Assembly (NCBI GenBank): GCA_963665275.2
Contig: CAXXIN010000017.1
Coordinates: forward strand, 64,001-128,000
From: Negativicutes bacterium
Lineage (GTDB): Bacteria > Bacillota > Negativicutes > UBA1444
DNA: 64,000 nt
Direction of reading: 5' to 3'
A model generated the notes under the pieces. It was not told where the DNA came from and did no database searches. It was given only the letters and a program-made list of their open reading frames with translations. Positions within the stretch are counted from its first letter, which is position 1. The number at the start of each line of letters is the position of its first letter. Shown one piece after another: positions 1 to 64,000 of this stretch. The position numbers and the translations under genes are program-made.

Positions 1-97
1 TCGTTTCTTCCTTCCATGTATCATATGAAGTGGGTTCGAATTCGTCGAAGCTAATCTCCGGGAATTCTTTTTCGCCCAACTCTTTCTCTTGTTCCAT
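1..97 (-). CDS. N-terminus of probable methylmalonyl-CoA mutase small subunit (runs off the window)
   Basis: My translation is MEQEKELGEKEFPEISFDEFEPTSYDTWKEET, preceded by a GAGAGAGG RBS. It resembles the F-x-E-F...S-Y-x-x-W-K N-terminus of MutA-type subunits. Only 32 codons are visible. Confidence 0.5.
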   Translation of the reverse strand, partial: MEQEKELGEKEFPEISFDEFEPTSYDTWKEET

Positions 98-262
98 ATA
101 GTTAGCCTCTCTCTTTTCAAAAGTTGTAGTTTTGAAAAACAACTATTCGCTTAAAAATTCTCCCAATCGCTTGGTTCAACAGAGTTTACATCCCCCCAAT
201 CTTCCTTTTCAGACTTTCTACTTGATATTTATGTGGAAAATGGCTTGGATTAACTCATCTCA

Positions 263-296
263 GGTCTGTAACAGACCAATATCGTATAGATGTCAA
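263..296 (-). promoter_or_regulatory. Promoter -35 (TTGACA) with a perfect palindrome GGTCTG-N3-CAGACC over the -10 region, resembling a GntR/FadR operator
   Basis: tgtcaa near 291-296 and ggtctgtaacagacc at 263-277. Confidence 0.5.
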
Positions 297-324
297 TTTC
301 CACCTCAAATCTTCATCCTGAAGC

Positions 325-365
325 AAAATAAAAGATCCCTCTCCGCCAAAAACAGAAAGGGATCC
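325..365 (-). terminator. Intrinsic terminator of the riboswitch 1 expression platform
   Basis: Minus-strand GGATCCCTTTCTG...CGGAGAGGGATC hairpin followed by a U-rich tail. Confidence 0.7.
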
Positions 366-444
366 TTACTTCGCAAAACTTAAGCAACGCCGTCGCCTTA
401 CGCGAGTCCCCTCCCCCATCGCTCGCGGGTAAAAACGGTGACTC

Positions 445-615
445 TCAAACAGGCAGTTCTCCTGACTTCGGATCATCGCTCGCCGCCCACGCCTTCCCAA
501 GACCTTGAGTCTCAGTGGCATACTATGGGTTTGCTCCCCGTTACAGTGGCGGGACCGTGCCGGCATTTCACCGGTCTTCCCTATTAAGCCCCGAAGGGCA
601 CCTGTTCAGCATTAT
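445..615 (-). ncRNA. Cobalamin riboswitch 1
   Basis: Minus strand reads AGGTGCCC...TAATAGGGAA..CCGGTGAAATGCCGGCACGGTCCCGCCACTGTAA...GCCACTG...GGGAAGG...AGTCAGGAGAACTGCC (B12 box). Confidence 0.95.
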
Positions 616-658
616 TCAGTTGTCAAACATCATATCCAACTACGCAACCATTTAAAGC

Positions 659-956
659 TCAGTAATGCTCTCGCTGACGCCCGGAAGCACTCGCGACAAA
701 GGATGGGGCGCCCATCTTTCGGCTCAAATGGCACTTCCGTTTCCGCGCCGCATTCGCTGCAAATCGCCGGATACATTTTTCGGGGGTCCGGATGCGCCGC
801 CGTTCATCTGCTGTTTGCGCTGCGCCCGGCACGACCGGGCAACGCGCCGGTTCGTTCGCGAAGCCTTTCTCGGCGTAAAACGCCTGTTCACCCGCCGTGA
901 AGATAAAATCCGCGCCGCATTCCTTGCATTTGAGTGTTTTGTCTTGATACTCCCAT
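659..956 (-). CDS. Zinc-ribbon protein (zf-trcl plus CxxC-x17-CxxC domain), apparent frameshifts
   Basis: DKTLKCKECGADFIFTAGEQAFYAEKGFANEPARC, continuing in other frames as MYPAICSECGAETEVPFEPKDGRPILCRECF. The extra bases sit in short homopolymers. Confidence 0.85.
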
Positions 957-1036
957 GTTCTCATCTCCTGATTTCTATTTCCTACTGTGATAGGATTAGA
1001 AGTTAATAGTAACAATTCCTATTAACTTCATCTTTA

Positions 1037-1065
1037 TAATATTCCTTCACATCGCGTAGGTCAAC
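1037..1065 (-). promoter_or_regulatory. Sigma-A promoter for the zinc-ribbon gene
   Basis: Minus strand TTGACC-17 nt-TATTAT, downstream of the riboswitch 2 terminator. Confidence 0.55.
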
Positions 1066-1075
1066 CAGGGCAAAC

Positions 1076-1110
1076 AAAATAAAAACTCTTCCCGTTGGTA
1101 CAGGAAGAGT
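1076..1110 (-). terminator. Intrinsic terminator of riboswitch 2
   Basis: ACTCTTCCTG-TACCAA-CGGGAAGAGT followed by TTTTATTTT. Confidence 0.8.
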
Positions 1111-1202
1111 CGTAATGGAAAATTCAGCCGTGGACAAACGTGTCAAAGCCGCGTTCTTTCCAATAATCTCCTCCCCATCGCTCGTGGGTAAAACGGTGAT
1201 TG

Positions 1203-1372
1203 TCAAACAGGCAGTTCTCCTGACTTCGGATCGTCGCGCGCCCATTCCTTCCCAAGACCTTAAGTCCCAGTGGCATACTATGGGTTTGCTCCCCGTTACA
1301 GTGGCGGGACCGTGCCGGCATTTCACCGGTCTTCCCTATTAAGCCCCGAAGGGCACCTGTTTCGGCTTCATT
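1203..1372 (-). ncRNA. Cobalamin riboswitch 2
   Basis: Same conserved core as riboswitch 1 and near-identical to it. Confidence 0.95.
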
Positions 1373-1395
1373 AGGCCTATGCAATTTACGGTCTT

Positions 1396-1424
1396 ATTCT
1401 ACCCGCTTCACGGAAGGATGTCAA
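1396..1424 (-). promoter_or_regulatory. Sigma-A promoter of riboswitch 2
   Basis: TTGACA-17 nt-TAGAAT. Confidence 0.7.
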
Positions 1425-1559
1425 ATGTTTGAAGTAATGTCGATAGAGACAAGTTTAAGTGCTTAAGAATATCATTTTCAAAAAGTTGACGGAATTTAAA
1501 AACCGGATTTACAATGACGTTATAACAAGACACTACATTGTAACGCTACAATACAAGCA

Positions 1560-2666
1560 CTAGTGGTGATGTCCAGCGCCGGCGCCCACTGATGGCAATC
1601 CCATCATTCCACCGCCCTTTGCACTCGGCGGCAACAAAACCTGCTCACCTTCCTGCAGCCCGGCTCTCAACCTCCACCCGGTCCGGCCCCACTAATCCTT
1701 TGATAATCGGCATTTCCCGGATCTGCCCGTTGTCCAGTACATTTACATAAAAATTGCCTTGGCGGGAGTTTATCGCAATGGCAGGAACCCGTCACCACAT
1801 CTTTCTTTTGAGCCGTTACCACCGTAATCCGAACCGTCATACCCGGCTTGAAAAAAATCAGGTAATGATTCCAAGGATATAGTCACCGGATAATAAACCA
1901 CATTTTGTTGCACCGTGGCTTTTTCAGAAATCATGGCAACCTTGCCGACAAACATCTTATTGACAACGGCATCCAGTGTAAATCCGACTTTTTGTGCAGC
2001 GCGAATCGCCCCGATATCCGACTCGTCGACCAGCACTTGCAACTCCAGCTTGGACACGTCGGCAATGGTCATCAGCACCATCGGGCTGGACAAGCCTGAA
2101 GAGACCGTTTGCCCGGCAGGAACAGGCTTGCCGATTACGGTACCGTCGATGGGTGAACGGATTACCGTATCTTCCAACTGCGCCACCGCATTGGTGAATT
2201 CGCTTTCGGCAACCAAGAGCGCCATGTCGGCCTGGTCCAATTCTTTGGCGGCAATGGCGCCGGCGCTCGCCAGTTTTTTCGCCCGGTCGAATTTTTGCCG
2301 CGCAACCGTCAATCGGGAACGGGTCTCCTCCACCAAGGCCTGATAGTGGCTGCCATCCAGCACCACCAAGACCTGTCCTGCTCTTACTACATCATTTTCC
2401 GCGACCAAAACCTCGACAATCCGCCCGGTAAGTCGGGAAGTTATATCCACCGAATGAACCGCCGCCACCGAACCGGTTGCCTGTACCAACGAACGAATCG
2501 TCCCCCGCGCTATCGTCACAGTCTTCCCGAGCGATGCGGGTTTCTTAGCTTTCTGCCAATAATAAAAAACCGCGCCTGCTGTCACTGCCACGAGCGTCGC
2601 TGCAACAATAACCTTCCAATGACAGTGCAGCATGGATACCATATTGTTTATCCGCAGTTTTTTCAC
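1560..2666 (-). CDS. MacA/HlyD-family efflux periplasmic adaptor (C-terminus frameshifted)
   Basis: N-terminal TM, lipoyl-like GRIVEVLVAENDVVRAGQVL and IRSPIDGTV motifs. After the A-run at ~1851 the protein continues KPGMTVRITVV...GLQEGEQVLL...GHHH* to 1560. Confidence 0.85.
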
Positions 2667-2682
2667 CGATTCATCCCAGCCT

Positions 2683-3423
2683 TTATCTTCTTACCCGTTC
2701 CATCGTCCACGCACTTACGCCGATAAGCACCAGCACATACGCGGTGAGATTAATCCAGGAGGCGAGTGGCGCGTCGCCGCCCGCGCCGATGGCTCGCAGC
2801 GCATAGGTACAGTGTGTAAGCGGCAACAATTCAATGATAGTGCGAACTAGATCAGGTAATTTGCTGATGTTGAAAAAAGTTGCGCATAGGAACGACATCG
2901 GCAGCAACACATAGGTGCTGAAGTTCCCCATGTCTTCATGTGAGTTGATCAACATTGCCGCTACGAAACCCAGCCCGGAAAACGCCATACAGTTCAGCGT
3001 CAAAATCAATGCGAATTGTAAATTGACGTGAAAGCGCGCCCCAAATAGATAGGACAAAGCCACGATAATGACGGAAGAAATCAGTCCCCTAGTGGTTCCT
3101 GACAGAACTTTCCCGATTACGAAAGCTATCGGACTAATCGGCGCCACCAGATATTCTTCCAGTGTTTTATGGTACAGACGGCTCATATTTAGAGGCGACC
3201 CCACGGAATTGAAGCTGATATTCATGGAATTCAGCGCCAAGATACCGGGCACAATGAAATCCAGATAGCTGCCACCCTCCACCTGCACGTTGCGCCCAAG
3301 TCCCCACCCAAACGCCACCAGATAAAGTATCGGCGTCACCATGCGGGAGAAAATGAACGTTTTCATACGTTGCCTGAGAACGACCCAATCCCGCCAATAA
3401 ACTGTCGAAATATCCTGAAGCAT
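2683..3423 (-). CDS. ABC-2 type exporter permease
   Basis: Six TM segments, YLDFIVPGIL and LPLTH motifs. Confidence 0.9.
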   Translation of the reverse strand: MLQDISTVYWRDWVVLRQRMKTFIFSRMVTPILYLVAFGWGLGRNVQVEGGSYLDFIVPGILALNSMNISFNSVGSPLNMSRLYHKTLEEYLVAPISPIAFVIGKVLSGTTRGLISSVIIVALSYLFGARFHVNLQFALILTLNCMAFSGLGFVAAMLINSHEDMGNFSTYVLLPMSFLCATFFNISKLPDLVRTIIELLPLTHCTYALRAIGAGGDAPLASWINLTAYVLVLIGVSAWTMERVRR

Positions 3424-4262
3424 TAATCGATCACCTTTCTTCCCGTCATCTCCACAAAGACATCTTCCAGATTGGAGCGCCGGATGGTCGCTGTCAGCGT
3501 CAGAGTTCCGGCAAAATTGCCTGCTTCACTACGATCATGGAAGAAACGAGTCTCGCGTCCGTCTCCCTCCGTCCATTCCACCACATACTCACCGGTGCGC
3601 CGCCGTAGTTCTTCCGGGCTATCGAGAGCGATCAACTTCCCCTTTTCCAGAATCGCGACTCGCCCGCAGAGAGCTTCGGCCTCTTCGATATAGTGCGTCG
3701 TCAGCAATACAGTGAAATTTTCATTTTGCAAACGCCGAATCAAATCCCACAACTTTCTTCGTACTTGGGGGTCAAGTCCTACCGTCGGTTCGTCAAGAAA
3801 AAGAATACGGGGACGATGAAACAAAGCCCGAGCGATCATCAGCCGCCGCTTCATCCCGCCGGATAAGTTTTGCACCTTATCATGGACACGTTCCTGCAGT
3901 TCGACATATTCAAGCAATTCCGCTATTCGCAGCTTTCGGTCATTCGCTTCCATATGGTGTAGCCGCCCATGCAGATCGAGATTTTCTCCCACCGTCAGAT
4001 CCGGGTCCAGGTTGAAATGCTGCGGCACAATCCCCAGTATGGCCTTGACCTTCTCTTCGTCTGCCGGCAACGTACAGTCGTTGATATGAATCTCGCCGGA
4101 GGTCGGTCGCGTCAGCATGGTCAGCATGCGGATGATCGTCGTTTTTCCTGCCCCGTTGGGGCCAAGCAGGCCGAACACTTCCCCCGAACCGATCTCCAAA
4201 TCGAGATGATCCACCGCCACCCGGTCACCGAATTTTTTCACCAGTCCCTTGATCTGTATCAT
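3423..4262 (-). CDS. ABC exporter ATP-binding protein (DrrA/NodI-like)
   Basis: GPNGAGKTT, LSGGMKRR, LDEPT. Probable start is MIQIKG. Confidence 0.92.
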   Translation of the reverse strand: MIQIKGLVKKFGDRVAVDHLDLEIGSGEVFGLLGPNGAGKTTIIRMLTMLTRPTSGEIHINDCTLPADEEKVKAILGIVPQHFNLDPDLTVGENLDLHGRLHHMEANDRKLRIAELLEYVELQERVHDKVQNLSGGMKRRLMIARALFHRPRILFLDEPTVGLDPQVRRKLWDLIRRLQNENFTVLLTTHYIEEAEALCGRVAILEKGKLIALDSPEELRRRTGEYVVEWTEGDGRETRFFHDRSEAGNFAGTLTLTATIRRSNLEDVFVEMTGRKVID

Positions 4263-4284
4263 CGTGCAACCTCTTTTCCTGTTT

Positions 4285-6169
4285 TCAAGATGAAAGTGCG
4301 TTTTGGACAATATGCACCACTGCCGCCTCCGACAGTTCTTGCAGCCGATAATAGGTCGAGCCCATGGAACGTGCCACTTGACGCGCCACAGCCAGCGAGA
4401 TGAAATCGTTTTCCGTGTCGATCACTACACTGGGAATTCCGGTCCGGCCAATTTTTTCAGCAGCGCTTATTGCTGCGGCGATCGGATCACCGCCGTCGTT
4501 GCTGTTGGCCCGTCCATCGGTTATCAGTACCATAATTGGCCCGTGAATTCTTATCTTTCTTCCGCAAGGTTTGCAGCAACGCTAAAGCGCTGCCCAACCC
4601 CTCCGCCAGAGGCGTCTTTCCGCCAGTCGGCAGATCCGCCAGGCATTTCTGAGCCAAATCCACGCTGCGGGTCACCGGCAACAGCACTTCCGCCGTCTTG
4701 CGCCGAAAAGCGATCAAGCCGACCTGATCCCGTTTCTGGTAAACGTCCTGCAGCATAGTGAAAACTGCCCTTTTGACCGTTTTCATCCGTTCCCGCGCCC
4801 CCATCGAACCGCTGGCATCCACCACAAATAAGAATATATTACCGATTCGCTTTTCCCGAACCTTTTGCCGCAAATCTGCTTTTCGAATCGCGATGGCGCA
4901 GCGACCTTTGGGCCGCGAGGATTGATACGGGGCCGCAGCTCGGAGCGTCGCGTCAAAAGCCAGATCCGTTAGTATTCCGGGCGGCAATATGGCGCGAACG
5001 TAGCGTCCCTGCTTCAAGTCGGTACGAGTCAGACTGCGTTTGCCGCTGCCTTGCCGCACTTGTCGATCCTGCGGCAGGTTCACCTGCAATTTCGCCCCCG
5101 AAAAACTCCGGTCAATCTCCGCCGTTCTCTCCTGCCCCTCTCCATTGTCCGGCGGCGGCGGTTCCTCCGATTCGTCCGGTTTATCCGGTGGCGAATCGGA
5201 TGCTTGTTGATCGTCAGTTGGCGGTGGCTGCTCTTGCGCTGAGTCCTCATCCTGCGGCGGCTCTTGATCTTCCGGTGGTTCCGGCGGCTCTTCCGGCGGC
5301 GGGGGCGGGGGCGCATCTTCCTGACGCATCCGGTGAGGCAAAACAAAATAAGCCGCACGCTCCATATCGGCAGGCAGCAGATACTCCCGCTCCGCCAGCG
5401 CCGCAATCGTTCGGGCGACCTCCAGCAAATATAATTCAGCCCGGTGGCCTGCAGAATGGGCCTGGGCGCAATATTGAGCCGCCAACTGCATCATGGCCGG
5501 ATCTATTTCAATCCGTACCAGTCGTTGATGCGCCTCCCGGCATCGTCGCACCAGCTGCTCCGTCTCATCATGGTATTGCGCAACGAAACCTACAGCATCC
5601 TGCTCGTATGCCAGAACACGGCGCAAAATATCAGCCCGCACCTTCGTATCCATTTCCCGCTGCACCGCCGCAAACATGCCGAACCGATCCAGTATGGCCG
5701 GCGTCAGCGTTCCTTCCTCGGGATTCATGGTTCCGATCAAGGTAAGCCGCACTTCGTGCCGGTGGGAAATCCCTTCCCGTTCCACAGCATTGACGCCCCG
5801 ATCCGCCGCTTCCAGTATGCCTGTCAATATTTCCCGGCGGAGCAGGTTGATTTCATCGACATACAGCACTTGATCATGCGCCAGCGCCAACAAGCCTGGA
5901 GAAAACACCTTTCGCCCGCTGGTCATCGCCTGTTCCAGATCGATAGCGCCGAATACCTGATCCTCCGTTGCATTGAGCGGCAGCTCAACAATCTTCCGCA
6001 GCGGGTCGACCTGCGCCAATGCGCGTACCAGCACTGATTTGGCCGACCCTTTCTCTCCCGCGACCAACAGCCCGCCTGCCTTGGGATTCACCACCGCGAT
6101 CAGTAGGGCCTCTTTCACATCGGATTGCCCAACCACTGCCGCAAACGGAAATAATAGCCGCCTACCCAT
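4285..6169 (-). CDS. ChlD/BchD-like chelatase subunit (AAA+, Pro/acidic linker, vWA), one frameshift near 4550
   Basis: [24 protein letters not shown], a PPPPPPEEPP linker and a DASGSM MIDAS motif. The vWA tail LITDGRAN lies in ORF 4285-4533. Confidence 0.9.
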
Positions 6170-6181
6170 GTTGCGCCTCCA

Positions 6182-7210
6182 TCATGCCGGATCAGCGAAC
6201 ATCGCTTCAACAGCGGTCCAGTCCAGAACACCTTCCTCAAAAGGACGGCGACGCATCCGGTGCGGCAATGCCAGTCGAGCCGCGGTCTTCACATCTTCGG
6301 CCAGGATTTGCTCCCGGCCGGCAAACGCCGCCAGCGTCAACGCCGCCTTGATCACCGTGATATCCGCTCGATGCCCATCTACATCCAGTTGGATCGACAG
6401 ATTCGCCACCAACATCAACAGTGCATCATCCACCTGAACTTTCGGCAACAGCTGCCGGGCCCGCAGAATCGACTGCCCCAGTTCCTTTTGCTCCTCTTTA
6501 TAGGTCTCGGCAAAAACATCTGAATCCGCTTCATAGGCCAACCGCCGCTTGATGACTTCTACCCGTCGATCCGCTTCATGCTCCCCGGTCACCGTTACCG
6601 ACAAGCCGAACCGATCCAAAAGTTGCGGCCGTATATCCCCTTCTTCCGGGTTCATGGTCCCCACCAGCACGAACCGGGCCGGGTGCGAATACGATACACC
6701 TTCGCGCTCCACCGTATTGACGCCCATTGCGGCCGCATCCAGCAGCACGTCGACCACATGGTCATCCAGCAGATTGATTTCATCCACATATAAAATATTT
6801 CGATTGGCCTGGGCCAAAATCCCCGGTTCAAACTTTTTTTCACCGAATTGAATGGCGTGTTCGATATCCAGCGTACCCACCACCCGATCTTCGGTGGCGC
6901 TGACCGGCAGTTCTATTACCTTCATCTTGACCGATTGAGTGGGCAACGTTTCTTGCGCCTGAACCCGATCCGCGCATCGCTCGCACAGATGATGCACCTC
7001 CGCCGGGTCGCAGCGAAACGTACAGTCCTTTACCGCCTCCATAGCCGGCAGCAAATCGGCAATCGCCCGCACCGCCGTCGATTTGGCAGTACCCTTTTCC
7101 CCTTTAATCAAAACCCCACCGAGGCCCGGATTGATTACATTCAGGATCAGCGCCAGTTTCATGTCTTCCTGCCCAACAATGGCGGTAAATGGATAAACTC
7201 CTGTTCGCAT
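6182..7210 (-). CDS. ChlI/BchI-like chelatase AAA+ ATPase
   Basis: [39 protein letters not shown]. Confidence 0.93.
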
Positions 7211-7222
7211 GTCAAACCCCCT

Positions 7223-8284
7223 TTACTTACTTTCTTGCGTCGTGCTTTTTTGGCGCATTTGATGCTCCCGGATAAAAGCCTGCTTCAAGGTACATTCCGG
7301 CGGATACGGCTCCGAAGCGCAACCGGCGCCATACCAACGGGCAAAACATGCGCCGCCGCACAAGGAAAACGAATCGCAGACCGGGCAAAACGCCATGCTT
7401 CCTCGGATCATTTCGCTGATGTTCCGCAACGCCTTCGGATCTATCCCCGTATCCACATGCCCCAATCGAAAGGCCGGAAATCCCGATAGAGAAGCGCAGG
7501 CGTATATTTCGCCCACTGCATTGACGAAGGCCGCTTCACCGTTCATGGCATGGCAATGGGCGAATCCGCCGCTACACTGAGTGCAGAGGGACTCCACCCG
7601 CTCACGGTGCGAAAAAATCAAAGCCCGCCCCGTCTGGCGTTCAAGTTTGGCTGCTGTCACTAATACTTGATCCAATGCCACCTGCAAATCAGCGGCTGCT
7701 GCCGCCTTCACTCCGACGCCGCGCCCCTGCGCCCGCAGCAAATCAAAGCCGATTTTGCGGACATTGCCCAGATAGTAGGCAATCTCAACGATGCCGCTAA
7801 GATGCTGCACATTGCTATCAGCAACTACGCAAGTAATTCCCGTTTCCACACCCACCGACGCCAAGGTAGCAGCTCCAGTCAAAATTAAGCGACTCGTACC
7901 GCTGCCATCGGGTAATTTCCGCAACGCGTCATTTTGATTGGGCCGTCCATCAAGGCTGATCCCGACGCCGATTTGGTGATCACGCAAAAATATCGCTTTC
8001 GCGTGATCAATCAGCGAGGCATTCGTTTGGATTTGCAGGATGGCAGGAAGTTTTTTCTCCTTGACATAAGCAGCAATCTCTACGATCACGTCAAACGCCA
8101 GTAGCGGCTCCCCGCCGCTAAGTTGCAACACAAAGGGTTTCCCGCCTGCCGCCGCCAAATCTATAGCTTGGCGCGCCGTCGCAAAACTCATGCGTGCCTG
8201 CGGATGCTCATGGGCATAGCAATACACGCAGGCAAAATTGCATTGCCCGGTTAGCCCGAGAATTATCATTCGGATTGGCGGCAA
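7223..8284 (-). CDS. Radical SAM/SPASM-domain protein
   Basis: CNFACVYC, GGEPLL, ISLDG and a C-terminal CPVCDSFSLCGGAC. Start is TTG 8284 or ATG 8269, because the longer ORF overlaps the riboswitch leader. Confidence 0.88.
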   Translation of the reverse strand: MPPIRMIILGLTGQCNFACVYCYAHEHPQARMSFATARQAIDLAAAGGKPFVLQLSGGEPLLAFDVIVEIAAYVKEKKLPAILQIQTNASLIDHAKAIFLRDHQIGVGISLDGRPNQNDALRKLPDGSGTSRLILTGAATLASVGVETGITCVVADSNVQHLSGIVEIAYYLGNVRKIGFDLLRAQGRGVGVKAAAAADLQVALDQVLVTAAKLERQTGRALIFSHRERVESLCTQCSGGFAHCHAMNGEAAFVNAVGEIYACASLSGFPAFRLGHVDTGIDPKALRNISEMIRGSMAFCPVCDSFSLCGGACFARWYGAGCASEPYPPECTLKQAFIREHQMRQKSTTQESK

Positions 8285-8300
8285 CGCTCCTTGTCTTAAC

Positions 8301-8336
8301 AAAATAAAAAATCCTTCAGCCTGCAGCTGAAAGATT
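8301..8336 (-). terminator. Intrinsic terminator of riboswitch 3
   Basis: AATCTTTCAGC-TGCAG-GCTGAAGGATT followed by TTTTATTTT. Confidence 0.75.
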
Positions 8337-8425
8337 CGTGATGCCCTGAAATTTTCGCATGAAAAATTCGCATGGAAAAATCCGGACAGCCTCCTCCCCA
8401 TCGCTCGCAGGTAATAACGGTGACT

Positions 8426-8598
8426 CTAAAACAGGCAGTTCTCCTGACTTCCGGATCTTCACTCGCCCAAACCTTCCCAAGACCTTAAGTCCCAGTGGCA
8501 TATCATGGGTTTGCTCCCCGTTACAGTGGCGGGACCGTGTCGGCATTTCACCGAACTTCCCTATTAAGCCCCGAAGGGCACCTGTCTCTTCTATATTC
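8426..8598 (-). ncRNA. Cobalamin riboswitch 3
   Basis: Conserved AGGGAA..GGTGAAAT..CCCGCCACTGTAA and B12 box AGTCAGGAGAACTGCC. Upstream TTGACT-18-TAAAAT promoter at ~8613-8642. Confidence 0.95.
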
Positions 8599-8652
8599 AA
8601 TTATCATAGGTTATTTTACTCTTATTAGCAGCCACGAGTCAAGGCAACGCTC

Positions 8653-8763
8653 CTACGCCCGAGAACGGCAATAATCACGATATTTATTAACGGCAGTGAA
8701 AGAACGCACCCTTCCAATGCCCTCATATTCTTCATAGTTGACCACGTACTCATCATTTAGCAA
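8653..8763 (-). pseudogene. Internally deleted remnant of a paralog of the MenK/HemN-like gene at 11269-12522
   Basis: Translates LLNDEYVVNYEEYEGIG/RVRSFTAVNKYRDYCRSRA*, versus LIDEYVVNYEEYAGIG...FFTAVNNFRDYCRQALG* in the intact gene. Confidence 0.85.
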
Positions 8764-8780
8764 CGCGATCCATTTTAAAT

Positions 8781-8862
8781 GAAGGCTTCCCCCCTAAAAA
8801 AGAAGCCTCCGGATAATGAATCCCACGCCCAAACCAATAGAGCGTGTAATTCAGGGAACGCA
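8781..8862 (-). repeat. Conserved two-hairpin noncoding element, copy 1 (copy 2 at 26341-26420)
   Basis: GCGTTCCCTGAATTACACGCTC-loop-GGGCGTGGGATTCATTATCCGGAGGCTTC-loop-GAAGCCTTC. Confidence 0.75.
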
Positions 8863-8893
8863 TAACACTGGCGTGATCACGCCGACTTTACAA

Positions 8894-9850
8894 TCAGAAA
8901 GTATATTTGAGAGTTGTTTCGAATTTTGTGTTTTTGCTGTCATCCAGCAAGGAATACTGGTCCTTATAGACCACTTCCAATGAAAGTGAATCACTGAACG
9001 AATGGGTCAAACCGTAGTGAAATCCACGATTATTGTTATTGAATTCGCTTTGCCCGCCCATATCACCGTTGGCTTCCACTCGAAAATCGGTAATGTAAAA
9101 TGCAGTCTTATCTGTGAAGTCATATTTTGCCGTCACGGCATAGGCTGTATTTTCCGCACTGCGATCAGATTGGGCGTATTCGGCGGTCAGGCTTCCTTTG
9201 CCGAATTTTAGGGTAGTATCAATATCCCAGTGATTTGTAGTATCGGCGTTGTTGTAATGGTATTGCGCCCAAGTTGCTCCGACATTGACGTTTTTTGATA
9301 AATTGCAACCGACTCGTAAAGCGTACAGTTGATTGTTGCTTGTCCAGAGGGAATTTTCCTGCGCCAGCACCCCACTGAGTTCGACGCTTCCTATCCCGCC
9401 GTTGAAAGATAGTCCTTCAACCAAAGCATCCTTGCCGATATTGGTATCCGCACGATTGTACAACAGGGTAGTTACCCCGATGCCGTAATCCTGTCGACCC
9501 AATTTGTAGGTCCAGTTGTTTTTTTGATAAATGAGGCCGTATTGATCCAGCGCCACCACGGTTTTGGTATCCGGGCCATAGACATCCATGTTGTAATCGG
9601 AAGCTCCAAGTAGCGGTTGTGTGACATATTGAGCGGCAAAACGAGTGTATAGCGAAAGACCGGGAGCAATCTTCTTTTCCGCCCGCAATGTCAACGTAGT
9701 CATCAAACTTGATTCCAATGGCGAATCGGGGGCGTTGATCGCTTCGTATTTTGACGAGAGGGACCCGGTTACTTCCACCGGCGCTGCGAAAGCTACCGAA
9801 GAGAACGCGAAGATAATGCCGGCCAATGCACCGGCCATAACTTGTCTCAT
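8894..9850 (-). CDS. Outer-membrane beta-barrel/porin-like protein
   Basis: Signal peptide ending AFA, alternating beta-strand pattern, KLGRQ motif and a C-terminal TTLKYTF barrel signal. Confidence 0.75.
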   Translation of the reverse strand: MRQVMAGALAGIIFAFSSVAFAAPVEVTGSLSSKYEAINAPDSPLESSLMTTLTLRAEKKIAPGLSLYTRFAAQYVTQPLLGASDYNMDVYGPDTKTVVALDQYGLIYQKNNWTYKLGRQDYGIGVTTLLYNRADTNIGKDALVEGLSFNGGIGSVELSGVLAQENSLWTSNNQLYALRVGCNLSKNVNVGATWAQYHYNNADTTNHWDIDTTLKFGKGSLTAEYAQSDRSAENTAYAVTAKYDFTDKTAFYITDFRVEANGDMGGQSEFNNNNRGFHYGLTHSFSDSLSLEVVYKDQYSLLDDSKNTKFETTLKYTF

Positions 9851-9868
9851 ACAACGCCTCCTTCGCGT

Positions 9869-10822
9869 TTATTCAATCACAGGAATGACCGGTTTATCTT
9901 TGCCGCGTTCCTGATATTTATTTTCGATGGCGTCTTTCACATGTTGCACGTAAATATTCTGGATTCCAGCATTTTCTCCCAGCCCATGTAGATACGCATC
10001 AGCCTTGATGCCTGCTTGGAGCAGAATTGATTTTGCGGAATCTTTTTCATCGCCAGCCATATCATTGTTGGCGTGATCGCCGGCCACCACCATAAACGGC
10101 ATCAGCGTAACTTTCTTGATTTTGTTTTGTTTTAGTTTCTCAACAACATTTTCCAGAGTCGGATATCCTTCCACTGTAAATATAAAATTGTTTTTCAGTC
10201 CGGCGTCTTCCATTTTCATTTGCAGCAACGCATATGCGGCATTAGAAGGATTGACGCCGCCATGTCCCATCCAGACGACGGCCTCATCGCTTTTGGGTTT
10301 GGGCAATTGAGTTTGCACCGCTTGAATCGCTGTCAAGTAATCATCGGGCTTTTCTTCCTGACCCATATAATACAAAATCGGTCGCCCTATTTTCAGTTTA
10401 GCAAAAACATTACTTTGGATATAGGGCTCTGCCGCGCGGCGCACCTTCTCATATTCATCACCGGGCTCAATGTGAAGAGGCTGTATGATAACTTCCGTGA
10501 ACCCGTCTACTTTCAGTTTATCCAGCGCCTGCTTTTCTGTGTCAAACTTTATTCCATCACGGTCCGCCACTTTTTTAATAATAATGCGGGATGTAAAAGC
10601 GCTCCTTACGGCATACTCTGGAAACGCAGCGCGAATCTTTTCTTCCACCGCTTCAATCGTTACTTTACGGGTATCCGCGTATGTAGTACCGAAACTAACC
10701 ACTAAAATAGCCTTTTTCCCTGTCTCTGCTTCAGCCGCATAGGCTTTTTCTCCGCCGGTGATTACGCCAAGAGATAACACAGCTAATAATGCCGTCATGA
10801 TCAACCAGATGTTTGTTTTCAA
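9869..10822 (-). CDS. cbiK: Sirohydrochlorin cobaltochelatase CbiK with signal peptide (exported)
   Basis: ILVVSFGTT, AFTSRII, MGHG, TVEGYP, PFMVVAGDHANNDM. N-terminal signal peptide ends AYA. Confidence 0.93.
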   Translation of the reverse strand: MKTNIWLIMTALLAVLSLGVITGGEKAYAAEAETGKKAILVVSFGTTYADTRKVTIEAVEEKIRAAFPEYAVRSAFTSRIIIKKVADRDGIKFDTEKQALDKLKVDGFTEVIIQPLHIEPGDEYEKVRRAAEPYIQSNVFAKLKIGRPILYYMGQEEKPDDYLTAIQAVQTQLPKPKSDEAVVWMGHGGVNPSNAAYALLQMKMEDAGLKNNFIFTVEGYPTLENVVEKLKQNKIKKVTLMPFMVVAGDHANNDMAGDEKDSAKSILLQAGIKADAYLHGLGENAGIQNIYVQHVKDAIENKYQERGKDKPVIPVIE

Positions 10823-10891
10823 TAAAATTCACTCCTTCATTTTAATAATTTGGGCTATATAGTTAGGGCATAACATGGAGTTACGCTCGGA

Positions 10892-10978
10892 TAAAAAAAT
10901 AGCCTCCCACATCGTGAGAAGCTATTTTGGCACAGACAGCGTCTTGATAAAAAATCCCGGCAAAAAATTGCCGGGAAG
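10892..10978 (-). terminator. Two consecutive terminator hairpins in the riboswitch 4 leader
   Basis: TCCCGGCA..TGCCGGGA-TTTTTT, then AATAGCTTCTCAC-GAT-GTGGGAGGCTA-TTTTTTT. Confidence 0.75.
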
Positions 10979-11041
10979 AAATCTAACACAGGAGTCGCGT
11001 CAAAATCCCCTCCCCATCGCGCGTGGGTAAAAACGGTGATT

Positions 11042-11214
11042 GTCAGACAGGCAGTTCTCCTGGCTCTGGATCATAGCTCGCCCAAACCTTCCCAAGACTC
11101 TCGTCCCAGTGGCATTTGATGGGTTCACTCCCCAATACAGTGGCGGGACCGCGCCGGCATTACACCGGACTTCCCTATTAAGCCCTCGCGGGCACCTATC
11201 CCGATATGAAATTT
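11042..11214 (-). ncRNA. Cobalamin riboswitch 4
   Basis: AGGGAAGTCCGGTGTAATGCCGGCGCGGTCCCGCCACTGTA...AGCCAGGAGAACTGCC. Confidence 0.95.
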
Positions 11215-11268
11215 TCAATTAGTTCAGGATTATATCCATGAGTATTTTGTCACGGTTTCCGTTTTTTG

Positions 11269-12522
11269 TCAACCTAAAGCCTGGCGGCAATAATCACGAA
11301 AATTATTTACGGCAGTGAAGAACTCCCGCATCATAATCACCCCGAAGTAAGGCTTCGTCGTTACGAAAACACCTTCCTTCGGGCCTTTATCGATTCCGCC
11401 GCTCAGGCGAAAAAACAGCAGCATCGGCCAAAGAACGATTGAAGCGCTCCAGCCATATTTCTGCCGCAAATGGTTGGCATCGATCCTCAGCCCGAACAGC
11501 TGCATCATAAAATCATACAACATCATCGACAAACGGCTAAAATTGCGCCGCGCCGTAATCGGGAACTTCCCTGCGTCGATCTGTTGTATATACTCAGGGA
11601 TGTTGAACGTGTTCGCATAAACACACCCGCTTAAGTAGCCAAAAGCTCCGCTGCCAATCCCTGCATATTCCTCGTAATTGACAACATATTCATCAATAAG
11701 CGAAGCATCCCGTGAAAAGCACCAAGCCGTGCTGAGCCGGTACTCTTTCTGCAAAGTTGCCTTAATCATCTCATACAGGACTTGCCCGCGTTCGTCACAA
11801 ATAATCCCCATCGTTTTTTCAATCTTGTTGCGCGTAGTTGACGCCATCATCAAAGGGTAAAACGTCACCTGATCCACTTTCAGTTTTAAGAGAACATCCA
11901 AATCCCGTTGCAACTCCGCCTCTGTTTGCCCCGGAAAATTATAAATCATATCGGCGTTAAGCGTTGTAAAGATTCCTTGCGTCTCTTGAAGTCGCCGGGC
12001 AATTTCGTCGCCGCTACCGTACTTATGGAAACGGTCTGTTGCGCGCAAAATCGCGTCGTCAAAAGACTGAATACCCACAGATAACCGGCTTACCCCCGCC
12101 GCTTTCAGCGCCAGCATTCTATCCCGATCCAAATGATTCGGGTTCGTTTCCACCGATATTTCTTGGATATCGAAGTATTTTTTGACCCATGCAATCGTCG
12201 CTATCAATTCATCCATCAACACCGTCGGAGTTCCGCCGCCGATATACAGCGACTTGAAATTATAGCCGCCCCGCTCGTGATACATCAGAATTTCTTTGCG
12301 CAGTGCGGCAAAGTAACTACGAGCCAATTCTTCTTGAAACTTGACCCGATGAAAAGAACAATATGTACAGAGTTCTTCACAAAAAGGGATGTGTATATAC
12401 AGCATTAACGGAGCACGGGGTTCTGTCGGATGCGGCGGCTCACCAGAGGTATTATCATCAAACTGAATATAGCGGTTCGACATATTGCGTGCAACATAGC
12501 CAACAAAGCGTTCCAAAAACAT
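11269..12522 (-). CDS. HemN-like class C radical SAM enzyme, probable menaquinone methyltransferase (MenK/MqnK type)
   Basis: YIHIPFCEELCTYCSF, YIGGGTPT, QVTFYPLM, AWCFSR, DEYVVNYEEYAGIGSGAF. GGGGAG RBS before MFLERF. Confidence 0.7.
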   Translation of the reverse strand: MFLERFVGYVARNMSNRYIQFDDNTSGEPPHPTEPRAPLMLYIHIPFCEELCTYCSFHRVKFQEELARSYFAALRKEILMYHERGGYNFKSLYIGGGTPTVLMDELIATIAWVKKYFDIQEISVETNPNHLDRDRMLALKAAGVSRLSVGIQSFDDAILRATDRFHKYGSGDEIARRLQETQGIFTTLNADMIYNFPGQTEAELQRDLDVLLKLKVDQVTFYPLMMASTTRNKIEKTMGIICDERGQVLYEMIKATLQKEYRLSTAWCFSRDASLIDEYVVNYEEYAGIGSGAFGYLSGCVYANTFNIPEYIQQIDAGKFPITARRNFSRLSMMLYDFMMQLFGLRIDANHLRQKYGWSASIVLWPMLLFFRLSGGIDKGPKEGVFVTTKPYFGVIMMREFFTAVNNFRDYCRQALG

Positions 12523-12588
12523 AGGCTCCCCACATTTTCTGAAATTCATCAAACAAAATCATTTATATTATACCTCATTGGGGCAAAA

Positions 12589-12775
12589 TCAGTCGAACAC
12601 AGAAATAACCGGCTTGCCCTTGTTCCACGCGATATACATTAACCTTGAATCCTGCTTTCGTTAGACAGTTTCCGCCGAATCCTCCTCATCGCCGGCCATA
12701 TCATTTTGGGCATGATCGCCGGCTACCAGCATAAACGGCATTAAGTCAATTCCAGTTCTGGTTTGCCAAGCTTTC
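12589..12775 (-). pseudogene. Decayed cbiK remnant
   Basis: LMPFMLVAGDHAQNDMAGDEEDSAE, then in shifted frames LTKAGFKVNVY and KGKPVISVFD*. These match the C-terminus of the intact CbiK (LMPFMVVAGDHANNDMAGDEKDSAK...KDKPVIPVIE*). Confidence 0.88.
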
Positions 12776-12789
12776 AAAATTGCGCTCCA

Positions 12790-15700
12790 CTACCCGTCCT
12801 CGTTTCCGTCGCTCCGCTCCTCCAGTTCCCCCTCAATCGACAGATACAATTTGCGCAGTTCATCCAATGTATTTTCTTTGGCCTCCCACATACCCCGTTG
12901 TTGCGCTTCCAGCAGTTTTTCGGCAATGCGTCGCAACGCCCATGGATTGACTTCATTCATCCATTCTTGTATCGCAGGATCGAGCGCATACTTTGCAGCC
13001 AGCGTCTCATACATCCAGTTTTCCATCACCAGACTCGTGGCATCCCAATCATAGCAATGCGCCGCTACCGCCGCCAAATCGGCCGCGCCTTTATAACCAT
13101 GCTTTTTCATTCCCTCGATGTATTTTGGATTCATCGCCTCGCCGCGAAAAACCCGCGTGAACTCTTCTTCCAGGCTCCGAACCACGACTCGTCCACGATC
13201 CGAACTATCGCCGCAATATGATCGGGGAGCGCTGCCCCGCAGACTACGCACCGCCGCGACCATACCGCCATGGTAAGCGTTAAAATCATCCGAGTGCAAT
13301 AAATTGACTTCCCGGTTGTCTTCATTCTTTACCGTTACTTCCATCGTCGCCAAGCGTCGACTGAACCGCTCCGGTAAAAAATCTCCCTTGGCCTTCGCCC
13401 CGTAAGCATAAGCACCCCAACGCACGTACACTTTGCCAAGATCATCAACGCTTTCCCAGTTTTTTGCTTCCAATAATGCACCGACCCCGGCTCCATAGCT
13501 GCCAGGCGGACAGCCGAAAATGCGGTAGCCTGCCTGCTCGCGTGCTTCCTTGCCACGTAATCCCGTCTGCTCCAATTCCGTCGTTTCCGCTTCAATATGC
13601 TTGCGCACATAGTTTTCTTCCGCTGATTCAACCTGCGCCGCAGCCATCGCCACCGCCCGATCCATCCACTGCACCGCAAACGGCATGGAGTCTCGGAACA
13701 AGCCACTGATACGGGCCGTCACATCGATACGGGGACGCTTGAGTTCAGCAAGTGGGATCACTTCCAGCCCCGTCACACGTCCGCTGCCTTTCTGCCACAC
13801 TGGCCGAATTCCCAGGAAATATAGAAATTGGGCAATGCACTGCCCCCGGCTGCGCATATTGGCCCCGCTCCAGAGAATGACCCCGATGCTTTCCGGGTAA
13901 TGTCCTTCTTCGGCAACAAACCGTTCGATGAGCAAATCGCCCAATTGTTTGCCGCATTCCCAGGCCACCGACGACGGCAATGTTCGAGGGTCGACGCCGT
14001 AAAAGTTGCGTCCGGTCGGCAAAATATCGGCCATGCCGCTTGTTGGCGCACCCGCCGGTCCCGGTTCCACAAACCGCCCGCTCAAAGCGGCAAGGGAGTT
14101 GTCCATTTCTTGCGCCGTCAAGGCCAGATTTCGTTGCAACGGCCCGCAGAGATATTCCAACACCTGTCGCAATGCCGACAACTTTTCCGTTGCCGCGTTC
14201 TGCAGCCATTCGATTTCGCATTGGAGTGCGGGCCAGGTGTTCGCCAACTGAAATTCCGTTTCCACTAGTCGCAGCACAAGGCTTCGACAGTCCTCGCGAA
14301 CCTCGTCCAGCACAGCCCCGTAAGTCTTTGCTGTTTCGGTTATCCGCTCGCCCTGGCGATCCTGCAATTCTTCGTAACCATATCCTTTAAGTGCCGCGAC
14401 AGAAGTGAACAGCGACGGAATCTCCCCGTTTTGCAGTCGTGTCATCGCCAGCAGATATTCCACCAGCGAGTCCCCTATTGGAGCATGTCCGAGGATATGC
14501 AATCCAACGCGGATTTGCATATTCTTCAGATCGCTGACATAGGCATGCAGCCGTTCCAGATAGCTCTCGATATTCTCGCCGCCCTCCGGCGGGTTCACTG
14601 TATCATTCAGATTGGCGGCTGTAGCTGCCGCGAGAATTTGCACTGCGGTTTGATCCAATTTTTCCGGTTGGTTCAGTTTATAGTGCCAATACTCATCCAC
14701 CAACCGCTCCACATCCACCAGTTCATCATAAACTCCCGCATGGCTCATGGGCGGCGTCTGGTGACCGATGAGGCAGGCCGCGCCACGTCTTTTGGCCTGC
14801 ATCCCTTCGCCGACGATGGTGATCAGATACGGATAAATATTAGGCAGATCACCGAGCGCCAATTCCGGGTAACACTCGCCGGACAACCCCGTCGCTTTCC
14901 CCGGCAGCCACTCCAGCGAGCCATGGGTACCGATATGCATCACCGCGTCAGCACCGAAATCGTCCCGCAGCCATTCATAAAAAGCCAGATAATGGTGCGT
15001 GGGCGCGCAGTCAGGCGAGTGGTATATTTTCGCCGGGTCTTCACCGAATCCGCGCGGCGGCTGTACACTCACCACGATATTCCCCAACCGCATTCCCGGT
15101 ACAAGGAGGGCATCCCCGCGAACAAAAACCTTTCCCGGCGGAATTCCCCAGTCGCGGGTCAATTGCGTGGCCGGTTTGGACGGCAATCGGTCAAACCATT
15201 TCTGATAATCCGCAGCAGCCAAGTGGCCCAAAAATCCACCGGTTGCTTTTTCATCCGAGAACTCCCGATCATTCGTCCCGCACGCAATCAGGGAGTTCAT
15301 CAGGGTTTGGCTATCTTCCGGCAACGTCCCGACATCATAGCCTTCTTGCTGCATCCGGCGCAACAATTCCAGTACACTCGCCGGCGAATCCAACCCTGCC
15401 GCATTACCGATCGCGGCATTGGTCGGCGGGTAATTATGAAAAATAATAGCGACTTTTTTCTCCGAATTTGGCTTATGGCGCAACCTTGCCCATTTTTCAG
15501 CCTTGCGCGCCAACAGATCCATGCGTTCGGCTATCGGTGGATGGTGGATATCACCACCTCCCCGATCTTCTTTGCTGGCAAAAGGAACACTATGAATCAC
15601 GCCATCAAACTCCGGCAAGGAAACACTAAACGACAAATCCAACGGGGTCAACCCCTCAAGATTATCCCGCCACATTGTTTCGCTCTGAAGCAACGTATAG

Positions 15701-16524
15701 GCCTGCAAAATCGGCCGGCCCAAGTGTTGAAAGAAAGAAATGTCGATAGGACGCCCCACTGTCAAGGAAAACTTCAACGTGTTGATTACCACATCAACAA
15801 TCCAGCCGGATTCATCCCGAAAATAAGTTTCGATCGCCGTATCCACACCGGTACTTTGCTGAAGGGGATCAGCCGCCCAATGGCTAAATACGGGAATCAC
15901 GTTCAGCTCACGCTCCACCAGCGTTTTTACCAAAAGACTCTGATGTTTCAGATCCCCCCAGATCCACTCGTCCCGTGGAATCAAAAGACCGACTGTAAGC
16001 CTCCCTGGTTTTAACCACCCCTGCCTCTTATAGTCGTCTAATGATGCTATCCGCTGGTTATCACGCGGGTTTATAATCCCGCTCCAGGGGAGTTCCTGCG
16101 GCTCCCCGGTTTTCTCTTCATGGCCGCAAAAACGTCCGGCCAGCCAGCGCCACAAATTGCGGTAATTATGCTGCCCGCTAAACAACAGATAGCGATTCAC
16201 CGTCTCAATATTGGCCACGGTAAAACCTTGCGACGTATCTTCCTGATCAACACCGGATCCCATCAACAAATAAGGTTTGCCGCTCTCGCGCAGGAGCTTC
16301 AATGATTGTTGAATCAGCTTACTGTCGGAAGAACTTCCCATCCACGAAATCAACGTAACCGTCGCATTCGATAACTGGGTTTTCCATTCATCGCTCCACG
16401 ATGCACGTGGATCCGCCATAACCGCATCCCCTGCCGGAAAATCCGCCGACAGGGCCAGTTGCTTCAGAGTCTTGTCCATCATACTGGCTTGCCGGGTCAA
16501 GTTGGTAATGAATAAGATCCGCAT
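12790..16524 (-). CDS. cobN: Cobaltochelatase large subunit CobN
   Basis: 1244 aa with PEFDG, HNYPP, QPPRG, HIGTHGSLEWLPGK, LPTGRNFY and RPRIDV motifs of the CobN/ChlH family. Confidence 0.95.
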   Translation of the reverse strand: MRILFITNLTRQASMMDKTLKQLALSADFPAGDAVMADPRASWSDEWKTQLSNATVTLISWMGSSSDSKLIQQSLKLLRESGKPYLLMGSGVDQEDTSQGFTVANIETVNRYLLFSGQHNYRNLWRWLAGRFCGHEEKTGEPQELPWSGIINPRDNQRIASLDDYKRQGWLKPGRLTVGLLIPRDEWIWGDLKHQSLLVKTLVERELNVIPVFSHWAADPLQQSTGVDTAIETYFRDESGWIVDVVINTLKFSLTVGRPIDISFFQHLGRPILQAYTLLQSETMWRDNLEGLTPLDLSFSVSLPEFDGVIHSVPFASKEDRGGGDIHHPPIAERMDLLARKAEKWARLRHKPNSEKKVAIIFHNYPPTNAAIGNAAGLDSPASVLELLRRMQQEGYDVGTLPEDSQTLMNSLIACGTNDREFSDEKATGGFLGHLAAADYQKWFDRLPSKPATQLTRDWGIPPGKVFVRGDALLVPGMRLGNIVVSVQPPRGFGEDPAKIYHSPDCAPTHHYLAFYEWLRDDFGADAVMHIGTHGSLEWLPGKATGLSGECYPELALGDLPNIYPYLITIVGEGMQAKRRGAACLIGHQTPPMSHAGVYDELVDVERLVDEYWHYKLNQPEKLDQTAVQILAAATAANLNDTVNPPEGGENIESYLERLHAYVSDLKNMQIRVGLHILGHAPIGDSLVEYLLAMTRLQNGEIPSLFTSVAALKGYGYEELQDRQGERITETAKTYGAVLDEVREDCRSLVLRLVETEFQLANTWPALQCEIEWLQNAATEKLSALRQVLEYLCGPLQRNLALTAQEMDNSLAALSGRFVEPGPAGAPTSGMADILPTGRNFYGVDPRTLPSSVAWECGKQLGDLLIERFVAEEGHYPESIGVILWSGANMRSRGQCIAQFLYFLGIRPVWQKGSGRVTGLEVIPLAELKRPRIDVTARISGLFRDSMPFAVQWMDRAVAMAAAQVESAEENYVRKHIEAETTELEQTGLRGKEAREQAGYRIFGCPPGSYGAGVGALLEAKNWESVDDLGKVYVRWGAYAYGAKAKGDFLPERFSRRLATMEVTVKNEDNREVNLLHSDDFNAYHGGMVAAVRSLRGSAPRSYCGDSSDRGRVVVRSLEEEFTRVFRGEAMNPKYIEGMKKHGYKGAADLAAVAAHCYDWDATSLVMENWMYETLAAKYALDPAIQEWMNEVNPWALRRIAEKLLEAQQRGMWEAKENTLDELRKLYLSIEGELEERSDGNEDG

Positions 16525-16526
16525 AA

Positions 16527-16829
16527 TCAGCGCTCCTCCACCGAATCCGTGTAGTCACTTTCATAACGAACAAAATGCTCAAAATCATCCCGCCGGGGAA
16601 AACTAATCGCGGCAGACGGGCACTTTGGCACACATCCGCTGCATAACACCACGCATTCATATGGATGGGAAACGATTGGCTTGCCTGTTGATTCATCCAA
16701 GGTATAAACCCTTTTCGGGCAGAATTCGAAACATACTTTGCAGCCGATGCACCGAGTAGCATCAAGCGTCGGGTACCATTCAATCTGATCCCGGTCTACC
16801 AACAACGTCCGTTTTCGACGCACCTGCAT
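16527..16829 (-). CDS. 2x[4Fe-4S] ferredoxin-like protein
   Basis: CIGCKVCFEFCP and CVVLCSGCVPKCP. Confidence 0.85.
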   Translation of the reverse strand: MQVRRKRTLLVDRDQIEWYPTLDATRCIGCKVCFEFCPKRVYTLDESTGKPIVSHPYECVVLCSGCVPKCPSAAISFPRRDDFEHFVRYESDYTDSVEER

Positions 16830-16842
16830 TTTTTCACCCGCC

Positions 16843-18279
16843 TTACAATCCAATCTTTTTCCATACATGAATCCGATAGGCCCCGATGATCGCACCGCTA
16901 TCCAGCTGAAGCGGCGCTTCCATCCCCACCATGTGCGTAGCATTGGCGGCAACCGCAACACAGGGACCTTCTGTCGGCAAAAAATCCACGATATCCAGTT
17001 CCGGCGTCGACAACATCACCATGCCATGGATGGATGTGTCTTTGGTTCGAATGTTTCGCCCGATCGCTACCGCCAACTGATTGCCCGTGCTTTTGAATTC
17101 TTCCACCATGCCGCCCAGCTTGCGACGTTTCAGCAAACTTCCCTCATGATCAAATAGAAATACACTGTTGCTCTGGGGATGCTCCACCGGTGTCGGCAAT
17201 TGCCAATTCGCCCTGTTATACGTATTCCCTGTGGAAAACGCCACATATTCGCCGACATGCTGGACATGCAGTCCGGTAGCATTCAGAAACACCCCCTGGA
17301 TTTTCTGTGGGGCACTCAGCGTCCGCGTCCACAACAGTTTTCCTGTAGCAACCAGCAAAAACGCGCGCCCATCAGCCGAGACTCCGCCGAGATATTTGCC
17401 ATCATCGGAAATCGTCGGCCCAAAACGCATGTTCGTGCGGTCATAGGGGGGAACTGTCGCCAGCGCTTGACTCCAACGAAACTCGCCCGTCTTGGCGTCA
17501 AAAACATATACATTATCTTTATATTTTCGTTCCGGACCCGGCGTATAGTCCGAAGTTCCAAAGGTCAGCGTCGTTCCTGCCTCATCCACATCGCACCAGC
17601 TGACCCACACGTCCAGATTGTGGTCGCGAGGAAACTGCATCACAACCCCTTTGTCATCGAACTTATAGATCCGGGCAAAATACTCCGTCTTTCCGCTGGA
17701 AAAGCGGATGGAGCGCAACGCCACCGCATAGGCATTGCCGACTCCATCCACAGTGATGGACATTATGCCAGGAAACGTCTTTTGGCGAATATCCACGCCC
17801 AGCTCATCGACACTGGACTTGCGCCAGAGCTCGGAACCAGTAGTCGCGTCAATACAGATCACGGCGCCCTGTTGACTGTTTTCACCGACATAAATTAGGC
17901 GTGCGTCCTTGGAAAATTCCAATGCGCTGATTTTCCCCATGCCGATCTTACGACTCCATTGCCGGTTTCCCTGCAAGTCCAGCAGCATCACTTCGCCGCT
18001 CTCTGTACCTACAACCAGACGCGAACCCTCCGGTGAGAGCCGGATCAGTCCGGGAGTCGATCCCATCTGCTTGAACCCGCGAATTTCTACCTTGCCCAGC
18101 GGAATCTCGCTGATTTTTTCATACCGCCCCACGCGGCTGACATTTTTTTTGGCAGTCGCCACCCCTTCAATCGGTTGTAATTCAGGAAAAATATGCAGCG
18201 CCAGCCCCACCAGACTGCCAAGAAACAACAGGAATATCCCAGCTGTAATTATTTTACTTTTTATCTCACTCACAACCAC
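16843..18279 (-). CDS. Membrane-anchored PQQ-like/WD40 beta-propeller protein
   Basis: N-terminal TM and repeated D-x-x-T-G-x-x-x-W blades (DATTGSELW, DAKTGEFRW, ATGKLLW). Confidence 0.75.
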   Translation of the reverse strand: MVVSEIKSKIITAGIFLLFLGSLVGLALHIFPELQPIEGVATAKKNVSRVGRYEKISEIPLGKVEIRGFKQMGSTPGLIRLSPEGSRLVVGTESGEVMLLDLQGNRQWSRKIGMGKISALEFSKDARLIYVGENSQQGAVICIDATTGSELWRKSSVDELGVDIRQKTFPGIMSITVDGVGNAYAVALRSIRFSSGKTEYFARIYKFDDKGVVMQFPRDHNLDVWVSWCDVDEAGTTLTFGTSDYTPGPERKYKDNVYVFDAKTGEFRWSQALATVPPYDRTNMRFGPTISDDGKYLGGVSADGRAFLLVATGKLLWTRTLSAPQKIQGVFLNATGLHVQHVGEYVAFSTGNTYNRANWQLPTPVEHPQSNSVFLFDHEGSLLKRRKLGGMVEEFKSTGNQLAVAIGRNIRTKDTSIHGMVMLSTPELDIVDFLPTEGPCVAVAANATHMVGMEAPLQLDSGAIIGAYRIHVWKKIGL

Positions 18280-19157
18280 ACCGCCATGAAGTCATATACG
18301 CCGCGCAACTCAGGGAAATAAGCAAGTCCGTTAAACTGCAATACATATAGCATTTTCAAGGTGGTGCCTGTCGCAATTCCGGCGAATACCATCAGGCAAG
18401 CAAGCCTTTCCACAACGGGCCACGCAGTCAACCCTGCCCGCTGCCCACAGCGACCAAATCCCCGGCTTTCCACCGACAATGCCAATGTCGCAGCCCGACG
18501 CAAGGCACGCGCCAAAATTGGGAACAAAACATAAAATGCAGTCCGCACCCATCGCAACGGAGAGAGCGTCCGCATCGGTTCAAATCCGCGCAGACGTTGC
18601 GCCGTAAGCACAATCGCCGTTTCTTCAAAAATCACCGGCAGAAACCGCAAGCTGGTAATCAGCATAAAGGCAATGGGATAGGGCATCTTCCAATGCAAAA
18701 AACACTGCAACAATTGCCGGGGATCGGTGGTCCAGCAAATGAGCAACCCGCAGGCAAGCATGATTCCTGAGCGCAGGGCTTGCACCGCCCCATGTTCCAG
18801 TCCTTCACGATAAACAAAGATACCCCCTGTCGCCTCACCGATCCAGGGCACGGTCGGGGATACCAGGCAGGCAATCATCGTACGCGGTTCCTGATTATAA
18901 AAAAGAGCCTGACTGAGCATCGCACCCCAAATTCCAACGAGCAAAAAGATAATCAGGATCTTCCAACGCTCAACCGAAGAGCGGGCAACAACATGAAAGC
19001 CCAACGACAACAAAAATACCAAGAATAATGGTCGCGGCCCTTCCAGGCCCACAGCAAATAGCACAATCGCCGCCAACAATACGAGCTTTGTTCGAACGTC
19101 CAAGTTGTGAACCGGCGTATCAGCAGGCGTTGCTTCCCAGACTTGTCTGTTGTACAT
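18270..19157 (-). CDS. ECF transporter transmembrane T component (CbiQ/EcfT-like)
   Basis: LDVRTKL, LRFLP, AQRLRG and ESRGF motifs. GGAGG RBS before MYNRQ. Confidence 0.9.
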   Translation of the reverse strand: MYNRQVWEATPADTPVHNLDVRTKLVLLAAIVLFAVGLEGPRPLFLVFLLSLGFHVVARSSVERWKILIIFLLVGIWGAMLSQALFYNQEPRTMIACLVSPTVPWIGEATGGIFVYREGLEHGAVQALRSGIMLACGLLICWTTDPRQLLQCFLHWKMPYPIAFMLITSLRFLPVIFEETAIVLTAQRLRGFEPMRTLSPLRWVRTAFYVLFPILARALRRAATLALSVESRGFGRCGQRAGLTAWPVVERLACLMVFAGIATGTTLKMLYVLQFNGLAYFPELRGVYDFMAVWL

Positions 19158-20811
19158 ACTGGACCACCTCCTCCACGCAGAGGGCGCATCCGCCGTATAA
19201 TTCACGGGAAACCCGCAGCGCAGCCGGAGCCCGCAGCCCTGCCAGACGCAAAACCTCTTCGCTGGAAAACACGTCTCGCGGTGGAGCGTCAGCAACAATT
19301 CGTCCAGCCGTCATGACCACCACTCTCTCGGCGTAGCGGGCCGCGACCTCCGTATCATGCGTGCAGAAGATGACAGTCCCGCCTGAGGCGGTATATTCCT
19401 GCAACAGCGCAATAATATCGTCAATGTGTCCCAAATCCTGTCCGGTCGTCGGTTCGTCCAGCAACATGATATCCGGCTTATACGCCAATAGCGCAGCAAT
19501 AGCCACCCGTACCCGCTGCCCTTGGCTTAGCGCCAACGGGAATCGTTCTCCCATGCCGGCCAGACCTATTTTTGCCAGTAATAAACGCCATTCGCCATGA
19601 TCGGGCGCATTTTGGCCGCCATGATGCAAGCCGAATGTGATTTCTTTCTCTACAGTAGAATTAAACAGCATTAAATCCGGATTCTGCATAACCATTCCGA
19701 CCCGCCGGTCCAGCGACTTGACTACCTGTCCATCCACTATCACTTTTCCAGCCTGTGCCTGCTGCAACCCGCAAATATGATGCAACAAGGTTGACTTGCC
19801 TGCTCCATTGTTGCCCATAAGTGCGACAAATTGCCCGCAGGGGACAGTCAAATGGATGCCGTCAAGAATTTTTCGTCCCCGAGGATCGTATCGGAAGTCC
19901 AATCCTTGGATCTCTATCGCGATATTTTCCGTCGGAACCGGAATCGTTTTCACAGGCACTCGCACAGCCACCTCACACTTTGGATAAGCCTTGCGAATAT
20001 CGTGAACCGCATCCTCAACCGAAGCGCTCTGCGACAAAACACCCAGTCCGTGGCAAATATGGACTGGCTGAGGAATTCTCAGGCCCATATCCAGAAATAC
20101 TCCGGGGCTGCGGAACGCCTCCTGTCGCTTTCCCTGCCAAGAAATCCCTCCATTTTCCATTACCAGCACATGTTTGCAAAGAGGCATCACCTCATGCAAA
20201 CGATGTTCAACAATAATCAGGGTTATTCCAAGCTCCTGATTCAGTTTCTGCAAAACCTGCAACAATTCCATTGCACCGCGTGGGTCCATCTGGCTGATTG
20301 GCTCGTCCAACGCCAACATCTTCGGCCGGACGGCGAGTACTGCCGCCAACGCCAATCGTTGCCGCTCCCCGCCGGACAAGGCGTGCACACTGCCCTGCTC
20401 TCGCCCCGACAAGCCAACCCAACCCAGTGTTTCCTCCACCCGCTCTCGAATTGCCTGCCGTTCCATGCCCATGTTTTCCAGCGCGAATCCGACTTCATCC
20501 GCAACCGTTGTCGAAAATATCTGATCGTCGGGGTTTTGGAACATCAAGCCCACCGTACGGCTCAATTCTGCTACGGAGGATTGCAACGAATCCACCCCGT
20601 CCACCAGTACGCTTCCGCGTAGCGTTCCGCTGATTTCGTGGGGAATCAGCCCATTAAATGCTTTTAACAATGTACTCTTCCCACAACCGGTCGGCCCGGT
20701 GCACAAAATAAAATCGCCTGCTTCGATTGTCAAATTAATATTGGCAATGCTGGGAATTGATCGAGTCTTATAAGTAAAAAACAGGTTTTTGCATTCCACA
20801 ATCCCGGTCAT
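19120..20811 (-). CDS. ECF transporter fused double ATPase (A-A')
   Basis: Two Walker A motifs (GPTGCGKST, GNNGAGKST), QNPD Q-loops, LSGGE and LSQGQ signatures. Confidence 0.93.
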   Translation of the reverse strand: MTGIVECKNLFFTYKTRSIPSIANINLTIEAGDFILCTGPTGCGKSTLLKAFNGLIPHEISGTLRGSVLVDGVDSLQSSVAELSRTVGLMFQNPDDQIFSTTVADEVGFALENMGMERQAIRERVEETLGWVGLSGREQGSVHALSGGERQRLALAAVLAVRPKMLALDEPISQMDPRGAMELLQVLQKLNQELGITLIIVEHRLHEVMPLCKHVLVMENGGISWQGKRQEAFRSPGVFLDMGLRIPQPVHICHGLGVLSQSASVEDAVHDIRKAYPKCEVAVRVPVKTIPVPTENIAIEIQGLDFRYDPRGRKILDGIHLTVPCGQFVALMGNNGAGKSTLLHHICGLQQAQAGKVIVDGQVVKSLDRRVGMVMQNPDLMLFNSTVEKEITFGLHHGGQNAPDHGEWRLLLAKIGLAGMGERFPLALSQGQRVRVAIAALLAYKPDIMLLDEPTTGQDLGHIDDIIALLQEYTASGGTVIFCTHDTEVAARYAERVVVMTAGRIVADAPPRDVFSSEEVLRLAGLRAPAALRVSRELYGGCALCVEEVVQYVQQTSLGSNAC

Positions 20812-20814
20812 TGT

Positions 20815-22485
20815 TCAATCACTCCCCACGTCGGCCAAGCGACTGCCGAGCAATAACCCGCACCCCGCTCCAATCATCGTATAGAAAAAACCGTTGACCG
20901 CCATCACCATGTAGATATACCAATCCGCATAATAAAGTCGATATAGTACAGCCATCCCCTGCATTGTGACATAGGTGGCTGCTGTGTCCGCCAGTGCGCA
21001 GGCCAGCGCCAGTATAACCATCCTGCGAAGTGTAAAGCGTATTGGTTCCGCCTCCTCCATCCGGGCCGATGTAAAACCGGTGGCAGCCAACGCCAATTCA
21101 AGCAGAAAAGCATTCACACCATAAGACAGCAATACAATCGGCGACATGTGTCCAAACGCGACCATGCCGAGCAGCATACGGATCGCCGCCATCAATGTAA
21201 CTACGCCGTGAAGCGGGATCAGGGTAATCAACGCACCGGTCAGCATATACAGCATGACGCCGCTAAACATCCCTGTAAGCAAGAAGCCGAACGGGCCGAG
21301 AAAAATATGAAAAAAATCATTCAATAACGTTGAAGGAACGTTCACCACCGCAAAAGCGCAGGTTCCAAACAAGGCGATCGTAATCAGGCGACGCGTTTTC
21401 ATGCCGGCCAGTACGAACGGCAATCGCTTGGCAATCAACACCAGAAACGCCAGAAGCATCAGCAAGGCAATTCCGAGGGTAAACAAGCCCCGCATGTTTT
21501 TCTTGACTACCACGATAGGCGTCTCTCGGGACCACACTTGAGTCTCGCCATCCTCAACCGTGACCCGCAGCAAATATTTTCCCTCGGTCAATAGCGATTC
21601 ATCGGCATAAATCGGCAATAACAACCGTTGCCGCGCCTCGCCGGTCAAAGCGACAAACGCTGTCAATCGCTCCTGATTTGCCGCCATCGCGCCTGCCCCG
21701 TCGTTATCGGAATTACTACCGGGAGTGTATAAGCCGGGGACTTTTCGATGAGTGTTTTTATCGAGAAGTTCCGCTTCCACTATCACCAGTTTTTGCTGCC
21801 CTGCAGGATTGCTGAAATCCAGTCCCATATGGCTTACTGGATGGATGGCCTCTATTTCCAGATTCGAAACGCCCTTGCCGCGCAGTATGTTTTTGAAATA
21901 GTCCAGCGAACGGTCGCGCAGCACCAAAGCACTGCCATTTTGTTTCTCATCACGTTTTCCATCTTTGTCCAGCGGCAAAACAATTTGTTCAAAAACCGGA
22001 GCTTGTCGAGGTGAAACACCTGAAGCCGGAGGTGCTACCGTCAAGGCAATACTCTTTGACATTCCATCAACAACAAGCCGAATCGGCTGTGCGCCAATTA
22101 CCATATTTTCATCGACAGTCAGCGTCAGAAAATCAAACCACTGACCATAGCCGCCAGCTAGTACAACAGTTTTTGTAATCGCCTGCCCACTCTGCCGAGA
22201 TGCCATCTGCCAGTTTTCCTGTCGCTCCGACAAAGTAATCCCTGCAGGAAAAAGGATTTCGACTGGAACGATGCGTTCTTGCGAGGCGGTGTTCTCAATG
22301 CTGAAAACCGCATGAATGGTTTCCCCCGGCGCCGCTGTCATTTGGTTCCGCCCCAGTGAATAGGGAATCTCCAGCGTTGCGTTGATCCCTGGCGCTTCTG
22401 CGGCCAGGCAAGGCAATGTTCCCCATAAAACTAGGCCTGCCACATATAGCAGGTTGAAATGTTTCAGCCATTGGTAAATCCGCAT
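20815..22485 (-). CDS. Probable ECF substrate (S) component fused to a large exported N-terminal domain
   Basis: Signal peptide, ~300 aa soluble beta-rich region, then ~7 TM helices starting near MKTRRLITIALF, typical of S components. Adjacent to the ECF A and T genes. Confidence 0.65.
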   Translation of the reverse strand: MRIYQWLKHFNLLYVAGLVLWGTLPCLAAEAPGINATLEIPYSLGRNQMTAAPGETIHAVFSIENTASQERIVPVEILFPAGITLSERQENWQMASRQSGQAITKTVVLAGGYGQWFDFLTLTVDENMVIGAQPIRLVVDGMSKSIALTVAPPASGVSPRQAPVFEQIVLPLDKDGKRDEKQNGSALVLRDRSLDYFKNILRGKGVSNLEIEAIHPVSHMGLDFSNPAGQQKLVIVEAELLDKNTHRKVPGLYTPGSNSDNDGAGAMAANQERLTAFVALTGEARQRLLLPIYADESLLTEGKYLLRVTVEDGETQVWSRETPIVVVKKNMRGLFTLGIALLMLLAFLVLIAKRLPFVLAGMKTRRLITIALFGTCAFAVVNVPSTLLNDFFHIFLGPFGFLLTGMFSGVMLYMLTGALITLIPLHGVVTLMAAIRMLLGMVAFGHMSPIVLLSYGVNAFLLELALAATGFTSARMEEAEPIRFTLRRMVILALACALADTAATYVTMQGMAVLYRLYYADWYIYMVMAVNGFFYTMIGAGCGLLLGSRLADVGSD

Positions 22486-22498
22486 GACTTCTCCCCTA

Positions 22499-23185
22499 CT
22501 ATCGCAAATCAAAGACCACAGGCAATGTAGCCCAGGCTGCCACCGGCGCCCCTTTTTGCAACGCCGGGCTAAAGCGCCAGGACCGAACTGTGCGTTGCGC
22601 CGCCGCATCCAGTTCCCCATAACCTGAACTACTCACTACCCGGACGTCTTCCACCCGTCCTTCCGTATTGACTAGTATCTGAAGTTTGACCGTTCCTTCC
22701 CAGCCTTTAACCCGCGCATTTTCCGGATACTCCGGTCGCCCGCCCTCAACGATTCGCGGCCCCCGTGTCGGTCCGGATCCGCTTCCTGTGCCCGGTCCCA
22801 TTCCCGTTCCTTGCCCAGCGCCGGTTCCGCCACCCGTCCCGCCGCCGCTCCCCCCCGAGCCGCCTGCGCCGCCGCGGCCTCCCGCCGGTGCAGCCGGAGT
22901 GGAAGTTGCTGCCGATCGAAGATCCGTCACTCCAGCGAAGCTATTATGGGATTGTGGCGCAGTTTGATTATCCGCTGGCCTTGGCGCGCCCATTGGCGTA
23001 CCGCCTCCCCCGGCAGCTCCATCCACCGGCGAAAGCAATTCGGCCATTGTCACTTCCACATAGATCGGCTGGCGTGACTGAACAGCTTCCCAACTCCAGA
23101 ACGCGCCCGCCGCCGCAACCAAAATGACATGAAGAAGCAGCGAGCCGACCAGTGCCGCCCGCCACCGCTTTTGATCGTCCATCAT
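22499..23185 (-). CDS. tonB: TonB energy transducer
   Basis: N-terminal TM with SLLLH, Gly-rich linker, C-terminal PEYPENAR..EGTV..SSG..LDAAA..WRFSPA. Confidence 0.9.
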   Translation of the reverse strand: MMDDQKRWRAALVGSLLLHVILVAAAGAFWSWEAVQSRQPIYVEVTMAELLSPVDGAAGGGGTPMGAPRPADNQTAPQSHNSFAGVTDLRSAATSTPAAPAGGRGGAGGSGGSGGGTGGGTGAGQGTGMGPGTGSGSGPTRGPRIVEGGRPEYPENARVKGWEGTVKLQILVNTEGRVEDVRVVSSSGYGELDAAAQRTVRSWRFSPALQKGAPVAAWATLPVVFDLR

Positions 23186-23586
23186 CAACCTTTTGGGTCC
23201 ACGGCAAGCGAAATTTTTCCCGCACCGGCGCGTTTCACGGCGTCAATGACTTCCACCACTTTGCCGTGATGGGAGTCTTTATCTGCCTTGATGAAAACCA
23301 GCGGGTGGCTGTGAACTTTCGCCGCCACAGTTGCCGCCAGTTCACCGACCGAAACCTGTTGATCGCCCACCGCGATTTTCCCGTCCTTGTTTACCAGAAC
23401 CGTGATGTGTTCCGGCGGCTGTGGCGTACCGCTTGCTGCCTGTGGCGGCGTGATGTTGAAGCCGGGGTGGGCCGCCAAAAAGGTCGTAGACATCATGAAA
23501 AAAATCAGCAGCAGCATCATGACATCGACCATCGGTGTCATATCAACATGTACCGGCGCATGGGGTGATTCCCTTCGATAACGCAT
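23185..23586 (-). CDS. exbD: ExbD/TolR biopolymer transport protein
   Basis: DMTPMVDVMMLLLIFFM and IKADK motifs. Confidence 0.92.
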   Translation of the reverse strand: MRYRRESPHAPVHVDMTPMVDVMMLLLIFFMMSTTFLAAHPGFNITPPQAASGTPQPPEHITVLVNKDGKIAVGDQQVSVGELAATVAAKVHSHPLVFIKADKDSHHGKVVEVIDAVKRAGAGKISLAVDPKG

Positions 23587-23603
23587 GGAAAGCTCTCCTT
23601 CCT

Positions 23604-24194
23604 CTAGGCGCCGGCGCGTCGGACGATCTCGCCGACGCAGCCTTCGGTCCAGTGCAGCAGCCGTTCTACCCGGTTGCGAAAATGATTGTTGGCAATGATG
23701 CACGGGATAGCGACCAATAGCCCACCCGCTGTATTGTACAGGGCTTCGGAAATCCCTTCCGCCAGCATTTGCGGATTTCCGAGGCCAGTCATTGATGCGG
23801 CCTGAAAAGTTTTGATCATGCCCAGCACTGTGCCAAGAAGTCCGAGCAACGGCGCCACCGTGGCAGCTGTGGTGAGCATATACAAGTTGCGCTCCAGCAC
23901 GGGGATTTCCGCCCGAACGGCATCATCCACCGCGTTCTGGCGAGCTTCCCTTTCGGCCGGAGGAATCACGGCAGCTGCTTCCCACATTTTAGCGAACACC
24001 GCGTTCTCCGACCCACGATACAGAACTCCGGCGCTGCCTGACGCCGATTCTTTCAGCCAATCCCGGAAGGTCTTGGCGGCCGCATCGGCTGATCGGTAAA
24101 ATAATCCTCGTTCGATAATGACCGCGCAGGCCACCAGAGAACAGGCCATGATAACGACAATGACGTAGCCGCCTTTGGCGATGATTTCTAACAT
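23604..24194 (-). CDS. exbB: ExbB/MotA/TolQ proton channel
   Basis: APLLGLLGTVLGMI and GISEALYNTAGGL motifs. Confidence 0.92.
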   Translation of the reverse strand: MLEIIAKGGYVIVVIMACSLVACAVIIERGLFYRSADAAAKTFRDWLKESASGSAGVLYRGSENAVFAKMWEAAAVIPPAEREARQNAVDDAVRAEIPVLERNLYMLTTAATVAPLLGLLGTVLGMIKTFQAASMTGLGNPQMLAEGISEALYNTAGGLLVAIPCIIANNHFRNRVERLLHWTEGCVGEIVRRAGA

Positions 24195-24203
24195 GAGCTC
24201 CTC

Positions 24204-26259
24204 CTAAAAATTCTGGGTCAGTTTCAGGTAAAATGCCCGTTCCGGCGTAATATATCCGCCATCATTCGTATAATCAATGCGGTTGAAAAGATTTTCGACG
24301 CGTAGCGTCAATTGCGTATTTTTTGTAACATCATAATTGAGCATCAGGTTCGCTTGCAGGGATGGGGGTATCGCACCTGAGCTGACGGTAGCTGGAGCGA
24401 TCGGAGACAACAACTGTCGCATCCCGACATAGGTCGCCGCCAGACTTCCCGACCATTTCCCCTTGCGGTAATTCAGACCGGCATTCAATTGCAAGTTTGC
24501 CTCCGACTGTTCCCATTCCGCAGCGTTCTGTGTCTTCGCTTCCGGGTTGCCATACATAGCACCCAGGGAAAACCCCCAGCCGCCTTTTAGCGACCGTGCA
24601 TATTCAACTTCCATGCCCAGGTTGCGGAATTGGGCGTTTTGCGATTGGTAATTTTTCACGGTCGAGGTTCCCAAATTCACCCATTGGTGCAGGTTGGAAA
24701 AATCCAGCTTATAGACGGCCACTTTTAAAGAATCCGATTCGCGGATTTTTTTCCAGCCGATTTCATATGTCCAGCCCGTATCCGGTTCCAAACTCGGATT
24801 AGGAATTGTTAATGTTGAACTGGAAAACATCGCCGTCCAATTTGGCGCCCGGAATGATTTGCCCACATTCAGATATAACGACTGATCTCGGTTTAGTTTG
24901 TGCAGTATTTGAAACTGCGGACTGACTTGCCCATAATTATCCAAATTATTTTGTTGCGCGATGATATCCTGTCGCAATCCAAGGATGAAATTCGTCTTGG
25001 CCGACAGCGGATGATCGATTTGTCCGAAGAACGAAAACAGGTCGCGCTGTTTCAGTGGTATTGCAGTAGTACTGCCTAAAAACACATTGGTTGAATAGGT
25101 GTCTTTTTGCCAGGACAATCCGGCGGTGTAGGATCCAAACCCGGTTTTCCAGGTGCTTTGACTATCCGTGCCATACGTCTGCATATATTGCCTTGAATTC
25201 GATGCAGTCAACTTGGCTCCATTTGTGCTTAAACTGGCGATCGGGGCTGTGTTGGCTTGGTTTCGCACCAGCCCGTTGTAGTAAAGTTTATGTGTCCAGG
25301 AGCCGGAGCGGATTTGCAACGAAGTGATATCGTTGGCGTCCTGTTGCCACATGGTTCCCAGGCTATCGTCCTGTTTCCAGGCCTTGCCCGCCAATCCACC
25401 TGTGGACGCAACCAGTTTTGACAATTGAAAGGTATCGTCGATATGTCGATAATTCCACGTAATTGCATCTGTAATCGCCCATGTAAAGTCAAAGGTTTGC
25501 TTCGACTCATAATCGAAGTTCGTATAATAAGGCGCATAAGCAGTGGTCGTGGTCGTTGTCTTGCCTTTTGTTGTCGTCGTCGTAGAAGTGCTGTAGCCCG
25601 GTCGCGTCGTTTGCATCGCTCCCATGTTTCCGGTATAGTCGCGATTATAGGATACATAGAACTTCCCTGCCTGCAGTGAAAGGCTTTCCCGATTCGTGCC
25701 AAAGCTGCCGACTTCTACGGAAGCACTGCTTTGTCCAGATTTCTTCGTAATGACATTGATAACTCCGCCCATGGCCGCGCTACCATATAACGTCGATGCG
25801 GCTCCTTTGACAATCTCAATACGCTCTATGCTGTCGGTGGGTATATTCTGCAGTTCATACTTTCCATTCCAATTGATGGGGATTCCGTTAAGCAACACTA
25901 ATGCACTTAGATCTTTCCCCATGCCCCGGATGGAAACACCGCCGGTCATACCGCTGTAAAGCGATCCACGCGCGCCATAGGTATCAATCGTGACCCCAGT
26001 GGAAAACTTCAGCGCTTCCAGAACATTGGTCGCGCCGGTCTCCTTTATTTTTTCGCGGGTCAGCACCTCCACGGCGGCCGGCGTCGTCAGTTCTTTTGAT
26101 TCACGCCGCAAAGCAGTCACCAACACCGGATCAAAACTGTATTCCTGATTTTCCTCCGCCATCGCCAGGCCCGATGTCACGAGGCACAATACTCCCTGCC
26201 ATCAACCCCGCTACAGTTCTCCGCGACCAATTCCGGGCCCACTTCTTGCTCAGCTTCAT
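24204..26259 (-). CDS. TonB-dependent receptor (BtuB-like), frameshift in the signal peptide at ~26195
   Basis: Plug motifs SIRG, LLNGIP, IERIEIVKGAASTLYGSAAMGGVINVITK; VENLFN; C-terminal LTQNF. Probable true start MKLSKKW at 26259 with a GAAGGAG RBS. Confidence 0.9.
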
Positions 26260-26340
26260 TCTCGCAACTCCTTCAAAAATCATATGCCCAAAGTCTCTAT
26301 TTCTAACCATTCCAAAAGATTGGAACGTTGATTTTTTTAT

Positions 26341-26420
26341 GGAGGCCTCCCCCTGAAAAGAGACCTCCGGCTAATGAATCCACGCCCTAGCTAAAAAGAC
26401 GTGAAATTCGGGTAACGCTA
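26341..26420 (-). repeat. Conserved two-hairpin noncoding element, copy 2
   Basis: GCGTTACCCGAATTTCACGTCT-loop-AGGGCGTGGATTCATTAGCCGGAGGTCTC-loop-GAGGCCTCC. Confidence 0.75.
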
Positions 26421-26508
26421 TAAAAAAAGAATAGCTCCCTGGTGTGGGAGCTATTCCGGACAGCTGGCTGTCTTTTGATAAAAAATCCCGGCAAAATATG
26501 CCGGGAAG
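26421..26508 (-). terminator. Two consecutive terminator hairpins in the riboswitch 5 leader
   Basis: TCCCGGCATATTTTGCCGGGA-TTTTTT and GAATAGCTCCC-ACACCA-GGGAGCTATTC-TTTTTTT. Confidence 0.78.
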
Positions 26509-26571
26509 AAGTTCAACACAGGAGCTGCGCCAAAATCCCCTCCCCATCGCGCGTGGGTAAAACGGTGATTG

Positions 26572-26744
26572 TCAGACAGGCAGTTCTCCTGGCTCTGGAT
26601 CATAGCTCGCCCAAACCTTCCCAAGATTTTTCATCCCAGTGGCATTTGATGGGTTTGCTCCCCAATACAGTGGCGGGACCGCGCCGGCATTACAACGGAC
26701 TTCCCTATTAAGCCCCTCAGGGCACCTATCCCGATATGAAATTG
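26572..26744 (-). ncRNA. Cobalamin riboswitch 5
   Basis: Core nearly identical to riboswitch 4. TTGACA promoter element at ~26794-26799. Confidence 0.95.
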
Positions 26745-26873
26745 TCAAAAGAATTTATACTACGTACTGAATATTATCACAGAGGTTTTGGAGTGTCAAT
26801 CGCATTTTCACCTGCGCAAAACATAGTACACACTTAGGCAGGAAAGTTAATCAATAAAGGAATAGTAATTCCT

Positions 26874-27587
26874 TTATTGATCATCTAATACTCCCACCGT
26901 CTTCAACCGGTCCTGTTTGAATCGTTCGCAGTAAGAATCGTAAGTATAAATTGCCGCCTAACGGATTGTGCCCCATCACCCTGTCCTTGACTGCAAACAC
27001 TCGTGATCTAAGGCTTGAGAGTGTATTGATGAACATGGAGTCATGCCCAACACACAGCCCTAACAGAATGTTGAAATTCTGTATGGGCTGCGTTGAGCAC
27101 TTCCGCCTGCGCAATTGGATTGCACATCGACTCCGGCTGTCCGACCTGGACCCGTTCGTTTGCCGCAATATCGATGGCGTCTTTATCTACCCCGCCAACC
27201 TTGCACATGACGGAAACAACTTCAAATCCATGGTCTTCCAAAATTTTTGCAAAACACATTGGCTTCTTTGTGCAAGCCGCCGCAAAAAGCCACTCCCAGT
27301 TTCTGATACCCCATTTTGCGGGAAAACTCGATGATTTCCTGTACTCTCGGTTTGACAGGGAATTTATAGGCAGGATTTGCGCCACGGTCAATATAACATT
27401 CCGCTTCCTGCACCGAAGCGTTGTGCGCGAATTTTCGAATGTCAGGTTTCTCATATTCCGCCGCTGCTTTTTCAATCGCTTCCGGATACAGCTTGGTGGA
27501 GCAAAATGCGGGAGCAATCCCGTCTTTACTCCGGCAATACCTTGTTTTCCCCATGCACTGGGCACATTTCCCATCTGTTTGCGTCAT
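26874..27587 (-). CDS. DUF1847-type Cys-rich metal-binding protein (several frameshifts)
   Basis: CAQC, RVQEIIEF..KLGVAFC, MCKVG, MCNPIAQA, GLCVGHDS and VKDRVMGHNP across three frames. Confidence 0.8.
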
Positions 27588-27647
27588 ATCCAATATCTCC
27601 CCTCCTGTTCTTGAGTCAGTCACTTTTCTCCCCACCCAAATGTCCCA

Positions 27648-28101
27648 TCAATCATATCTCAATCGAGTTTCTTCATCAACCAGCAATGTATCAATATAAT
27701 CCGGGCAACCGGGCGGCGTCCAGCTTCCCAGCGGGGTTATGAACTTTATAGTATTTTTCCGGAATCGGATGAGTCCCTACGACCACTTCCAGCCCGAACC
27801 TTTGTTGAATAAATTCGCGAAAATATTCGATATGCGGACACGGTGGATAACCTACCACCATTCCTGTCGCCAGATGAATCACCTGCGCTCCGTTCTTTTT
27901 CATTTCTTCCGGAGAATATTCTATATTGCCGCCTGGACAGCCACCACAACTTGTAAATCCGACGACTTCGACTTTCTTTCCCTGATAACGCGTAAACGCA
28001 CCTTCCCGCTCTTGAACCGCGCGGAAACACTTGCCGCCGGCGCACGTTTTGTAGCGATCGCATATTATGATCGCTACTTTAACAGCTGCTGAATCATCCA
28101 T
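27648..28101 (-). CDS. CGGC-domain protein (C-terminal frameshift)
   Basis: CAGGKC, FTSCGGCPG, YPPCPH, VGTH. Confidence 0.85.
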
Positions 28102-28135
28102 ATCACAAACCTCCCCTTTCATTTCCGTACCGATT

Positions 28136-28165
28136 CAAAAAAAGAGGGGCGTTCGCCGCCCCTGA
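28136..28165 (-). terminator. Intrinsic terminator
   Basis: AGGGGCG-GCGAA-CGCCCCT followed by CTTTTTTT. Confidence 0.75.
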
Positions 28166-28186
28166 CTGATGTCACTTGTTGACCTG

Positions 28187-29893
28187 TTACCCCTTTGTCG
28201 CAGGCAAACGGCCAAGCCAGCAGCACCGCCTTCAATAACTTTAACATCGGTTAAACCCTTCGCCTTCCAGGATGCATTCCGCTTCATACCCGCGCAGGCT
28301 GATCTTGCAGAAGGCAACGATTTCATCCCCTTTGCCCAGCTCCGCCATACGGTTGCGCAGCTGGCCCAGCGGAATATATTTGACATTCTTGCAGTCAGCC
28401 AAACGGACCGTCTTGCACTCGTCAGGCGTGCGTACATCCAGAAATACCGTATTCGGCGATGCGAGCTTTTCTTTGGCTTCCAGCGGGGAAATCCCTTTGA
28501 ACTTGCCCTCAATTTTATTCATGAGGGTATTGGCTGCCACTGCCGCATTATCGATCGGACTGTTATATGGCGGCGCATAGGACAAGTCTGCGTCGAACAA
28601 ATCGTCGATGGTTCCGCCAATGGTCATCAAAGACGCCACCACATCAACCCTTTTTGCCACTTCGCCTTCGCCGAAGGCTTGCATCCCTAAAATTTTTCGC
28701 GTTTTCACTTCGGCAATCAGCTTGATGGTGATCGGCTTGGCGCCAGGCATGTAGTGGGCCCGGTCATGCCCGGTTGTCATCGTGGTGATATATTCGTAGC
28801 CTGCTTCTTTAGCCTCCCGCTCGGTCAGACCACTTTTCCCGATATTCAGCTCCAGCAGCTTGACGACTCCTGTGCCGAGAATTCCCCGGAAACGGACATT
28901 GCTGCCACACAGATTCTCACCGATCACACGGCCATGTTTATTCGCTGTCGATCCCATAGCCGTAAACATTTTTTTGTGAGTGATCATATGCGTATTTTCA
29001 GCACAGTCTCCACCGGCATAGATATCCGGATCATTCGTTTGCATCTGCTCATTTACGGCAATAGCGCCACTTGGGCCAATGCTCAGACCGGCCATTTTGG
29101 CCAGTGCCACATTGGGACGTACGCCGACCGCCTGAATCACCACATCGGCTGCCAAGCTTCCCTTATCAGTCACGACTGAATGAACTACACCATTCCCGAT
29201 GAACTGCGTCACTTTTTCATTGGTCCGGACTTCAATGCCTTTTTCCACAGCATATTTTTCCACGGCCAACGCGATTTCCAGATCCAACATGGCGGGGAAA
29301 AGTTGGGGTTGCATTTCGATGACGACCGTATGAACTCCCCGACGTTGGAACGCTTCCGCCATCTCGATTCCTACGAGTCCTGCGCCCATCACGACGGCAT
29401 TTTTCACTTTGCCTGTTTCGAGCAGTTCACTTACAGCCTTTGCATCATTCGGGTGCCACATCTGAAAGATATTTCCGAGTTCAACGCCCGGCAATGAAAG
29501 TTGAATCGGCGATGCTCCGGTGGCCAGCACCAGCTGGTCATAGGGCATTTCCGATTGTTCTCCTGTACTCAGGTCTTTAACGGTGACTTTCTTTTGGTCA
29601 CGGTCGATGGAGAGCGCCTCGGAACGGGTGCGAATATCGATGTTTTTCGTGTTCTTAAAAAACGCCGGCGTCCGTACCACCCCAACGGGGGTCATCAACA
29701 GGTGCTGGATTGACTCAACATCGCCGGAAACGACATAGGGCATGCCGCAAGCTCCATAGGAAATCATCTCGCCTCTTTCCAACACAGTAATTTGCGCATC
29801 TGGATCACCTCGTCGCGCTTTGGCTGCAGATTTAAGCCCCGCAGCCACAGCACCGATGACCAGGATCTTTTTAGGTTTGCTTTCAGGCACCAT
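28187..29893 (-). CDS. CoA-disulfide/persulfide reductase with C-terminal rhodanese domain (CoADR-RHD/Npsr type)
   Basis: GAVAAG, SYGACGMPY redox Cys, GAGLVG, SYAPPY and rhodanese DVRT...FCKISLRG. The last ~20 aa are frameshifted. Confidence 0.9.
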
Positions 29894-29918
29894 GCTGACA
29901 GCTCACACTCCTCTCAAT

Positions 29919-30449
29919 TTACAAACCTTTTTTCTCAAACCAGCGAAACAAGAAGACACTCCCAATCGCAAAAGGAAGTATCACCAACCAGTGGTTTACT
30001 CCCAGAATTTGCGGCAGTGTAATTTTGCCAAAATCCCCCCATTGAAGGACCGTCGCTTTCATCAACGGATACGCCTCAGCGTAAATCGCCGCGCCCGCCA
30101 GCATGCCGGCAATTCCCCAAAGTCCGTCCAAACGTCCTTCACCAACCGCGCCTAGCGAAGTTCCGGGACAATAGCCAAACAGGCCCCAGCCCACCCCGAA
30201 AACCAGGCCACCGATAACCACGGCGCCGACAATCATTGGTTTAACAGAAAGTTTGGCGAGTCCTAGATCGAGAAGAGCATATGTCCCGATCATCCCAACA
30301 ACAATAGCCGTAAGCATGAATTTTACGATGGTCATGTCCAGTAACCGCAGAGCACCAATTTGTTTGTCATAACGGATGACTCGCCCTTTTTGCAGCAGAA
30401 AGCCGAACAAAATGCCTGTCACCAGACCATACATAAGGTCTGTGGTCAT
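29919..30449 (-). CDS. YeeE/YedE sulfur-transport family membrane protein
   Basis: GILFGFLLQ and GWGLFGYCPGT motifs. Confidence 0.88.
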   Translation of the reverse strand: MTTDLMYGLVTGILFGFLLQKGRVIRYDKQIGALRLLDMTIVKFMLTAIVVGMIGTYALLDLGLAKLSVKPMIVGAVVIGGLVFGVGWGLFGYCPGTSLGAVGEGRLDGLWGIAGMLAGAAIYAEAYPLMKATVLQWGDFGKITLPQILGVNHWLVILPFAIGSVFLFRWFEKKGL

Positions 30450-30974
30450 TTTCGTCCACCTCCCCCATAAAGCAAACGGGTTACAACGATGCCACCGATG
30501 AAGAAACAGGTCAACGCTACAAAGCCGCTCACCGCCAACTGGATTGAACCGCTAAGGCCATGTCCGCTGGGACAACCATCAGCCAATCGCGCCCCAAACA
30601 TCGCAATCGTTCCGCCAACAAACGCAACGACGCCCCGCTTGACCACGCTGCTGCCCAAACCGGTCATTCCACATGTCGGGTACCGCCTGCAGACGAAAAC
30701 TGCCGGATGAAGCCGCTGCAATGAACGCCCCGATCAAGATGCCGACGACGAACATCCACTGCCAGTCGATGATTGGTTTTTCCTTGATAAAGTATTCCAT
30801 CTTGGCGACCTTGGCCGGATCGAAAAATTTTTCCAGGAAGCCTGTGCCTCTGACGAAAGTAGTAGATGCGCCGAAATATTTCCCTGCCACCCACACGGAC
30901 CCGATCGAAACCAAACCAGTTAGTGCCCCTGCTACATAAGGGTTCCAGGCTCCAGGGTCATTGGACTTGCGCAT
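30446..30974 (-). CDS. YeeE/YedE family membrane protein (frameshift at ~30660)
   Basis: WNPYVAG, GASTTF and WQWMFVVGILIG, continuing as FGARLADGCPSGHGLSG. Confidence 0.85.
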
Positions 30975-30996
30975 AAGCTCGCCTCCTTCGTACTGT

Positions 30997-31222
30997 TTAC
31001 TGATGGCCTCCGTGGTGGCGGCAACCGCAGCCATTACCGTTGCCGTGACCGTGAACACTCCCACCGCAGGCAGATCTCGTCCCATCTTCCATTACTTTTA
31101 GCTTAGAAACACCACCGCACTTCGGACAGGGAATCTCATAACCGTGCCTCCCACCCTCAGAGCAAGGTTCGACTTGCCAAACATGACCACAGCCCTGCAC
31201 ATTCAAAAGTTCTTTCTCCCAT
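30997..31222 (-). CDS. Small Cys/His-rich zinc-ribbon protein
   Basis: MGERTFECAG(fs)CGHVW...CPKCG...CGG..HGHGNGNGCGCRHH, with a GAGGAG RBS. Confidence 0.7.
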
Positions 31223-31248
31223 TATTAAACACTCCTCATTTTATTATA

Positions 31249-31268
31249 GTTAGAACTATATTTCATAA
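31249..31268. promoter_or_regulatory. 20-bp palindromic operator candidate (TTATGAAATATAGTTCTAAC on the minus strand) next to a TATAAT -10
   Basis: A second copy, TTACGAAATATTGTTCATTT, lies at 31731-31750. Confidence 0.55.
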
Positions 31269-31286
31269 CCAGCTTAAAAAACCTTC

Positions 31287-31715
31287 CTATTTGCTTCTCA
31301 CCGCCTCTTGTGCACCACAAACAGGGCAGTGCATCCGGCACCCGCGTTCTCCTGTTCCTTTGGGAACTGTCCAGATATGTCCACAAGCGCCGCAACGGAA
31401 TTCTCGCTCTCCCCTCACAATACTTCACCCTGAACGTGCCGCCTTCCACCCTTAGCGATTTACCCCTGCCAGAGGGCTTGCGCAATTTTGGTATGCGCTT
31501 TGGTCAGAATGCGATGAAAAGTCGGCCGTGAAATCCCCATCCGCAACGAGGCCGGTCCCTGATCCAATTCCTCCACGTCGGCGAGACGGATTGCTTCCAT
31601 TTCTTCGACTGTGATCACCATTTCATCGACTGCAAAAAGTGGAACGCCGGGCAGGCTTTAAACAGGGTCTACTGGTGGCATTTTTGTCGATGTGACGTTC
31701 TTTAATCGGACGCAT
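31287..31715 (-). CDS. DUF134 (UPF0251) HTH protein with C-terminal zinc ribbon (frameshifted)
   Basis: MRPIKER...EEMEAIRLAD...MGISRPTFHRIL..AHTKIAQAL, KSLRVEGG, CGACGHIW...CPVCG. Confidence 0.85.
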
Positions 31716-31730
31716 TCATTCTCGACCTCA

Positions 31731-31781
31731 TTACGAAATATTGTTCATTTTCATTATAGGAAAATTACCAACTCAAGTCAA
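31731..31781 (-). promoter_or_regulatory. Promoter TTGACT-17-TATAAT with a 20-bp operator candidate at the start site of the DUF134 gene
   Basis: agtcaa at ~31776-31781, attata at ~31753-31758, operator at 31731-31750. Confidence 0.65.
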
Positions 31782-31847
31782 TCGCGCTATACGAACAAAA
31801 AACTGACGAATTCAGCATTTTGGTCATAAGCACCTACATTGGACAAA

Positions 31848-32288
31848 TTAATCTTTAACAACCACTACAGGCACATGCGCCAGACTTACCAATTTTCGGG
31901 CCACACTTCCGATCAACAACGCTTCAAGTTGGCCATGCCCTTTGGCGCCTGTAACGATCATGTCAACCTGGTGCTGCTCAGGCGTATGAAAGAATTTCCC
32001 CCGCAAACATCGCCCCTCAAGAATCTCGCCCCTTACAATGACTCCTCTATTCTTTCCAACCGCAACCGCTTCGTCTATCATCCTCTGGTCATCCCGGCGA
32101 ATTTCTTCAAGCGCCACCAGAACGCTGGCTCCTGGTTCAGCCGTATCATATAAACTGCTTTCTCCAAAAACCTTTACAGCCAAAACTTCCGCTCCTGAAA
32201 GAAGGCTTAAATCAATGGCCCAGTTCAGTGCTTTTTTGCTGTGGCCCGACCCATCATATGCGACCAGGATTTTCTTCAATAGCTGCAT
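31848..32288 (-). CDS. Universal stress protein (UspA family)
   Basis: KILVAYDGS, DMIVTGAKG, LIGSVARKLV. A short internal out-of-frame patch is present. Confidence 0.9.
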   Translation of the reverse strand: MQLLKKILVAYDGSGHSKKALNWAIDLSLLSGAEVLAVKVFGESSLYDTAEPGASVLVALEEIRRDDQRMIDEAVAVGKNRGVIVRGEILEGRCLRGKFFHTPEQHQVDMIVTGAKGHGQLEALLIGSVARKLVSLAHVPVVVVKD

Positions 32289-32334
32289 TTTTCAAGATCC
32301 TCCCCTGTGCTAATTTGGGGCTTCGCTTTCGGTA

Positions 32335-33105
32335 TTAGCGTTTGTACAGAGGGGTCAACGCATCGATTTCTATAAAATCCATTTGCGCTGAATGTTTCTC
32401 AGACAGATGAAGAACAGCAACACAGCAAATCCGCTGAGAACCGTCACATTGACCCCCAAATCCCATTATTCCGGTGTGCGTTAACGCTCCGTTCAGCATA
32501 TCCACGCCATAGGTAAGCGGCAGGCAATAAGACAACGGACGCAAATAAGCTGGCAAAATGGCAATTGGAATGAACAGGCCGCACAAAAATAGCATCGGGA
32601 AGCGAAAAAAGTTGGAAAAGGTTTGCGCTTCAAAAATTTCTTTAGCTGAAATTGCGATAAACAAACCAAGCAACGTAGATGTAATGGCAATGAACAACAC
32701 GCCAATCAAAACAGTGCCCCAGTGAACGCCGGACAAATCAATAAAAAATGCGGCAAAAACCGCCGGCACAAATGCGTTGAGAATGCCAAACAGCATGGAA
32801 CCCACAGTTTTGGCCAACACCATAGCATTCAGGCTTATGGGAGCAAGCAACAACCGCTCGAAAGAGCGCCCACGCCGTTCAAAAGTGATGGTTACCGCCA
32901 GCATGGAGGTCGTCCCGAACAGAACGCTCATAGCCATGAGTCCGGGAAGGATCTCGATGATTTCCACCGACTCTTTGGATCGAATCAACAACATCAGGGT
33001 CCACGCGAGTGGAAAGATGATCCCCCAGCTGATGTTAGGCGGTTTCAGGTAGTAGTTTTGAATGTCTTTCTGAATAATGCTCCAAAAGGCCACCCATGTT
33101 TTCAT
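32335..33105 (-). CDS. ABC-2 type exporter permease (C-terminus probably frameshifted)
   Basis: Six TM segments, FERLLLAP and LPLTY motifs. Confidence 0.85.
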   Translation of the reverse strand: MKTWVAFWSIIQKDIQNYYLKPPNISWGIIFPLAWTLMLLIRSKESVEIIEILPGLMAMSVLFGTTSMLAVTITFERRGRSFERLLLAPISLNAMVLAKTVGSMLFGILNAFVPAVFAAFFIDLSGVHWGTVLIGVLFIAITSTLLGLFIAISAKEIFEAQTFSNFFRFPMLFLCGLFIPIAILPAYLRPLSYCLPLTYGVDMLNGALTHTGIMGFGGQCDGSQRICCVAVLHLSEKHSAQMDFIEIDALTPLYKR

Positions 33106-34067
33106 TTTTGGGCCCCCTCCTTTTCCTGACCCAGTTTCCCTGCTGCAATGCCCGTTATTTTGACGAACACATCCTCCAACGTCGGCCGCATTTCCGCCGC
33201 CTCATAGACTGTGACGCCCTGGCCGTCGAGATATTGCAGTACCGGTAGAAGATTTACGGGTTCAGCGGAGACAATCAGACAGGACTTCTCTCCCTGGGCT
33301 TCAACCCGGTAAGCGGGAAAAGCCCGTTGAAAAAAGAGCTCCGTCTTCTTCACACTTTCACTCAAAGTCAGTCGGACGATGTGTTTCTGTTCAGCGTTTT
33401 GCATCAGTTCATCCACTGTCCCCGTCTTGACGATCCGTCCGTCGACGATAAAGGCTATCCGGTCACAGAGCCGCTGCGCATCTTCAATGTGGTGGGTAGT
33501 CAAAAAAATCGTTGTTCCCTTTTGTTTCATCTCTAAAATCAGCGCTCTGATCTGTCTGGCGCTCTCCACATCGATGCCGGTGGTCAATTCGTCGATGAAC
33601 AGAATCTTCGGATCATGAATAAGCCCCGCAGCAATAGTCAGCTTGCGGCGCATGCCTTTGGAGTAGGCTTTAAACGGCCGCTTTCCCGCACTTGTTAAGT
33701 TAAACTGCGCCAATAACTCCTGCGCCTTTTTTTCACGCTCGGCCCTTCGCATGCCATATAGCGCTGCGCAAAAGCAAAGATTGTCGAACCCGTTCATGTC
33801 ATCATACAGATTGTTTTCGTCGGCAACAACGCCCATAATACCCTGGGCCTTTTTTATCTCCCGCACCGCGTCAATGCCATCAATGGTGATAGCGCCGCAA
33901 GACGGCCTGGACAGACCGATCAGCATATTGATGGTCGAAGTTTTTCCTGCGCCGTTGGGACCTAAGAAGCCAAAAATTTCCCCTGGCTCGATTTGAAAGC
34001 AAACGTCATTAACTGCTTTAACATCGCCGTAGAATTTACTGAGATTTGCAACGGTGACGATAGACAT
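33102..34067 (-). CDS. ABC exporter ATP-binding protein
   Basis: GPNGAGKTS, YSKGMRRK, TLEDVF. Confidence 0.9.
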   Translation of the reverse strand: MSIVTVANLSKFYGDVKAVNDVCFQIEPGEIFGFLGPNGAGKTSTINMLIGLSRPSCGAITIDGIDAVREIKKAQGIMGVVADENNLYDDMNGFDNLCFCAALYGMRRAEREKKAQELLAQFNLTSAGKRPFKAYSKGMRRKLTIAAGLIHDPKILFIDELTTGIDVESARQIRALILEMKQKGTTIFLTTHHIEDAQRLCDRIAFIVDGRIVKTGTVDELMQNAEQKHIVRLTLSESVKKTELFFQRAFPAYRVEAQGEKSCLIVSAEPVNLLPVLQYLDGQGVTVYEAAEMRPTLEDVFVKITGIAAGKLGQEKEGAQK

Positions 34068-34234
34068 TCCAACGTCCCCTTCCTGGCATTTCAAATGAAC
34101 CGATCACAGACTTGCACACATCCGTGAATGACTCCATTGAAAATATTGAATCAGCATTTACGCAAGAATATTAATTAGTAAAATTCGCGAGTGCCAAAAT
34201 ATCTATATTGCTAACTATATTTTACAATGTTATT

Positions 34235-34253
34235 ATTAAGTTGTCACTTAAAT
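34235..34253. promoter_or_regulatory. Probable ArsR-family operator TTAAGT-N4-ACTTAA
   Basis: Palindrome immediately upstream of the arsR-like gene and just after a TACAAT -10. Confidence 0.55.
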
Positions 34254-34271
34254 AGTTTCCCGGAGGCGCAT

Positions 34272-34739
34272 ATGGAATTATTCGAAACACTCAAGCTTTT
34301 AGCCGATGAAACTCGTTTTAAGATTATCCAACTGCTATTGTCGCAGGATCTGTGTGTCGGTGCCTTGGCCAAAAGACTGGACATATCCGACGCCGCTGTA
34401 TCGCAGCACCTGCAAATTTTACGCAAAGGAAGCTTATTGAAGGGGGAAAAGCGCGGTTATTGGACACATTACGCCGTCGAAAGAACAGCACTCGAACAGG
34501 TGGCAGAACAACTGAAAGCCTATGCCAATTCACCGGCAATTCGCCAATCCAATTGTCAAAAACTTTCCGTACGTCGAAGTGATATTACAGGGAGGGGTAA
34601 AACCATGTGTAAATGCAACTGTGAACAACCTGACAAACTCAAGGAAACCCCGGAAAAGTGCAGCCAGGAACAAATTAAAGAATGTCATGGCGACCAGAAA
34701 CCGCATCCCTGCGAAGGCGAAAAAAACAAGGACAGCTAG
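34272..34739 (+). CDS. ArsR/SmtB regulator with Cys/His-rich C-terminal extension
   Basis: LADETRFKII, LCVGALA, SQHLQILR, KRGYWTHY; tail MCKCNC...C...CHG...HPC. Confidence 0.9.
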   Translation: MELFETLKLLADETRFKIIQLLLSQDLCVGALAKRLDISDAAVSQHLQILRKGSLLKGEKRGYWTHYAVERTALEQVAEQLKAYANSPAIRQSNCQKLSVRRSDITGRGKTMCKCNCEQPDKLKETPEKCSQEQIKECHGDQKPHPCEGEKNKDS

Positions 34740-34750
34740 GAGACGTCAAC

Positions 34751-35230
34751 GTGGATATTTTGTTCTTTTATGGGCTGGCAATAGCCGGAGTACTTTGGTC
34801 CTATACGAAGGACCGTCAAAAAACCAAACAGTCGCTAAAAAAAGCCTGGAAATCATTTGAAACCATCTTGCCGGCCTTCGCACTGATTCTACTACTCATC
34901 GGCGCTTCCATGGCCGCTGTGTCCCCTTCATCTGTCACCCGTCTGCTCGGTTCAGGCTCCGGAGCGTATGGCATGCTGATCGCCGCCGCAATCGGTTCGA
35001 TCACGCTAATACCGGGATTCATCGCTTTTCCGCTCGCCAAGGCTGTTCTGGATATGGGAGCTGGCATTATGCAGGTGGCTGTATTCATTTCAACTCTGAT
35101 GATGGTCGGTGTGGTGACAGCGCCGATGGAGATTCAGTTTTTTAGCCGCAAAACCATGCTCCTGCGAAACGGGTTAAGCCTGCTGTTTTCCTTTTTGGTT
35201 GCTTTTGTCATCGGAAAGGTGGTGGGCTGA
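34751..35230 (+). CDS. Predicted permease, subunit 1 (ArsP/DUF318-like)
   Basis: Hydrophobic, GSITLIPGFIAFPLA motif. GTG start with an AGGAG RBS. Confidence 0.75.
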   Translation: MDILFFYGLAIAGVLWSYTKDRQKTKQSLKKAWKSFETILPAFALILLLIGASMAAVSPSSVTRLLGSGSGAYGMLIAAAIGSITLIPGFIAFPLAKAVLDMGAGIMQVAVFISTLMMVGVVTAPMEIQFFSRKTMLLRNGLSLLFSFLVAFVIGKVVG

Positions 35231-35231
35231 A

Positions 35232-35762
35232 ATGGTGCAATTTATCCGATATAAATGGGTGTTGCTGGCTTTGTTGGCAGATATCGGTCTCTATCTCTGG
35301 AACCCTTCGCTCGGTCAGCAGATTGCCGTGCACACCGGACAAATCTTTTTGGAAATGCTCAGTTTTATCCCGCCAATTTTTGTGCTGCTTGGCCTTCTGG
35401 ACACTTGGGTACCACGCGAGCAGGTAATGAAACATCTTGGCGCTAACTCCGGGCTGAGGGGAATCACCCTCGCCACCTTTCTGGGCGCAGCTGCCGCCGG
35501 TCCCCTGTACGGTGCTTTCCCTGTGTCGGCGGTGATGATGAAGAAGGGCGCAAGTTTTTTCAATGTCATGATCTTTCTTGGAGCCTGGGCGACCCTGAAA
35601 ATCCCCATGTTCCTATTTGAAACTCAGTTCTTGGGATTATTGTTTTCAGTGACCCGCTGGATTTGCAGCTTGGTGGGTGTTGTGCTCATTGCTCTGGCTA
35701 TTGACCATCTGCAGTCTGGAGCGGAAAAACTAGCAATCTCAGCCAAATATCGACAACCCTGA
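35232..35762 (+). CDS. Predicted permease, subunit 2 (ArsP/DUF318-like)
   Basis: GLLDTWVP, GPLYGAFP and KIPMFLFE motifs. Confidence 0.75.
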   Translation: MVQFIRYKWVLLALLADIGLYLWNPSLGQQIAVHTGQIFLEMLSFIPPIFVLLGLLDTWVPREQVMKHLGANSGLRGITLATFLGAAAAGPLYGAFPVSAVMMKKGASFFNVMIFLGAWATLKIPMFLFETQFLGLLFSVTRWICSLVGVVLIALAIDHLQSGAEKLAISAKYRQP

Positions 35763-35786
35763 CGCAAAAACCATCTGAAACTATGG

Positions 35787-35814
35787 AAGGACGCCGCAAG
35801 GCGTCCTTATTTGA
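35787..35814 (+). terminator. Intrinsic terminator
   Basis: AAGGACGCC-GCAA-GGCGTCCTT followed by ATTT. Confidence 0.75.
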
Positions 35815-35890
35815 CTTTCAAACCAATTATCTTCATTGCCACACCTGCCCATATTCCAACGCACGTGTTTTCCTTCTTCCCACTGCACTC

Positions 35891-35930
35891 TTTCACACTT
35901 TCGTTACAGTTGCTTCACAGCATTGTTACA
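35891..35930 (+). promoter_or_regulatory. Four tandem half-sites with 11-bp period (TTCACA/GTTACA), OmpR-family binding site candidate
   Basis: Half-sites at 35892, 35903, 35914 and 35925, with a -10-like TATCAT at 35940. Confidence 0.65.
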
Positions 35931-35980
35931 AGTTTACTCTATCATGAAAACAGGAAAGATTGAGTTGGAGATGGGTGAAC

Positions 35981-36901
35981 ATGAAGGCAATCAGAATGGT
36001 CTGTGTAATTTCAGCCACCGCGCTGCTGATCGGGTTGCCCCTAACGGGTCTAGCCGGGACAAGAACGATTGTTAACATTAAATCTATAGACGAAACGATT
36101 GTGACGAAAACAGCTGCAACCTTTCCGGCGGCAAAAGAGCCACAAAGAGCCGCCTGCTCTTTGGCAACCCAGTTCATCGGCTCGGCCGGTATCTATGCCA
36201 AGAATTTAAAAACCGGCCAGGTGGTGTCCTACAATGAAAATCAGGTGTTTGCCGCGGCCTCTACCATCAAAGTGCCCGTATCCGTCGTTGTTTACAACCA
36301 CTTCTACAAGGACGCCGAAGAATCCCAACGGCACATGTATGACGTCGGAGTGGAACTGATGATGACGATCAGCGACAATGACTATTTCGCCGATTTTTTG
36401 GACGAAATCGAAGAAAAGATGGGTTCAGATGCCATCCGCCAAAACTTTGCCAAGATCGGACTCACGCAAACCACCATTCGCGACGCGCAGTCCAGGCAAA
36501 CTTATGGCTACTCCAACACCACCACCGCAAAAGACATGGCGCTGTTTTTTGAACAGTTGTATGCAGGAAAGCTCTTGCCGCCCGATAAAACTAAATTCAT
36601 GACAGACGCGTTGTCCCATACTATTTTCCCGGACGAACTGGCCCGTTACATGCAGGACCGCCACGTACTCCACAAAATTGGCGAACTGGACAATGTGCTG
36701 GCTGATGTCGGCATCGTTGAAGGCCCGAACGGCCCGATCCTCATTAGCATCTTTACGGAAACAGAACTGGACTCCGACTACGCCAGCGATCAGATCGCTG
36801 CCTTGTCCGCCTGCATCTACAGCCGCCTGACCGGAGAAACAACCGCCTGGCAAGGAAAGCCGACGCCCATATTGGATGGAACTATTGCGTTGGCCCGATA
36901 A
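35981..36901 (+). CDS. Exported serine hydrolase of class A beta-lactamase fold
   Basis: Signal peptide; ASTIK (SxxK), SDN and HKIG motifs. Confidence 0.85.
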   Translation: MKAIRMVCVISATALLIGLPLTGLAGTRTIVNIKSIDETIVTKTAATFPAAKEPQRAACSLATQFIGSAGIYAKNLKTGQVVSYNENQVFAAASTIKVPVSVVVYNHFYKDAEESQRHMYDVGVELMMTISDNDYFADFLDEIEEKMGSDAIRQNFAKIGLTQTTIRDAQSRQTYGYSNTTTAKDMALFFEQLYAGKLLPPDKTKFMTDALSHTIFPDELARYMQDRHVLHKIGELDNVLADVGIVEGPNGPILISIFTETELDSDYASDQIAALSACIYSRLTGETTAWQGKPTPILDGTIALAR

Positions 36902-36939
36902 TCAGCAATGAATAAAAAAAATTATAGGGAGGGATAACC

Positions 36940-37179
36940 ATGTCAAGGAAAATGAACTATTTAATGCTCTTCTTGATTGCGTTAGTATCATTATTTTCTT
37001 TCGCACCATCGGTTGTGGCCGGACCCGCCGAAGACGAGTTATTCACAGCGCCGAATTCGTATGGCATTCCCACTGACAGCTTCGACGACTTTGTCTCGTA
37101 CGTGTTGCAGCTGTTGACTTCCACTCTGTCGATCGATGCACGATGCGCGCCCTCCGCCGTGTCCATATTTAACCACTGA
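36940..37179 (+). CDS. Small exported hypothetical protein (possibly truncated)
   Basis: GGGAGAGG RBS and a signal peptide; no recognised domain. Confidence 0.5.
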   Translation: MSRKMNYLMLFLIALVSLFSFAPSVVAGPAEDELFTAPNSYGIPTDSFDDFVSYVLQLLTSTLSIDARCAPSAVSIFNH

Positions 37180-37237
37180 CAAACGATAAAATGGTTTCTT
37201 GTTAAGGAGAGGATTCATTATCAAGGAGGATTTAGCA

Positions 37238-37774
37238 GTGTCTAAGGTGAAAGTCTTCTTACTTTTAGTTGTGATTCTTTCACTGCTCATTACAGGCTGC
37301 GATCTGGGCGCTCCGCCGCAAAAGACTCCGATCACAGCTCCTGCCGACTCTCCCCCACAGATTACACCGGCGTCCTCTGCGGAATCTGCTGATGTCAATG
37401 CTGTGGTTCAATCTGTCGTCCAAGCTTTTCTGTCCAACGATTTCACCGCTGCGCAAAAAGTCATGCTGCTGCTCCCCGCCGAACAGGCAGATCCCAAAAC
37501 GCAGCGCATGTTCGCGGACTTTTCGCTCCACCTGAACAAACGTCTGGCTCTTGAAGCGAAAGATGCAGGCGTGAAGACTCCCGTCACTTCCATATCTGTA
37601 TCCAATCTCCGAGCCGCAGAAACAGGAGTCATGTTGGCCGATGTATCCATCCGGGCTGCAGAGGAACTGGAGGCGTTGACCTTGACGGTTAAGGCGACCC
37701 AGATGTCCGGCGTCTGGCTGGTGGATTTTGCCCCATTTATGCTGGCGCTGATGGATGCGCTGGGCGAAGAATAG
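37238..37774 (+). CDS. Hypothetical lipoprotein
   Basis: GGAGG RBS, GTG start, lipobox LITGC, Pro/Ala linker. Confidence 0.7.
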   Translation: MSKVKVFLLLVVILSLLITGCDLGAPPQKTPITAPADSPPQITPASSAESADVNAVVQSVVQAFLSNDFTAAQKVMLLLPAEQADPKTQRMFADFSLHLNKRLALEAKDAGVKTPVTSISVSNLRAAETGVMLADVSIRAAEELEALTLTVKATQMSGVWLVDFAPFMLALMDALGEE

Positions 37775-37802
37775 GAACGAAGAAGATGAGGCAGGGATGG
37801 AT

Positions 37803-38981
37803 ATGCGTTTAGACTGGGTAAAAAACAGAAAAAAATCATGGATGATTGGAGCCTCTGTTCTGCTGCTATTGGTTGTTGGCTGGTTTCTTTATGCCAAAGG
37901 GCCACTGGGGCCGACCAGGGTCACCGTAGCAAACGTGCAAAAGCAATCCTTCAAAGCTGGAGTCTTCGGCATTGGGACCGTTGATGCCCGACTGACCTAC
38001 GCCATCGGCCCCACACAGGCCGGTCGCGTTCTCAAAGTATTCGCCGATCAGGGAGACAAAGTGGCTGCCGGTAAAGTTCTGGGCGAGATGGACCCGGTGG
38101 ATCTGGAGCAAAAAATATCCAGTGCCGCCGCTTCTGTGGCCAAATCGCAAAGTGCGCTCCTGGTTTCGGAAGCCTTGGTCCGGGATGCAGCCAGCCGGAA
38201 CAAGCTGGCCCAGGCAAGCGCCGATCGATATAATGCGCTGTTTAAAGCCAATGCTATCAGCCAGGAAACAGTTGATGTGAAAAATAATGAAGCCAATACC
38301 ACGCGGGCATCGCACGAATCTGCCCTGGCTTTGCTGGAATCGGCCCGAGGTGAAATATCGCGGGCCACTGCTGAATATGCCGCCCTCATCAGTCAGCGCA
38401 ACAACCTGCAGCTCATCAGCCCCGTTGACGGCCTCGTCGTCTCCCGCGACGCCGAACCAGGCGCCACCGTGGTAGCCGGCCAGTCGGTTTTTCGTCTGGT
38501 TGATCCCAGCACTGTCTGGATACGGACTCGCGTCGATCAGGCCCGCTTCCATGGAATCTCTGTGGGACAACCTGCCGCCATCGTTCTGAGATCCCGCCCG
38601 GACAAAATATTGCCCGGCAAAGTTGCCCGGTTGGAAGTCCAGGCCGACAGCGTCACTGAAGAGCGCTTTGTTGACGTCGTGTTCAATGAAGCCCCCGGGG
38701 CTCTTCCCCTCGGCGAACTGGCGGAAGTGACCATCGACTTTCCAGTGATTCCTGACGCCATCGTAGTACCGGCGGCGGCATTGAAGAAGCAGGGAAAGCA
38801 AAATGGCGTCTGGATGGTAGATGGCGGTCGCCTGCGTTTTCAACCGGTAGATATTGGAGCACAGTCACTTGATGGAAAAATCCAGATACTCAAGGGCCTG
38901 AGTCCTGAAGACACTGTGGTAGTCTACAGCCAGCAACTGCTCAGCGAAGGTCTGAAAGTCCGAGCCGAGAAAAAGCCATGA
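37803..38981 (+). CDS. MacA-like efflux periplasmic adaptor
   Basis: GRVLKVFADQGDKV and ISPVDGLV motifs with a coiled-coil hairpin. Confidence 0.9.
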   Translation: MRLDWVKNRKKSWMIGASVLLLLVVGWFLYAKGPLGPTRVTVANVQKQSFKAGVFGIGTVDARLTYAIGPTQAGRVLKVFADQGDKVAAGKVLGEMDPVDLEQKISSAAASVAKSQSALLVSEALVRDAASRNKLAQASADRYNALFKANAISQETVDVKNNEANTTRASHESALALLESARGEISRATAEYAALISQRNNLQLISPVDGLVVSRDAEPGATVVAGQSVFRLVDPSTVWIRTRVDQARFHGISVGQPAAIVLRSRPDKILPGKVARLEVQADSVTEERFVDVVFNEAPGALPLGELAEVTIDFPVIPDAIVVPAAALKKQGKQNGVWMVDGGRLRFQPVDIGAQSLDGKIQILKGLSPEDTVVVYSQQLLSEGLKVRAEKKP

Positions 38982-40171
38982 TCAACCTGGCTTTTAAGGA
39001 AATCTCCTACAGTTGGGTTCGTTATGTTCTGACCGCTGCAGGTTTGGGTCTGCTGATCGGAGTTACCCTGACAATGACCGGACTGGTACGCGGCATGATG
39101 GACGATGCTGTCGCCCTGATTCGCGGCACGCATGCTGATCTGTGGGTGGTGCAGGATGACACCATGGGGCCCTATGCGGAATCGTCCACCCTCTACGACG
39201 ATGTATCCCGCAACATTGCGGGGCTGCCAGGAGTGGCGGAAGCGAGTAACGTCGCCTATCTGACAGTTCAAGTCCGCCACGCCAGCAAAGATATTCGGGC
39301 TCAGGTGGCAGGTTTTGAAATTAACAAACCCGGCGAGCCTCCCTATTTGGTTGCGGGGCGACCTATTGCCCAAGCCCGTTACGAAGCCATAGCCGATACC
39401 AAGACCGGATTTCGCATTGGCGATAAAATCGGCATTCGCCGTACCGAGCTTACCGTAGTCGGCCTGACCACAGGAATGGTATCCTCCGGCGGCGACCCCG
39501 TGGTATTCGTCACCATGAAAGATGCGCAGGATATTCAGTTTCAAAAGGACAACACCACCATCTACAACGAACGTAATCGCCTGAGCGCCAACCCCAAACT
39601 GAACAGACCGGGGTCGCCCGGCTTACTTCAGGCGGTTACCGAATCCCAGCAATCCAACCAAAAGGTCAACGCCGTCCTCGTTCGCCTCAGTCCTGGTTTT
39701 GAACCGGATACGGTGGCGGAAACGATAAGGCGTTGGAAGCATTTTGAGGTATATACCTATGAGCAAATGCGGCAAATACTTCAGGAACGGGTCATCATTA
39801 ATGCACTACGGCAACTGGGGATGTTCATGGTAATCCTCGCCATCGTCAGCACCGCCATCATTGCACTCATCATCTATAACATGACAATGGGTAAAATCAG
39901 GGAAATCGCTGTACTCAAACTCATCGGCGCCAAAAACCAAACCATTATTTCCATGATATTGCAGCAAGCCTGGGGGCTCGGTGTAATCGGTTACATTGTC
40001 GGCAATGCGACAGCTGCAACCTTGGCACCGTTATTCCCCAAGCGGGTCGAATTATTGGCTTTTGACAGCTTCATCGCCTTCCTCATCATATTGCTGATTT
40101 GCTCGTTGGCCAGCCTGGTGGCGATCCGCGCCGCATTGAAAGTCCAACCGGCGTCAGCGATAGGAGGATAA
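38978..40171 (+). CDS. MacB/FtsX-type ABC permease
   Basis: TM1, large periplasmic loop, REIAVLKLIGA, three C-terminal TM segments. Confidence 0.9.
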   Translation: MINLAFKEISYSWVRYVLTAAGLGLLIGVTLTMTGLVRGMMDDAVALIRGTHADLWVVQDDTMGPYAESSTLYDDVSRNIAGLPGVAEASNVAYLTVQVRHASKDIRAQVAGFEINKPGEPPYLVAGRPIAQARYEAIADTKTGFRIGDKIGIRRTELTVVGLTTGMVSSGGDPVVFVTMKDAQDIQFQKDNTTIYNERNRLSANPKLNRPGSPGLLQAVTESQQSNQKVNAVLVRLSPGFEPDTVAETIRRWKHFEVYTYEQMRQILQERVIINALRQLGMFMVILAIVSTAIIALIIYNMTMGKIREIAVLKLIGAKNQTIISMILQQAWGLGVIGYIVGNATAATLAPLFPKRVELLAFDSFIAFLIILLICSLASLVAIRAALKVQPASAIGG

Positions 40172-40172
40172 C

Positions 40173-40880
40173 ATGGAAGCCATTCGGATGACCAATCTGG
40201 TCAAAACCTATGGATCGGGCGCAACAGAAGTCCGTGCTATCAAGAACGTATCCCTCTACGTCAACCCTGGCGAAGTAGTCGGCTTGCTCGGTCCCAGCGG
40301 GTCCGGAAAGACAACCCTGTTGCAATGTCTGGGAGCTGTCATTGATCCGACGGCAGGCCGGATTGAATTGAATGGGGAAACCATCTTTGACGATGGGTGG
40401 AAAATTGACGACCTCCGAGCACTCCGGCGGGATAAGATTGGCTTTGTTTTTCAAGCAGCCTATCTGATTCCTTTTTTATCGGTTCTGGATAATGTAGCAC
40501 TCCTGCCAATGCTCGCCGGAAAGTCGAACGCAGCAGCCCGCAGCCGGGCCATGGAACTGTTGACCATTCTCGAAGTCGAACACCGCTCACACGCCAAACC
40601 TTCCGAGCTATCTGGGGGCGAACAGCAACGCGTTGCGATTGCGAGGGCGATGGCCAACCAACCGCCCTTTATTCTGGCGGATGAGCCAACCGCCCCACTA
40701 GACAGCGAACGCTCTCTGATCGTCATGAAGCTGCTCGCACGATTGGCCCAGCAATATAACACCGCCATCATGGTCGTGACTCATGACGACATCATCATCC
40801 CCCGCTTCAAGCGCCTTTATCGTTTGCGGGACGGAGTAGCCCACGAAGAAAAAGGTCAAGGACTTCCATTTCCCGACTGA
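40173..40880 (+). CDS. LolD/MacB-type ABC ATP-binding protein
   Basis: GPSGSGKTT, LSGGEQQRVAIAR, ADEPT. Confidence 0.93.
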   Translation: MEAIRMTNLVKTYGSGATEVRAIKNVSLYVNPGEVVGLLGPSGSGKTTLLQCLGAVIDPTAGRIELNGETIFDDGWKIDDLRALRRDKIGFVFQAAYLIPFLSVLDNVALLPMLAGKSNAAARSRAMELLTILEVEHRSHAKPSELSGGEQQRVAIARAMANQPPFILADEPTAPLDSERSLIVMKLLARLAQQYNTAIMVVTHDDIIIPRFKRLYRLRDGVAHEEKGQGLPFPD

Positions 40881-40892
40881 AAACAGTTACGA

Positions 40893-40947
40893 TTTCACAG
40901 ATTCGTTACAAATAAGACACTGTTTCTTAAAACTTACCCTCTATAAT
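40893..40947 (+). promoter_or_regulatory. Tandem TTCACA-N5-GTTACA box with TATAAT -10
   Basis: TTTCACAGATTCGTTACA matches the 35891 box at 16/18 positions; TATAAT at 40942. Confidence 0.65.
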
Positions 40948-41015
40948 CAAAAGTAGCAGGACAAGAGTACTGCAAAAACAAAAAGCACATCATATAATAA
41001 AAGGGGGAAGTTCAA

Positions 41016-41648
41016 TTGAAAAAGAAATCACTGTTAATCGCCGGAGTTGCTGCACTAATGCTCTCGATGGCGTCAGTCTCAATGGCAGGGCCGATGGGTG
41101 GCGGCATGGGTATGGGCGGCGGCGGAATGATGGGTCGCGGCGGCATGGGCATGGGCCCTGGCGTCGGGGGACAGACCGCGCCGCTGACCGATCAGCAAAA
41201 AGCTGATTGGAAAGTCTGGCAGGAGAAGAACCTACAACTGCGCAAGGAATACATCGGCAATCTGGTGAAGTCCGGTGCGTTGACCCAGGAGCAGGCCGAT
41301 GCCCGCATCAAGGCCATGGAAGCCGGATTCGCCTTCCGCGCCAAGAACGGTTTCGTCGCCCCTGGTGCTATTGTCGGAGCTAAACTGACAGACGAACAGA
41401 AAGCCGATATGAAAACTCTGTTTGAACAACGTCTGGCGATCCGCAAGGATGCCTTAGCCGCAGCTGTCACAGCCGGCCAGATTACTCAGGTACAGGCTGA
41501 CAACCAATTGAAATTCATGCAGGATCGTTTCAACTACACCATGGAAAACGGCTTCGGCGGACCGGCTGGCGGCCGTGGCATGGGTGCCGGATTCGGTAGA
41601 GGCGGCATGGGCGGAAGTTTCGGTGGTGGCGGCGGTTGCCGGTTCTAA
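41016..41648 (+). CDS. Exported DUF2680-like protein with two internal repeats and Gly/Met-rich ends
   Basis: Repeats LTDQQKAD...G.LTQEQAD and LTDEQKAD...G.ITQVQAD; signal peptide. Confidence 0.75.
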   Translation: MKKKSLLIAGVAALMLSMASVSMAGPMGGGMGMGGGGMMGRGGMGMGPGVGGQTAPLTDQQKADWKVWQEKNLQLRKEYIGNLVKSGALTQEQADARIKAMEAGFAFRAKNGFVAPGAIVGAKLTDEQKADMKTLFEQRLAIRKDALAAAVTAGQITQVQADNQLKFMQDRFNYTMENGFGGPAGGRGMGAGFGRGGMGGSFGGGGGCRF

Positions 41649-41728
41649 ACTACAAAGCGCATTGAAAAATAGTGGCGGAAAGTGCCCTGGAGCACTCTCC
41701 GCCGCTTTAACCTGCAAGAGGTGTGACC

Positions 41729-42454
41729 ATGAAAAAAGCTGTTGTATTGATTGTCGATGATGATGTCCGCATCCGCGAACTCCTCCGCCTGTATCTGGAA
41801 CAGGCGGGCTTTGCTGTCACGGAGGCGGATAACGGTGTGGCGGCGCTGCTGCTTTTTCAGCAGTCCCGGCCGGATATCATTGTCCTTGACATCATGATGC
41901 CAGTACTCGATGGGCTGGAAACCTGCAGACAAATCCGCAAACTGGGCTCTACCCCGATCATCCTCTTGACTGCCCGATCTGAAGACGAGGATAAACTGTT
42001 GGGATTTGAAACCGGAGCAGACGACTATGTCTCCAAACCATTTGCCCCGGGAGAAGTCGTCGCCCGGGTGCAGGCCATCCTGCGCCGCTTCTCTCCTGCA
42101 GTCGATACACCACAGCTTCCAGAATCGAAACCACCGTTATCCTGCTGTCAGCTCGAAATCGACGCCACGTCCCGCACTGTAAAAATCGCCAACTCAGAGG
42201 TCCCGCTCACCGCCAAAGAGTTTGACCTCTTGTATTCGCTCGCCTCCCACCCCGGCCGCATCCATACCCGGGAAGCTCTGCTTGCTGAAGTCTGGGGCCA
42301 TGAACCTTCGGGAGACACCCGGACCGTGGACGTCCATGTCCAGCGGTTGCGAACCAAATTGCAGAACGGCCAATGCGCGAGTTGGAATATTGCGACCGTC
42401 TGGGGTGTCGGCTATCGATTCGATACAACAGGGAATCTGGAAATCAAATCATGA
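41729..42454 (+). CDS. OmpR-family response regulator
   Basis: VDDD, LDIMMP, GADDYVSKPF, RTVDVHVQRLR, TVWGVGY. Confidence 0.95.
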   Translation: MKKAVVLIVDDDVRIRELLRLYLEQAGFAVTEADNGVAALLLFQQSRPDIIVLDIMMPVLDGLETCRQIRKLGSTPIILLTARSEDEDKLLGFETGADDYVSKPFAPGEVVARVQAILRRFSPAVDTPQLPESKPPLSCCQLEIDATSRTVKIANSEVPLTAKEFDLLYSLASHPGRIHTREALLAEVWGHEPSGDTRTVDVHVQRLRTKLQNGQCASWNIATVWGVGYRFDTTGNLEIKS

Positions 42455-43995
42455 AGAATTTATCGTTTCAAATGCGGCTGGTAGCGGCTTTCATGCTGGT
42501 CATCGTGATTGTACTCGGTTCAGTCTTGTGGGGTGCTTCCGCGTTTATCCGCGACCGCATGATTACCGCCAAACAGCAGGAATTGACCCGCAAAGGCACG
42601 GAGATCGCGGAACGAATCCGCACCGCCCGGGACACTAAGGGCGCTGCCACTAGTCTGAGTGATATCCTCAGCGACGTGGACAGCTACCTGGAAGCCCGCG
42701 TCTGGATTCTGGACGCCTCCCGGCAACCAGTGGCGCTGTCTATCGCCCGGCATACCGGCGCTGGGCGTCAGTCAGGCATGGGCCCCGGTCGCATGAGCGG
42801 GGCGATGCGGAACATGCCTGGCAACGCTTTGCCTCAGATGGGAAATCTTCGCAGTTTGCTGGCGGATCTGGCCCCGGTATATCGGGGCGAAGTCGTCAGC
42901 AAAATCATCGATCACCCTTACTACGAAGAACGGATGGTTGTGGTCGGTGTGCCGATCCTTTTACCGAACGGCAAGGTAGATGGTGCTGTGCTGATCAATT
43001 CGCCGGTTGCCGCCGTAAATGACTTTATGGCACACATTTATGAATTTATCGGCATTGGGGCTTTGATCGGTATTATCTTCTCGTTTCTGCTCGTTCGCCT
43101 ATTCACCCGCAGTTTGGTACGCCCTCTACGCGCCATGCAGTCCACTGCTGCCGCCATCGCGCAAGGCGACTACAGTGCCCGCGTAGATGTTCGCAGCAAC
43201 GACGAAATCGGCAGCTTGGGGAGCACGATCAACGGGCTGGCCCAAGATCTGGGTGATTATATGCTGGAAGTAGGCAAAACGGAAAAACTTCGCCGTGATT
43301 TTATCGCGAATGTGTCCCACGAACTGCGCACTCCGCTCACCGTCATCCGCGGCTACACCGAGGCGATGGCCGATGACGTAGTGAAGGACCCGGTTCAAAT
43401 CAAGCGGTACCAGTATTTGATCCGGGATGAAGCGATCCGGCTGGAACGTCTGATCAAAGACCTGTTAAACTTGAGCCGCCTGCAGTCCGCCAGCGCCGAC
43501 TCTCCGCTAACACCGGTTTCCCTCTCTGAAATCGCCGCTCATGTGATGCAATTGATCTCCCCTCTGGCAGAATCGAAAAACATCTTGCTGCACTGCGATA
43601 TTGGACAGAATTTACCAAAAGCACTAGGCAATCGGGACCGTCTGGTACAGCTCCTGCTCATTTTCCTGGATAATGCCGTGAAATACACGCCAGCCGGTGG
43701 GACTATCGCGTTGTCTCTTGAGCAAAAAGAAACCGGCGCCCTGAATTGTGTGATTCAAGACACCGGCATCGGAATCCCAGAGGCAGACTTGCCATATATC
43801 TGGGAGCGGTTCTATAAAGTGGACAAATCCCATCAGCAAAGCGACGAAGGCACCGGACTCGGTCTCGCCATCGCCCGGCAGATTATTGCCTTGCATGAGG
43901 CGCAGGTCCATATCACCAGTGAACCCCATGTGGGAACACGCATTGAACTTAAGTTCCGTACTGCAACGGCTGATTCATCCCGCATAGAGGCTTAA
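42451..43995 (+). CDS. HAMP sensor histidine kinase
   Basis: Two TM segments, HAMP, SHELRTPL, DNAVKY, DTGIG, GTGLGL. Confidence 0.95.
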   Translation: MKNLSFQMRLVAAFMLVIVIVLGSVLWGASAFIRDRMITAKQQELTRKGTEIAERIRTARDTKGAATSLSDILSDVDSYLEARVWILDASRQPVALSIARHTGAGRQSGMGPGRMSGAMRNMPGNALPQMGNLRSLLADLAPVYRGEVVSKIIDHPYYEERMVVVGVPILLPNGKVDGAVLINSPVAAVNDFMAHIYEFIGIGALIGIIFSFLLVRLFTRSLVRPLRAMQSTAAAIAQGDYSARVDVRSNDEIGSLGSTINGLAQDLGDYMLEVGKTEKLRRDFIANVSHELRTPLTVIRGYTEAMADDVVKDPVQIKRYQYLIRDEAIRLERLIKDLLNLSRLQSASADSPLTPVSLSEIAAHVMQLISPLAESKNILLHCDIGQNLPKALGNRDRLVQLLLIFLDNAVKYTPAGGTIALSLEQKETGALNCVIQDTGIGIPEADLPYIWERFYKVDKSHQQSDEGTGLGLAIARQIIALHEAQVHITSEPHVGTRIELKFRTATADSSRIEA

Positions 43996-44615
43996 ATTTT
44001 TCTTGCCTTGATGACGCCGAACACCCCGTCCCCTGTTCCAGGCCGCACTTCCTGCGGCCTGTTTTCTATAGTAAAAATCGTTTGTCGCGCGTCAACAACC
44101 GTGAACCCAGCCAACTCCAGGTACTGCTTTATCTCGAGCGAGGAGTGGAACTGGGCTTGCTGATAAAACTCACTTGTTTGTTTTTTCTGATCATAGAGCT
44201 TTCCGAGTGGCGTTTCCCTGTCAATGAATGCCACGAGAAAAAATCCACCCGCAGACAATATTCTACAAGCTTCCTTAAAGGCTTGTGCGACATCATCCAG
44301 AAAACAGTCCACGGTAATCATTAGCGCAAAATCAAAGGTTTCATCCAGAATTGGCAACTTTTCCGCCAACCCGTTACGAACATTTATGCCCCGCGCCAAT
44401 GCTTTTCTGCGCATGTTTTTCGAAGGTTCGATCCCGTCTTTTATGCCAAGCGCCGCCGAAAACAGCCCAGTTCCTACGCCGATTTCAACACCTTTTCCGG
44501 ATGTAGGCAGGATTTGTTTTATAGCGGTCAGCTCAGCCTCAAATAGAGCCTTGTTCTCTTGGAACCAACCTTCGTATGCTTCGACCTTTTGATCGAAAAC
44601 TTGCACTCTGTCCAT
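43992..44615 (-). CDS. Class I SAM-dependent methyltransferase
   Basis: VEIGVGTG motif I and AEKLP..DETFD. Confidence 0.88.
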   Translation of the reverse strand: MDRVQVFDQKVEAYEGWFQENKALFEAELTAIKQILPTSGKGVEIGVGTGLFSAALGIKDGIEPSKNMRRKALARGINVRNGLAEKLPILDETFDFALMITVDCFLDDVAQAFKEACRILSAGGFFLVAFIDRETPLGKLYDQKKQTSEFYQQAQFHSSLEIKQYLELAGFTVVDARQTIFTIENRPQEVRPGTGDGVFGVIKARKI

Positions 44616-44636
44616 TTATTGTGGTCACCTTTCAGC

Positions 44637-45518
44637 TTACAACGATTGTAGAATTTTAACCGCCTTTGCCAACGTCGTGCACTCTTCCATGCGCAGAAAG
44701 CGGCGCAATGCCGGAATGATCTCTTTTTGGTGCCATTGACTCCGGGATTGGGTATTGAGCCATACCACTTTTTTCACCTTACTGGCGATCTTCCCCAATT
44801 CGCTAATGGCAAAATCCGGTTCCACCGTTTCTGCATCACTCACCACCAATAGACAGGTAGCCGAACTCAGGGCCCCGGAAAAATCGGTCCGTAAAGAGCG
44901 AAAAGCTTGCCCCAGGTTCGTTCCCCGCCCTACCTGGGTAGTTCGCTGCAGCAACCAGTCCCGCACTTGTTCGAAATCACTGTTCTGTCGAAACAACTCC
45001 GTCACTTCCTCCAGACCACCGGCACAGACAAATGCCCGATTGGTTTCCGCTGTCTGGGACAAGCCAAACAGGAGGGGTAAGGTAAATTGGATATGTCGAA
45101 TCATCGACGCTGAAACATCACACAGAATCACAATCCGTGGTCGACGTAGCCGCAGGCGGCGAAAACCCAGCGCGAACATGGCCCCGCCAAAGCGAAAACT
45201 GCGCCGGACTGTACGTTTCACATCGATCCACTGGGAACGATGGGTTTGTTGCTGGCGCCGCGATGGACGCATTTCCAGTCGATTAATTAGTCGACGGATT
45301 CGCTCCACCAAAAAAGGAAAATCCTCAGGGCTCGTATATTCCAGCTCGCGACTATTCAGAGGTCGCCCTGCATGTCCGCCCCCTTCTCCGCCCCCGCCAA
45401 ACGGTGCGTGAGGCAGTTCCATCTGAGCCAGAAAATCCTGGCATACACTGCCAAACATGGCCTTCTCTTCGGGTTTTGCCATCAAAATCGTTTTGGCTAC
45501 TTTTAATGGCATCTTCAA
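44637..45518 (-). CDS. CoxE-like vWA protein
   Basis: IDVKRTVRRS, LCDVSASM MIDAS, GTNLG, VSDA, WLN. Confidence 0.8.
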   Translation of the reverse strand: MKMPLKVAKTILMAKPEEKAMFGSVCQDFLAQMELPHAPFGGGGEGGGHAGRPLNSRELEYTSPEDFPFLVERIRRLINRLEMRPSRRQQQTHRSQWIDVKRTVRRSFRFGGAMFALGFRRLRLRRPRIVILCDVSASMIRHIQFTLPLLFGLSQTAETNRAFVCAGGLEEVTELFRQNSDFEQVRDWLLQRTTQVGRGTNLGQAFRSLRTDFSGALSSATCLLVVSDAETVEPDFAISELGKIASKVKKVVWLNTQSRSQWHQKEIIPALRRFLRMEECTTLAKAVKILQSL

Positions 45519-45526
45519 ACTAGCTC

Positions 45527-46486
45527 TTAGAATGGGTTGAACTTTTTTTTTACCGCCCGCTCGAGAAATGAATCTTTTTTGACGATGACTTCGTCACCCT
45601 CCCACCGTTTGTGAAGCATAGCGCAAAAACCTTCGAAGCCGATACTTTTGACAAACACGGTGAAGTCATGATGGTTTTTCAACAACAATCCCAACGTCTG
45701 CTTGATTGTAGCCGGCGTCAATTGCATGCACCCCATGTCCACCAGCATCGTAGTCCAGTCAATCGCTTCGGCAGTGGATGGTGGCTTCTCCAGGTCCATT
45801 TCCTGCCGCAGATACTGCATCGCAGTGGTGATCTCCCATACGAGACGGTCCGGGGCGCCTGGAGCTTTCAGCTGCAGAATTTCAGTTTCTTTTTCCGGTG
45901 ACGGGTAATCAATATACAGATATACACAACGGCGGCGCAAACCATCGGACAGTTCGCGTTCTTGATTGCTCGTCAGCACGACCACCGGAATATGGACAGC
46001 CCGAATGGTCCCCATTTCCGGAATGGATACCTGAAAATCGGATAAAAGTTCAAACAGAAATGCCTCAAATTCTTCGTCCGTCTTATCAATTTCGTCAATT
46101 AGCAGCACCGAACGCCGGGGAGAACGGATTGCCTTGAGTAATGGGCGTTCCAGCAAATACCGGGAGGAAAACAACTCTTCCTCGACGGATTCTTCGCCAC
46201 AAGAGTCCCTGATCATCTGGATTTTGAGCAACTGCGCCTGATAGTTCCATTCATAGAGCGCCTTGCTTTCATCCAGTCCTTCATAGCATTGCAACCGGAT
46301 CAGCTCGGTCTCCATGGCAACGGCCAGCACTTTGGCAATCTCCGTTTTGCCAACGCCCGGAGCGCCTTCGATCAACAAAGGACGTCCCAGTTTTAGTGCC
46401 AGGGATATCGTAATGACCAGTTCGTCTTCGCATATGTAGTTTTCGGCGGCAAATGCCTGGCGGAGGAAGTTTACATCAATGTCCAT
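45527..46486 (-). CDS. MoxR-family AAA+ ATPase (CoxD-like)
   Basis: EGAPGVGKTE, RLQCYEGLD, YEWNY, LIDEIDK, LRRRC. Confidence 0.9.
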   Translation of the reverse strand: MDIDVNFLRQAFAAENYICEDELVITISLALKLGRPLLIEGAPGVGKTEIAKVLAVAMETELIRLQCYEGLDESKALYEWNYQAQLLKIQMIRDSCGEESVEEELFSSRYLLERPLLKAIRSPRRSVLLIDEIDKTDEEFEAFLFELLSDFQVSIPEMGTIRAVHIPVVVLTSNQERELSDGLRRRCVYLYIDYPSPEKETEILQLKAPGAPDRLVWEITTAMQYLRQEMDLEKPPSTAEAIDWTTMLVDMGCMQLTPATIKQTLGLLLKNHHDFTVFVKSIGFEGFCAMLHKRWEGDEVIVKKDSFLERAVKKKFNPF

Positions 46487-46589
46487 ACATAATATTGTTC
46501 GTCATGGCGCAACAAATTCCTACCCCTTCCAAAAGAATAACGCATCTCCACAGGAGCATCTACCTTATACATACAGCTCAATTTTAAAA

Positions 46590-46619
46590 AATGGAGGGTC
46601 GGCCCCGCCGCCCCTCCAC
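46590..46619 (-). terminator. Probable intrinsic terminator after mrp
   Basis: TGGAGGG...CCCTCCA hairpin followed by TTTTT on the minus strand. Confidence 0.6.
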
Positions 46620-46673
46620 TGATACATTACTTCTTCACTTGCGTTCGAATTCAGGTGTCAGGATATCAACACC

Positions 46674-47888
46674 TTATTCCCCACATTCATCATGGTGCTG
46701 ATGTTCATGACAGACAGAACCAGTAGACTGCAGCATGCCTTTCAAATATTGCTCGGCTGCGACCTTCGCCGGTCCCATCGCTCCGACAATTACTTCAATA
46801 CCCTTTTCGTTGAAAATTTCGATTGCGCCGGCGCCCATGCCGCCTGAAATAATCACATTGACCCCCATGTCGTTCAAGAAGTTGGGCAGAAATCCTGGCT
46901 TATGTCCCGGATTCGGCACGGACTCACTCTTAACAATCTGCGCGTTTTCAGCTTCATAAATATTGAAATTTACACAATGCCCAAAATGCTCTGTTACCAT
47001 TTCATTTTCACTTGCTACTGCAATTTTCATTTTCTTTCCTCCATTTTTTCCTACTATTTTTTCTGTTTCCAACATTTCAGCGATCCGGTCAAACCAATTT
47101 CCTTCAAAGAATTCAATCATTCCTTTATCACAGGCTACTGCAAGTTTAGGATCGATTGGCATGCTGGCCAAAATATCGAGATTATGTGTCTGGGCGATTT
47201 TTTCAATATTGCTGTCGCCGAATATTTTGTATTCCTTATCGCAGTCCGGGCATTTGAAATACGCCATATTTTCAACCAACCCGATGATTGGTATATTCAT
47301 CATCTTTGCCATTTTAACCGCTTTGGATACAATCATTGAAACCAATTCTTGCGGTGAAGTCACAATGATGATTCCATCGACTTTTATTGACTGGAATACA
47401 GTGAGCGGAACATCTCCTGTGCCCGGCGGCATATCAATAAACATAAAGTCGATATTATGCCATATTACGTCCGTCCAAAACTGTTTGACTGTATTGGCAA
47501 TGATCGGTCCTCGCCACACTACAGGATCTGTATCATTTTCCAAAAGCAAATTAATTGACATAATATCAATACCCGTTTTGCTTTTAATAGGATAAAGGCC
47601 AAGTTCATTTCCAGTAGCCTTTTTGCTTATACCAAAGGCTTTAGGTATGGATGGTCCTGTCACATCCGCATCCAAAACAGCAACCTTATGGCCTCTTCTA
47701 TTCATTGTTACTGCAAGCATGGAGGTTACCAACGATTTACCAACCCCGCCTTTGCCGCTTACAATACCGATTACTTTTTTAATGCTACTTAGTTCATGCG
47801 GTTTTTCGGAAAAATCGACATTGGGTTCCTTCCTCTCATCACAGTCGTCACCGCAGGAGCTGCAAGTTTGATTACAATTTTCGCTCAT
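46674..47888 (-). CDS. Mrp/NBP35 Fe-S carrier ATPase fused to a NifB/NifX domain (MrpORP-like)
   Basis: N-terminal Cys cluster, GKGGVGKS, DMPPGTGD, CPDC; C-terminal MKIAVA..HFGHC..GGMG. Confidence 0.9.
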   Translation of the reverse strand: MSENCNQTCSSCGDDCDERKEPNVDFSEKPHELSSIKKVIGIVSGKGGVGKSLVTSMLAVTMNRRGHKVAVLDADVTGPSIPKAFGISKKATGNELGLYPIKSKTGIDIMSINLLLENDTDPVVWRGPIIANTVKQFWTDVIWHNIDFMFIDMPPGTGDVPLTVFQSIKVDGIIIVTSPQELVSMIVSKAVKMAKMMNIPIIGLVENMAYFKCPDCDKEYKIFGDSNIEKIAQTHNLDILASMPIDPKLAVACDKGMIEFFEGNWFDRIAEMLETEKIVGKNGGKKMKIAVASENEMVTEHFGHCVNFNIYEAENAQIVKSESVPNPGHKPGFLPNFLNDMGVNVIISGGMGAGAIEIFNEKGIEVIVGAMGPAKVAAEQYLKGMLQSTGSVCHEHQHHDECGE

Positions 47889-47983
47889 TCATTACTCTCC
47901 TATCATATTTTATTATCATACGCTTGGCGTATAACGTTCACTAAATAATATTTTAGCATCTGGTCAAAGACATCTATTGCCGC

Positions 47984-48340
47984 CTATTTATGGAATCCGG
48001 CATGAATCTCATCAAGCAGGAAGAGTTTTCCGTCAATAAAGGCATTAATATTATCCTTTATCGAATCGTTGATCGTCTTGTATATTTTGATATTGGCAGC
48101 TTTAAATACCTCTGCGGCATTCTCGCCGCATCTCGGGGTAATCAATGCGGTAACATTGCTATCTACAACTGCCTGAGCTGCTTTGATTCCGGCGCCACCC
48201 TGGCTGGCTGCTGCGCTATTATCAAGGAAAATAGGTTCCTTCGATTCCGTATCAAAAATCAAAAAATAGGGTGTGCGTCCAAACGAGATGCATACATTCG
48301 CTTCCATAGAATTCCCATCCACAGGTATTGCAATTTTCAT
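47984..48340 (-). CDS. NifB/NifX-family (ORP-like) protein
   Basis: MKIAIP, FGRTPYF, GGAGIKAAQ, CGENA. Confidence 0.9.
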   Translation of the reverse strand: MKIAIPVDGNSMEANVCISFGRTPYFLIFDTESKEPIFLDNSAAASQGGAGIKAAQAVVDSNVTALITPRCGENAAEVFKAANIKIYKTINDSIKDNINAFIDGKLFLLDEIHAGFHK

Positions 48341-48355
48341 TAGTCTTTATCCTCC

Positions 48356-48730
48356 TCAGCTATCTTCTATCATCTGTATCTGTCTACCGCATTGATGCCT
48401 TCGACACCCGCCACCACCACATGATTCCGCTCGCCCATCACAAAGCTTGTAATCTCCGCCCTCAATTCTCAGCACTTTCCCGTTCACGAGTGACTCAGCA
48501 ATTTTCTTTCTTGCACCAATATAAATTCCTTGAACAGTCGTACGGGCGATATTCATTTGATTGGCGCATTCTTCCTGATTAAACCCTTCTAAATCAATCA
48601 GGCGTATGGTTTCATATTCATCCACAGTCATCGTTATACAATGATCGGGGCTCATCGGAGCGTTAAGCGGACCGAATCGGTTGCTCTCCGGCAAGTTACA
48701 TACTTTTCGCCATTTTCTCGGTCTTGCCAT
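48356..48730 (-). CDS. DUF134 (UPF0251) HTH protein
   Basis: [37 protein letters not shown], Cys-rich tail. Confidence 0.9.
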
Positions 48731-48814
48731 TGCAAACTCACCTCATATGATCAATATAAGGAACAAGGGAGTGTTACCCCTTGCTCCATCAGTAAATGCA
48801 AAACCGGAACATAC

Positions 48815-48872
48815 TTATCGACATATGTCGCTATTACATTTATTATACTTCGTTTTCGTCATATGTCAATAA
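48815..48872 (-). promoter_or_regulatory. Promoter TTGACA-16-TATAAT with two 20-bp CATATG-centred operators
   Basis: TTATCGACATATGTCGCTAT (48815) and TTTTCGTCATATGTCAATAA (48853). Confidence 0.75.
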
Positions 48873-48964
48873 TAACAATGCGTTTGTCGGCGGGGCTTTT
48901 GCTTTATACTCACACTCTTTCGTAAATACCCCCAAAAAGCATAGCGACAAAAACGCCCCCAAAA

Positions 48965-49912
48965 CTATTGATTTTCCTGCGGAAACAACCCGGGTTCAAC
49001 CTGTGAAAGTCCTGCACAAAGCGATATGATCTTGAAGCCTTCTGCCATGAGAGGTGCTGTGGTCATCGCTGCCAATTGCCCACTCTTGCAACACAGCACT
49101 AATCTTTTTTCTTTTGGCAGATTCGGTATCCGATTTTTCAGTTCATCGAGCGGTGCGCTGATAGCGCCCCTAATATGCCCTTTTGCATAATCATCACGAG
49201 GTCTGAGGTCGACAAACGCATATTTATCCGGTGATCCCGCTAAAAGTTCTTTGACTTCCGAATTGGCCACTACAAGTGTTTTAACCGCGTGTTGTCTGGC
49301 GATCATGAGCAGATTCGCCTGGATACCGTGCAAAACCGCAACCACCTTCGGATCATGCGGCGGCTCATTTTTAACTGGATAAAAAGAATTTCCGCTTGAT
49401 TCCATGGTGAATCTTGCTTTTTCCATCAGCGAGAACCCACCACTGACAAAAATCGCCTGGTAACCGAATGCTTTTAGCGGCACCATCGCCAACGCCGAAC
49501 TTTGCCCCGTATAACAGTACAACAGCAAGATTTTATTGGGGGGAAGGTTGCCGAGGTTTTCCGCCAGTCCGACAAGAGTCATATTGATCGCACCCCTGAT
49601 GTGTCGCTGCGCATAATGCTCCGGCGATCGTAGGTCAATGACCAAATAGGAGGTTTCGTTTCCATCAAGTTGTTCTTTTGCCATAGCTGGATCGATAGGA
49701 AACTTGCTGTCACTGACTTCTTTTAATATTTTCCCATACGCGTCCCACGTGGCCTGCCGTATTTCCGATGTAAAATTGGAGCCGGTCGTTTGCACAACCT
49801 TAGGATTCGACGCAGCAGGCATATTGGGCTGCAACCCACATCCACCGCAGGAAAAAACGAATACGATAATCAAAAACATAATCGACCAAGAAACCCAACG
49901 TGCATTTGCCAC
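48965..49912 (-). CDS. Tandem-rhodanese lipoprotein
   Basis: Cys-containing lipoprotein signal; two domains DLR..HIRGA..CYTGQ and DLR..GHIRGA..CKSGQ. Confidence 0.85.
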   Translation of the reverse strand: MANARWVSWSIMFLIIVFVFSCGGCGLQPNMPAASNPKVVQTTGSNFTSEIRQATWDAYGKILKEVSDSKFPIDPAMAKEQLDGNETSYLVIDLRSPEHYAQRHIRGAINMTLVGLAENLGNLPPNKILLLYCYTGQSSALAMVPLKAFGYQAIFVSGGFSLMEKARFTMESSGNSFYPVKNEPPHDPKVVAVLHGIQANLLMIARQHAVKTLVVANSEVKELLAGSPDKYAFVDLRPRDDYAKGHIRGAISAPLDELKNRIPNLPKEKRLVLCCKSGQLAAMTTAPLMAEGFKIISLCAGLSQVEPGLFPQENQ

Positions 49913-50031
49913 CCGTATCCCCTCCTTTGAAATTTATGGGAGAATTTCGACTGACTGCGTTTCTTCCAATATTCTTGCGACCAATACAGAATCAACCTCT
50001 CAAAATACCGTGCAGTACCCCTTGTGCCGAC

Positions 50032-50421
50032 CTATTTTGCCAACTCGTGCGCACCATAATAATTCTCAATCGCATTTTTCAATGCCGTTGCGCCCAGTAC
50101 GGAACAATGCAGTTTGTGTTCAGGCAACCCGTCCAGTGCTTTCACAATATCCTGATCGGTTATTTGGATGGCTTCGTCCAGAGTTTTCCCTTTAGCCAGT
50201 TCCGTTGCCATGCTGCTTGACGCAACCGCTGCCACGCAACCATCGACTAAAAAACTGATATCCGCAATCACATTGTCCTTGACCTTGATAAAAATAGCTA
50301 AAAAATCGCCGCAACCAGGTTCTCCACAAATACCCATCGAATCGGCGTCAGGCATATCTCCTAGATTTTGCGGACTCATGAAATGTTCGATTACTTTATC
50401 CGAGAATGCAGCACAAAACAT
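50032..50421 (-). CDS. IscU/NifU-N Fe-S scaffold protein
   Basis: VIEHFMSPQN, CGD, GC, KLHCS. Confidence 0.9.
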   Translation of the reverse strand: MFCAAFSDKVIEHFMSPQNLGDMPDADSMGICGEPGCGDFLAIFIKVKDNVIADISFLVDGCVAAVASSSMATELAKGKTLDEAIQITDQDIVKALDGLPEHKLHCSVLGATALKNAIENYYGAHELAK

Positions 50422-50477
50422 AAAATCACTCCCTACTTTATTATTAAATTACCTATTGTTTTTTGTCTTTCTGCAGC

Positions 50478-50531
50478 TTATGATCATATGACCATAAAAA
50501 CTCTAGGATCATTTTGAGCTTATGTCAATAT
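50478..50531 (-). promoter_or_regulatory. Promoter TTGACA-17-TAGAGT with two 20-bp operators
   Basis: TTATGATCATATGACCATAA (50478) and TTTTGAGCTTATGTCAATAT (50512). Confidence 0.75.
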
Positions 50532-50545
50532 TCATTAATAAGTTA

Positions 50546-50614
50546 TTGACAGATATGCCAAAACAAAATACTATATATTCGTATCAACAACTTATTTGAT
50601 ACAACATATAGTGT
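50546..50614 (+). promoter_or_regulatory. nrdD promoter (TTGACA-17-TACTAT) with two NrdR boxes 31 bp apart
   Basis: ATACTATATATTCGTA (50568) and ATACAACATATAGTGT (50599), versus consensus acaCwAtATaTwGtgt. Confidence 0.82.
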
Positions 50615-50649
50615 TTTTTAATGAAATTATTTTTGAAAGGATGTTGGCA

Positions 50650-52737
50650 ATGCTGCAGCAAATCATCAAAAGAAATCACTCACATGTTCCTTTTCGCAAA
50701 GAAAAAATCATTTTTGCCATTTTTAAAGCCGCTAACGCTGTTGGCGGAACTGATTTTTCCTTGGCAGAAAAGCTGACAGATCAAGTCGTCGCTTGTGCAG
50801 AACAAAAATACCCTGATGGGATAGCTGACGTCGAGGGCATCCAGGATCTCGTTGAAAAAGTTCTCATCGAGGCAGGCCACGCCAAAACAGCCAAGGCCTA
50901 TATCCTGTACCGGGAAAAGCGGCGTTCCGCGCGTGAATCAAACGCACTGATCGGCGCAACCATCAATATGTTCAGCGAATATCTGAATGACAAGGATTGG
51001 CAGATCAATGAAAATGCCAATACCCAAAAGTCCATCAATGGATTGAACAATTATGTGCGAGAAGCGTTCACCCAAAACTACTGGTTACATGAAATTTATC
51101 CAGATGAAATCCGCAATGCCCATTTGTCGGGTGATATCCATATCCACGACTTGGGCTTCTTCGGTCCGTACTGCGCTGGGTGGGATCTCCAGCAAATTTT
51201 ACGAAATGGTTTTGGCGGCGTACCGGGAAAAGTAGAATCCAAACCGCCTAAACATCTCCGTTCTTTTCTGGGACAAATTGTAAACTCCACCTTCACCACA
51301 CAGGGTGAAAGCGCCGGTGCACAAGCCTGGTCCTCTTTCGACACCTATTGCGCTCCATTTATCCGCTATGACAACCTGGACTACAAAACAGTTCGGCAAG
51401 CACTTCAAGAATTCATCTTCAATCTGAATGTTCCCACCCGCGTGGGGTTTCAATGCCCATTTTCCAATCTAACCTTCGATATCGTTCCGCCACGCACGCT
51501 AAAGACTGAACACGTTATTCTTGGCGGACAATACCAGTCAGAAACATACGGAGATTTCCAGCCAGAAATGGATATGCTTAATCTGGCCTTCTGCGATGTG
51601 ATGATGAGCGGTGATTCCAAGGGTCGGGTATTCACATTTCCAATCCCAACCATCAATGTGACCAAAGATTTCGACTGGAACAGCCCCGTAGTAGATAAAT
51701 TCATGGAAATCACCTGCAAATATGGCATCCCGTATTTCTCCAACTACGTCAACTCCGATTTGTCTCCTGAAGACGCCTTGTCAATGTGCTGTCGTCTCCG
51801 ACTGGATACCAAAGAACTGCGAAAACGGGGCGGCGGTCTATTCGGTTCCAACCCCCTGACCGGTTCCATCGGCGTCGTCACGATTAACTTACCCAGACTT
51901 GCTTATATTTCGAAAAGTGAATCGGAGTTCTTCGCACGATTGTGGCAACAGATGAACATTACCGCGAACAGCTTGGAAATCAAACGCAAAGTCATTGAAG
52001 AACAAACAGCTAAAGGGCTGTATCCATATTCGGCAAATTACCTGAAAGCAATCAAAGAAAAAACCGGTCTGTATTGGTTCAACCATTTCAACACCATTGG
52101 CCTCATTGGCATGAATGAAGCCTGCCAAAATCTGTTCGGCGTTGCTTGCGACCTTACCACTCGGCCGGGCCAGCAATTTGCGATAAAAACTCTAAACTAT
52201 ATGCGCAAGGAAATTAAAGAAATCCAGGACAAAACCGGACACTATTATAATCTGGAGGCAACACCGGCCGAAGGAACCAGTTATCGACTCGCAAAAAAAG
52301 ATACGGAACGCTTCGCCGACATCATCACCGCTGGCGAAAAGTTTCCCTTCTACACCAACTCATCGCAACTTCCAGTTGGATTCACGGACGATATTTTCGA
52401 AACCCTGGACCTGCAGGATGAACTGCAATCTCTATATACCGGCGGCACAGTTCTGCATCTCTATCTGGGCGAAGAAATCAAAGATCGATCTATTGCCAAG
52501 CGGTTGATACAAAAAATATTTACACGTTATAAACTGCCTTATATTTCCCTAACGCCCACGTTCTCAGTCTGCAACGATCATGGTTACCTTGCGGGGGAAC
52601 AGCCGACCTGCCCGGAATGCGGCGCTCCGACAGAAATTTGGAGCCGCGTTGTCGGCTATCTGCGCCCGATTCAGAATTACAACAAAGGCAAGCGGGAAGA
52701 GTACGCCCAACGAAAAAAATACGTGATTAACGAGTAA
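50650..52737 (+). CDS. nrdD: Anaerobic class III ribonucleoside-triphosphate reductase
   Basis: ATP cone, HIHDL..YC, TFPIPT, SMCCRL, EATPAEG, C-terminal CxxH..CPEC and glycyl-radical SRVVGY. Confidence 0.96.
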   Translation: MLQQIIKRNHSHVPFRKEKIIFAIFKAANAVGGTDFSLAEKLTDQVVACAEQKYPDGIADVEGIQDLVEKVLIEAGHAKTAKAYILYREKRRSARESNALIGATINMFSEYLNDKDWQINENANTQKSINGLNNYVREAFTQNYWLHEIYPDEIRNAHLSGDIHIHDLGFFGPYCAGWDLQQILRNGFGGVPGKVESKPPKHLRSFLGQIVNSTFTTQGESAGAQAWSSFDTYCAPFIRYDNLDYKTVRQALQEFIFNLNVPTRVGFQCPFSNLTFDIVPPRTLKTEHVILGGQYQSETYGDFQPEMDMLNLAFCDVMMSGDSKGRVFTFPIPTINVTKDFDWNSPVVDKFMEITCKYGIPYFSNYVNSDLSPEDALSMCCRLRLDTKELRKRGGGLFGSNPLTGSIGVVTINLPRLAYISKSESEFFARLWQQMNITANSLEIKRKVIEEQTAKGLYPYSANYLKAIKEKTGLYWFNHFNTIGLIGMNEACQNLFGVACDLTTRPGQQFAIKTLNYMRKEIKEIQDKTGHYYNLEATPAEGTSYRLAKKDTERFADIITAGEKFPFYTNSSQLPVGFTDDIFETLDLQDELQSLYTGGTVLHLYLGEEIKDRSIAKRLIQKIFTRYKLPYISLTPTFSVCNDHGYLAGEQPTCPECGAPTEIWSRVVGYLRPIQNYNKGKREEYAQRKKYVINE

Positions 52738-52743
52738 TCGGCT

Positions 52744-53430
52744 ATGTTAATTGCCGGACTGGTTAAAAGCTCACTCATCGATTATCCCGGACTGATTTCC
52801 TGTGTGCTGTTCACACCGGGCTGCAACTATAGCTGCTTTTATTGTCACAACCGATCACTGATTGATGGAAGTCATGAATTACTCAATCTGCACGAGATTC
52901 AAACTTTTCTCGCCCAACGAATCGGCTTATTGGACGGAGTTGTCATAACTGGCGGAGAACCGACTCTCCAACCCGATTTACCATCCTATATCGCATCTCT
53001 CAAACAACTGGGTTTCAAAGTCAAACTGGATACGAACGGCTCTTCGCCAGATATTATCAAGCATTTACTGGAAGCCGGTTCCTGTGACTATTATGCCGTT
53101 GACTTCAAAGCGCCGCCGCAACGGTACCATGAAATCTGCGGCGACCGCGCTAATCCTGCGAATGTTTTCAGAACTATCAGCCTGCTATTGCAATACAAAG
53201 TTGATTTTGAAGTCAGAACCACCGTACTGCCCCAATTTAGCGATATCGATCTAATCCACATGGCAGAATTGTTGCCGGTCGTTCCTCGTTATCGCTTGAA
53301 TCGGTATCGAAAACCGGAGAAATATCTAATCAGTGATCAACTCCGAGTCAATGATCCGCCTTACTCACAAGATAAAATAAATTCTCTGGCTGCTACAATC
53401 CAATGCTTGCAGCCAAACATAATAGCGTAA
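52744..53430 (+). CDS. nrdG: Anaerobic RNR activating radical SAM enzyme
   Basis: SLIDYPG, GCNYSCFYCHN, TGGEPT, KLDTNG; follows nrdD. Confidence 0.92.
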   Translation: MLIAGLVKSSLIDYPGLISCVLFTPGCNYSCFYCHNRSLIDGSHELLNLHEIQTFLAQRIGLLDGVVITGGEPTLQPDLPSYIASLKQLGFKVKLDTNGSSPDIIKHLLEAGSCDYYAVDFKAPPQRYHEICGDRANPANVFRTISLLLQYKVDFEVRTTVLPQFSDIDLIHMAELLPVVPRYRLNRYRKPEKYLISDQLRVNDPPYSQDKINSLAATIQCLQPNIIA

Positions 53431-53433
53431 ATG

Positions 53434-53464
53434 AATCAACCACTCAGAAAACGGGTGGTTGATT
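53434..53464. terminator. Bidirectional terminator between convergent genes
   Basis: AATCAACCACTC-loop-GGGTGGTTGATT. Confidence 0.7.
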
Positions 53465-53468
53465 TCAG

Positions 53469-53942
53469 TTACGCTTCTGTTCGGCCATGACGCCAACAGT
53501 TACGCCTACAAAATCTTCCTTGGGAAGCTTTCTCACAGGCAACTTTAAGCGAGCCGCAGGCAGGGCAAGTATATTCACCGTTTTTTATTGACTCCAGATT
53601 CTCAAAACTTTCCATCCAAATTTTACCGCAATCCATACATTTTACCGCACAAATATTACGCGTAAAATTGCCACCTTCAACATTTATAGCTTTTCCATTA
53701 ATCAAACTGTCGGCAATTTTTTCTCGTGCTGAAATTAGGATACGCTGAAAAGTCGGCCGTGATACCTCCATTTTTTCGGCGCACTCGCCTTGCTCCAAAC
53801 CCTCTAAATCTTTAAGACGGATAGCTTCCAATTCTTCCATTTTTAAAGTGTTTTTCGGCCCCTCTAGCTCTTTTTCGGAGGGAATAAAATTGAGAACGGA
53901 AGGAACGTTCTCAATTTTTCTCCACTTAATCGGTCTTGCCAA
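53469..53942 (-). CDS. DUF134 HTH protein with zinc ribbon
   Basis: MARPIKWR, EELEAIRLKD, MEVSRPTFQRIL, VEGG, CMDC..CPACG. Confidence 0.9.
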   Translation of the reverse strand: MARPIKWRKIENVPSVLNFIPSEKELEGPKNTLKMEELEAIRLKDLEGLEQGECAEKMEVSRPTFQRILISAREKIADSLINGKAINVEGGNFTRNICAVKCMDCGKIWMESFENLESIKNGEYTCPACGSLKVACEKASQGRFCRRNCWRHGRTEA

Positions 53943-54270
53943 AACTATCAGCTCCGTTTGGTTTGTTTGTTTTTAATCTATTAATTTCTTCTTCCACCTC
54001 CCGAGCACCTTCTCCATAAAACTTTTCTTCATCTGGAGCTATTTCTTTCAACAACCTGAGAAATTCTCCCGCATGAACTCTTTCTTCGTCAGCTATATCC
54101 TGTAATACTTCAATTGCCAATTCATTGTCCGTGGATTCGGCCAACTGCATATATAACTGGATGGCTTCATATTCGGCGGAAATCATGAACCTGATGGCTC
54201 TGATCAACTCTTGTTGAGTCAACTTGCGCTCTTTAGCCAGCCCGGAAAACGGATTCCCAAAATCAGGCAT
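53926..54270 (-). CDS. Small ferritin/rubrerythrin-like protein
   Basis: AEYEAIQLY and DEERVHAGEF di-iron motifs. Confidence 0.85.
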   Translation of the reverse strand: MPDFGNPFSGLAKERKLTQQELIRAIRFMISAEYEAIQLYMQLAESTDNELAIEVLQDIADEERVHAGEFLRLLKEIAPDEEKFYGEGAREVEEEINRLKTNKPNGADSFGKTD

Positions 54271-54318
54271 CGTAGTTCCCCTCTCTAAATTTTATTGATT
54301 GAGCTTTCATTATCGAAA

Positions 54319-54810
54319 TCAAATAAAGTCGATAGCCGAAAAATCAATATTTCCCTTATCGTCAACCAATTGTTGATCGGCATGGACGTACTCGATTTTA
54401 CCGATAAACATCTCGTGGGATCCAGTTACAATCGAATCAACGATCGTGCATTCAATATTCACCGGACAATCCAGCAGAATCGGCGCATTGATCTTCTTAC
54501 CGTCGGCGAGTTTCACCTTCGCATCTGCCAATTTATCCCCGTCGCGTTTACTATGACTGCCCAAATAAGCAAACGTTTCCTGATTCTTTTTATCGACCAG
54601 ATTTACGACGAAGCATCCTGACTCCTTAATCATTTGATACGAATACCGAGTCGGCACAATACCGACCATCACCATGGGTGGACTATAACTGCAATTCCCA
54701 CAATACGCGACGGCCAGCACATTGTTTTCGCCATTTAAACCGCGGCAAGACACCAACACTTTGGGCAGAGGTTGAAGACACGATTTCATATTAGCTGAAC
54801 TTTTCTCCAT
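54319..54810 (-). CDS. Flavin reductase-like protein (flavoredoxin)
   Basis: PLPKVLVS, SPPMV, RYSY, CPVNIEC, GSHEMFIG. Confidence 0.88.
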   Translation of the reverse strand: MEKSSANMKSCLQPLPKVLVSCRGLNGENNVLAVAYCGNCSYSPPMVMVGIVPTRYSYQMIKESGCFVVNLVDKKNQETFAYLGSHSKRDGDKLADAKVKLADGKKINAPILLDCPVNIECTIVDSIVTGSHEMFIGKIEYVHADQQLVDDKGNIDFSAIDFI

Positions 54811-54857
54811 TTTATTCAACTCCTAGATAATAAACTGGGTTCATCTGCATTTTTTTC

Positions 54858-55733
54858 CTATGCGTTCTGACCGGCTGTAACTAGCATTCGAAGTGTTTTG
54901 GCATATACGTCTTTTGCGGCGCTACCTGCCGAGCAATCCATATCAACAATGGTCCGACCTTGATTGACCGCTTCCACAACCTTGGGATCAAAGGGAATTT
55001 TACCGACGAAAGGTAAATCAAATTTTTGGCAATACGAGACGATCTCCTCGGTTTTCACAAAGTTGGTATTATACTTGTTGATACACACGGCGACTTTGGT
55101 TTGAAACCCTTTGGCAGTTTTAATAATACGCTCCATATCACTGATACCGGATACCGAAGGTTCCGCAACAATCAGGACCATATCCACACCGCTAAGAGAA
55201 GCAATGACAGGGCAACCGATGCCTGGTGAACCGTCAATGATAGCGACTTCGGCGTCTTCGCCTGCTGATTTCATCTGCTTCTTTACTTCCGTGACCAACA
55301 TACCGGAGGTTCCACTGCCCATCTTGAGCTGCGCCGTGGAAAACACCGCATCATCCACATAAAGCATCAGCTCTCCAGCGACCGCAGCCTTGAGCGTTAT
55401 GGCGCCAACCGGGCAAATCTTTTCACACACGCCGCAGCCTTCGCATGCGTACTCATCCACCGTATAATGGTAGTCTGCGTCAATAGCATCAAACCGGCAG
55501 TTTCGCCGACACAAATCACACTTCAAGCACAAGTCTGGATTGATTTCCGCCTTTGGCAATCCGAAATAATCAGATCGTTGCGGTGACGTGGTCTGGTTCA
55601 TGACCAAATGCAAGTTAGGCGCATCCACGTCGCAATCCGCATAGGCCTTGGCTTTTGACAACTTAATAAAAGCCCCCGCAATCGTCGTTTTCCCTGTGCC
55701 GCCTTTGCCGCTAAGAATTAACAACTGTTTCAC
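54858..55733 (-). CDS. MinD/CobQ-like P-loop ATPase with inserted 2x[4Fe-4S] domain
   Basis: SGKGGTGKT, DCDVDAPN, CxxCxxCxxxC twice, DGSPGIGC. Confidence 0.9.
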   Translation of the reverse strand: MKQLLILSGKGGTGKTTIAGAFIKLSKAKAYADCDVDAPNLHLVMNQTTSPQRSDYFGLPKAEINPDLCLKCDLCRRNCRFDAIDADYHYTVDEYACEGCGVCEKICPVGAITLKAAVAGELMLYVDDAVFSTAQLKMGSGTSGMLVTEVKKQMKSAGEDAEVAIIDGSPGIGCPVIASLSGVDMVLIVAEPSVSGISDMERIIKTAKGFQTKVAVCINKYNTNFVKTEEIVSYCQKFDLPFVGKIPFDPKVVEAVNQGRTIVDMDCSAGSAAKDVYAKTLRMLVTAGQNA

Positions 55734-56568
55734 GCCGCACCTCCTTGGTCACAATTTGAAGCAGGGCAGAGAACAACTCCCGATATTTCGGATGTTCTCT
55801 TACCAAAATGCGCGCATTGGAATTCAGCGTTCCGATCTCGGTATCAAAAGGGATTCTGCCCAATATTTTGATATTCTTATCGATACAGAAAAGTTCAGCA
55901 GGATTGTCCCCTTCCAGGCACTTGTTTAGTATCGCGCCGTGCGGTTTATCAAAAAGCTTAACCAACTCATAAACCATGTTAAAATTATGAACGCCAAACA
56001 AGGTCGGCTCCCCAACCAATATGCAATAATCCGCATCTTTGATGCTTTCCATGACAATACAGGCACTCCCTGGCGGGCAATCAATAAACGTGATTTCCTT
56101 TCCACCCGAAGGGGTATCGAGGAGCTTCTTGATAATTGGAATTCCAGAAGCTTCACCGGTATTCAATATGCCTGTAATGACAGAAACGTTTTCCGATGTC
56201 CCGCTTTGAATCTCTCCAATGATTTTGTCTTTCTCCGACAGGGCTTTGACGGGGCAAAACAGTATGCAACCTCCACAGGAATGGCATATTGTTTCAAAAA
56301 TCTTCAATTGTTTATTAATATAGGCTAGTGCATTGAATTTGCAAAAATCAACGCACATGCGGCAGCCATTGCAAAGGGTTTCATCGACAACCGGAATCTT
56401 GACCGAAATTTTTTCCGACGTAATATCTTTTGGCTTGAAAAAAAGGTGCCCATTTGGTTCTTCCACGTCACAATCGATATAGACAGCTTCATCAGCTGCT
56501 GCCGCCAGATTAACGGATAAAAGTGTTTTTCCTGTACCGCCCTTGCCGCTCAAAACGGCGATCTTCAT
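55711..56568 (-). CDS. MinD/CobQ-like P-loop ATPase with inserted [4Fe-4S] domain
   Basis: SGKGGTGKT, DCDVEEPN, CNGCRMC, CHSCGGC, DCPPGSAC. Confidence 0.9.
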   Translation of the reverse strand: MKIAVLSGKGGTGKTLLSVNLAAAADEAVYIDCDVEEPNGHLFFKPKDITSEKISVKIPVVDETLCNGCRMCVDFCKFNALAYINKQLKIFETICHSCGGCILFCPVKALSEKDKIIGEIQSGTSENVSVITGILNTGEASGIPIIKKLLDTPSGGKEITFIDCPPGSACIVMESIKDADYCILVGEPTLFGVHNFNMVYELVKLFDKPHGAILNKCLEGDNPAELFCIDKNIKILGRIPFDTEIGTLNSNARILVREHPKYRELFSALLQIVTKEVRRETVVNS

Positions 56569-56939
56569 TTTATTTTCCCCCCATGATTATGAAATCCAGC
56601 ATGGATATCTTCGAGTAAAGACAGCTTCCCAGCATTGAAAGCAATGATATTGTCCATAATGGAATCATTCATCGTTTTATACATTTTCAGATTGGCGGTC
56701 TTGATTACGGATGCGGCATTATCGCCACATTGGGGAACCAGCAACGCAACAGCACCACTATCCACAACGGCTTGCGCCGCCTTAATCCCGGCGCCACCTT
56801 GACTGGCTGCAGCACTGTTGTCGAAAAAAGCGCTTGTTTGTGCTTCGGTGTCATAAATAAGAAAATATGGGGTGCGCCCAAACGATGAGGCAACTGTTGA
56901 TTCCAGGGATTTGTTGTTGACCGGAATTGCAATTTTCAT
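56565..56939 (-). CDS. NifB/NifX-family (ORP-like) protein, close paralog of 47984-48340
   Basis: FGRTPYF and SAAASQGGAGIKAAQAVVDS are shared with the paralog. Confidence 0.9.
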   Translation of the reverse strand: MKIAIPVNNKSLESTVASSFGRTPYFLIYDTEAQTSAFFDNSAAASQGGAGIKAAQAVVDSGAVALLVPQCGDNAASVIKTANLKMYKTMNDSIMDNIIAFNAGKLSLLEDIHAGFHNHGGKIK

Positions 56940-56961
56940 AGTATATCCCCCTTCAATTTTG

Positions 56962-57210
56962 TTATTCCCTTACCATAGCTGAACCGCATTGCGGACATTG
57001 AACCGAACTACAGGCCTGGGCGCGTTGATGCGGCACTTTGGCGCCACACTGCGGACATACGCAAAAGCCTACCGGACCGGCGCCAATAGATCCGCCCACC
57101 GAGGCTCCACTGCTATTCGCCTGATTACCAATACCCCGCCCCATGCCTCGTCTCCTTCCTCCGCCACCGCCCGAACCCACGGGTCCTGTTCCATCTCTTC
57201 GCGGCATATT
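56962..57210 (-). CDS. Small DUF5320-like Gly/Arg-rich protein with Cys-rich C-terminus
   Basis: MPRRDGTGP; CVCPQCG..H..C...CPQCG. Confidence 0.8.
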   Translation of the reverse strand, partial: NMPRRDGTGPVGSGGGGGRRRGMGRGIGNQANSSGASVGGSIGAGPVGFCVCPQCGAKVPHQRAQACSSVQCPQCGSAMVRE

Positions 57211-57272
57211 CAGCACCTCCCCTCAATTTTAAGAAATCAATTTTTCAAATTGCCTTTCAATTTTCATTGCCG

Positions 57273-57323
57273 TTATGTTCTTATGCTCATAACTATAATG
57301 TTATTATGGATATATGTCAATTT
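57273..57323 (-). promoter_or_regulatory. Promoter TTGACA-17-TATAGT with two 20-bp operators
   Basis: TTATGTTCTTATGCTCATAA (57273) and TTATGGATATATGTCAATTT (57304). Confidence 0.75.
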
Positions 57324-57337
57324 GTTTAGCATTCAAA

Positions 57338-58297
57338 TCAGGCTTTCCCGCGATCATCTTGTATGTTTTTTCGGTAGAATTTTTTTCCTTCATACCAGAA
57401 CTCCAACAGTTTCCCACACGCCACGAGCGCTTCAACATCACTCGGGTCCTCTTCCTGCTTTTTCAGCATTTCATCGACAATCTCCGCCCTCAATGGATGC
57501 ACAGCAGTGATGCCCAATAGATCCTCGACAACGTTTCCCGTGAAGAAGAAACCGTCTTCCCGTTCATCTCCGGTAATCCATTCCACTGGCACACCCGCCA
57601 ATCGGCGAATCAAACGAGCCGCTTCAAGCAACTTTTGATTCGAAGCTCGCTCAACATTCGGTTCCGCTGGTGGACGAGTCGGAACCAGCACGTATGCCTT
57701 TTCCGGTTTTATGATCGCCAGTTGCCCGGCAAGTTTTATAAGATCTTCCGTCGCATCATTCACCCCATCCACAAGCATAGTTTCTGTCACTAGCGAACCC
57801 TTAAACAGCTTGGCGAATTCTCCTATCCCATCGAGAATTTGTTGAATATTTAAAGTGCCATGGGGACGATCAATTTCACGCCAAATCTTCTCATCCACCG
57901 CATCAATTTTCACCGATACCCAGTCAGCCCTCAACAAATCCTTTCTAACATCATCCTTCCATAACAGAGAAGCATTGGTGATCACGGCGATTTTTACATT
58001 CAACCGCTTTAACAAAGCAATTTCTGTTCCGAGATTGATATCCAGCGTAGGTTCCCCATCAGGAACAAACGACAAATAATCAACAAACTTTCCGCTTGTT
58101 TCCACTTGTTTTAGTTTCTGTTCGACCTCAAGGAAAATTTCTTCCGGTGAATAAAATTCACGTCGTACAATCTGCATTTTATCGGTTCTGCCCAGTTGAC
58201 AATAGCAGCAGGAGTAGGAACAGGTCTTGGGGGGAATATGATTGATCCCCAGACTTTGCCCCAGCCTTCGTGACGGTACCGGCCCATAAATGATCAT
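57338..58297 (-). CDS. Radical SAM protein (COG0731-like)
   Basis: YGPVPSRRLGQSLGIN, CSYSCCYCQ, DGEPTL, ITNASL. Confidence 0.88.
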   Translation of the reverse strand: MIIYGPVPSRRLGQSLGINHIPPKTCSYSCCYCQLGRTDKMQIVRREFYSPEEIFLEVEQKLKQVETSGKFVDYLSFVPDGEPTLDINLGTEIALLKRLNVKIAVITNASLLWKDDVRKDLLRADWVSVKIDAVDEKIWREIDRPHGTLNIQQILDGIGEFAKLFKGSLVTETMLVDGVNDATEDLIKLAGQLAIIKPEKAYVLVPTRPPAEPNVERASNQKLLEAARLIRRLAGVPVEWITGDEREDGFFFTGNVVEDLLGITAVHPLRAEIVDEMLKKQEEDPSDVEALVACGKLLEFWYEGKKFYRKNIQDDRGKA

Positions 58298-58303
58298 GTG
58301 GTT

Positions 58304-58780
58304 TCACCTGCTTTCAAGAACGCAGGGCTCTCCTTCAGGAACGATTTTATCAATAAACAGTATTCCCTCCAAATGATCAATTTCGTGACAAAAAGCGCGA
58401 GCTGTTAATCCCGTTCCGGTAATTTCAACAAATTCGCCATGTTCATTGAGCGCCTGAACAACCACTATTTCGGGTCGTTTCACCATCCCGTACCTTCCTG
58501 GAATACTTAGACAGCCTTCCGAATCCAACTGTTCGCCTACCGTTTCAACTATTACAGGATTCACCAGTTTGATTAAGCCATCTCCGACGTCAACGATAAC
58601 CACCCTTTTCAGGACCCCAATCTGTGGAGCCGCCAATCCAACCCCTGACGAAAAATACATGGTGTCCACCATATCTTGCAATAACGATAGGATTTCGGCA
58701 TCTACTTTTTCTACAGGTCGTGCCTTGCCACGCAATACAGTATCCTGCCAGAGATGTTTCATAATTTCGCGAAGTGCCAT
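58304..58780 (-). CDS. def: Peptide deformylase
   Basis: GVGLAAPQIG, EGCLS, HEIDHLEG. Confidence 0.95.
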   Translation of the reverse strand: MALREIMKHLWQDTVLRGKARPVEKVDAEILSLLQDMVDTMYFSSGVGLAAPQIGVLKRVVIVDVGDGLIKLVNPVIVETVGEQLDSEGCLSIPGRYGMVKRPEIVVVQALNEHGEFVEITGTGLTARAFCHEIDHLEGILFIDKIVPEGEPCVLESR

Positions 58781-58810
58781 ATACTTCTCTCCACATTCAA
58801 TAATAGTCAT

Positions 58811-58843
58811 GGAAAGACAGGTGGTTAAACCACCTGTCTTTCC
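58811..58843. terminator. Perfect inverted repeat between DUF5320 and def (terminator or attenuator)
   Basis: GGAAAGACAGGTGGT-TAA-ACCACCTGTCTTTCC. Confidence 0.65.
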
Positions 58844-58858
58844 AAACGTCGAAGGCTT

Positions 58859-59182
58859 TTACTCAGCATTTGAAGAAATACTTTCCAAACGCCGTTTCAC
58901 TTGTTGCAACTGCATTTCCAAAAAATTCATTTGATTGGTCAACAACTCTTTTTCATTACCAACGGGATCATTTACACCAGCGTATGGCTGAGTCATAAAT
59001 CGGTTTCGCGCCTGTAAGCCAGCTCCACGCATCATTCCACCAGTACCACGCCGGCAACCAAAGCCACCAAACATACCTGGAGTGTTCATTGCGCCCGGCA
59101 CAGCAAACCCTGAACAAAAACCGGCGCCACGCCCTGTCTTTGAACCCATTCCCATCGGACCGGTTCCATCTCCTCTTGGCAT
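58859..59182 (-). CDS. DUF5320-family protein
   Basis: MPRGDGTGPMG..TGRGAGFC, C-terminal coiled coil. Confidence 0.85.
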   Translation of the reverse strand: MPRGDGTGPMGMGSKTGRGAGFCSGFAVPGAMNTPGMFGGFGCRRGTGGMMRGAGLQARNRFMTQPYAGVNDPVGNEKELLTNQMNFLEMQLQQVKRRLESISSNAE

Positions 59183-59237
59183 ATTTTTTCACTCCTTAAT
59201 TATTTTTTCGGCATCATACGATTTCGATTCGGCACCG

Positions 59238-59291
59238 TTATTGTCATATGCCCATAATTATAGTAACTCAGTTACGGATATATGTCAACAA
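59238..59291 (-). promoter_or_regulatory. Promoter TTGACA-17-TACTAT with two 20-bp operators
   Basis: TTATTGTCATATGCCCATAA (59238) and TTACGGATATATGTCAACAA (59272). Confidence 0.75.
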
Positions 59292-59396
59292 CTATTTTTT
59301 TCTCGCTCCCCAGTACGTTTGTACAAATTTGAACTCAGCCTTTTCTTGGCGGTACCGTTTGAAAAGGTAATTGGTTTCACAGCATCGGCAGAGCCA

Positions 59397-59801
59397 TTGA
59401 GAAATATTGCAATAGACATTTTTAAATTGCTATCTGCAATCTTAATTCTCGTGTTTTTCTTGGCAGGCTTCCCTATTTCAAGCGTATGTTTTTCGGAAAT
59501 CCAGCAACATATCACCGAAAAAGACGCGGAGGGAAATGAAATCACGCTTCTGGCGAAATGTGAACCGGACAGAAATGTTCCCCAATGGAGAATTTGTCAT
59601 AAATTCGCCGAGAGCCGTTTGAGCGCTCTGCAGGTGATCGATATTTTGTCCGCCCTTCAGGAAGACTGGTGTGAAAATACTGCCGGTATCTATCTGAAAC
59701 GCAGCTATCAGTTGCCTCACTGCCCATACACACAGATATATAAGAACAAATTTCAACCAAAACAACACTTCTTCGCTCCTGCGCTTCCCCTTTTGGGCTG
59801 A
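59397..59801 (+). CDS. Possible exported hypothetical protein
   Basis: TTG start and a hydrophobic signal-like stretch KLLSAILILVFFLAGF; weak RBS and no recognisable domain. Confidence 0.3.
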   Translation: MRNIAIDIFKLLSAILILVFFLAGFPISSVCFSEIQQHITEKDAEGNEITLLAKCEPDRNVPQWRICHKFAESRLSALQVIDILSALQEDWCENTAGIYLKRSYQLPHCPYTQIYKNKFQPKQHFFAPALPLLG

Positions 59802-59927
59802 ATACCGACAACGCCGACAACTTCAAGTAGCACTTGATCACATCTTCAGCGTAACCGCAATAGGCGCTTTTTTTTGAAGCTTGATACATTTACACATAAA
59901 TATTCTGCTTGATTAAATAGTATTTTA

Positions 59928-59962
59928 TGTTATAATCCTAATATCTTAATATATTAATATTA
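59928..59962 (+). promoter_or_regulatory. Extended -10 (TGTTATAAT) followed by an AT-rich palindrome, probable ArsR operator
   Basis: AATATCTTAATATATTAATATT directly upstream of the arsR-like gene. Confidence 0.5.
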
Positions 59963-59984
59963 TAATTATTGTAGAGGAAGTTTC

Positions 59985-60299
59985 ATGTTGCACATTTATC
60001 GGACAGACCCTGAATTGTTCATAGCTCTGGCAGATACTCTAAAGGCCTTGGCCCATCCCCAAAGGCTTTGCATCGTCAAGACTTTGTGCGAAAAGAAACA
60101 GTCGAATGTAACCGATATGCAAATTTGCCTTGGCGAAGCGCAATCCACTGTTTCCCAACATCTGTCCAAACTGAAATCGGCAAAAATCATTACTGGGAAG
60201 AGAGAAGGAACGACCATCTTCTATTCACTTTATGATGAAAAAACCCGAAAGCTGGTTCAATCACTCCTAAATGAATTCTTCCCGGAAACGAAACCATAA
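59985..60299 (+). CDS. ArsR/SmtB family regulator
   Basis: LKALAHPQRLCIV, QSTVSQHLSKLK, REGTTIFYSL. Confidence 0.9.
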   Translation: MLHIYRTDPELFIALADTLKALAHPQRLCIVKTLCEKKQSNVTDMQICLGEAQSTVSQHLSKLKSAKIITGKREGTTIFYSLYDEKTRKLVQSLLNEFFPETKP

Positions 60300-60338
60300 G
60301 ACCGAAATCTACCAAATTATATGAGGAGGATGAAGTTA

Positions 60339-61712
60339 ATGAAAAAAACGGATCTGTTAGTGATTGGGGGAAGCGCCGGGGGGGTTCTCTCTGCCACAAC
60401 GGCAAGAAAAGCATATGGAAACATCGACATCACCCTGATTCGTGAAACTGAAAATGTCATGGTTCCCTGTGGTATACCTTACATCTATGGAACCTTGCAT
60501 AACACAGACAAAAATGTAATGCCGGATACTGGTCTGATAGATTCAGGCGTTCACATAATTGTCGATCGAGTTACAAGTATTGATCGACATACAAAGACCA
60601 TAACAACGGAAAAAAACGAAACCATCGAATACAAGAAATTAATCCTGGCTACTGGTTCCCTCCCCATTATCCCCACTTTCATTCCTGGACATAATTTGGA
60701 AAATGTGTTTTCTGTTTTGAAAAATCAGGACTACTTGAATTCGCTCCTCGATAAAGTGCAAACCGTTAAAAATGTTACAGTTATTGGCGGTGGTTTTATC
60801 GGAGTTGAGTTCGCAGAGCAGATTTGTTTACTAGGAAAAAATGTTACATTGATTGAATTAGCGGATGCTTGTTTATGGCAAGCTTTTGACCGGACTTTTA
60901 CCGATGACATCGAAGCTTCCTTAAAGGCAAAGGGTATCCATCTCTTGACAGGAACCAAAGTCAAAAAAATTATCGGTACAAACACAGTGGAAGCTGTTGA
61001 ATTAGAGAACGGCGAATTGATTCCGGCGGATTTGGTGATCCTGGGGATGGGAGTCAAACCCAATGCTGCATTGGCAAAAGCTGCAGGTCTCGAATTAAAT
61101 GGCAAAGGAGCCATTGTTGTCGATCAATATACAAGAACTTCCGATCCCAATATTTTTGCCGTTGGCGACTGTGCTGAAAAAAAATGCTTCTTTACCGGAA
61201 AAGATGCCCCGGTTCTTCTGGCGTCAACTGCGGCAATGGAAGCGAAAATCGCGGGCTGCAATGCGTTCCAGTTGAGGCTCATTCGCGCAAACAAAGGAAC
61301 AATCAGTGCATTTTCTACAAAAATATTTGGCAAAACATTTGCCGCTGCCGGCCTTACCGAAGCCAGAACCTCTCAGGAAGGATTCAGTGTCATGGTCGGT
61401 GATTTCACGACCATGGACCGCCACCCCGGTTGTTTGCCGGGCTCACAAAAAACTACCATCAAATTGATCTTTTCCAAGTGCTCTGGCGTCATTCTCGGCG
61501 CACAGATTTCCGGAGGAGACTCAACCGCCGAAATAATCAACATATTGAGTTTGGCTATTCAAAAGGACATGACAGCGACAGAGCTCAACACTTTCCAAGT
61601 GGCAACTCATCCATTAGTCTCGGCCTCACCGGTAGCTTATCCAATTAATGCCGCCGCTATGAATGCCATTGCTCTAAATTGCAGACACTTAAACGAAGGC
61701 TTAATAATCTAA
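60339..61712 (+). CDS. NADH-dependent flavoprotein disulfide reductase (CoADR/NADH oxidase family)
   Basis: GGSAGG, PCGIPY redox Cys, GGGFIGVE, FAVGDC, THP. Confidence 0.9.
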   Translation: MKKTDLLVIGGSAGGVLSATTARKAYGNIDITLIRETENVMVPCGIPYIYGTLHNTDKNVMPDTGLIDSGVHIIVDRVTSIDRHTKTITTEKNETIEYKKLILATGSLPIIPTFIPGHNLENVFSVLKNQDYLNSLLDKVQTVKNVTVIGGGFIGVEFAEQICLLGKNVTLIELADACLWQAFDRTFTDDIEASLKAKGIHLLTGTKVKKIIGTNTVEAVELENGELIPADLVILGMGVKPNAALAKAAGLELNGKGAIVVDQYTRTSDPNIFAVGDCAEKKCFFTGKDAPVLLASTAAMEAKIAGCNAFQLRLIRANKGTISAFSTKIFGKTFAAAGLTEARTSQEGFSVMVGDFTTMDRHPGCLPGSQKTTIKLIFSKCSGVILGAQISGGDSTAEIINILSLAIQKDMTATELNTFQVATHPLVSASPVAYPINAAAMNAIALNCRHLNEGLII

Positions 61713-61754
61713 GCGCCTGTATTGAAGCTAAACAGTAAAAAGCAGCAAAGTCTA

Positions 61755-61972
61755 GTGTGAGAGATCGGCTACTCATTATTTGAGTAGCCGATCTCTTACA
61801 CCACCGTACGTAGCGTTCGGGATACGGCGGTCCAATAACTTGAGTGCAATACCTCGTATCTTTCGGCTATGTCGTCATAACCAATGGACGCGAGGTATTC
61901 GTTTGTTAATGACCGACTCAAGACCCAGCTCCCGGCCAATACTCCAACCGCGTGTTCGCCCATTCTCTGGCA
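61755..61972 (-). mobile_element. 3' remnant of a class C (IIC) group II intron: maturase C-terminus, domain V and altered domain VI
   Basis: AREWANTR...WVLSRSLTNEYLASIGY maturase tail; domain V GGACCGCCGTATCCCGAACGCTACGTACGGTGGTGT at 61833-61798 with a CGC triad. Confidence 0.85.
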
Positions 61973-61974
61973 CT

Positions 61975-62208
61975 TTATAATGTCCCCATGGGTTGAGCAG
62001 CTCCTAAAAATCCCAATACTTTTAGTGCCTCGCGAACAGGAACCCGACTAACACCAAGCATTTGAGCCAAATCTCGCTCCGATGGTAACTAATCCCCGTC
62101 CTTCAAGTTTCCCGTCCCTATCCATTGCCAATATGCTCTACAATCTTCCGGTAGAGCCTCTGTGTCTTCTCTTGCGTTACGATCTATTGGCGTAATGTCT
62201 ACGAACAT
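61975..62208 (-). pseudogene. GntR/FadR-family regulator N-terminal fragment
   Basis: G*LPSERDLAQMLGVSRVPVREALKVL with an in-frame TAG; truncated at the intron remnant. Confidence 0.8.
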
Positions 62209-62235
62209 TTTCCTTCCTTACAACTTTGAAAATTT

Positions 62236-62268
62236 TGAAGGGTATTGGTACTGCCAATACCCTTCAAT
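62236..62268. repeat. Inverted repeat adjacent to the IS left end
   Basis: TTGAAGGGTATTGG-TACTG-CCAATACCCTTCAA. Confidence 0.6.
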
Positions 62269-62270
62269 AG

Positions 62271-63278
62271 GATAACGTGTCCTAAAGTTGCGCACATTTG
62301 AAAAAAGAGTTGTCACGGATGGGCCAACCCGTGTATGTTGAAGGTGCTAGCCACACAACATACGAAAGGAAGGGATCATCCGTGACTGACACTATTATAA
62401 CTCTCAATGAACAAACCTTGAAGAACCAACTGGGAGAACTTGTTCGAACCAGCGTGGAAGAAACGCTGAACAAGATGCTCGGCGCCGAAGCCGATCAGCT
62501 CACCAATGCCGCCAGGTACGAAAGAAACGCACAGAGAAAAGATACCCGCGCTGGTCACTATAAACGCAAACTTACTACCAAGGCAGGTGAAGTTACCTTG
62601 AACGTTCCCAAACTTCGCCATCTCCCTTTTGAAACCGCCATTATCGAACGCTACAAACGGCGGGAAAGCAGCATCGAAGAAGCCCTGATCGAAATGTATC
62701 TGGCGGGCGTTTCCGTTCGCCGGATTGAAGATATTACCGAAGTCCTCTTGGGCAGTAAAGTTTCTGCCGGTACCAGCAGCGAGATGAATAAGAAAGTCTA
62801 CGGTCACATTGAAGAATGGCGAAATCGCCAGCTTAAGTCAACCTATCCTTACGTCTACTTTGACGGCATCTATCTAAAACGCTGTTGGGGCGGTTCGTAC
62901 GACAATGTAGCTATATTGGTGGCCTTGGCCGTAGATGAAGATGGATATCGGGAAATCATCGGTTGCGCCGAAGGCGGCCGGGAAGACAAGGAAAGCTGGT
63001 TGAACTTCTTGCGCGGTTTGAAAGAACGAGGCCTTTCCGGCATGAAACTGAGCGTTGGGGATCGATGTCCGGGATTTGCCGAAGCCCTCGGAGAAGTATT
63101 TCCAGAAGCGAAGTTTCAACCTTGCGTCGTTCATTTCTACCGAAACGTCTTCTCGGTAACCCCTCTTTCCAAAGGCAAGGAAGTAGCCGCCATGCTAAAA
63201 GCAATTCACGCGCAGGACGATCTAGAGAGTGCCCGAGAGAAGGCAAAGTTAAGCATGGAACTATGGGTTTGTATCTGA
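62271..63278 (+). mobile_element. Truncated IS256-family element (transposase GTG 62382-63278, C-terminus and right end missing)
   Basis: RAGHYKRKL, VPKLR, EMYLAGVSVRR, YPYVYFDG, GYREIIG, Q.CVVHFYRN. Left end ..GTGTCCTAAAGTTGCGCAC resembles IS256 terminal repeats. Confidence 0.9.
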
Positions 63279-63284
63279 AGGTGA

Positions 63285-64000
63285 CTAAAATGTTAGCCCA
63301 AGTCTCGCAAACGCACGTTGTGGCGTTTCCTCATTTGTTAAAATAACTTCGGTATTAGAATTAGAAAATACATAAGATGGCCCTTTGCTAGTGAAATCAC
63401 TTTTGACTAAGACTGCATCAACCTTATTTTGCGTTAGAAATTCTGCTGTTAAAATCCCTTTGCCTTTTTCTATTTTGCTATAAGGATTATTAAGGATATC
63501 AACTTTACCAGCAACTTTTTCCCCTGTTCTAAATGTCACAAGCATGAAACAAGATGCTTCGCCAAAATGAGAGTTGATCGAAGCTTGATCATCTGTTAAC
63601 GGAAGAACATAAACAGTTTCTGCCTTCTGTAATGGTTCATAATGAATAAGGACCTGATCAATACTCTTGATCTCGTCTTTGATATGACGCTCAATTTTAT
63701 CTGTTATAAAATGAGCTTTATCTAAGTTGTGAGTTTTTATTACAATACCCACTTCTATAAATTTGAATCGTCCAGAATTGCGTCCGGTTAATTTTTTCAG
63801 TTCAATAACTTGAGGTGTATTGACAATGATCTTTTCTACTTTGCTAAGAGTCTCATAATCCAAGGAAGCATCTAGAAGGACCTTGGTTCCGTCTATCAAT
63901 ATTTGAAAGCCAGTCTTGGCAATAAACCCAACTATAATGAAAGCGGCTATTTTGTCAAATTGATAACCGATCAAGTTGGAGATAATGGCTAATAAAGCGA
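63285..64000 (-). CDS. Cation diffusion facilitator, C-terminal part, fused to a NifB/NifX domain (runs off the window)
   Basis: D.IAAFII..VLLD, GRNSG, AHFITD, IHYEP, then INSHFGEA and KGKGI. Confidence 0.85.
   Translation of the reverse strand, partial: ALLAIISNLIGYQFDKIAAFIIVGFIAKTGFQILIDGTKVLLDASLDYETLSKVEKIIVNTPQVIELKKLTGRNSGRFKFIEVGIVIKTHNLDKAHFITDKIERHIKDEIKSIDQVLIHYEPLQKAETVYVLPLTDDQASINSHFGEASCFMLVTFRTGEKVAGKVDILNNPYSKIEKGKGILTAEFLTQNKVDAVLVKSDFTSKGPSYVFSNSNTEVILTNEETPQRAFARLGLTF

Follow-up and report, generated by a model that had tools for sequence, protein, structure and literature searches.

An operon led by a cobalamin riboswitch

The DNA analyzed here (the window) is a stretch of 64,000 nucleotides from a diderm Firmicute of the class Negativicutes. 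Five cobalamin riboswitches were found in it with Rfam, scoring 101-115 bits against a gathering score of 31.5; all of them are on the minus strand, as are all the other features of the window described below. Riboswitches 1 to 4 are located at 435-620, 1193-1375, 8417-8600 and 11033-11214, and the aptamer of riboswitch 5 (RF00174, 101.2 bits) at 26562-26744. A promoter and terminator scan placed a sigma-70-like promoter candidate ahead of riboswitch 5 (26799-26771) and two terminator-like hairpins with T runs past its aptamer (26506-26486 and 26457-26428), the layout expected for an OFF switch. Behind this riboswitch, Pfam and NCBIfam identify 11 packed genes, from a receptor gene to one for a HemN-like radical SAM enzyme. 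The genes abut or overlap, and the sole internal gap of more than 40 bp measures 237 bp, between the CobN and radical SAM genes. As an independent check of the sequence, positions 11366-24299 are letter-identical to contigs from two public runs.

The first-pass annotation had described riboswitch 5 as heading a packed receptor-exbB-exbD-tonB-S-AA'-T-propeller-ferredoxin-cobN run. Rfam, Pfam and NCBIfam agree with this description for every gene except S, which matches no family; it had omitted the 11th gene, that of the HemN/ChuW-like radical SAM enzyme. Its view of the unit as B12-repressed, tying import to a class I chelatase, also stands. The operon is a B12-repressed composite. That it contains every part of an import route through the cell envelope is shown by homology, predicted fold, synteny and distribution. 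One module comprises the receptor, its ExbB-ExbD-TonB energizer, an ECF importer (A-A', T and S) and a periplasmic beta-propeller; the other comprises a ferredoxin, a soluble chelatase subunit of the CobN clade and the HemN-like enzyme.

The import module

The TonB-dependent outer-membrane receptor (24204-26189) matches Plug (E 8.8e-26) and TonB_dep_Rec_b-barrel (E 2.5e-33), and it falls under all substrate-specific NCBIfam cut-offs, including that of BtuB (TIGR01779, 134 vs 600). The receptor gene may really start near 26310, in a different frame; a small ORF at 26131-26310 is conserved with the closest relative. ExbB (23604-24194; PF01618, E 8.1e-31), ExbD (23185-23703; PF02472, E 3e-31) and TonB (22499-23188; TonB_C, E 3.5e-26), the last with one N-terminal membrane helix, complete the energizer.

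The S gene, whose product we call P601, is an ORF of 601 aa at 20815-22620, or of 556 aa (20815-22485) if read from Met46; its homologs are mostly about 530-560 aa long. No Pfam or NCBIfam family matched P601. In the AlphaFold model (pLDDT 81; 86 for a model of the C-terminal part), an N-terminal helix is followed by two periplasmic beta-sandwich domains and a 7-helix S-component core. The 15 best VIA-align matches of this core are all ECF S components, led by 5edl (Z 14.3, rmsd 3.0 over 173 residues), and the first unrelated match has a Z of 6.4. The earlier reading of this gene as an S component is thus borne out by its predicted fold, and according to the model P601 is a previously unnamed ECF S-component family with two periplasmic beta-sandwich domains. 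The longest alignments with the core are those of the metal-specific NikM (Z 11.3, 184 residues) and CbiM (Z 9.3, 179 residues), with which it shares an extra N-terminal helix.

The fused ECF A-A' ATPase (19120-20811) has two ABC domains and matches TIGR04520 (401.8 bits, cut-off 315) and TIGR04521 (400.6 bits, cut-off 330), each over two stretches. The T component (18270-19298) belongs to the CbiQ family (PF02361, 100.6 bits, cut-off 25). Next comes a membrane-anchored or secreted periplasmic beta-propeller of PQQ_2-like type (16843-18279; PF13360, E 6.5e-13). All 30 aligned members of the propeller family begin with a K/R-rich stretch that leads into a hydrophobic helix, and the propeller gene adjoins the S, A-A' and T genes in 9 of 9 loci seen. 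A homolog is also encoded in a Haloferax cobalamin operon (E 9e-22).

The chelatase module and neighboring units

The ferredoxin (2x[4Fe-4S], 16527-16961; Fer4_9, Fer4_7) has an uncertain start, which as given overlaps the propeller gene by 119 nt; among the loci compared, only the closest relative has one. The CobN-type large chelatase subunit (12790-16524) scores 1280 bits with PF02514 and 992 bits with TIGR02257 (cut-off 822), and no membrane helix is predicted in it, in keeping with a cytoplasmic protein. It scores 767 bits with M. tuberculosis CobN, 724 with another solved CobN, 517 with ChlH and 395 with HmuS. A phylogeny had been proposed as a check, and a quick tree places the protein within an 11-row Negativicutes clade (SH-aLRT 100) nested in a 14-row clade with the CobNs of Haloferax, Ralstonia and Pseudosulfitobacter (SH-aLRT 98). 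By sequence, the window CobN thus groups with true (biosynthetic) cobaltochelatases, apart from ChlH and HmuS. The comparison with HmuS/BtuS-type proteins made in the first-pass annotation fails on the missing helix, the scores and the tree. Metal removal, which it had allowed, gains no positive support, because the protein is soluble, closer to CobN than to HmuS and in a biosynthetic clade.

The final operon gene encodes the HemN/ChuW-like radical SAM enzyme (11269-12552; NF006385, 471 bits, cut-off 355), which scores 169 bits with the HutW/ChuW model, below its cut-off of 400. No counterpart was among the matches listed in the other loci searched. The spacer between it and CobN holds a CbiK gene remnant (12661-12777), a 38-aa ORF that matches internal parts of CbiK in four other loci (E down to 8.5e-12).

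Riboswitch 4 heads a pair of genes (region 8894-11214) for a CbiK with a signal peptide, hence periplasmic (9869-10822), and a porin-like outer-membrane protein (8894-9850). This pair also occurs near CobN in relative G023, and the outer-membrane protein in the G031 locus. Riboswitch 3 heads the region 1770-8600, where NCBIfam identifies a radical SAM/SPASM enzyme (7223-8401) and, as noted earlier, the partners ChlI (6182-7210) and ChlD (unsplit ORF part 4487-6169). The whole ChlD gene spans 4285-6169 and is split by a one-letter record error near 4540; the frameshift is missing from contigs in all three runs covering the site. An ABC-2 ATPase (3423-4310), an ABC-2 permease (2683-3423) and an HlyD adaptor (1770-2666) complete the unit. 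In five relatives, the SPASM gene directly follows CobN. ChlI-ChlD lies just past it, except that two further genes intervene in G029 and that in G028 ChlI-ChlD was not seen in the stretch searched.

Distribution among relatives

The uptake genes are an independent unit, which also occurs without CobN. In CobN-less G007, G010 and G005, the eight genes from receptor to propeller stand alone (the TonB of G005 fell below the coverage filter), and CobN-less G032 has the receptor, four transporter genes and an ABC-2 pair, with no ExbB, ExbD or TonB. In all four loci, the receptor gene comes immediately after a cobalamin riboswitch. Because these relatives carry the uptake genes alone behind such a riboswitch, we regard the operon as composite; the single import-and-chelate unit proposed earlier describes the arrangement here, where import and CobN come together, but not that in CobN-less relatives.

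Of the 12 genomes of the window's family, 2 (not the window's own) have a Peripla_BP_2 protein and 10 have a P601-type S domain; among the other 28 genomes of the class sample, the counts are 27 and 5. This pattern suggests that the P601 transporter stands in for BtuFCD. Among 151 genomes of the class, CobN is present in 32 of 42 with the S domain and in 25 of 109 without it, counts that overstate the link since related genomes are not independent. Several relatives have CbiZ (7 loci), a CN-hydrolase (6 loci) or BtuF/BtuC beside CobN. G030 has four CobN paralogs within 40 kb, where only one ChlI-ChlD pair was seen.

The B12 pathway in the genome and genus

It had been noted earlier that the window lacks corrin ring-building genes and BtuF, and none was found. 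Whole-genome profile searches also returned no CbiD, CbiC, CbiB, CobS or Peripla_BP_2; GATase_3 gave three short matches only (22-32 bits, ORFs of 191-212 aa), none of CobQ or CbiA size, and the four TP_methylase matches are all on contigs other than the window's. However, a gene next to the cbi cluster is truncated where its contig ends, and CbiD is present in 10 of 11 congeners, so the missing corrin pathway probably reflects a gap in the assembly. The organism itself probably makes B12 and is not a pure salvager. Another contig carries a riboswitch-led locus with CbiL, a cytoplasmic CbiK and the CbiMQO cobalt ECF system. These markers, like the CbiD of the congeners, are of the early-insertion kind, and the window CobN therefore does not serve a late-insertion pathway as its chelatase, one part of the case that had been named as contradicting a role in salvage. 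CobN itself is patchy in the genus (5 of 11 congeners).

Discussion

The explanation we favor, at about even chances, combines import of a corrinoid-type tetrapyrrole with a role of CobN as a second, import-linked cobaltochelatase. As adenosylcobalamin runs low, transcription would continue past the terminators that follow the riboswitches, and the cell would import such a tetrapyrrole, complete or incomplete, across the outer membrane via the receptor, into the grasp of the propeller and beta-sandwich domains in the periplasm, and across the inner membrane via the ECF motor. ATP-driven CobN-ChlID, working in the forward direction with electrons from the ferredoxin, would act on cobalt-free ring compounds, imported or self-made; CobN would be accessory to import, and CbiK would be the pathway chelatase. 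Natural corrinoids bind cobalt very firmly, so a cobalt-free imported substrate of CobN is hypothetical.

For this explanation we count the regulation by B12, evident from the riboswitch and terminators heading the operon; the B12 demand indicated by nine B12-binding-domain matches in the genome, seven of them over the cut-off; the cobalt importer CbiMQO, which the genome already encodes together with CbiK and CbiL in a separate riboswitch-led locus; and a SAR324 protein that joins a P601-type S domain to two ABC ATPase domains. The S-component fold, the uptake unit that occurs without CobN, the contrasting distribution of P601-type S domains and Peripla_BP_2, the link of the S domain to CobN, the salvage genes beside CobN in relatives, the CobN paralogs of G030 and the sequence placement of CobN also count in its favor. 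Against it, no cargo is named by the sequences, the receptor clears no substrate-specific cut-off and the S core shares its extra helix with NikM and CbiM; that the cargo is a corrinoid is itself an evenly balanced proposition. The window's genome has no CbiZ and no BtuFCD, and the ferredoxin and HemN-like enzyme are non-conserved partners. A single island of G030 has both the P601 transporter and BtuF/BtuC, which speaks against a simple exchange of one for the other. The haloarchaeal propeller homolog has no signal sequence, is therefore probably cytoplasmic, and belongs to a de novo biosynthesis operon beside CbiX. An ABC system with a NikA/CntA-like binding protein, sharing a riboswitch-rich island with the periplasmic CbiK, fits a metal theme.

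Several of these points lead to a reading that we consider possible though unlikely, in which the receptor and ECF transporter would be a high-affinity uptake route for cobalt, as the free ion or in complex with a small chelator, that feeds de novo synthesis. The propeller would be a periplasmic metal chaperone, and CobN-ChlID would work when cobalt is too scarce for CbiK, inserting it into sirohydrochlorin or another intermediate of the cell's own. This would agree with the cobaltochelatase clade of CobN, with an anaerobic pathway that is present or very probably present in the organism and genus, with the NikA/CntA-like system and periplasmic CbiK, and with T and A components that match cobalt-type ECF models best. 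The CobN-ChlID genes of Ralstonia come right after those for a Ni/Co transporter and a ferredoxin, and the Haloferax propeller homolog adjoins both CbiX and CobN. The core also aligns with NikM and CbiM over the extra N-terminal helix. In CbiM and NikM, however, the metal is bound by the N-terminal amino group, a mechanism impossible in P601, which has a periplasmic region of 330 residues ahead of its core. Moreover, CbiMQO is a canonical cobalt importer already under another riboswitch, a dedicated TonB system is unusual for an ion that passes porins, CobN is flanked by CbiZ, BtuFCD and CN-hydrolase in several relatives, and multiple CobN paralogs in one genome are hard to square with one metal and one substrate.

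It is improbable that the locus makes and retrieves a metallophore, although three adjacent riboswitches cover a maturase-like enzyme, an exporter with its adaptor, a TonB receptor, an importer and a reductant, and G011, G030, G032 and a Smithellaceae contig all have an ABC-2 pair in the company of CobN or of the P601 module. The SPASM enzyme would mature a small peptide or modify a tetrapyrrole, ABC-2/HlyD would export the product, which would bind extracellular or periplasmic cobalt, perhaps together with the periplasmic CbiK, and after retrieval by the receptor and ECF transporter CobN would transfer the metal. In NCBIfam, the SPASM enzyme comes closest to peptide maturases (PapB, 129 bits), far under the cut-off in every case, but the tetrapyrrole-acting AhbC, AhbD and NirJ score nearly as high. 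No biosynthetic scaffold gene is evident, and none of the 71 small ORFs in 1-27200 is a conserved precursor-like one; outside riboswitches, only the shifted ChlD end, the CbiK remnant and a few ORFs shared with the nearest relatives are conserved. Reverse chelation, in which CobN, the ferredoxin and the ChuW-like enzyme would strip metal from imported haem or an unusable corrinoid and the ring would be exported, appears very improbable. The excerpted text of PMC12583661 describes HmuS, a CobN homolog in a TonB uptake locus, as a proven haem dechelatase; a T. lovleyi plasmid CobN homolog is likewise embedded among TonB uptake genes, an exporter is co-regulated here, and the final operon gene resembles ChuW/HutW of anaerobic haem degradation, albeit below the cut-off. 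But the window CobN has none of the HmuS membrane anchors, scores lowest with HmuS and groups apart from the T. lovleyi/Methylomonas clade; its ChlI/ChlD partners are kept, whereas HmuS activity needs no ATP according to the same excerpt (PMC12583661). The regulator is B12, not iron, and conservation of the HemN-like gene next to CobN does not extend to the other loci.

The import-linked role of CobN that we favor has published parallels. In the available part of PMC4285132, operon-2 of Dehalobacter restrictus is described as a riboswitch, corrinoid transporters, CbiZ, CobN and Mg-chelatase subunits, induced 346-fold in transcript and 46-fold in protein upon corrinoid starvation. For a haloarchaeal CobN-ChlID from a cobalt-early organism, a salvage role is speculated on in the portion of PMC8305020 consulted. 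Riboswitch-CobN-ChlID-transporter operons such as those published for Dehalobacter thus resemble the window's, to the extent that the excerpts describe them. What is new here is an ECF transporter of a new kind, with an unnamed S component, in a complete two-membrane route joined to CobN.

Organization of the riboswitch-led operon

Five cobalamin riboswitches, all on the minus strand, are found in the window (101-115 bits against an Rfam gathering score of 31.5). Since seven are above the cut-off in the whole genome, five of the organism's seven B12 switches lie inside 27 kb. Riboswitch 5 (26562-26744, minus strand; RF00174, 101.2 bits versus 31.5, full model 1-189) is located upstream of the receptor gene, with a promoter-like site before it and two terminator-like hairpins with T runs 3' of the aptamer. 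Behind it are eleven minus-strand genes, among which the sole gap longer than 40 bp measures 237 bp. According to Pfam and NCBIfam, these genes encode, in order, a TonB-dependent receptor, ExbB, ExbD, TonB, a 601-aa ORF of no family (P601), a fused ECF A-A' ATPase, a CbiQ-type T component, a PQQ_2-type beta-propeller, a 2x[4Fe-4S] ferredoxin, CobN and a HemN/ChuW-like radical SAM protein. The first-pass annotation had described this operon correctly, as judged from contigs of two public runs that are letter-identical over 11366-24299; its one omission was the last, HemN-like gene. Riboswitch 4 leads the genes of a signal-peptide-bearing CbiK and of a porin-like outer-membrane protein, and riboswitch 3 those of a radical SAM/SPASM enzyme, ChlI, ChlD, an ABC-2 ATPase, an ABC-2 permease and an HlyD adaptor.

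Riboswitch 1 (435-620) heads the genes of methylmalonyl-CoA mutase and MeaB (L020:11739-16121), which places a B12-dependent enzyme behind a B12 OFF-type switch. The mutase is broken into five ORFs in the record, which suggests that more indel errors are present. Downstream of riboswitch 2, two small ORFs overlap in different frames (630-1015), each with a CxxC...CxxC zinc-ribbon motif; a frame error may have divided what is really a single gene. A 59-aa ORF at 26131-26310, upstream of the receptor ORF and in another frame, is conserved with the receptor 5' region of the nearest relative (L002); a further error of the record may have shifted the end of the receptor carrying the signal peptide. 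Between CobN and the HemN-like gene, the spacer contains a 38-aa ORF (12661-12777) that matches internal parts of CbiK genes from four other loci and is a relic of rearrangement. Among ORFs of 20 aa and longer, no conserved small ORF was found to fit as a RiPP precursor.

P601 carries an ECF S component of a new family

The homologs of P601 are mostly about 530-560 aa long, which places its start at Met46. They form 109 clusters of similar length with source names exclusively from Negativicutes, and none of the clusters contains a Pfam domain. When the two halves of P601 were searched against Pfam at E values up to 5-10, nothing was retrieved for the window's own protein and no Pfam or NCBIfam family applied; one of 15 family members gave a weak PF09819 match (E 0.006). 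In the AlphaFold model of P601 (pLDDT 81), a helix at the N-terminus leads into two beta-sandwich domains, spanning residues 34-150 and 164-327, and these are followed by a helical membrane domain. In a fold search the whole model returned generic Ig-like and beta-sandwich matches only, and the beta-sandwich region had no informative match.

We then modelled the last 231 residues alone (pLDDT 86) and searched this model against 48161 solved chains. Every one of the 15 top fold matches is an ECF S component (Z 14.3-8.2), and the next, unrelated chain has Z 6.4. The ranking is headed by 5edl (Z 14.3), followed by 4hzu_S, NikM (Z 11.3), RibU, ThiT, CbiM (Z 9.3), FolT, BioY, BtuM (Z 8.4) and PanT, with CbrT at Z 5.7. 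Foldseek also puts 5edl first, at an E value of only 0.025. A further helix ahead of the core aligns with the extra helix that NikM and CbiM have at the N-terminus. Thus, the C-terminal domain of P601 is, in the predicted structure, an ECF S-component core with the shared six-helix fold.

A profile search with this S domain retrieved 432 representative proteins at E values up to 0.001, in which the domain is mostly C-terminal within proteins of 500-700 aa. A natural fusion ties it to ECF-type ATPases: in a 1204-aa protein of a SAR324 MAG (P0308), a P601-type S domain (residues 448-669) is joined to a pair of ABC ATPase domains. P601-type S components make up a new transporter family, present in 42 of the 151 sampled Negativicutes genomes.

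The uptake module and its distribution

The receptor is TonB-dependent, with a plug (PF07715, 90.9 bits) and a barrel (PF00593, 117.1 bits). The two ECF ATPase domains reside in one protein (TIGR04520, 401.8 bits, cut-off 315; TIGR04521, 400.6 bits, cut-off 330), and the T component matches PF02361 with 100.6 bits (cut-off 25) and misses the cobalt-specific equivalog TIGR02454 (67 versus 111.8). The eight genes from receptor to propeller stand alone in three congeners that have no CobN (G007, G010 and G005; the G005 TonB fell below the coverage filter), and in a genome of another family, G032, the receptor and four transporter genes are found with an ABC-2 pair. All four of these CobN-less loci have a cobalamin riboswitch directly upstream of the receptor. 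P601, the A-A' ATPase, the T component and the propeller are contiguous in 9/9 loci in which P601 was seen. Ferredoxin and CobN are appended downstream of the module in the window and in its nearest relative. The uptake module is an independent unit.

Proteins of the BtuF type occur in 2, and P601 in 10, of the 12 genomes of the window's own family; in the rest of the 41-genome class sample the respective figures are 27 of 28 and 5 of 28. In the window's family P601 takes the place of BtuFCD. Among the 151 class genomes, P601 and CobN occur together in 32, P601 alone in 10, CobN alone in 25 and neither of them in 84, a strong association in counts that include related, hence non-independent, genomes.

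Beside CobN in the relatives, further riboswitches precede genes for CbiZ, a CN-hydrolase, BtuF and BtuC, a corrinoid adenosyltransferase and a nitrogenase-like NflH-D-D trio. One relative, G030, has four CobN paralogs within 40 kb (G030:C1:1601286-1640584, loci L024-L026) and a single ChlI-ChlD pair seen there; the partners of the paralogs are BtuF and CN-hydrolase, a receptor, P601-ECF-propeller, and CbiZ with Nfl subunits. In the assembly to which the window belongs, CbiZ, BtuF and BtuC were not found by tblastn with the relatives' proteins, and Peripla_BP_2 was also unmatched (genome 92.6% complete). A nitrogenase-like trio, NflH and two component-1-type subunits, lies to the left of the window in the same island (contig C17:54081-57475; L020:6079-9476), and its NflH scores just below the NifH and CfbC cut-offs. 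Homologous trios adjoin CobN, CbiZ or BtuF in no fewer than seven further loci (L005, L009, L024, L027, L029, L035 and, partially, L031), and at least seven other genomes have such a trio next to CobN or the genes of its transporter. In its accessible text, a 2026 review of nitrogenase-like enzymes mentions neither corrinoid nor CobN.

A periplasmic beta-propeller accompanies the transporter

The propeller family comprises 85 clusters, whose names are almost all from Negativicutes or other Bacillota. In all 30 aligned propellers the N-terminus is rich in K/R and leads into a hydrophobic helix; the mean net charge is +3.1 ahead of the helix and 0 behind it, which puts the propeller in the periplasm. 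An ESM Atlas search returned solely PQQ_2/BamB-like clusters of Bacillota, and phmmer against the PDB gave weak BamB-type matches only. A full-length homolog (E 9e-22, 25% identity over 391 residues) was found in the cobalamin operon on plasmid pHME322 of Haloferax mediterranei, where it sits between CbiX and DUF3209 genes on one side and VWA and CobN genes on the other (L047:15887-17116). The Haloferax protein has no signal sequence and is thus probably cytoplasmic.

CobN is an accessory of the uptake route

The window's CobN is full length, at 1244 residues without any hydrophobic segment, and scores 991.7 bits with TIGR02257 (cut-off 822); the BchH model gives 829.3 against a cut-off of 829. 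Among solved chains, two CobNs match it best (767 and 724 bits), followed by ChlH (517) and HmuS (395.5), and the closest CobN loci are those of Negativicutes MAGs (82-88% identity). In a tree of 24 rows built by a quick method with SH-aLRT support, it falls in an 11-row Negativicutes clade (support 100), nested in a 14-row clade with the CobNs of Haloferax, Ralstonia and Pseudosulfitobacter (support 98). The larger clade is apart from BchH and from the clade holding a T. lovleyi plasmid protein. The phylogenetic check proposed in the first-pass annotation thus placed the protein with CobNs and away from BchH, while HmuS was judged by its PDB score alone, the tree having no HmuS sequence. That annotation had also considered a CobN of the HmuS/BtuS type, and this was contradicted by the missing membrane segment, the lowest PDB score being that to HmuS, the presence of ChlI and ChlD, and the position in another clade.

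ChlI (6182-7210, minus strand) and ChlD (4285-6169, minus strand) are encoded under riboswitch 3. ChlD is split into ORFs of 560 and 82 aa by one extra letter near 4540, which is missing from the contigs of all three public runs covering the site; the gene is therefore intact in the organism, and the split is an error of the record rather than a pseudogene. In five relatives the radical SAM/SPASM gene directly follows CobN, with ChlI-ChlD just beyond; two more genes precede ChlI-ChlD in G029, and the pair was not seen in the stretch searched in G028. In the window, a 4.4-kb insert with the HemN-like gene, riboswitch 4, CbiK, the porin and riboswitch 3 separates CobN from the SPASM-ChlID block.

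CobN is patchily distributed within the genus and is attached to the uptake operon. The Ralstonia CobN-ChlID genes come after those of a Ni/Co transporter and a ferredoxin, and on the T. lovleyi plasmid a CobN homolog is located among TonB uptake genes. Ferredoxin was considered as a conserved partner of CobN and rejected, because the window's ferredoxin is not homologous to those adjacent to CobN in Ralstonia and Haloferax. CobN is an accessory to the uptake route; it is not an HmuS-type protein and, on the pathway markers found, probably not a late-insertion chelatase.

The organism probably makes B12 by early cobalt insertion

The assembly (3.97 Mb in 20 contigs, 92.6% complete) contains a riboswitch-led locus with CbiL, a cytoplasmic CbiK and CbiM-CbiQ-CbiO, a riboswitch-led pair of CobT homologs, and the HemA-HemC-CobA/HemD-HemB-HemL genes. 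Its four TP_methylase genes are CbiL, a CobA-HemD fusion, YabN and RsmI. Family searches of the whole assembly found none of CbiD, CbiC, CbiB, CobS or a BtuF-type binding protein, and three short, weak GATase_3 matches are not of CobQ or CbiA size. The missing CbiD, CbiC, CobQ/CbiA-type amidases, CbiB and CobS were at first read as B12 auxotrophy, a reading dropped after a synteny check. CbiD is present in 10 of 11 congeners, and the flanks of the cbi cluster in two of them map to the last 1.9 kb of contig C4. Of the 368-aa protein bordering the cluster, residues 246-368 remain, ending 22 bases from the end of that contig. The absence of the corrin genes is thus most likely an assembly gap. 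The proposal of salvage without ring-building is weakened accordingly.

There are nine matches to the B12-binding domain, seven of them over the cut-off. We consider the organism a probable B12 producer with an early cobalt-insertion route and a high B12 demand. That CobN might be the ordinary chelatase of a complete late-insertion pathway, which would have undermined the first-pass reading, was not borne out: among the marker families searched, those found belong to early insertion (CbiK and CbiL, plus CbiD in the congeners).

Cargo and direction of the chelatase

Read from its genes, the locus encodes a predicted import pathway through both membranes that is repressed by B12 and includes a new ECF S component. 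We put the chance that the cargo is a corrinoid-type ring at about even. The receptor falls below the BtuB equivalog cut-offs (TIGR01779, 133.8 versus 599.7; NF007926, 101.2 versus 836), which has no firm bearing on the cargo. Siderophore and haem receptor models score it much as the BtuB models do, so that B12, haem and siderophore classes are not told apart by NCBIfam or PDB sequence matches. Uptake of cobalt or a cobalt complex is possible but less probable than a corrinoid cargo, and there is little support for a metallophore system. As for CobN, its clade favours the forward reaction, in which it would insert cobalt, and there is little support for a dechelatase.

A broader proposal, to which we give a slim chance, is that the riboswitch-rich island and its left neighbours constitute an undescribed route for rebuilding or re-metallating external corrin-type rings. 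The periplasmic beta-sandwich and propeller parts of the ECF system would bind the tetrapyrrole, and the other parts would be the periplasmic CbiK, CobN-ChlID, the radical SAM/SPASM enzyme and the NflH-D-D reductase. In one concrete version, the ABC-2/HlyD pump would export sirohydrochlorin or a related ring, periplasmic CbiK would put cobalt into it, and the P601 transporter would re-import the loaded ring as the cell's own cobalt carrier.

Relation to known systems

The occurrence of B12-regulated CobN-ChlID in strict anaerobes with early insertion has reportedly been a puzzle since the comparative genomics of B12 metabolism of 2003. It was still unexplained or a matter of speculation in the accessible parts of papers of 2015 (PMC4285132), 2021 (PMC8305020) and 2022. 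The present locus is a variant of this known, unexplained kind of B12-regulated uptake-plus-chelatase locus; what is new is a transporter family with conserved partners. Here the chelatase can be seen to be separable from the defined uptake unit to which it is added, and the new family makes the long-standing CobN question testable through conserved partners that can be assayed, namely the propeller, the SPASM enzyme and the nitrogenase-like reductase. Cultured Sporomusa and Methylomusa species appear among the named sources of P601 and propeller homologs, which brings genetics and uptake assays within reach. Should the cargo prove to be a corrinoid, P601 would represent a third type of inner-membrane B12 importer, used by an entire family of diderm Firmicutes.

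Operon-2 of Dehalobacter restrictus PER-K23, which is strongly induced on corrinoid starvation, and its counterpart in Acetobacterium woodii resemble the window, as far as the accessible text describes them, in having a riboswitch, transporters, CobN and Mg-chelatase-type subunits (Rupakula et al. 2015, PMC4285132). According to the same text, operon-2 has FepBCD/BtuFCD-type transporters and two CbiZ and no outer-membrane step, whereas the window encodes a TonB receptor and a dedicated energiser for it, the new S component and the propeller, and neither CbiZ nor BtuFCD. The haloarchaeal pHME322 cluster shares with the window a homologous propeller by a VWA protein (ChlD-like by domain), CobN and a ferredoxin. 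Unlike the window, it forms an operon for de novo biosynthesis that lacks both a receptor and a P601-type ECF, and its propeller is signal-less. In the accessible part of a haloarchaeal annotation review (PMC8305020), unassigned proteins are listed for the homologous H. volcanii cluster, and its authors speculate that haloarchaeal CobN-ChlID serves salvage.

The window resembles CobNST and CobN-ChlID (solved CobN 7c6o and 9uk9) in that its large subunit is full length and passes the CobN equivalog, and in having ChlI and ChlD partners; the difference is that the window's organism uses the early-insertion route with CbiK, so the canonical substrate hydrogenobyrinic acid a,c-diamide is not expected. 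The HmuS/BtuS proteins of Bacteroidota are likewise of the CobN family and, in the accessible text of PMC12583661 and PMC6460266, encoded behind a TonB-dependent receptor. HmuS is there described as exceeding 1400 residues, membrane-anchored, not requiring ATP and stimulated by NADH in the membrane fraction (PMC12583661), whereas the window's CobN is a soluble protein of 1244 residues with ChlID partners and falls in a different clade. Finally, the ECF transporters for metals (CbiMNQO and NikMNQO) and for cobalamin (ECF-CbrT and BtuM) share with the window the A-A' ATPase, the T component and the fold of the S core. In the window, unlike in these systems, two beta-sandwich domains made of about 330 periplasmic residues stand ahead of the S core, and the S component belongs to no Pfam or NCBIfam family and always has the beta-propeller as its partner.

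Follow-up and report, generated by a model that had tools for sequence, protein, structure and literature searches.

A 20-bp palindrome centred on CATATG lies in two copies over each of five promoters within 18.4 kb of a Firmicute genome; across that genome its sites are restricted to this one cluster, and in other genomes they co-occur and co-vary with DUF134 proteins. These palindromes are quite probably the operators of the cluster's own DUF134 proteins, acting as repressors. The small proteins of DUF134 (UPF0251) form a large family, present in anaerobic bacteria and archaea, which, to our knowledge, has no known function; a full-text literature search for DUF134, UPF0251, PF02001 and COG1342, with coverage outside the subscription journals, returned no paper on its function. 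The candidate operator gives the family a testable DNA target and regulon, and the operator itself, its layout on the -35 and start site, its subfamily-specific variants and the compact regulon are all handles for experiment. The proposed regulon combines the Firmicute form of the “orange protein” (ORP) cluster with Fe-S scaffold, sulfur-transfer and peroxide-defence genes. We know of no earlier description of ORP-type gene regulation outside the deltaproteobacteria, where OrpR operates, and the purpose of this machinery should become easier to discern once its regulator and the signal are known.

Paired palindromes and the operons behind them

The window is a 64-kb stretch of contig C17, from a genome of 3.97 Mb. 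The sequence-only reading had described four promoters on the minus strand, every one with a perfect TTGACA and two palindromes, and these were recovered both by a pattern scan of the window and by a promoter scan. The exact pattern TTATNNNCATATGNNNATAA was matched twice, at 50478 and 59238, with 0.00 matches expected from 100 shuffles. With up to three mismatches there were exactly eight matches (48815, 48853, 50478, 50512, 57273, 57304, 59238 and 59272) against 2.28 expected, a count reached in 2 of the 100 shuffles. The eight fall into four pairs, with centre-to-centre distances of 38, 34, 31 and 34 bp. The promoters concerned, P1 to P4, were the top sigma-70-like promoters on the minus strand within 44000-60500, scoring 12, 11, 10 and 10 out of 12, with TTGACA boxes and spacers of 16-17 nt. 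In every case the upstream copy includes the -35, and owes part of its match to the -35 consensus itself; the downstream copy begins 0-7 nt past the -10.

All eight putative operator copies are given on the minus strand. At P1 the upstream copy (48853..48872) includes the -35 TTGACA, and the downstream copy (48815..48834), with a CGACATATGTCG core, starts 7 nt past the -10 and covers the predicted start site. The upstream copies of P2 (50512..50531), P3 (57304..57323) and P4 (59272..59291) likewise lie over the -35. The downstream copies of P2 (50478..50497) and P4 (59238..59257) match the originally proposed pattern perfectly, and that of P3 (57273..57292) has one half of the TGAGCAT type. 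A fifth paired promoter, P5, is found 3.2 kb beyond the window, with copies at C17:131180 and C17:131214. P3, P4, P5 and a promoter of another genome, G005, are all upstream of DUF5320 genes and resemble copies of one ancestral promoter, P4 and P5 being clear duplicates; this genome would therefore hold about three independent promoter lineages rather than five.

The first gene behind P1, as had been noted, encodes a DUF134 protein (DUF134-1, 48356..48730, minus strand, 124 aa) of subfamily A, with the recognition helix ARTTVQ, conserved Cys11, Cys55 and Cys100, and a C-terminal CxxxxC tail. The same operon encodes a NifX-like (Nitro_FeMo-Co) protein (47984..48340, minus strand), which stands alone here but in many relatives forms one protein with DUF134. 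Its final gene encodes an MrpORP-type Fe-S carrier (46674..47888, minus strand), in which an Mrp/NBP35 ATPase and a NifX-like domain are joined; it scores 463.7 bits against the MrpORP equivalog NF041136 (cut-off 450). The P2 operon (48965..50421, minus strand) encodes a NifU/IscU-like scaffold (50032-50421) and a double-rhodanese protein (48965-49912). The P3 operon (53469..57216, minus strand) encodes a Cys-rich DUF5320 protein of 84 aa, a NifX-like protein, two MinD-type ATPases with 4Fe-4S inserts, a flavin reductase-like protein, an EncB-type ferritin-like protein and, at the end of the operon, DUF134-2 (53469..53942, minus strand, 157 aa), which has the helix SRPTFQR and a zinc-ribbon-like tail. 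The P4 operon (57338..59182, minus strand) encodes a DUF5320 protein of 107 aa, peptide deformylase and a radical SAM protein, and a selenocysteine peroxiredoxin gene of the proposed regulon lies just beyond the window. By Pfam the cluster holds three stand-alone Nitro_FeMo-Co proteins and two CbiA/Fer4 ATPases; MrpORP, NifX-like proteins and MinD-type 4Fe-4S ATPases, the combination taken to mark an ORP gene cluster, thus occur together. PF02001, for which the cut-off is 27 bits, is matched by both DUF134 genes (48356-48730 at 72.0 bits, 53469-53942 at 83.8 bits); the closest NCBIfam model is named only ‘hypothetical protein’, and both proteins fall below its cut-off.

Parts of the sequence-only reading did not survive. 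Weaker copies had been proposed before mrp (~47910 and ~47950) and before the coxD-like gene (46496); none reaches 6 bits, a level at which the genome background is ~3.6 matches per 21 kb, and the palindrome upstream of mrp, at 47913-47934, is of a different kind. The promoters had also been said to drive the whole cluster. A terminator-like hairpin at ~46585-46615, read by eye and absent from the listing of the terminator scan, lies between the MoxR/VWA genes and the mrp operon; the stretch as a whole is therefore not under these promoters.

Distribution of the sites and of DUF134

A matrix scan of the genome and a check of co-occurrence with DUF134, both proposed at the outset, were carried out. 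In the whole-genome scan the ten best scores all lie at C17 112815-131233, that is, in 18.4 kb, and correspond to the five pairs; they range from 20.4 to 28.8, and the next-best single match elsewhere scores 18.6. When the matrix was built from the sites of other genomes only, there were 13 matches of at least 13 bits in the genome, nine of them cluster sites, including the top seven.

The class survey covered 301 genomes, 178 with a DUF134 match and 123 without. The strict paired pattern was present in 41 of the 301, compared with 4 for a reversed control pattern, and all 41 belong to the 178 with DUF134, against 0/123 of the others. Among the 41 are two GC hairpins that are not operators. 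Of the 39 that are real, 33 lie within 1 kb upstream of a DUF134 gene, and four of the six placed elsewhere are upstream of NifX-like genes; at least 26 genomes have NifX-like genes and no DUF134 match, and the pattern is in none of them. The surveyed genomes are related rather than independent, so these counts overstate significance. Of 96 genomes holding a close relative of DUF134-1, 57 are without the strict pattern, as might be expected from its narrowness. Around DUF134-1 orthologues of at least 45% identity a TGACATATGTCA-type match was found upstream in 12 of 13 loci, as a pair in nine; where the DUF134 gene was more distant, a match was found at just 1 of 16 loci. Two genomes at least 99% complete (G077 and G097), from genera whose members mostly have the pattern, have neither a DUF134 protein above the family cut-off nor an intact site before the NifX-like gene.

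Three DUF134 subfamilies with distinct recognition helices each have their own variant of the palindrome. The site of subfamily A is TTGACATATGTCAA; in the 168-aa subfamily (SRPTFQR), 18 of 20 loci show a single near-perfect TGRGCATATGCYCA some 60 bp upstream, and TGAAATATATTTCA-type palindromes occur at 7 of 17 loci of the 140-aa subfamily (SRPTFHR). The two paralogues of the cluster, which had been treated as equivalent, differ in both subfamily and recognition helix.

Every comparative test that was run supports the DUF134 proteins as the cognate and self-regulating regulators. A conserved palindrome on the core promoter of the operon that encodes the regulator, the arrangement looked for in this functional class, was found. 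The earlier proposal that these proteins are autoregulating repressors thus gains from co-occurrence, position, joint loss and subfamily co-variation; what bears on repression itself is the positions of the sites, at -35 and +1, which fit it. We infer that DUF134 physically binds the sites and represses.

Predicted fold and dimerisation of DUF134

The predicted fold of DUF134 is a helix-turn-helix of the sigma-region-4/DeoR type. A DUF134 profile (A1) matched PDB sequences 7BHY (E 2e-6) and 8R7Y (E 4.5e-5) over 38 residues, and structural comparison with the DNA-binding part of DeoR, its closest solved relative, gave Z 5.4 and an rmsd of 1.1 Å. Foldseek aligned sigma region 4 over 45-49 residues at 0.5-0.9 Å, but with E of 0.086 or worse; the best Z of a wide structural search, 7.5, is in a range common for chance arrangements, and the structural matches span only ~45-65 residues with middling scores. 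The homodimer prediction passed its test, scoring 0.60 against 0.00 for the best control; among solved structures this mark was attained by 20 of 30 proteins with same-chain pairs and 1 of 23 single-chain proteins; contact agreement between runs was at least 95% and partner pLDDT at least 67. A Pfam scan of both DUF134 proteins (124 and 157 aa) found no SorC-type sugar-phosphate effector domain, no sigma region 2 and no HTH_5, and weak region-4 matches in DUF134-2 only. DUF134 is therefore not a member of the SorC/DeoR family, although its DNA binding may be similar.

B. subtilis DeoR (SorC family, DeoR subclass; PDB 7BHY, 8R7Y) is, in the excerpted text of PMC11229326, a repressor on the dra-nupC-pdp operator that acts at palindromic half-operators near the promoter; there a dimer of dimers binds two half-operators, an arrangement that may be comparable to the paired sites seen here. 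DeoR differs from DUF134 in its operator sequence (TTGAA...TTCAA) and in its sugar-phosphate effector domain of ~250 aa. Instead of that domain, DUF134 has a strand at the N terminus and a long dimer helix, together with either a NifX-like domain or a short tail that is Cys-rich or zinc-ribbon-like. The predicted helix-turn-helix of DUF134 may also resemble region 4 of the ECF sigma factors, as solved on -35 DNA (PDB 2H27, 6JHE), with middling scores, and the subfamily-A half-site is itself the -35 consensus TTGACA; unlike ECF sigma factors, DUF134 has no region 2, is a predicted dimer and has palindromic sites.

Proposed repression and its alternatives

One DUF134 dimer would occupy each 20-bp palindrome through its helix-turn-helix, the first over the -35 hexamer, itself a half-site (TTGACAT/ATGTCAA), and the second over the start site, and this occupancy is proposed to exclude RNA polymerase. 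The regulon would be local, with five promoters in 18.4 kb. It would take in both DUF134 genes (self-control), the NifX-like proteins, the MinD/4Fe-4S ATPases, MrpORP, the DUF5320 proteins, the IscU-like scaffold, the rhodanese, the radical SAM protein and, beyond the window, the selenocysteine peroxiredoxin. Derepression might depend on the condition of a metal or Fe-S centre, carried by the conserved cysteines or by the NifX-like domain; that the proteins sense metal, Fe-S or redox state, with the Cys-rich tails as sensors, is speculative. In the RNA runs, small portions only of the stretch were present as contigs.

It is improbable that another transcription factor, such as a metal sensor of the ArsR/SmtB type or some unlinked global regulator, binds the sites and that DUF134 is merely regulated. 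Operators of the ArsR/SmtB (CadC) type are also AT-rich inverted repeats over a promoter. One such locus, C16:214996, with a CadC-like repressor and a P-type ATPase, resembles the TGRGCATATGCYCA variant and scores 17.4 with its matrix, and an ArsR gene (59985-60299) adjoins P4 at a distance of ~700 bp. That gene, however, has a differing AT palindrome on its own promoter (59930-59965) and no CATATG site, there is no ArsR gene in the site-bearing operons of other genomes, and operators of this type are bound by HTH_5 proteins encoded alongside. Further, the site variant tracks the DUF134 subfamily, and ArsR-type regulators are common, which weighs against them given that the pattern is missing from all 123 genomes without DUF134. 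We would give hardly any credence to the palindromes being by-products of promoter duplication, RNA or DNA hairpins, or CATATG restriction sites. The duplication of P4 and P5 and the transcription of the downstream copies would suit such an origin, but the upstream copies are untranscribed, the sites keep the same promoter positions across ~20 genera while their flanks diverge, there was no Rfam family match, and a palindrome without a loop is a poor RNA element.

If DUF134 does bind the sites, an activator or dual regulator rather than a simple repressor is conceivable from the likeness of its fold to sigma region 4 and to LuxR/GerE-type activator domains, and from the single site ~60 bp before the start codon in the 168-aa subfamily. 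This is again unlikely: here and in the 39 paired sites of the class one copy is on the -35 and the other just past a TATAAT-like -10, the classical layout for occlusion, and with a consensus -35 and near-consensus -10 an activator should be unnecessary. Somewhat less remote, though still doubtful, is that DUF134-1 alone binds all ten sites and DUF134-2 has another target or none, since a subfamily-A matrix from other genomes gives at least 13.6 for nine of the ten, the exception being P3-down. Against this, the genome G005 has no subfamily A and yet keeps a paired site upstream of the operon whose last gene is its DUF134-2 orthologue (74% identity). With the SRPTFQR-subfamily matrix, moreover, P3-down, P4-down and P5-down each have one half of ~12 bits, and the halves of P1 are negative. 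A division of labour between the two putative repressors is likely, in which P1 would respond to DUF134-1, which its purely subfamily-A halves fit, and P2 to P5 to DUF134-2, which their TGRGCAT-type halves fit.

The sequence-only reading was right that a sigma-54 activator is absent at the locus: there was no Sigma54_activat match in C17:100000-140000, the nearest strong matches on the contig (~31 in the genome) were more than 70 kb away, and -24/-12 patterns showed no enrichment (31 matches, 38 expected). The portion of PMC8359166 consulted describes OrpR as controlling the orp (orange protein complex) operons of Desulfovibrio vulgaris, with a small and local regulon, as is proposed here, and targets that likewise include NifX-like proteins, MinD-type Fe-S ATPases and MrpORP. 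It senses redox state by a 4Fe-4S cluster, and a similar signal may act here; in the same text it is a PAS-domain activator of the sigma-54 enhancer-binding kind, restricted to deltaproteobacteria. The cluster described here has instead sigma-70 promoters and an unrelated small helix-turn-helix protein, a predicted repressor by the position of its sites. The suggested logic, in which a Cys-ligated centre signals the status of clusters or metal and the regulator's own gene is controlled along with Fe-S handling genes, would be like that of IscR, SufR and RirA. These are Fe-S- or metal-sensing repressors with Rrf2 and ArsR-type winged helices; their folds differ from that of DUF134, in which cluster binding is putative.

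More tentatively, the DUF134 proteins could be widespread, undescribed metallocluster-sensing transcription factors, dimeric mimics of sigma region 4 that compete with the housekeeping sigma. As the subfamily-A half-site is the -35 hexamer, such competition would be direct, for the same bases. A Cys-ligated centre of Fe-S or metal, or else a NifX-like domain loaded with a cluster, would determine how tightly they bind DNA, and expression of the ORP-type machinery would be tied to cluster supply or oxidative damage. In many genomes DUF134 and Nitro_FeMo-Co share one reading frame with a paired site directly upstream, and a fusion so frequent hints at a sensor domain of a kind new to transcription factors.

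Paired sites, promoters and the genes behind them

The eight palindromes fall into four pairs, one on each of the minus-strand promoters P1-P4 (48815-48872, 50478-50531, 57273-57323 and 59238-59291), and, as the sequence-only reading had described, the -35 within each upstream copy is a perfect TTGACA. These are the top sigma-70-like promoters of the minus strand over 44000-60500 in a consensus scan (12, 11, 10 and 10 of 12). The downstream copies start 0-7 nt past the -10, so that the predicted start site is covered at all four, and the two centres of a pair are 38, 34, 31 and 34 bp apart, respectively. Of 6 sequencing runs listed, the RNA-labelled ones contain 0.07-0.12 of the words sampled; being stored as contigs, they give no start sites. 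The exact TTATNNNCATATGNNNATAA pattern occurs twice in the window, where 0.00 occurrences are expected; with up to three mismatches there are 8 against 2.28 expected, a number reached in 2 of 100 shuffles.

The sites are concentrated in one region of the 3.97 Mb assembly. With a symmetrised matrix built from the eight window sites, the ten top scores of the genome all lie in C17:112815-131233, on the contig of the window (C17:64001-128000); two of the ten form a fifth pair, P5, 3.2 kb past the window end. A matrix made from the sites of other genomes only, which is a less circular test than one made from the window's own eight sites, gives 13 matches of at least 13 bits in the genome, and nine of these, including the top seven, are the same sites. 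Since P5 precedes a near-identical DUF5320 paralogue it is a duplicate of P4; the paralogue is followed by peroxiredoxin, GntR-type, MOSC and CDF/NifX-fusion genes. P3, P4, P5 and the corresponding promoter of a second genome, G005, appear to descend by copying from a single DUF5320 promoter. The peroxiredoxin gene behind P5 (C17:129914-130696, minus strand; 3914-4696 of locus L001) is interrupted by one in-frame TGA, where the peroxidatic cysteine would be encoded (FTFV-U-PTE), and its product is probably a selenocysteine peroxiredoxin.

P1 precedes the genes for DUF134-1 (48356-48730, 124 aa), a NifX-like protein and MrpORP (an NCBIfam equivalog, 463.7 bits against a cut-off of 450), and P2 those for a NifU/IscU-like scaffold and a double-rhodanese protein. 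The P3 operon encodes a Cys-rich DUF5320 protein, a NifX-like protein, two MinD-type ATPases with 4Fe-4S inserts, a flavin reductase-like protein, an EncB-type ferritin-like protein and, at its end, DUF134-2 (53469-53942, 157 aa); P4 is followed by genes for DUF5320, peptide deformylase and a radical SAM protein. Together these genes make up the orange-protein cluster in its Firmicute form, to which further Fe-S, sulfur and redox genes are added. The earlier observation that a sigma-54 activator is absent holds for the cluster, though the genome has about 31, and -24/-12 patterns show no enrichment (31 matches against 38 expected). The ferritin-like protein before DUF134-2 (53926-54270, minus strand, 114 aa) scores 99.1 bits with the NCBIfam model of EncB-family encapsulin cargo, whose cut-off is 90.

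Two parts of the sequence-only reading were not borne out. Weaker copies had been proposed before mrp (~47910 and ~47950) and the coxD-like gene (46496); none reaches 6 bits, and the sequences are an unrelated palindrome or nothing convincing. The promoters had also been thought to drive the whole ORP-like/Fe-S cluster, but a terminator-like hairpin after mrp, read by eye and absent from the terminator scan, sets the MoxR/VWA genes apart.

Several other elements were seen around the promoters. Directly before the MrpORP start codon lies a 22-bp palindrome of another kind (TTATACGC...GCGTATGATAA; 47913-47934, minus strand), which does not match the DUF134 motif. Between P1 and DUF134-1, the leader (48744-48787, minus strand) contains a hairpin with an 11-bp stem (48760-48787) and an extra CATATG (48744-48749) beside the ribosome-binding site. 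Two other palindromes (50568-50584 and 50601-50614), spaced by about 31 bp and resembling NrdR boxes, lie on the divergent nrdD-nrdG promoter (50543-50620, plus strand; TTGACA at 50546, TACTAT at 50569). The -35 of this promoter overlaps a degenerate DUF134 motif that is one base longer and scores 10.4 bits. The interval of about 700 bp that separates P4 from the ArsR gene (59291-59985) contains overlapping open frames only and has no Rfam match; no Rfam family reached threshold anywhere in 44000-64000.

Association of the site with DUF134 genes

In 40 relatives, DUF134-1 orthologues (45-82% identity) were present at 13 loci. Upstream of 12 of these there are TGACATATGTCA-type matches, which in nine loci are paired at a distance of 37-40 bp (22 bp in L017). 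More distant DUF134 genes in the same relatives have such a match in one of 16 loci. Co-occurrence of motif and DUF134 genes in other genomes had been set beforehand as a test of the proposal that the palindromes are DUF134 operators. The strict pair GACATATG-N24-34-CATATGTC was found in 41 of 301 genomes of the class (4 of 301 for the reversed control), and all 41 have DUF134: they are among the 178 with a DUF134 match at E 1e-8 or better, as against 0 of the 123 without one. Since related genomes are not independent, these counts are descriptive and carry no formal test.

The matches in G208 and G212 are GC-rich hairpins and were rejected as operators; 33 of the 39 remaining pairs lie within 1 kb upstream of a DUF134 gene, and nearly all have a TATAAT-like box between the two copies. 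Four of the six pairs found elsewhere precede NifX-like genes, one of them shared with a divergent peroxiredoxin gene, and a fifth lies between P-type ATPase and TelA-type genes. NifX-like genes are present in 193 of the 301 genomes; of the at least 26 that have them without a DUF134 match, none has the strict pair. Furthermore, G077 and G097, both at least 99% complete, have no DUF134 above the family cut-off, though most members of their genera have the strict pair; before the NifX-like gene one of the two is without any CATATG, and the other keeps just a decayed remnant of the site.

Site variants and a possible rival regulator

Alignment splits DUF134 into at least four types. Type A, to which DUF134-1 belongs, has the recognition helix ARTTVQ, conserved Cys11, Cys55 and Cys100, a C-terminal CxxxxC tail and the site TTGACATATGTCAA. 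The DUF134-2 type (helix SRPTFQR, zinc-ribbon-like tail) has its sole close orthologue in G005, at 74%. In 18 of 20 loci of the related 168-aa type, also with SRPTFQR, a near-perfect single AAtTGRGCATATGCYCAAtT lies about 60 bp upstream of the start codon. For the 140-aa type (SRPTFHR), 7 of 17 loci show palindromes like TTATGAAATATATTTCATAA at 20-40 bp upstream. The frame of the palindrome is constant across types while its inner flank varies with the recognition helix, as direct binding by DUF134 would predict.

Both P1 sites consist of pure type-A halves and score negatively with the SRPTFQR-type matrix, and the downstream copies of P3, P4 and P5 each have one half at about 12 bits with it. 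G005, which is without type A and has the DUF134-2 orthologue, keeps a paired site of the mixed kind before the corresponding operon. Together these observations are suggestive of a split in which DUF134-1 would control P1 and DUF134-2 at least P3-P5, with possible overlap; half-site scoring is no more than suggestive, and a firm assignment of each site to one paralogue was rejected on that ground.

The main alternative is that the palindromes are bound by an ArsR/SmtB-type regulator, whose operators look like them. One such operator in this genome, C16:214996 (L076 3996-4015), resembles the SRPTFQR-type variant closely enough to match the TGRGCATATGCYCA matrix; its palindrome, ATATGAACATATGCTCATAC, directly adjoins the downstream side of the -10 of an ArsR gene of CadC-like type, itself followed by a heavy-metal P-type ATPase, so it belongs to that repressor and is ruled out as a DUF134 site. 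The ArsR gene beside P4 has a different palindrome of its own and no CATATG site. DUF134 is favoured over an ArsR/SmtB-type binder on all three counts: presence and absence across genomes, site position, and co-variation. The genome's second TGRGCATATGCYCA matrix match, C5:161032, falls either within a coding region or at its end.

Remnants of two further DUF134 genes lie at 30997-31621 (minus strand), with sulfur-transport-like and CoA-disulfide-reductase/rhodanese genes as neighbours. The first, of the 140-aa type, consists of a 53-aa piece (PF02001, 57.5 bits) and, behind it, a frameshifted remainder. Of the second, which belongs to the 168-aa type, a zinc-ribbon tail of 69 aa is left and the helix-turn-helix is missing; no TGRGCATATGCYCA-type site survives on contig C17, which holds them.

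The DUF134 protein and its proposed signal

A full-text search, with subscription journals outside its coverage, found no paper on the function of DUF134 (UPF0251, PF02001, COG1342); UPF0251 appears in PMC5886521 as no more than an entry in a table of mutations, and NCBIfam's nearest model is a 'hypothetical protein'. The AlphaFold model of DUF134-1 (mean pLDDT 79.7; below 50 in the tail, residues 105-124) has short N-terminal strands, a three-helix helix-turn-helix, a long helix (63-83) and a hairpin. Foldseek found no PDB match to the full-length fold at E 0.001 or better; the helix-turn-helix alone matched (45-49 residues, rmsd 0.5-0.9 Å, E 0.086 or worse) region 4 of ECF sigma factors, including -35 DNA complexes, and the DeoR DNA-binding domain, and a wide structural search gave a middling top Z of 7.5. 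Against PDB sequences, the family profile matched the DeoR helix-turn-helix at E 2e-6, and the weaker single-sequence search returned DeoR alone (E 0.13).

The homodimer test was passed: the pair scored 0.60 and the top control 0.00, a mark reached by 20 of 30 proteins whose solved structure is a same-chain pair and by 1 of 23 whose solved structure is a single chain; contact agreement between runs was at least 95% and partner pLDDT at least 67, with a predicted interface of residues 14-24, 39-47 and 74-89. This model supports, rather than shows, one DUF134 dimer per palindrome. In the case of DeoR, a tetramer occupies two half-operators (PMC11229326), and by analogy the paired sites could be bound in the same way; alternatively, because pair spacing varies over 31-40 bp, two independently placed dimers fit at least as well.

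Taken together, the NifX-like fusions, the conserved cysteines and the kinds of genes in the regulon suggest that the signal may be a metal or an Fe-S cluster. In Desulfovibrio, OrpR switches genes of this kind by way of a redox-sensitive 4Fe-4S cluster (PMC8359166). In many genomes, from two large families of the class, DUF134 and Nitro_FeMo-Co matches lie in one open frame (~245-355 aa) with a paired site directly upstream; Pfam confirmed the fusion for L053, and alignment did so for L017, L019 and L054. In the P1 operon the NifX-like gene comes second, 15 bp after DUF134-1.
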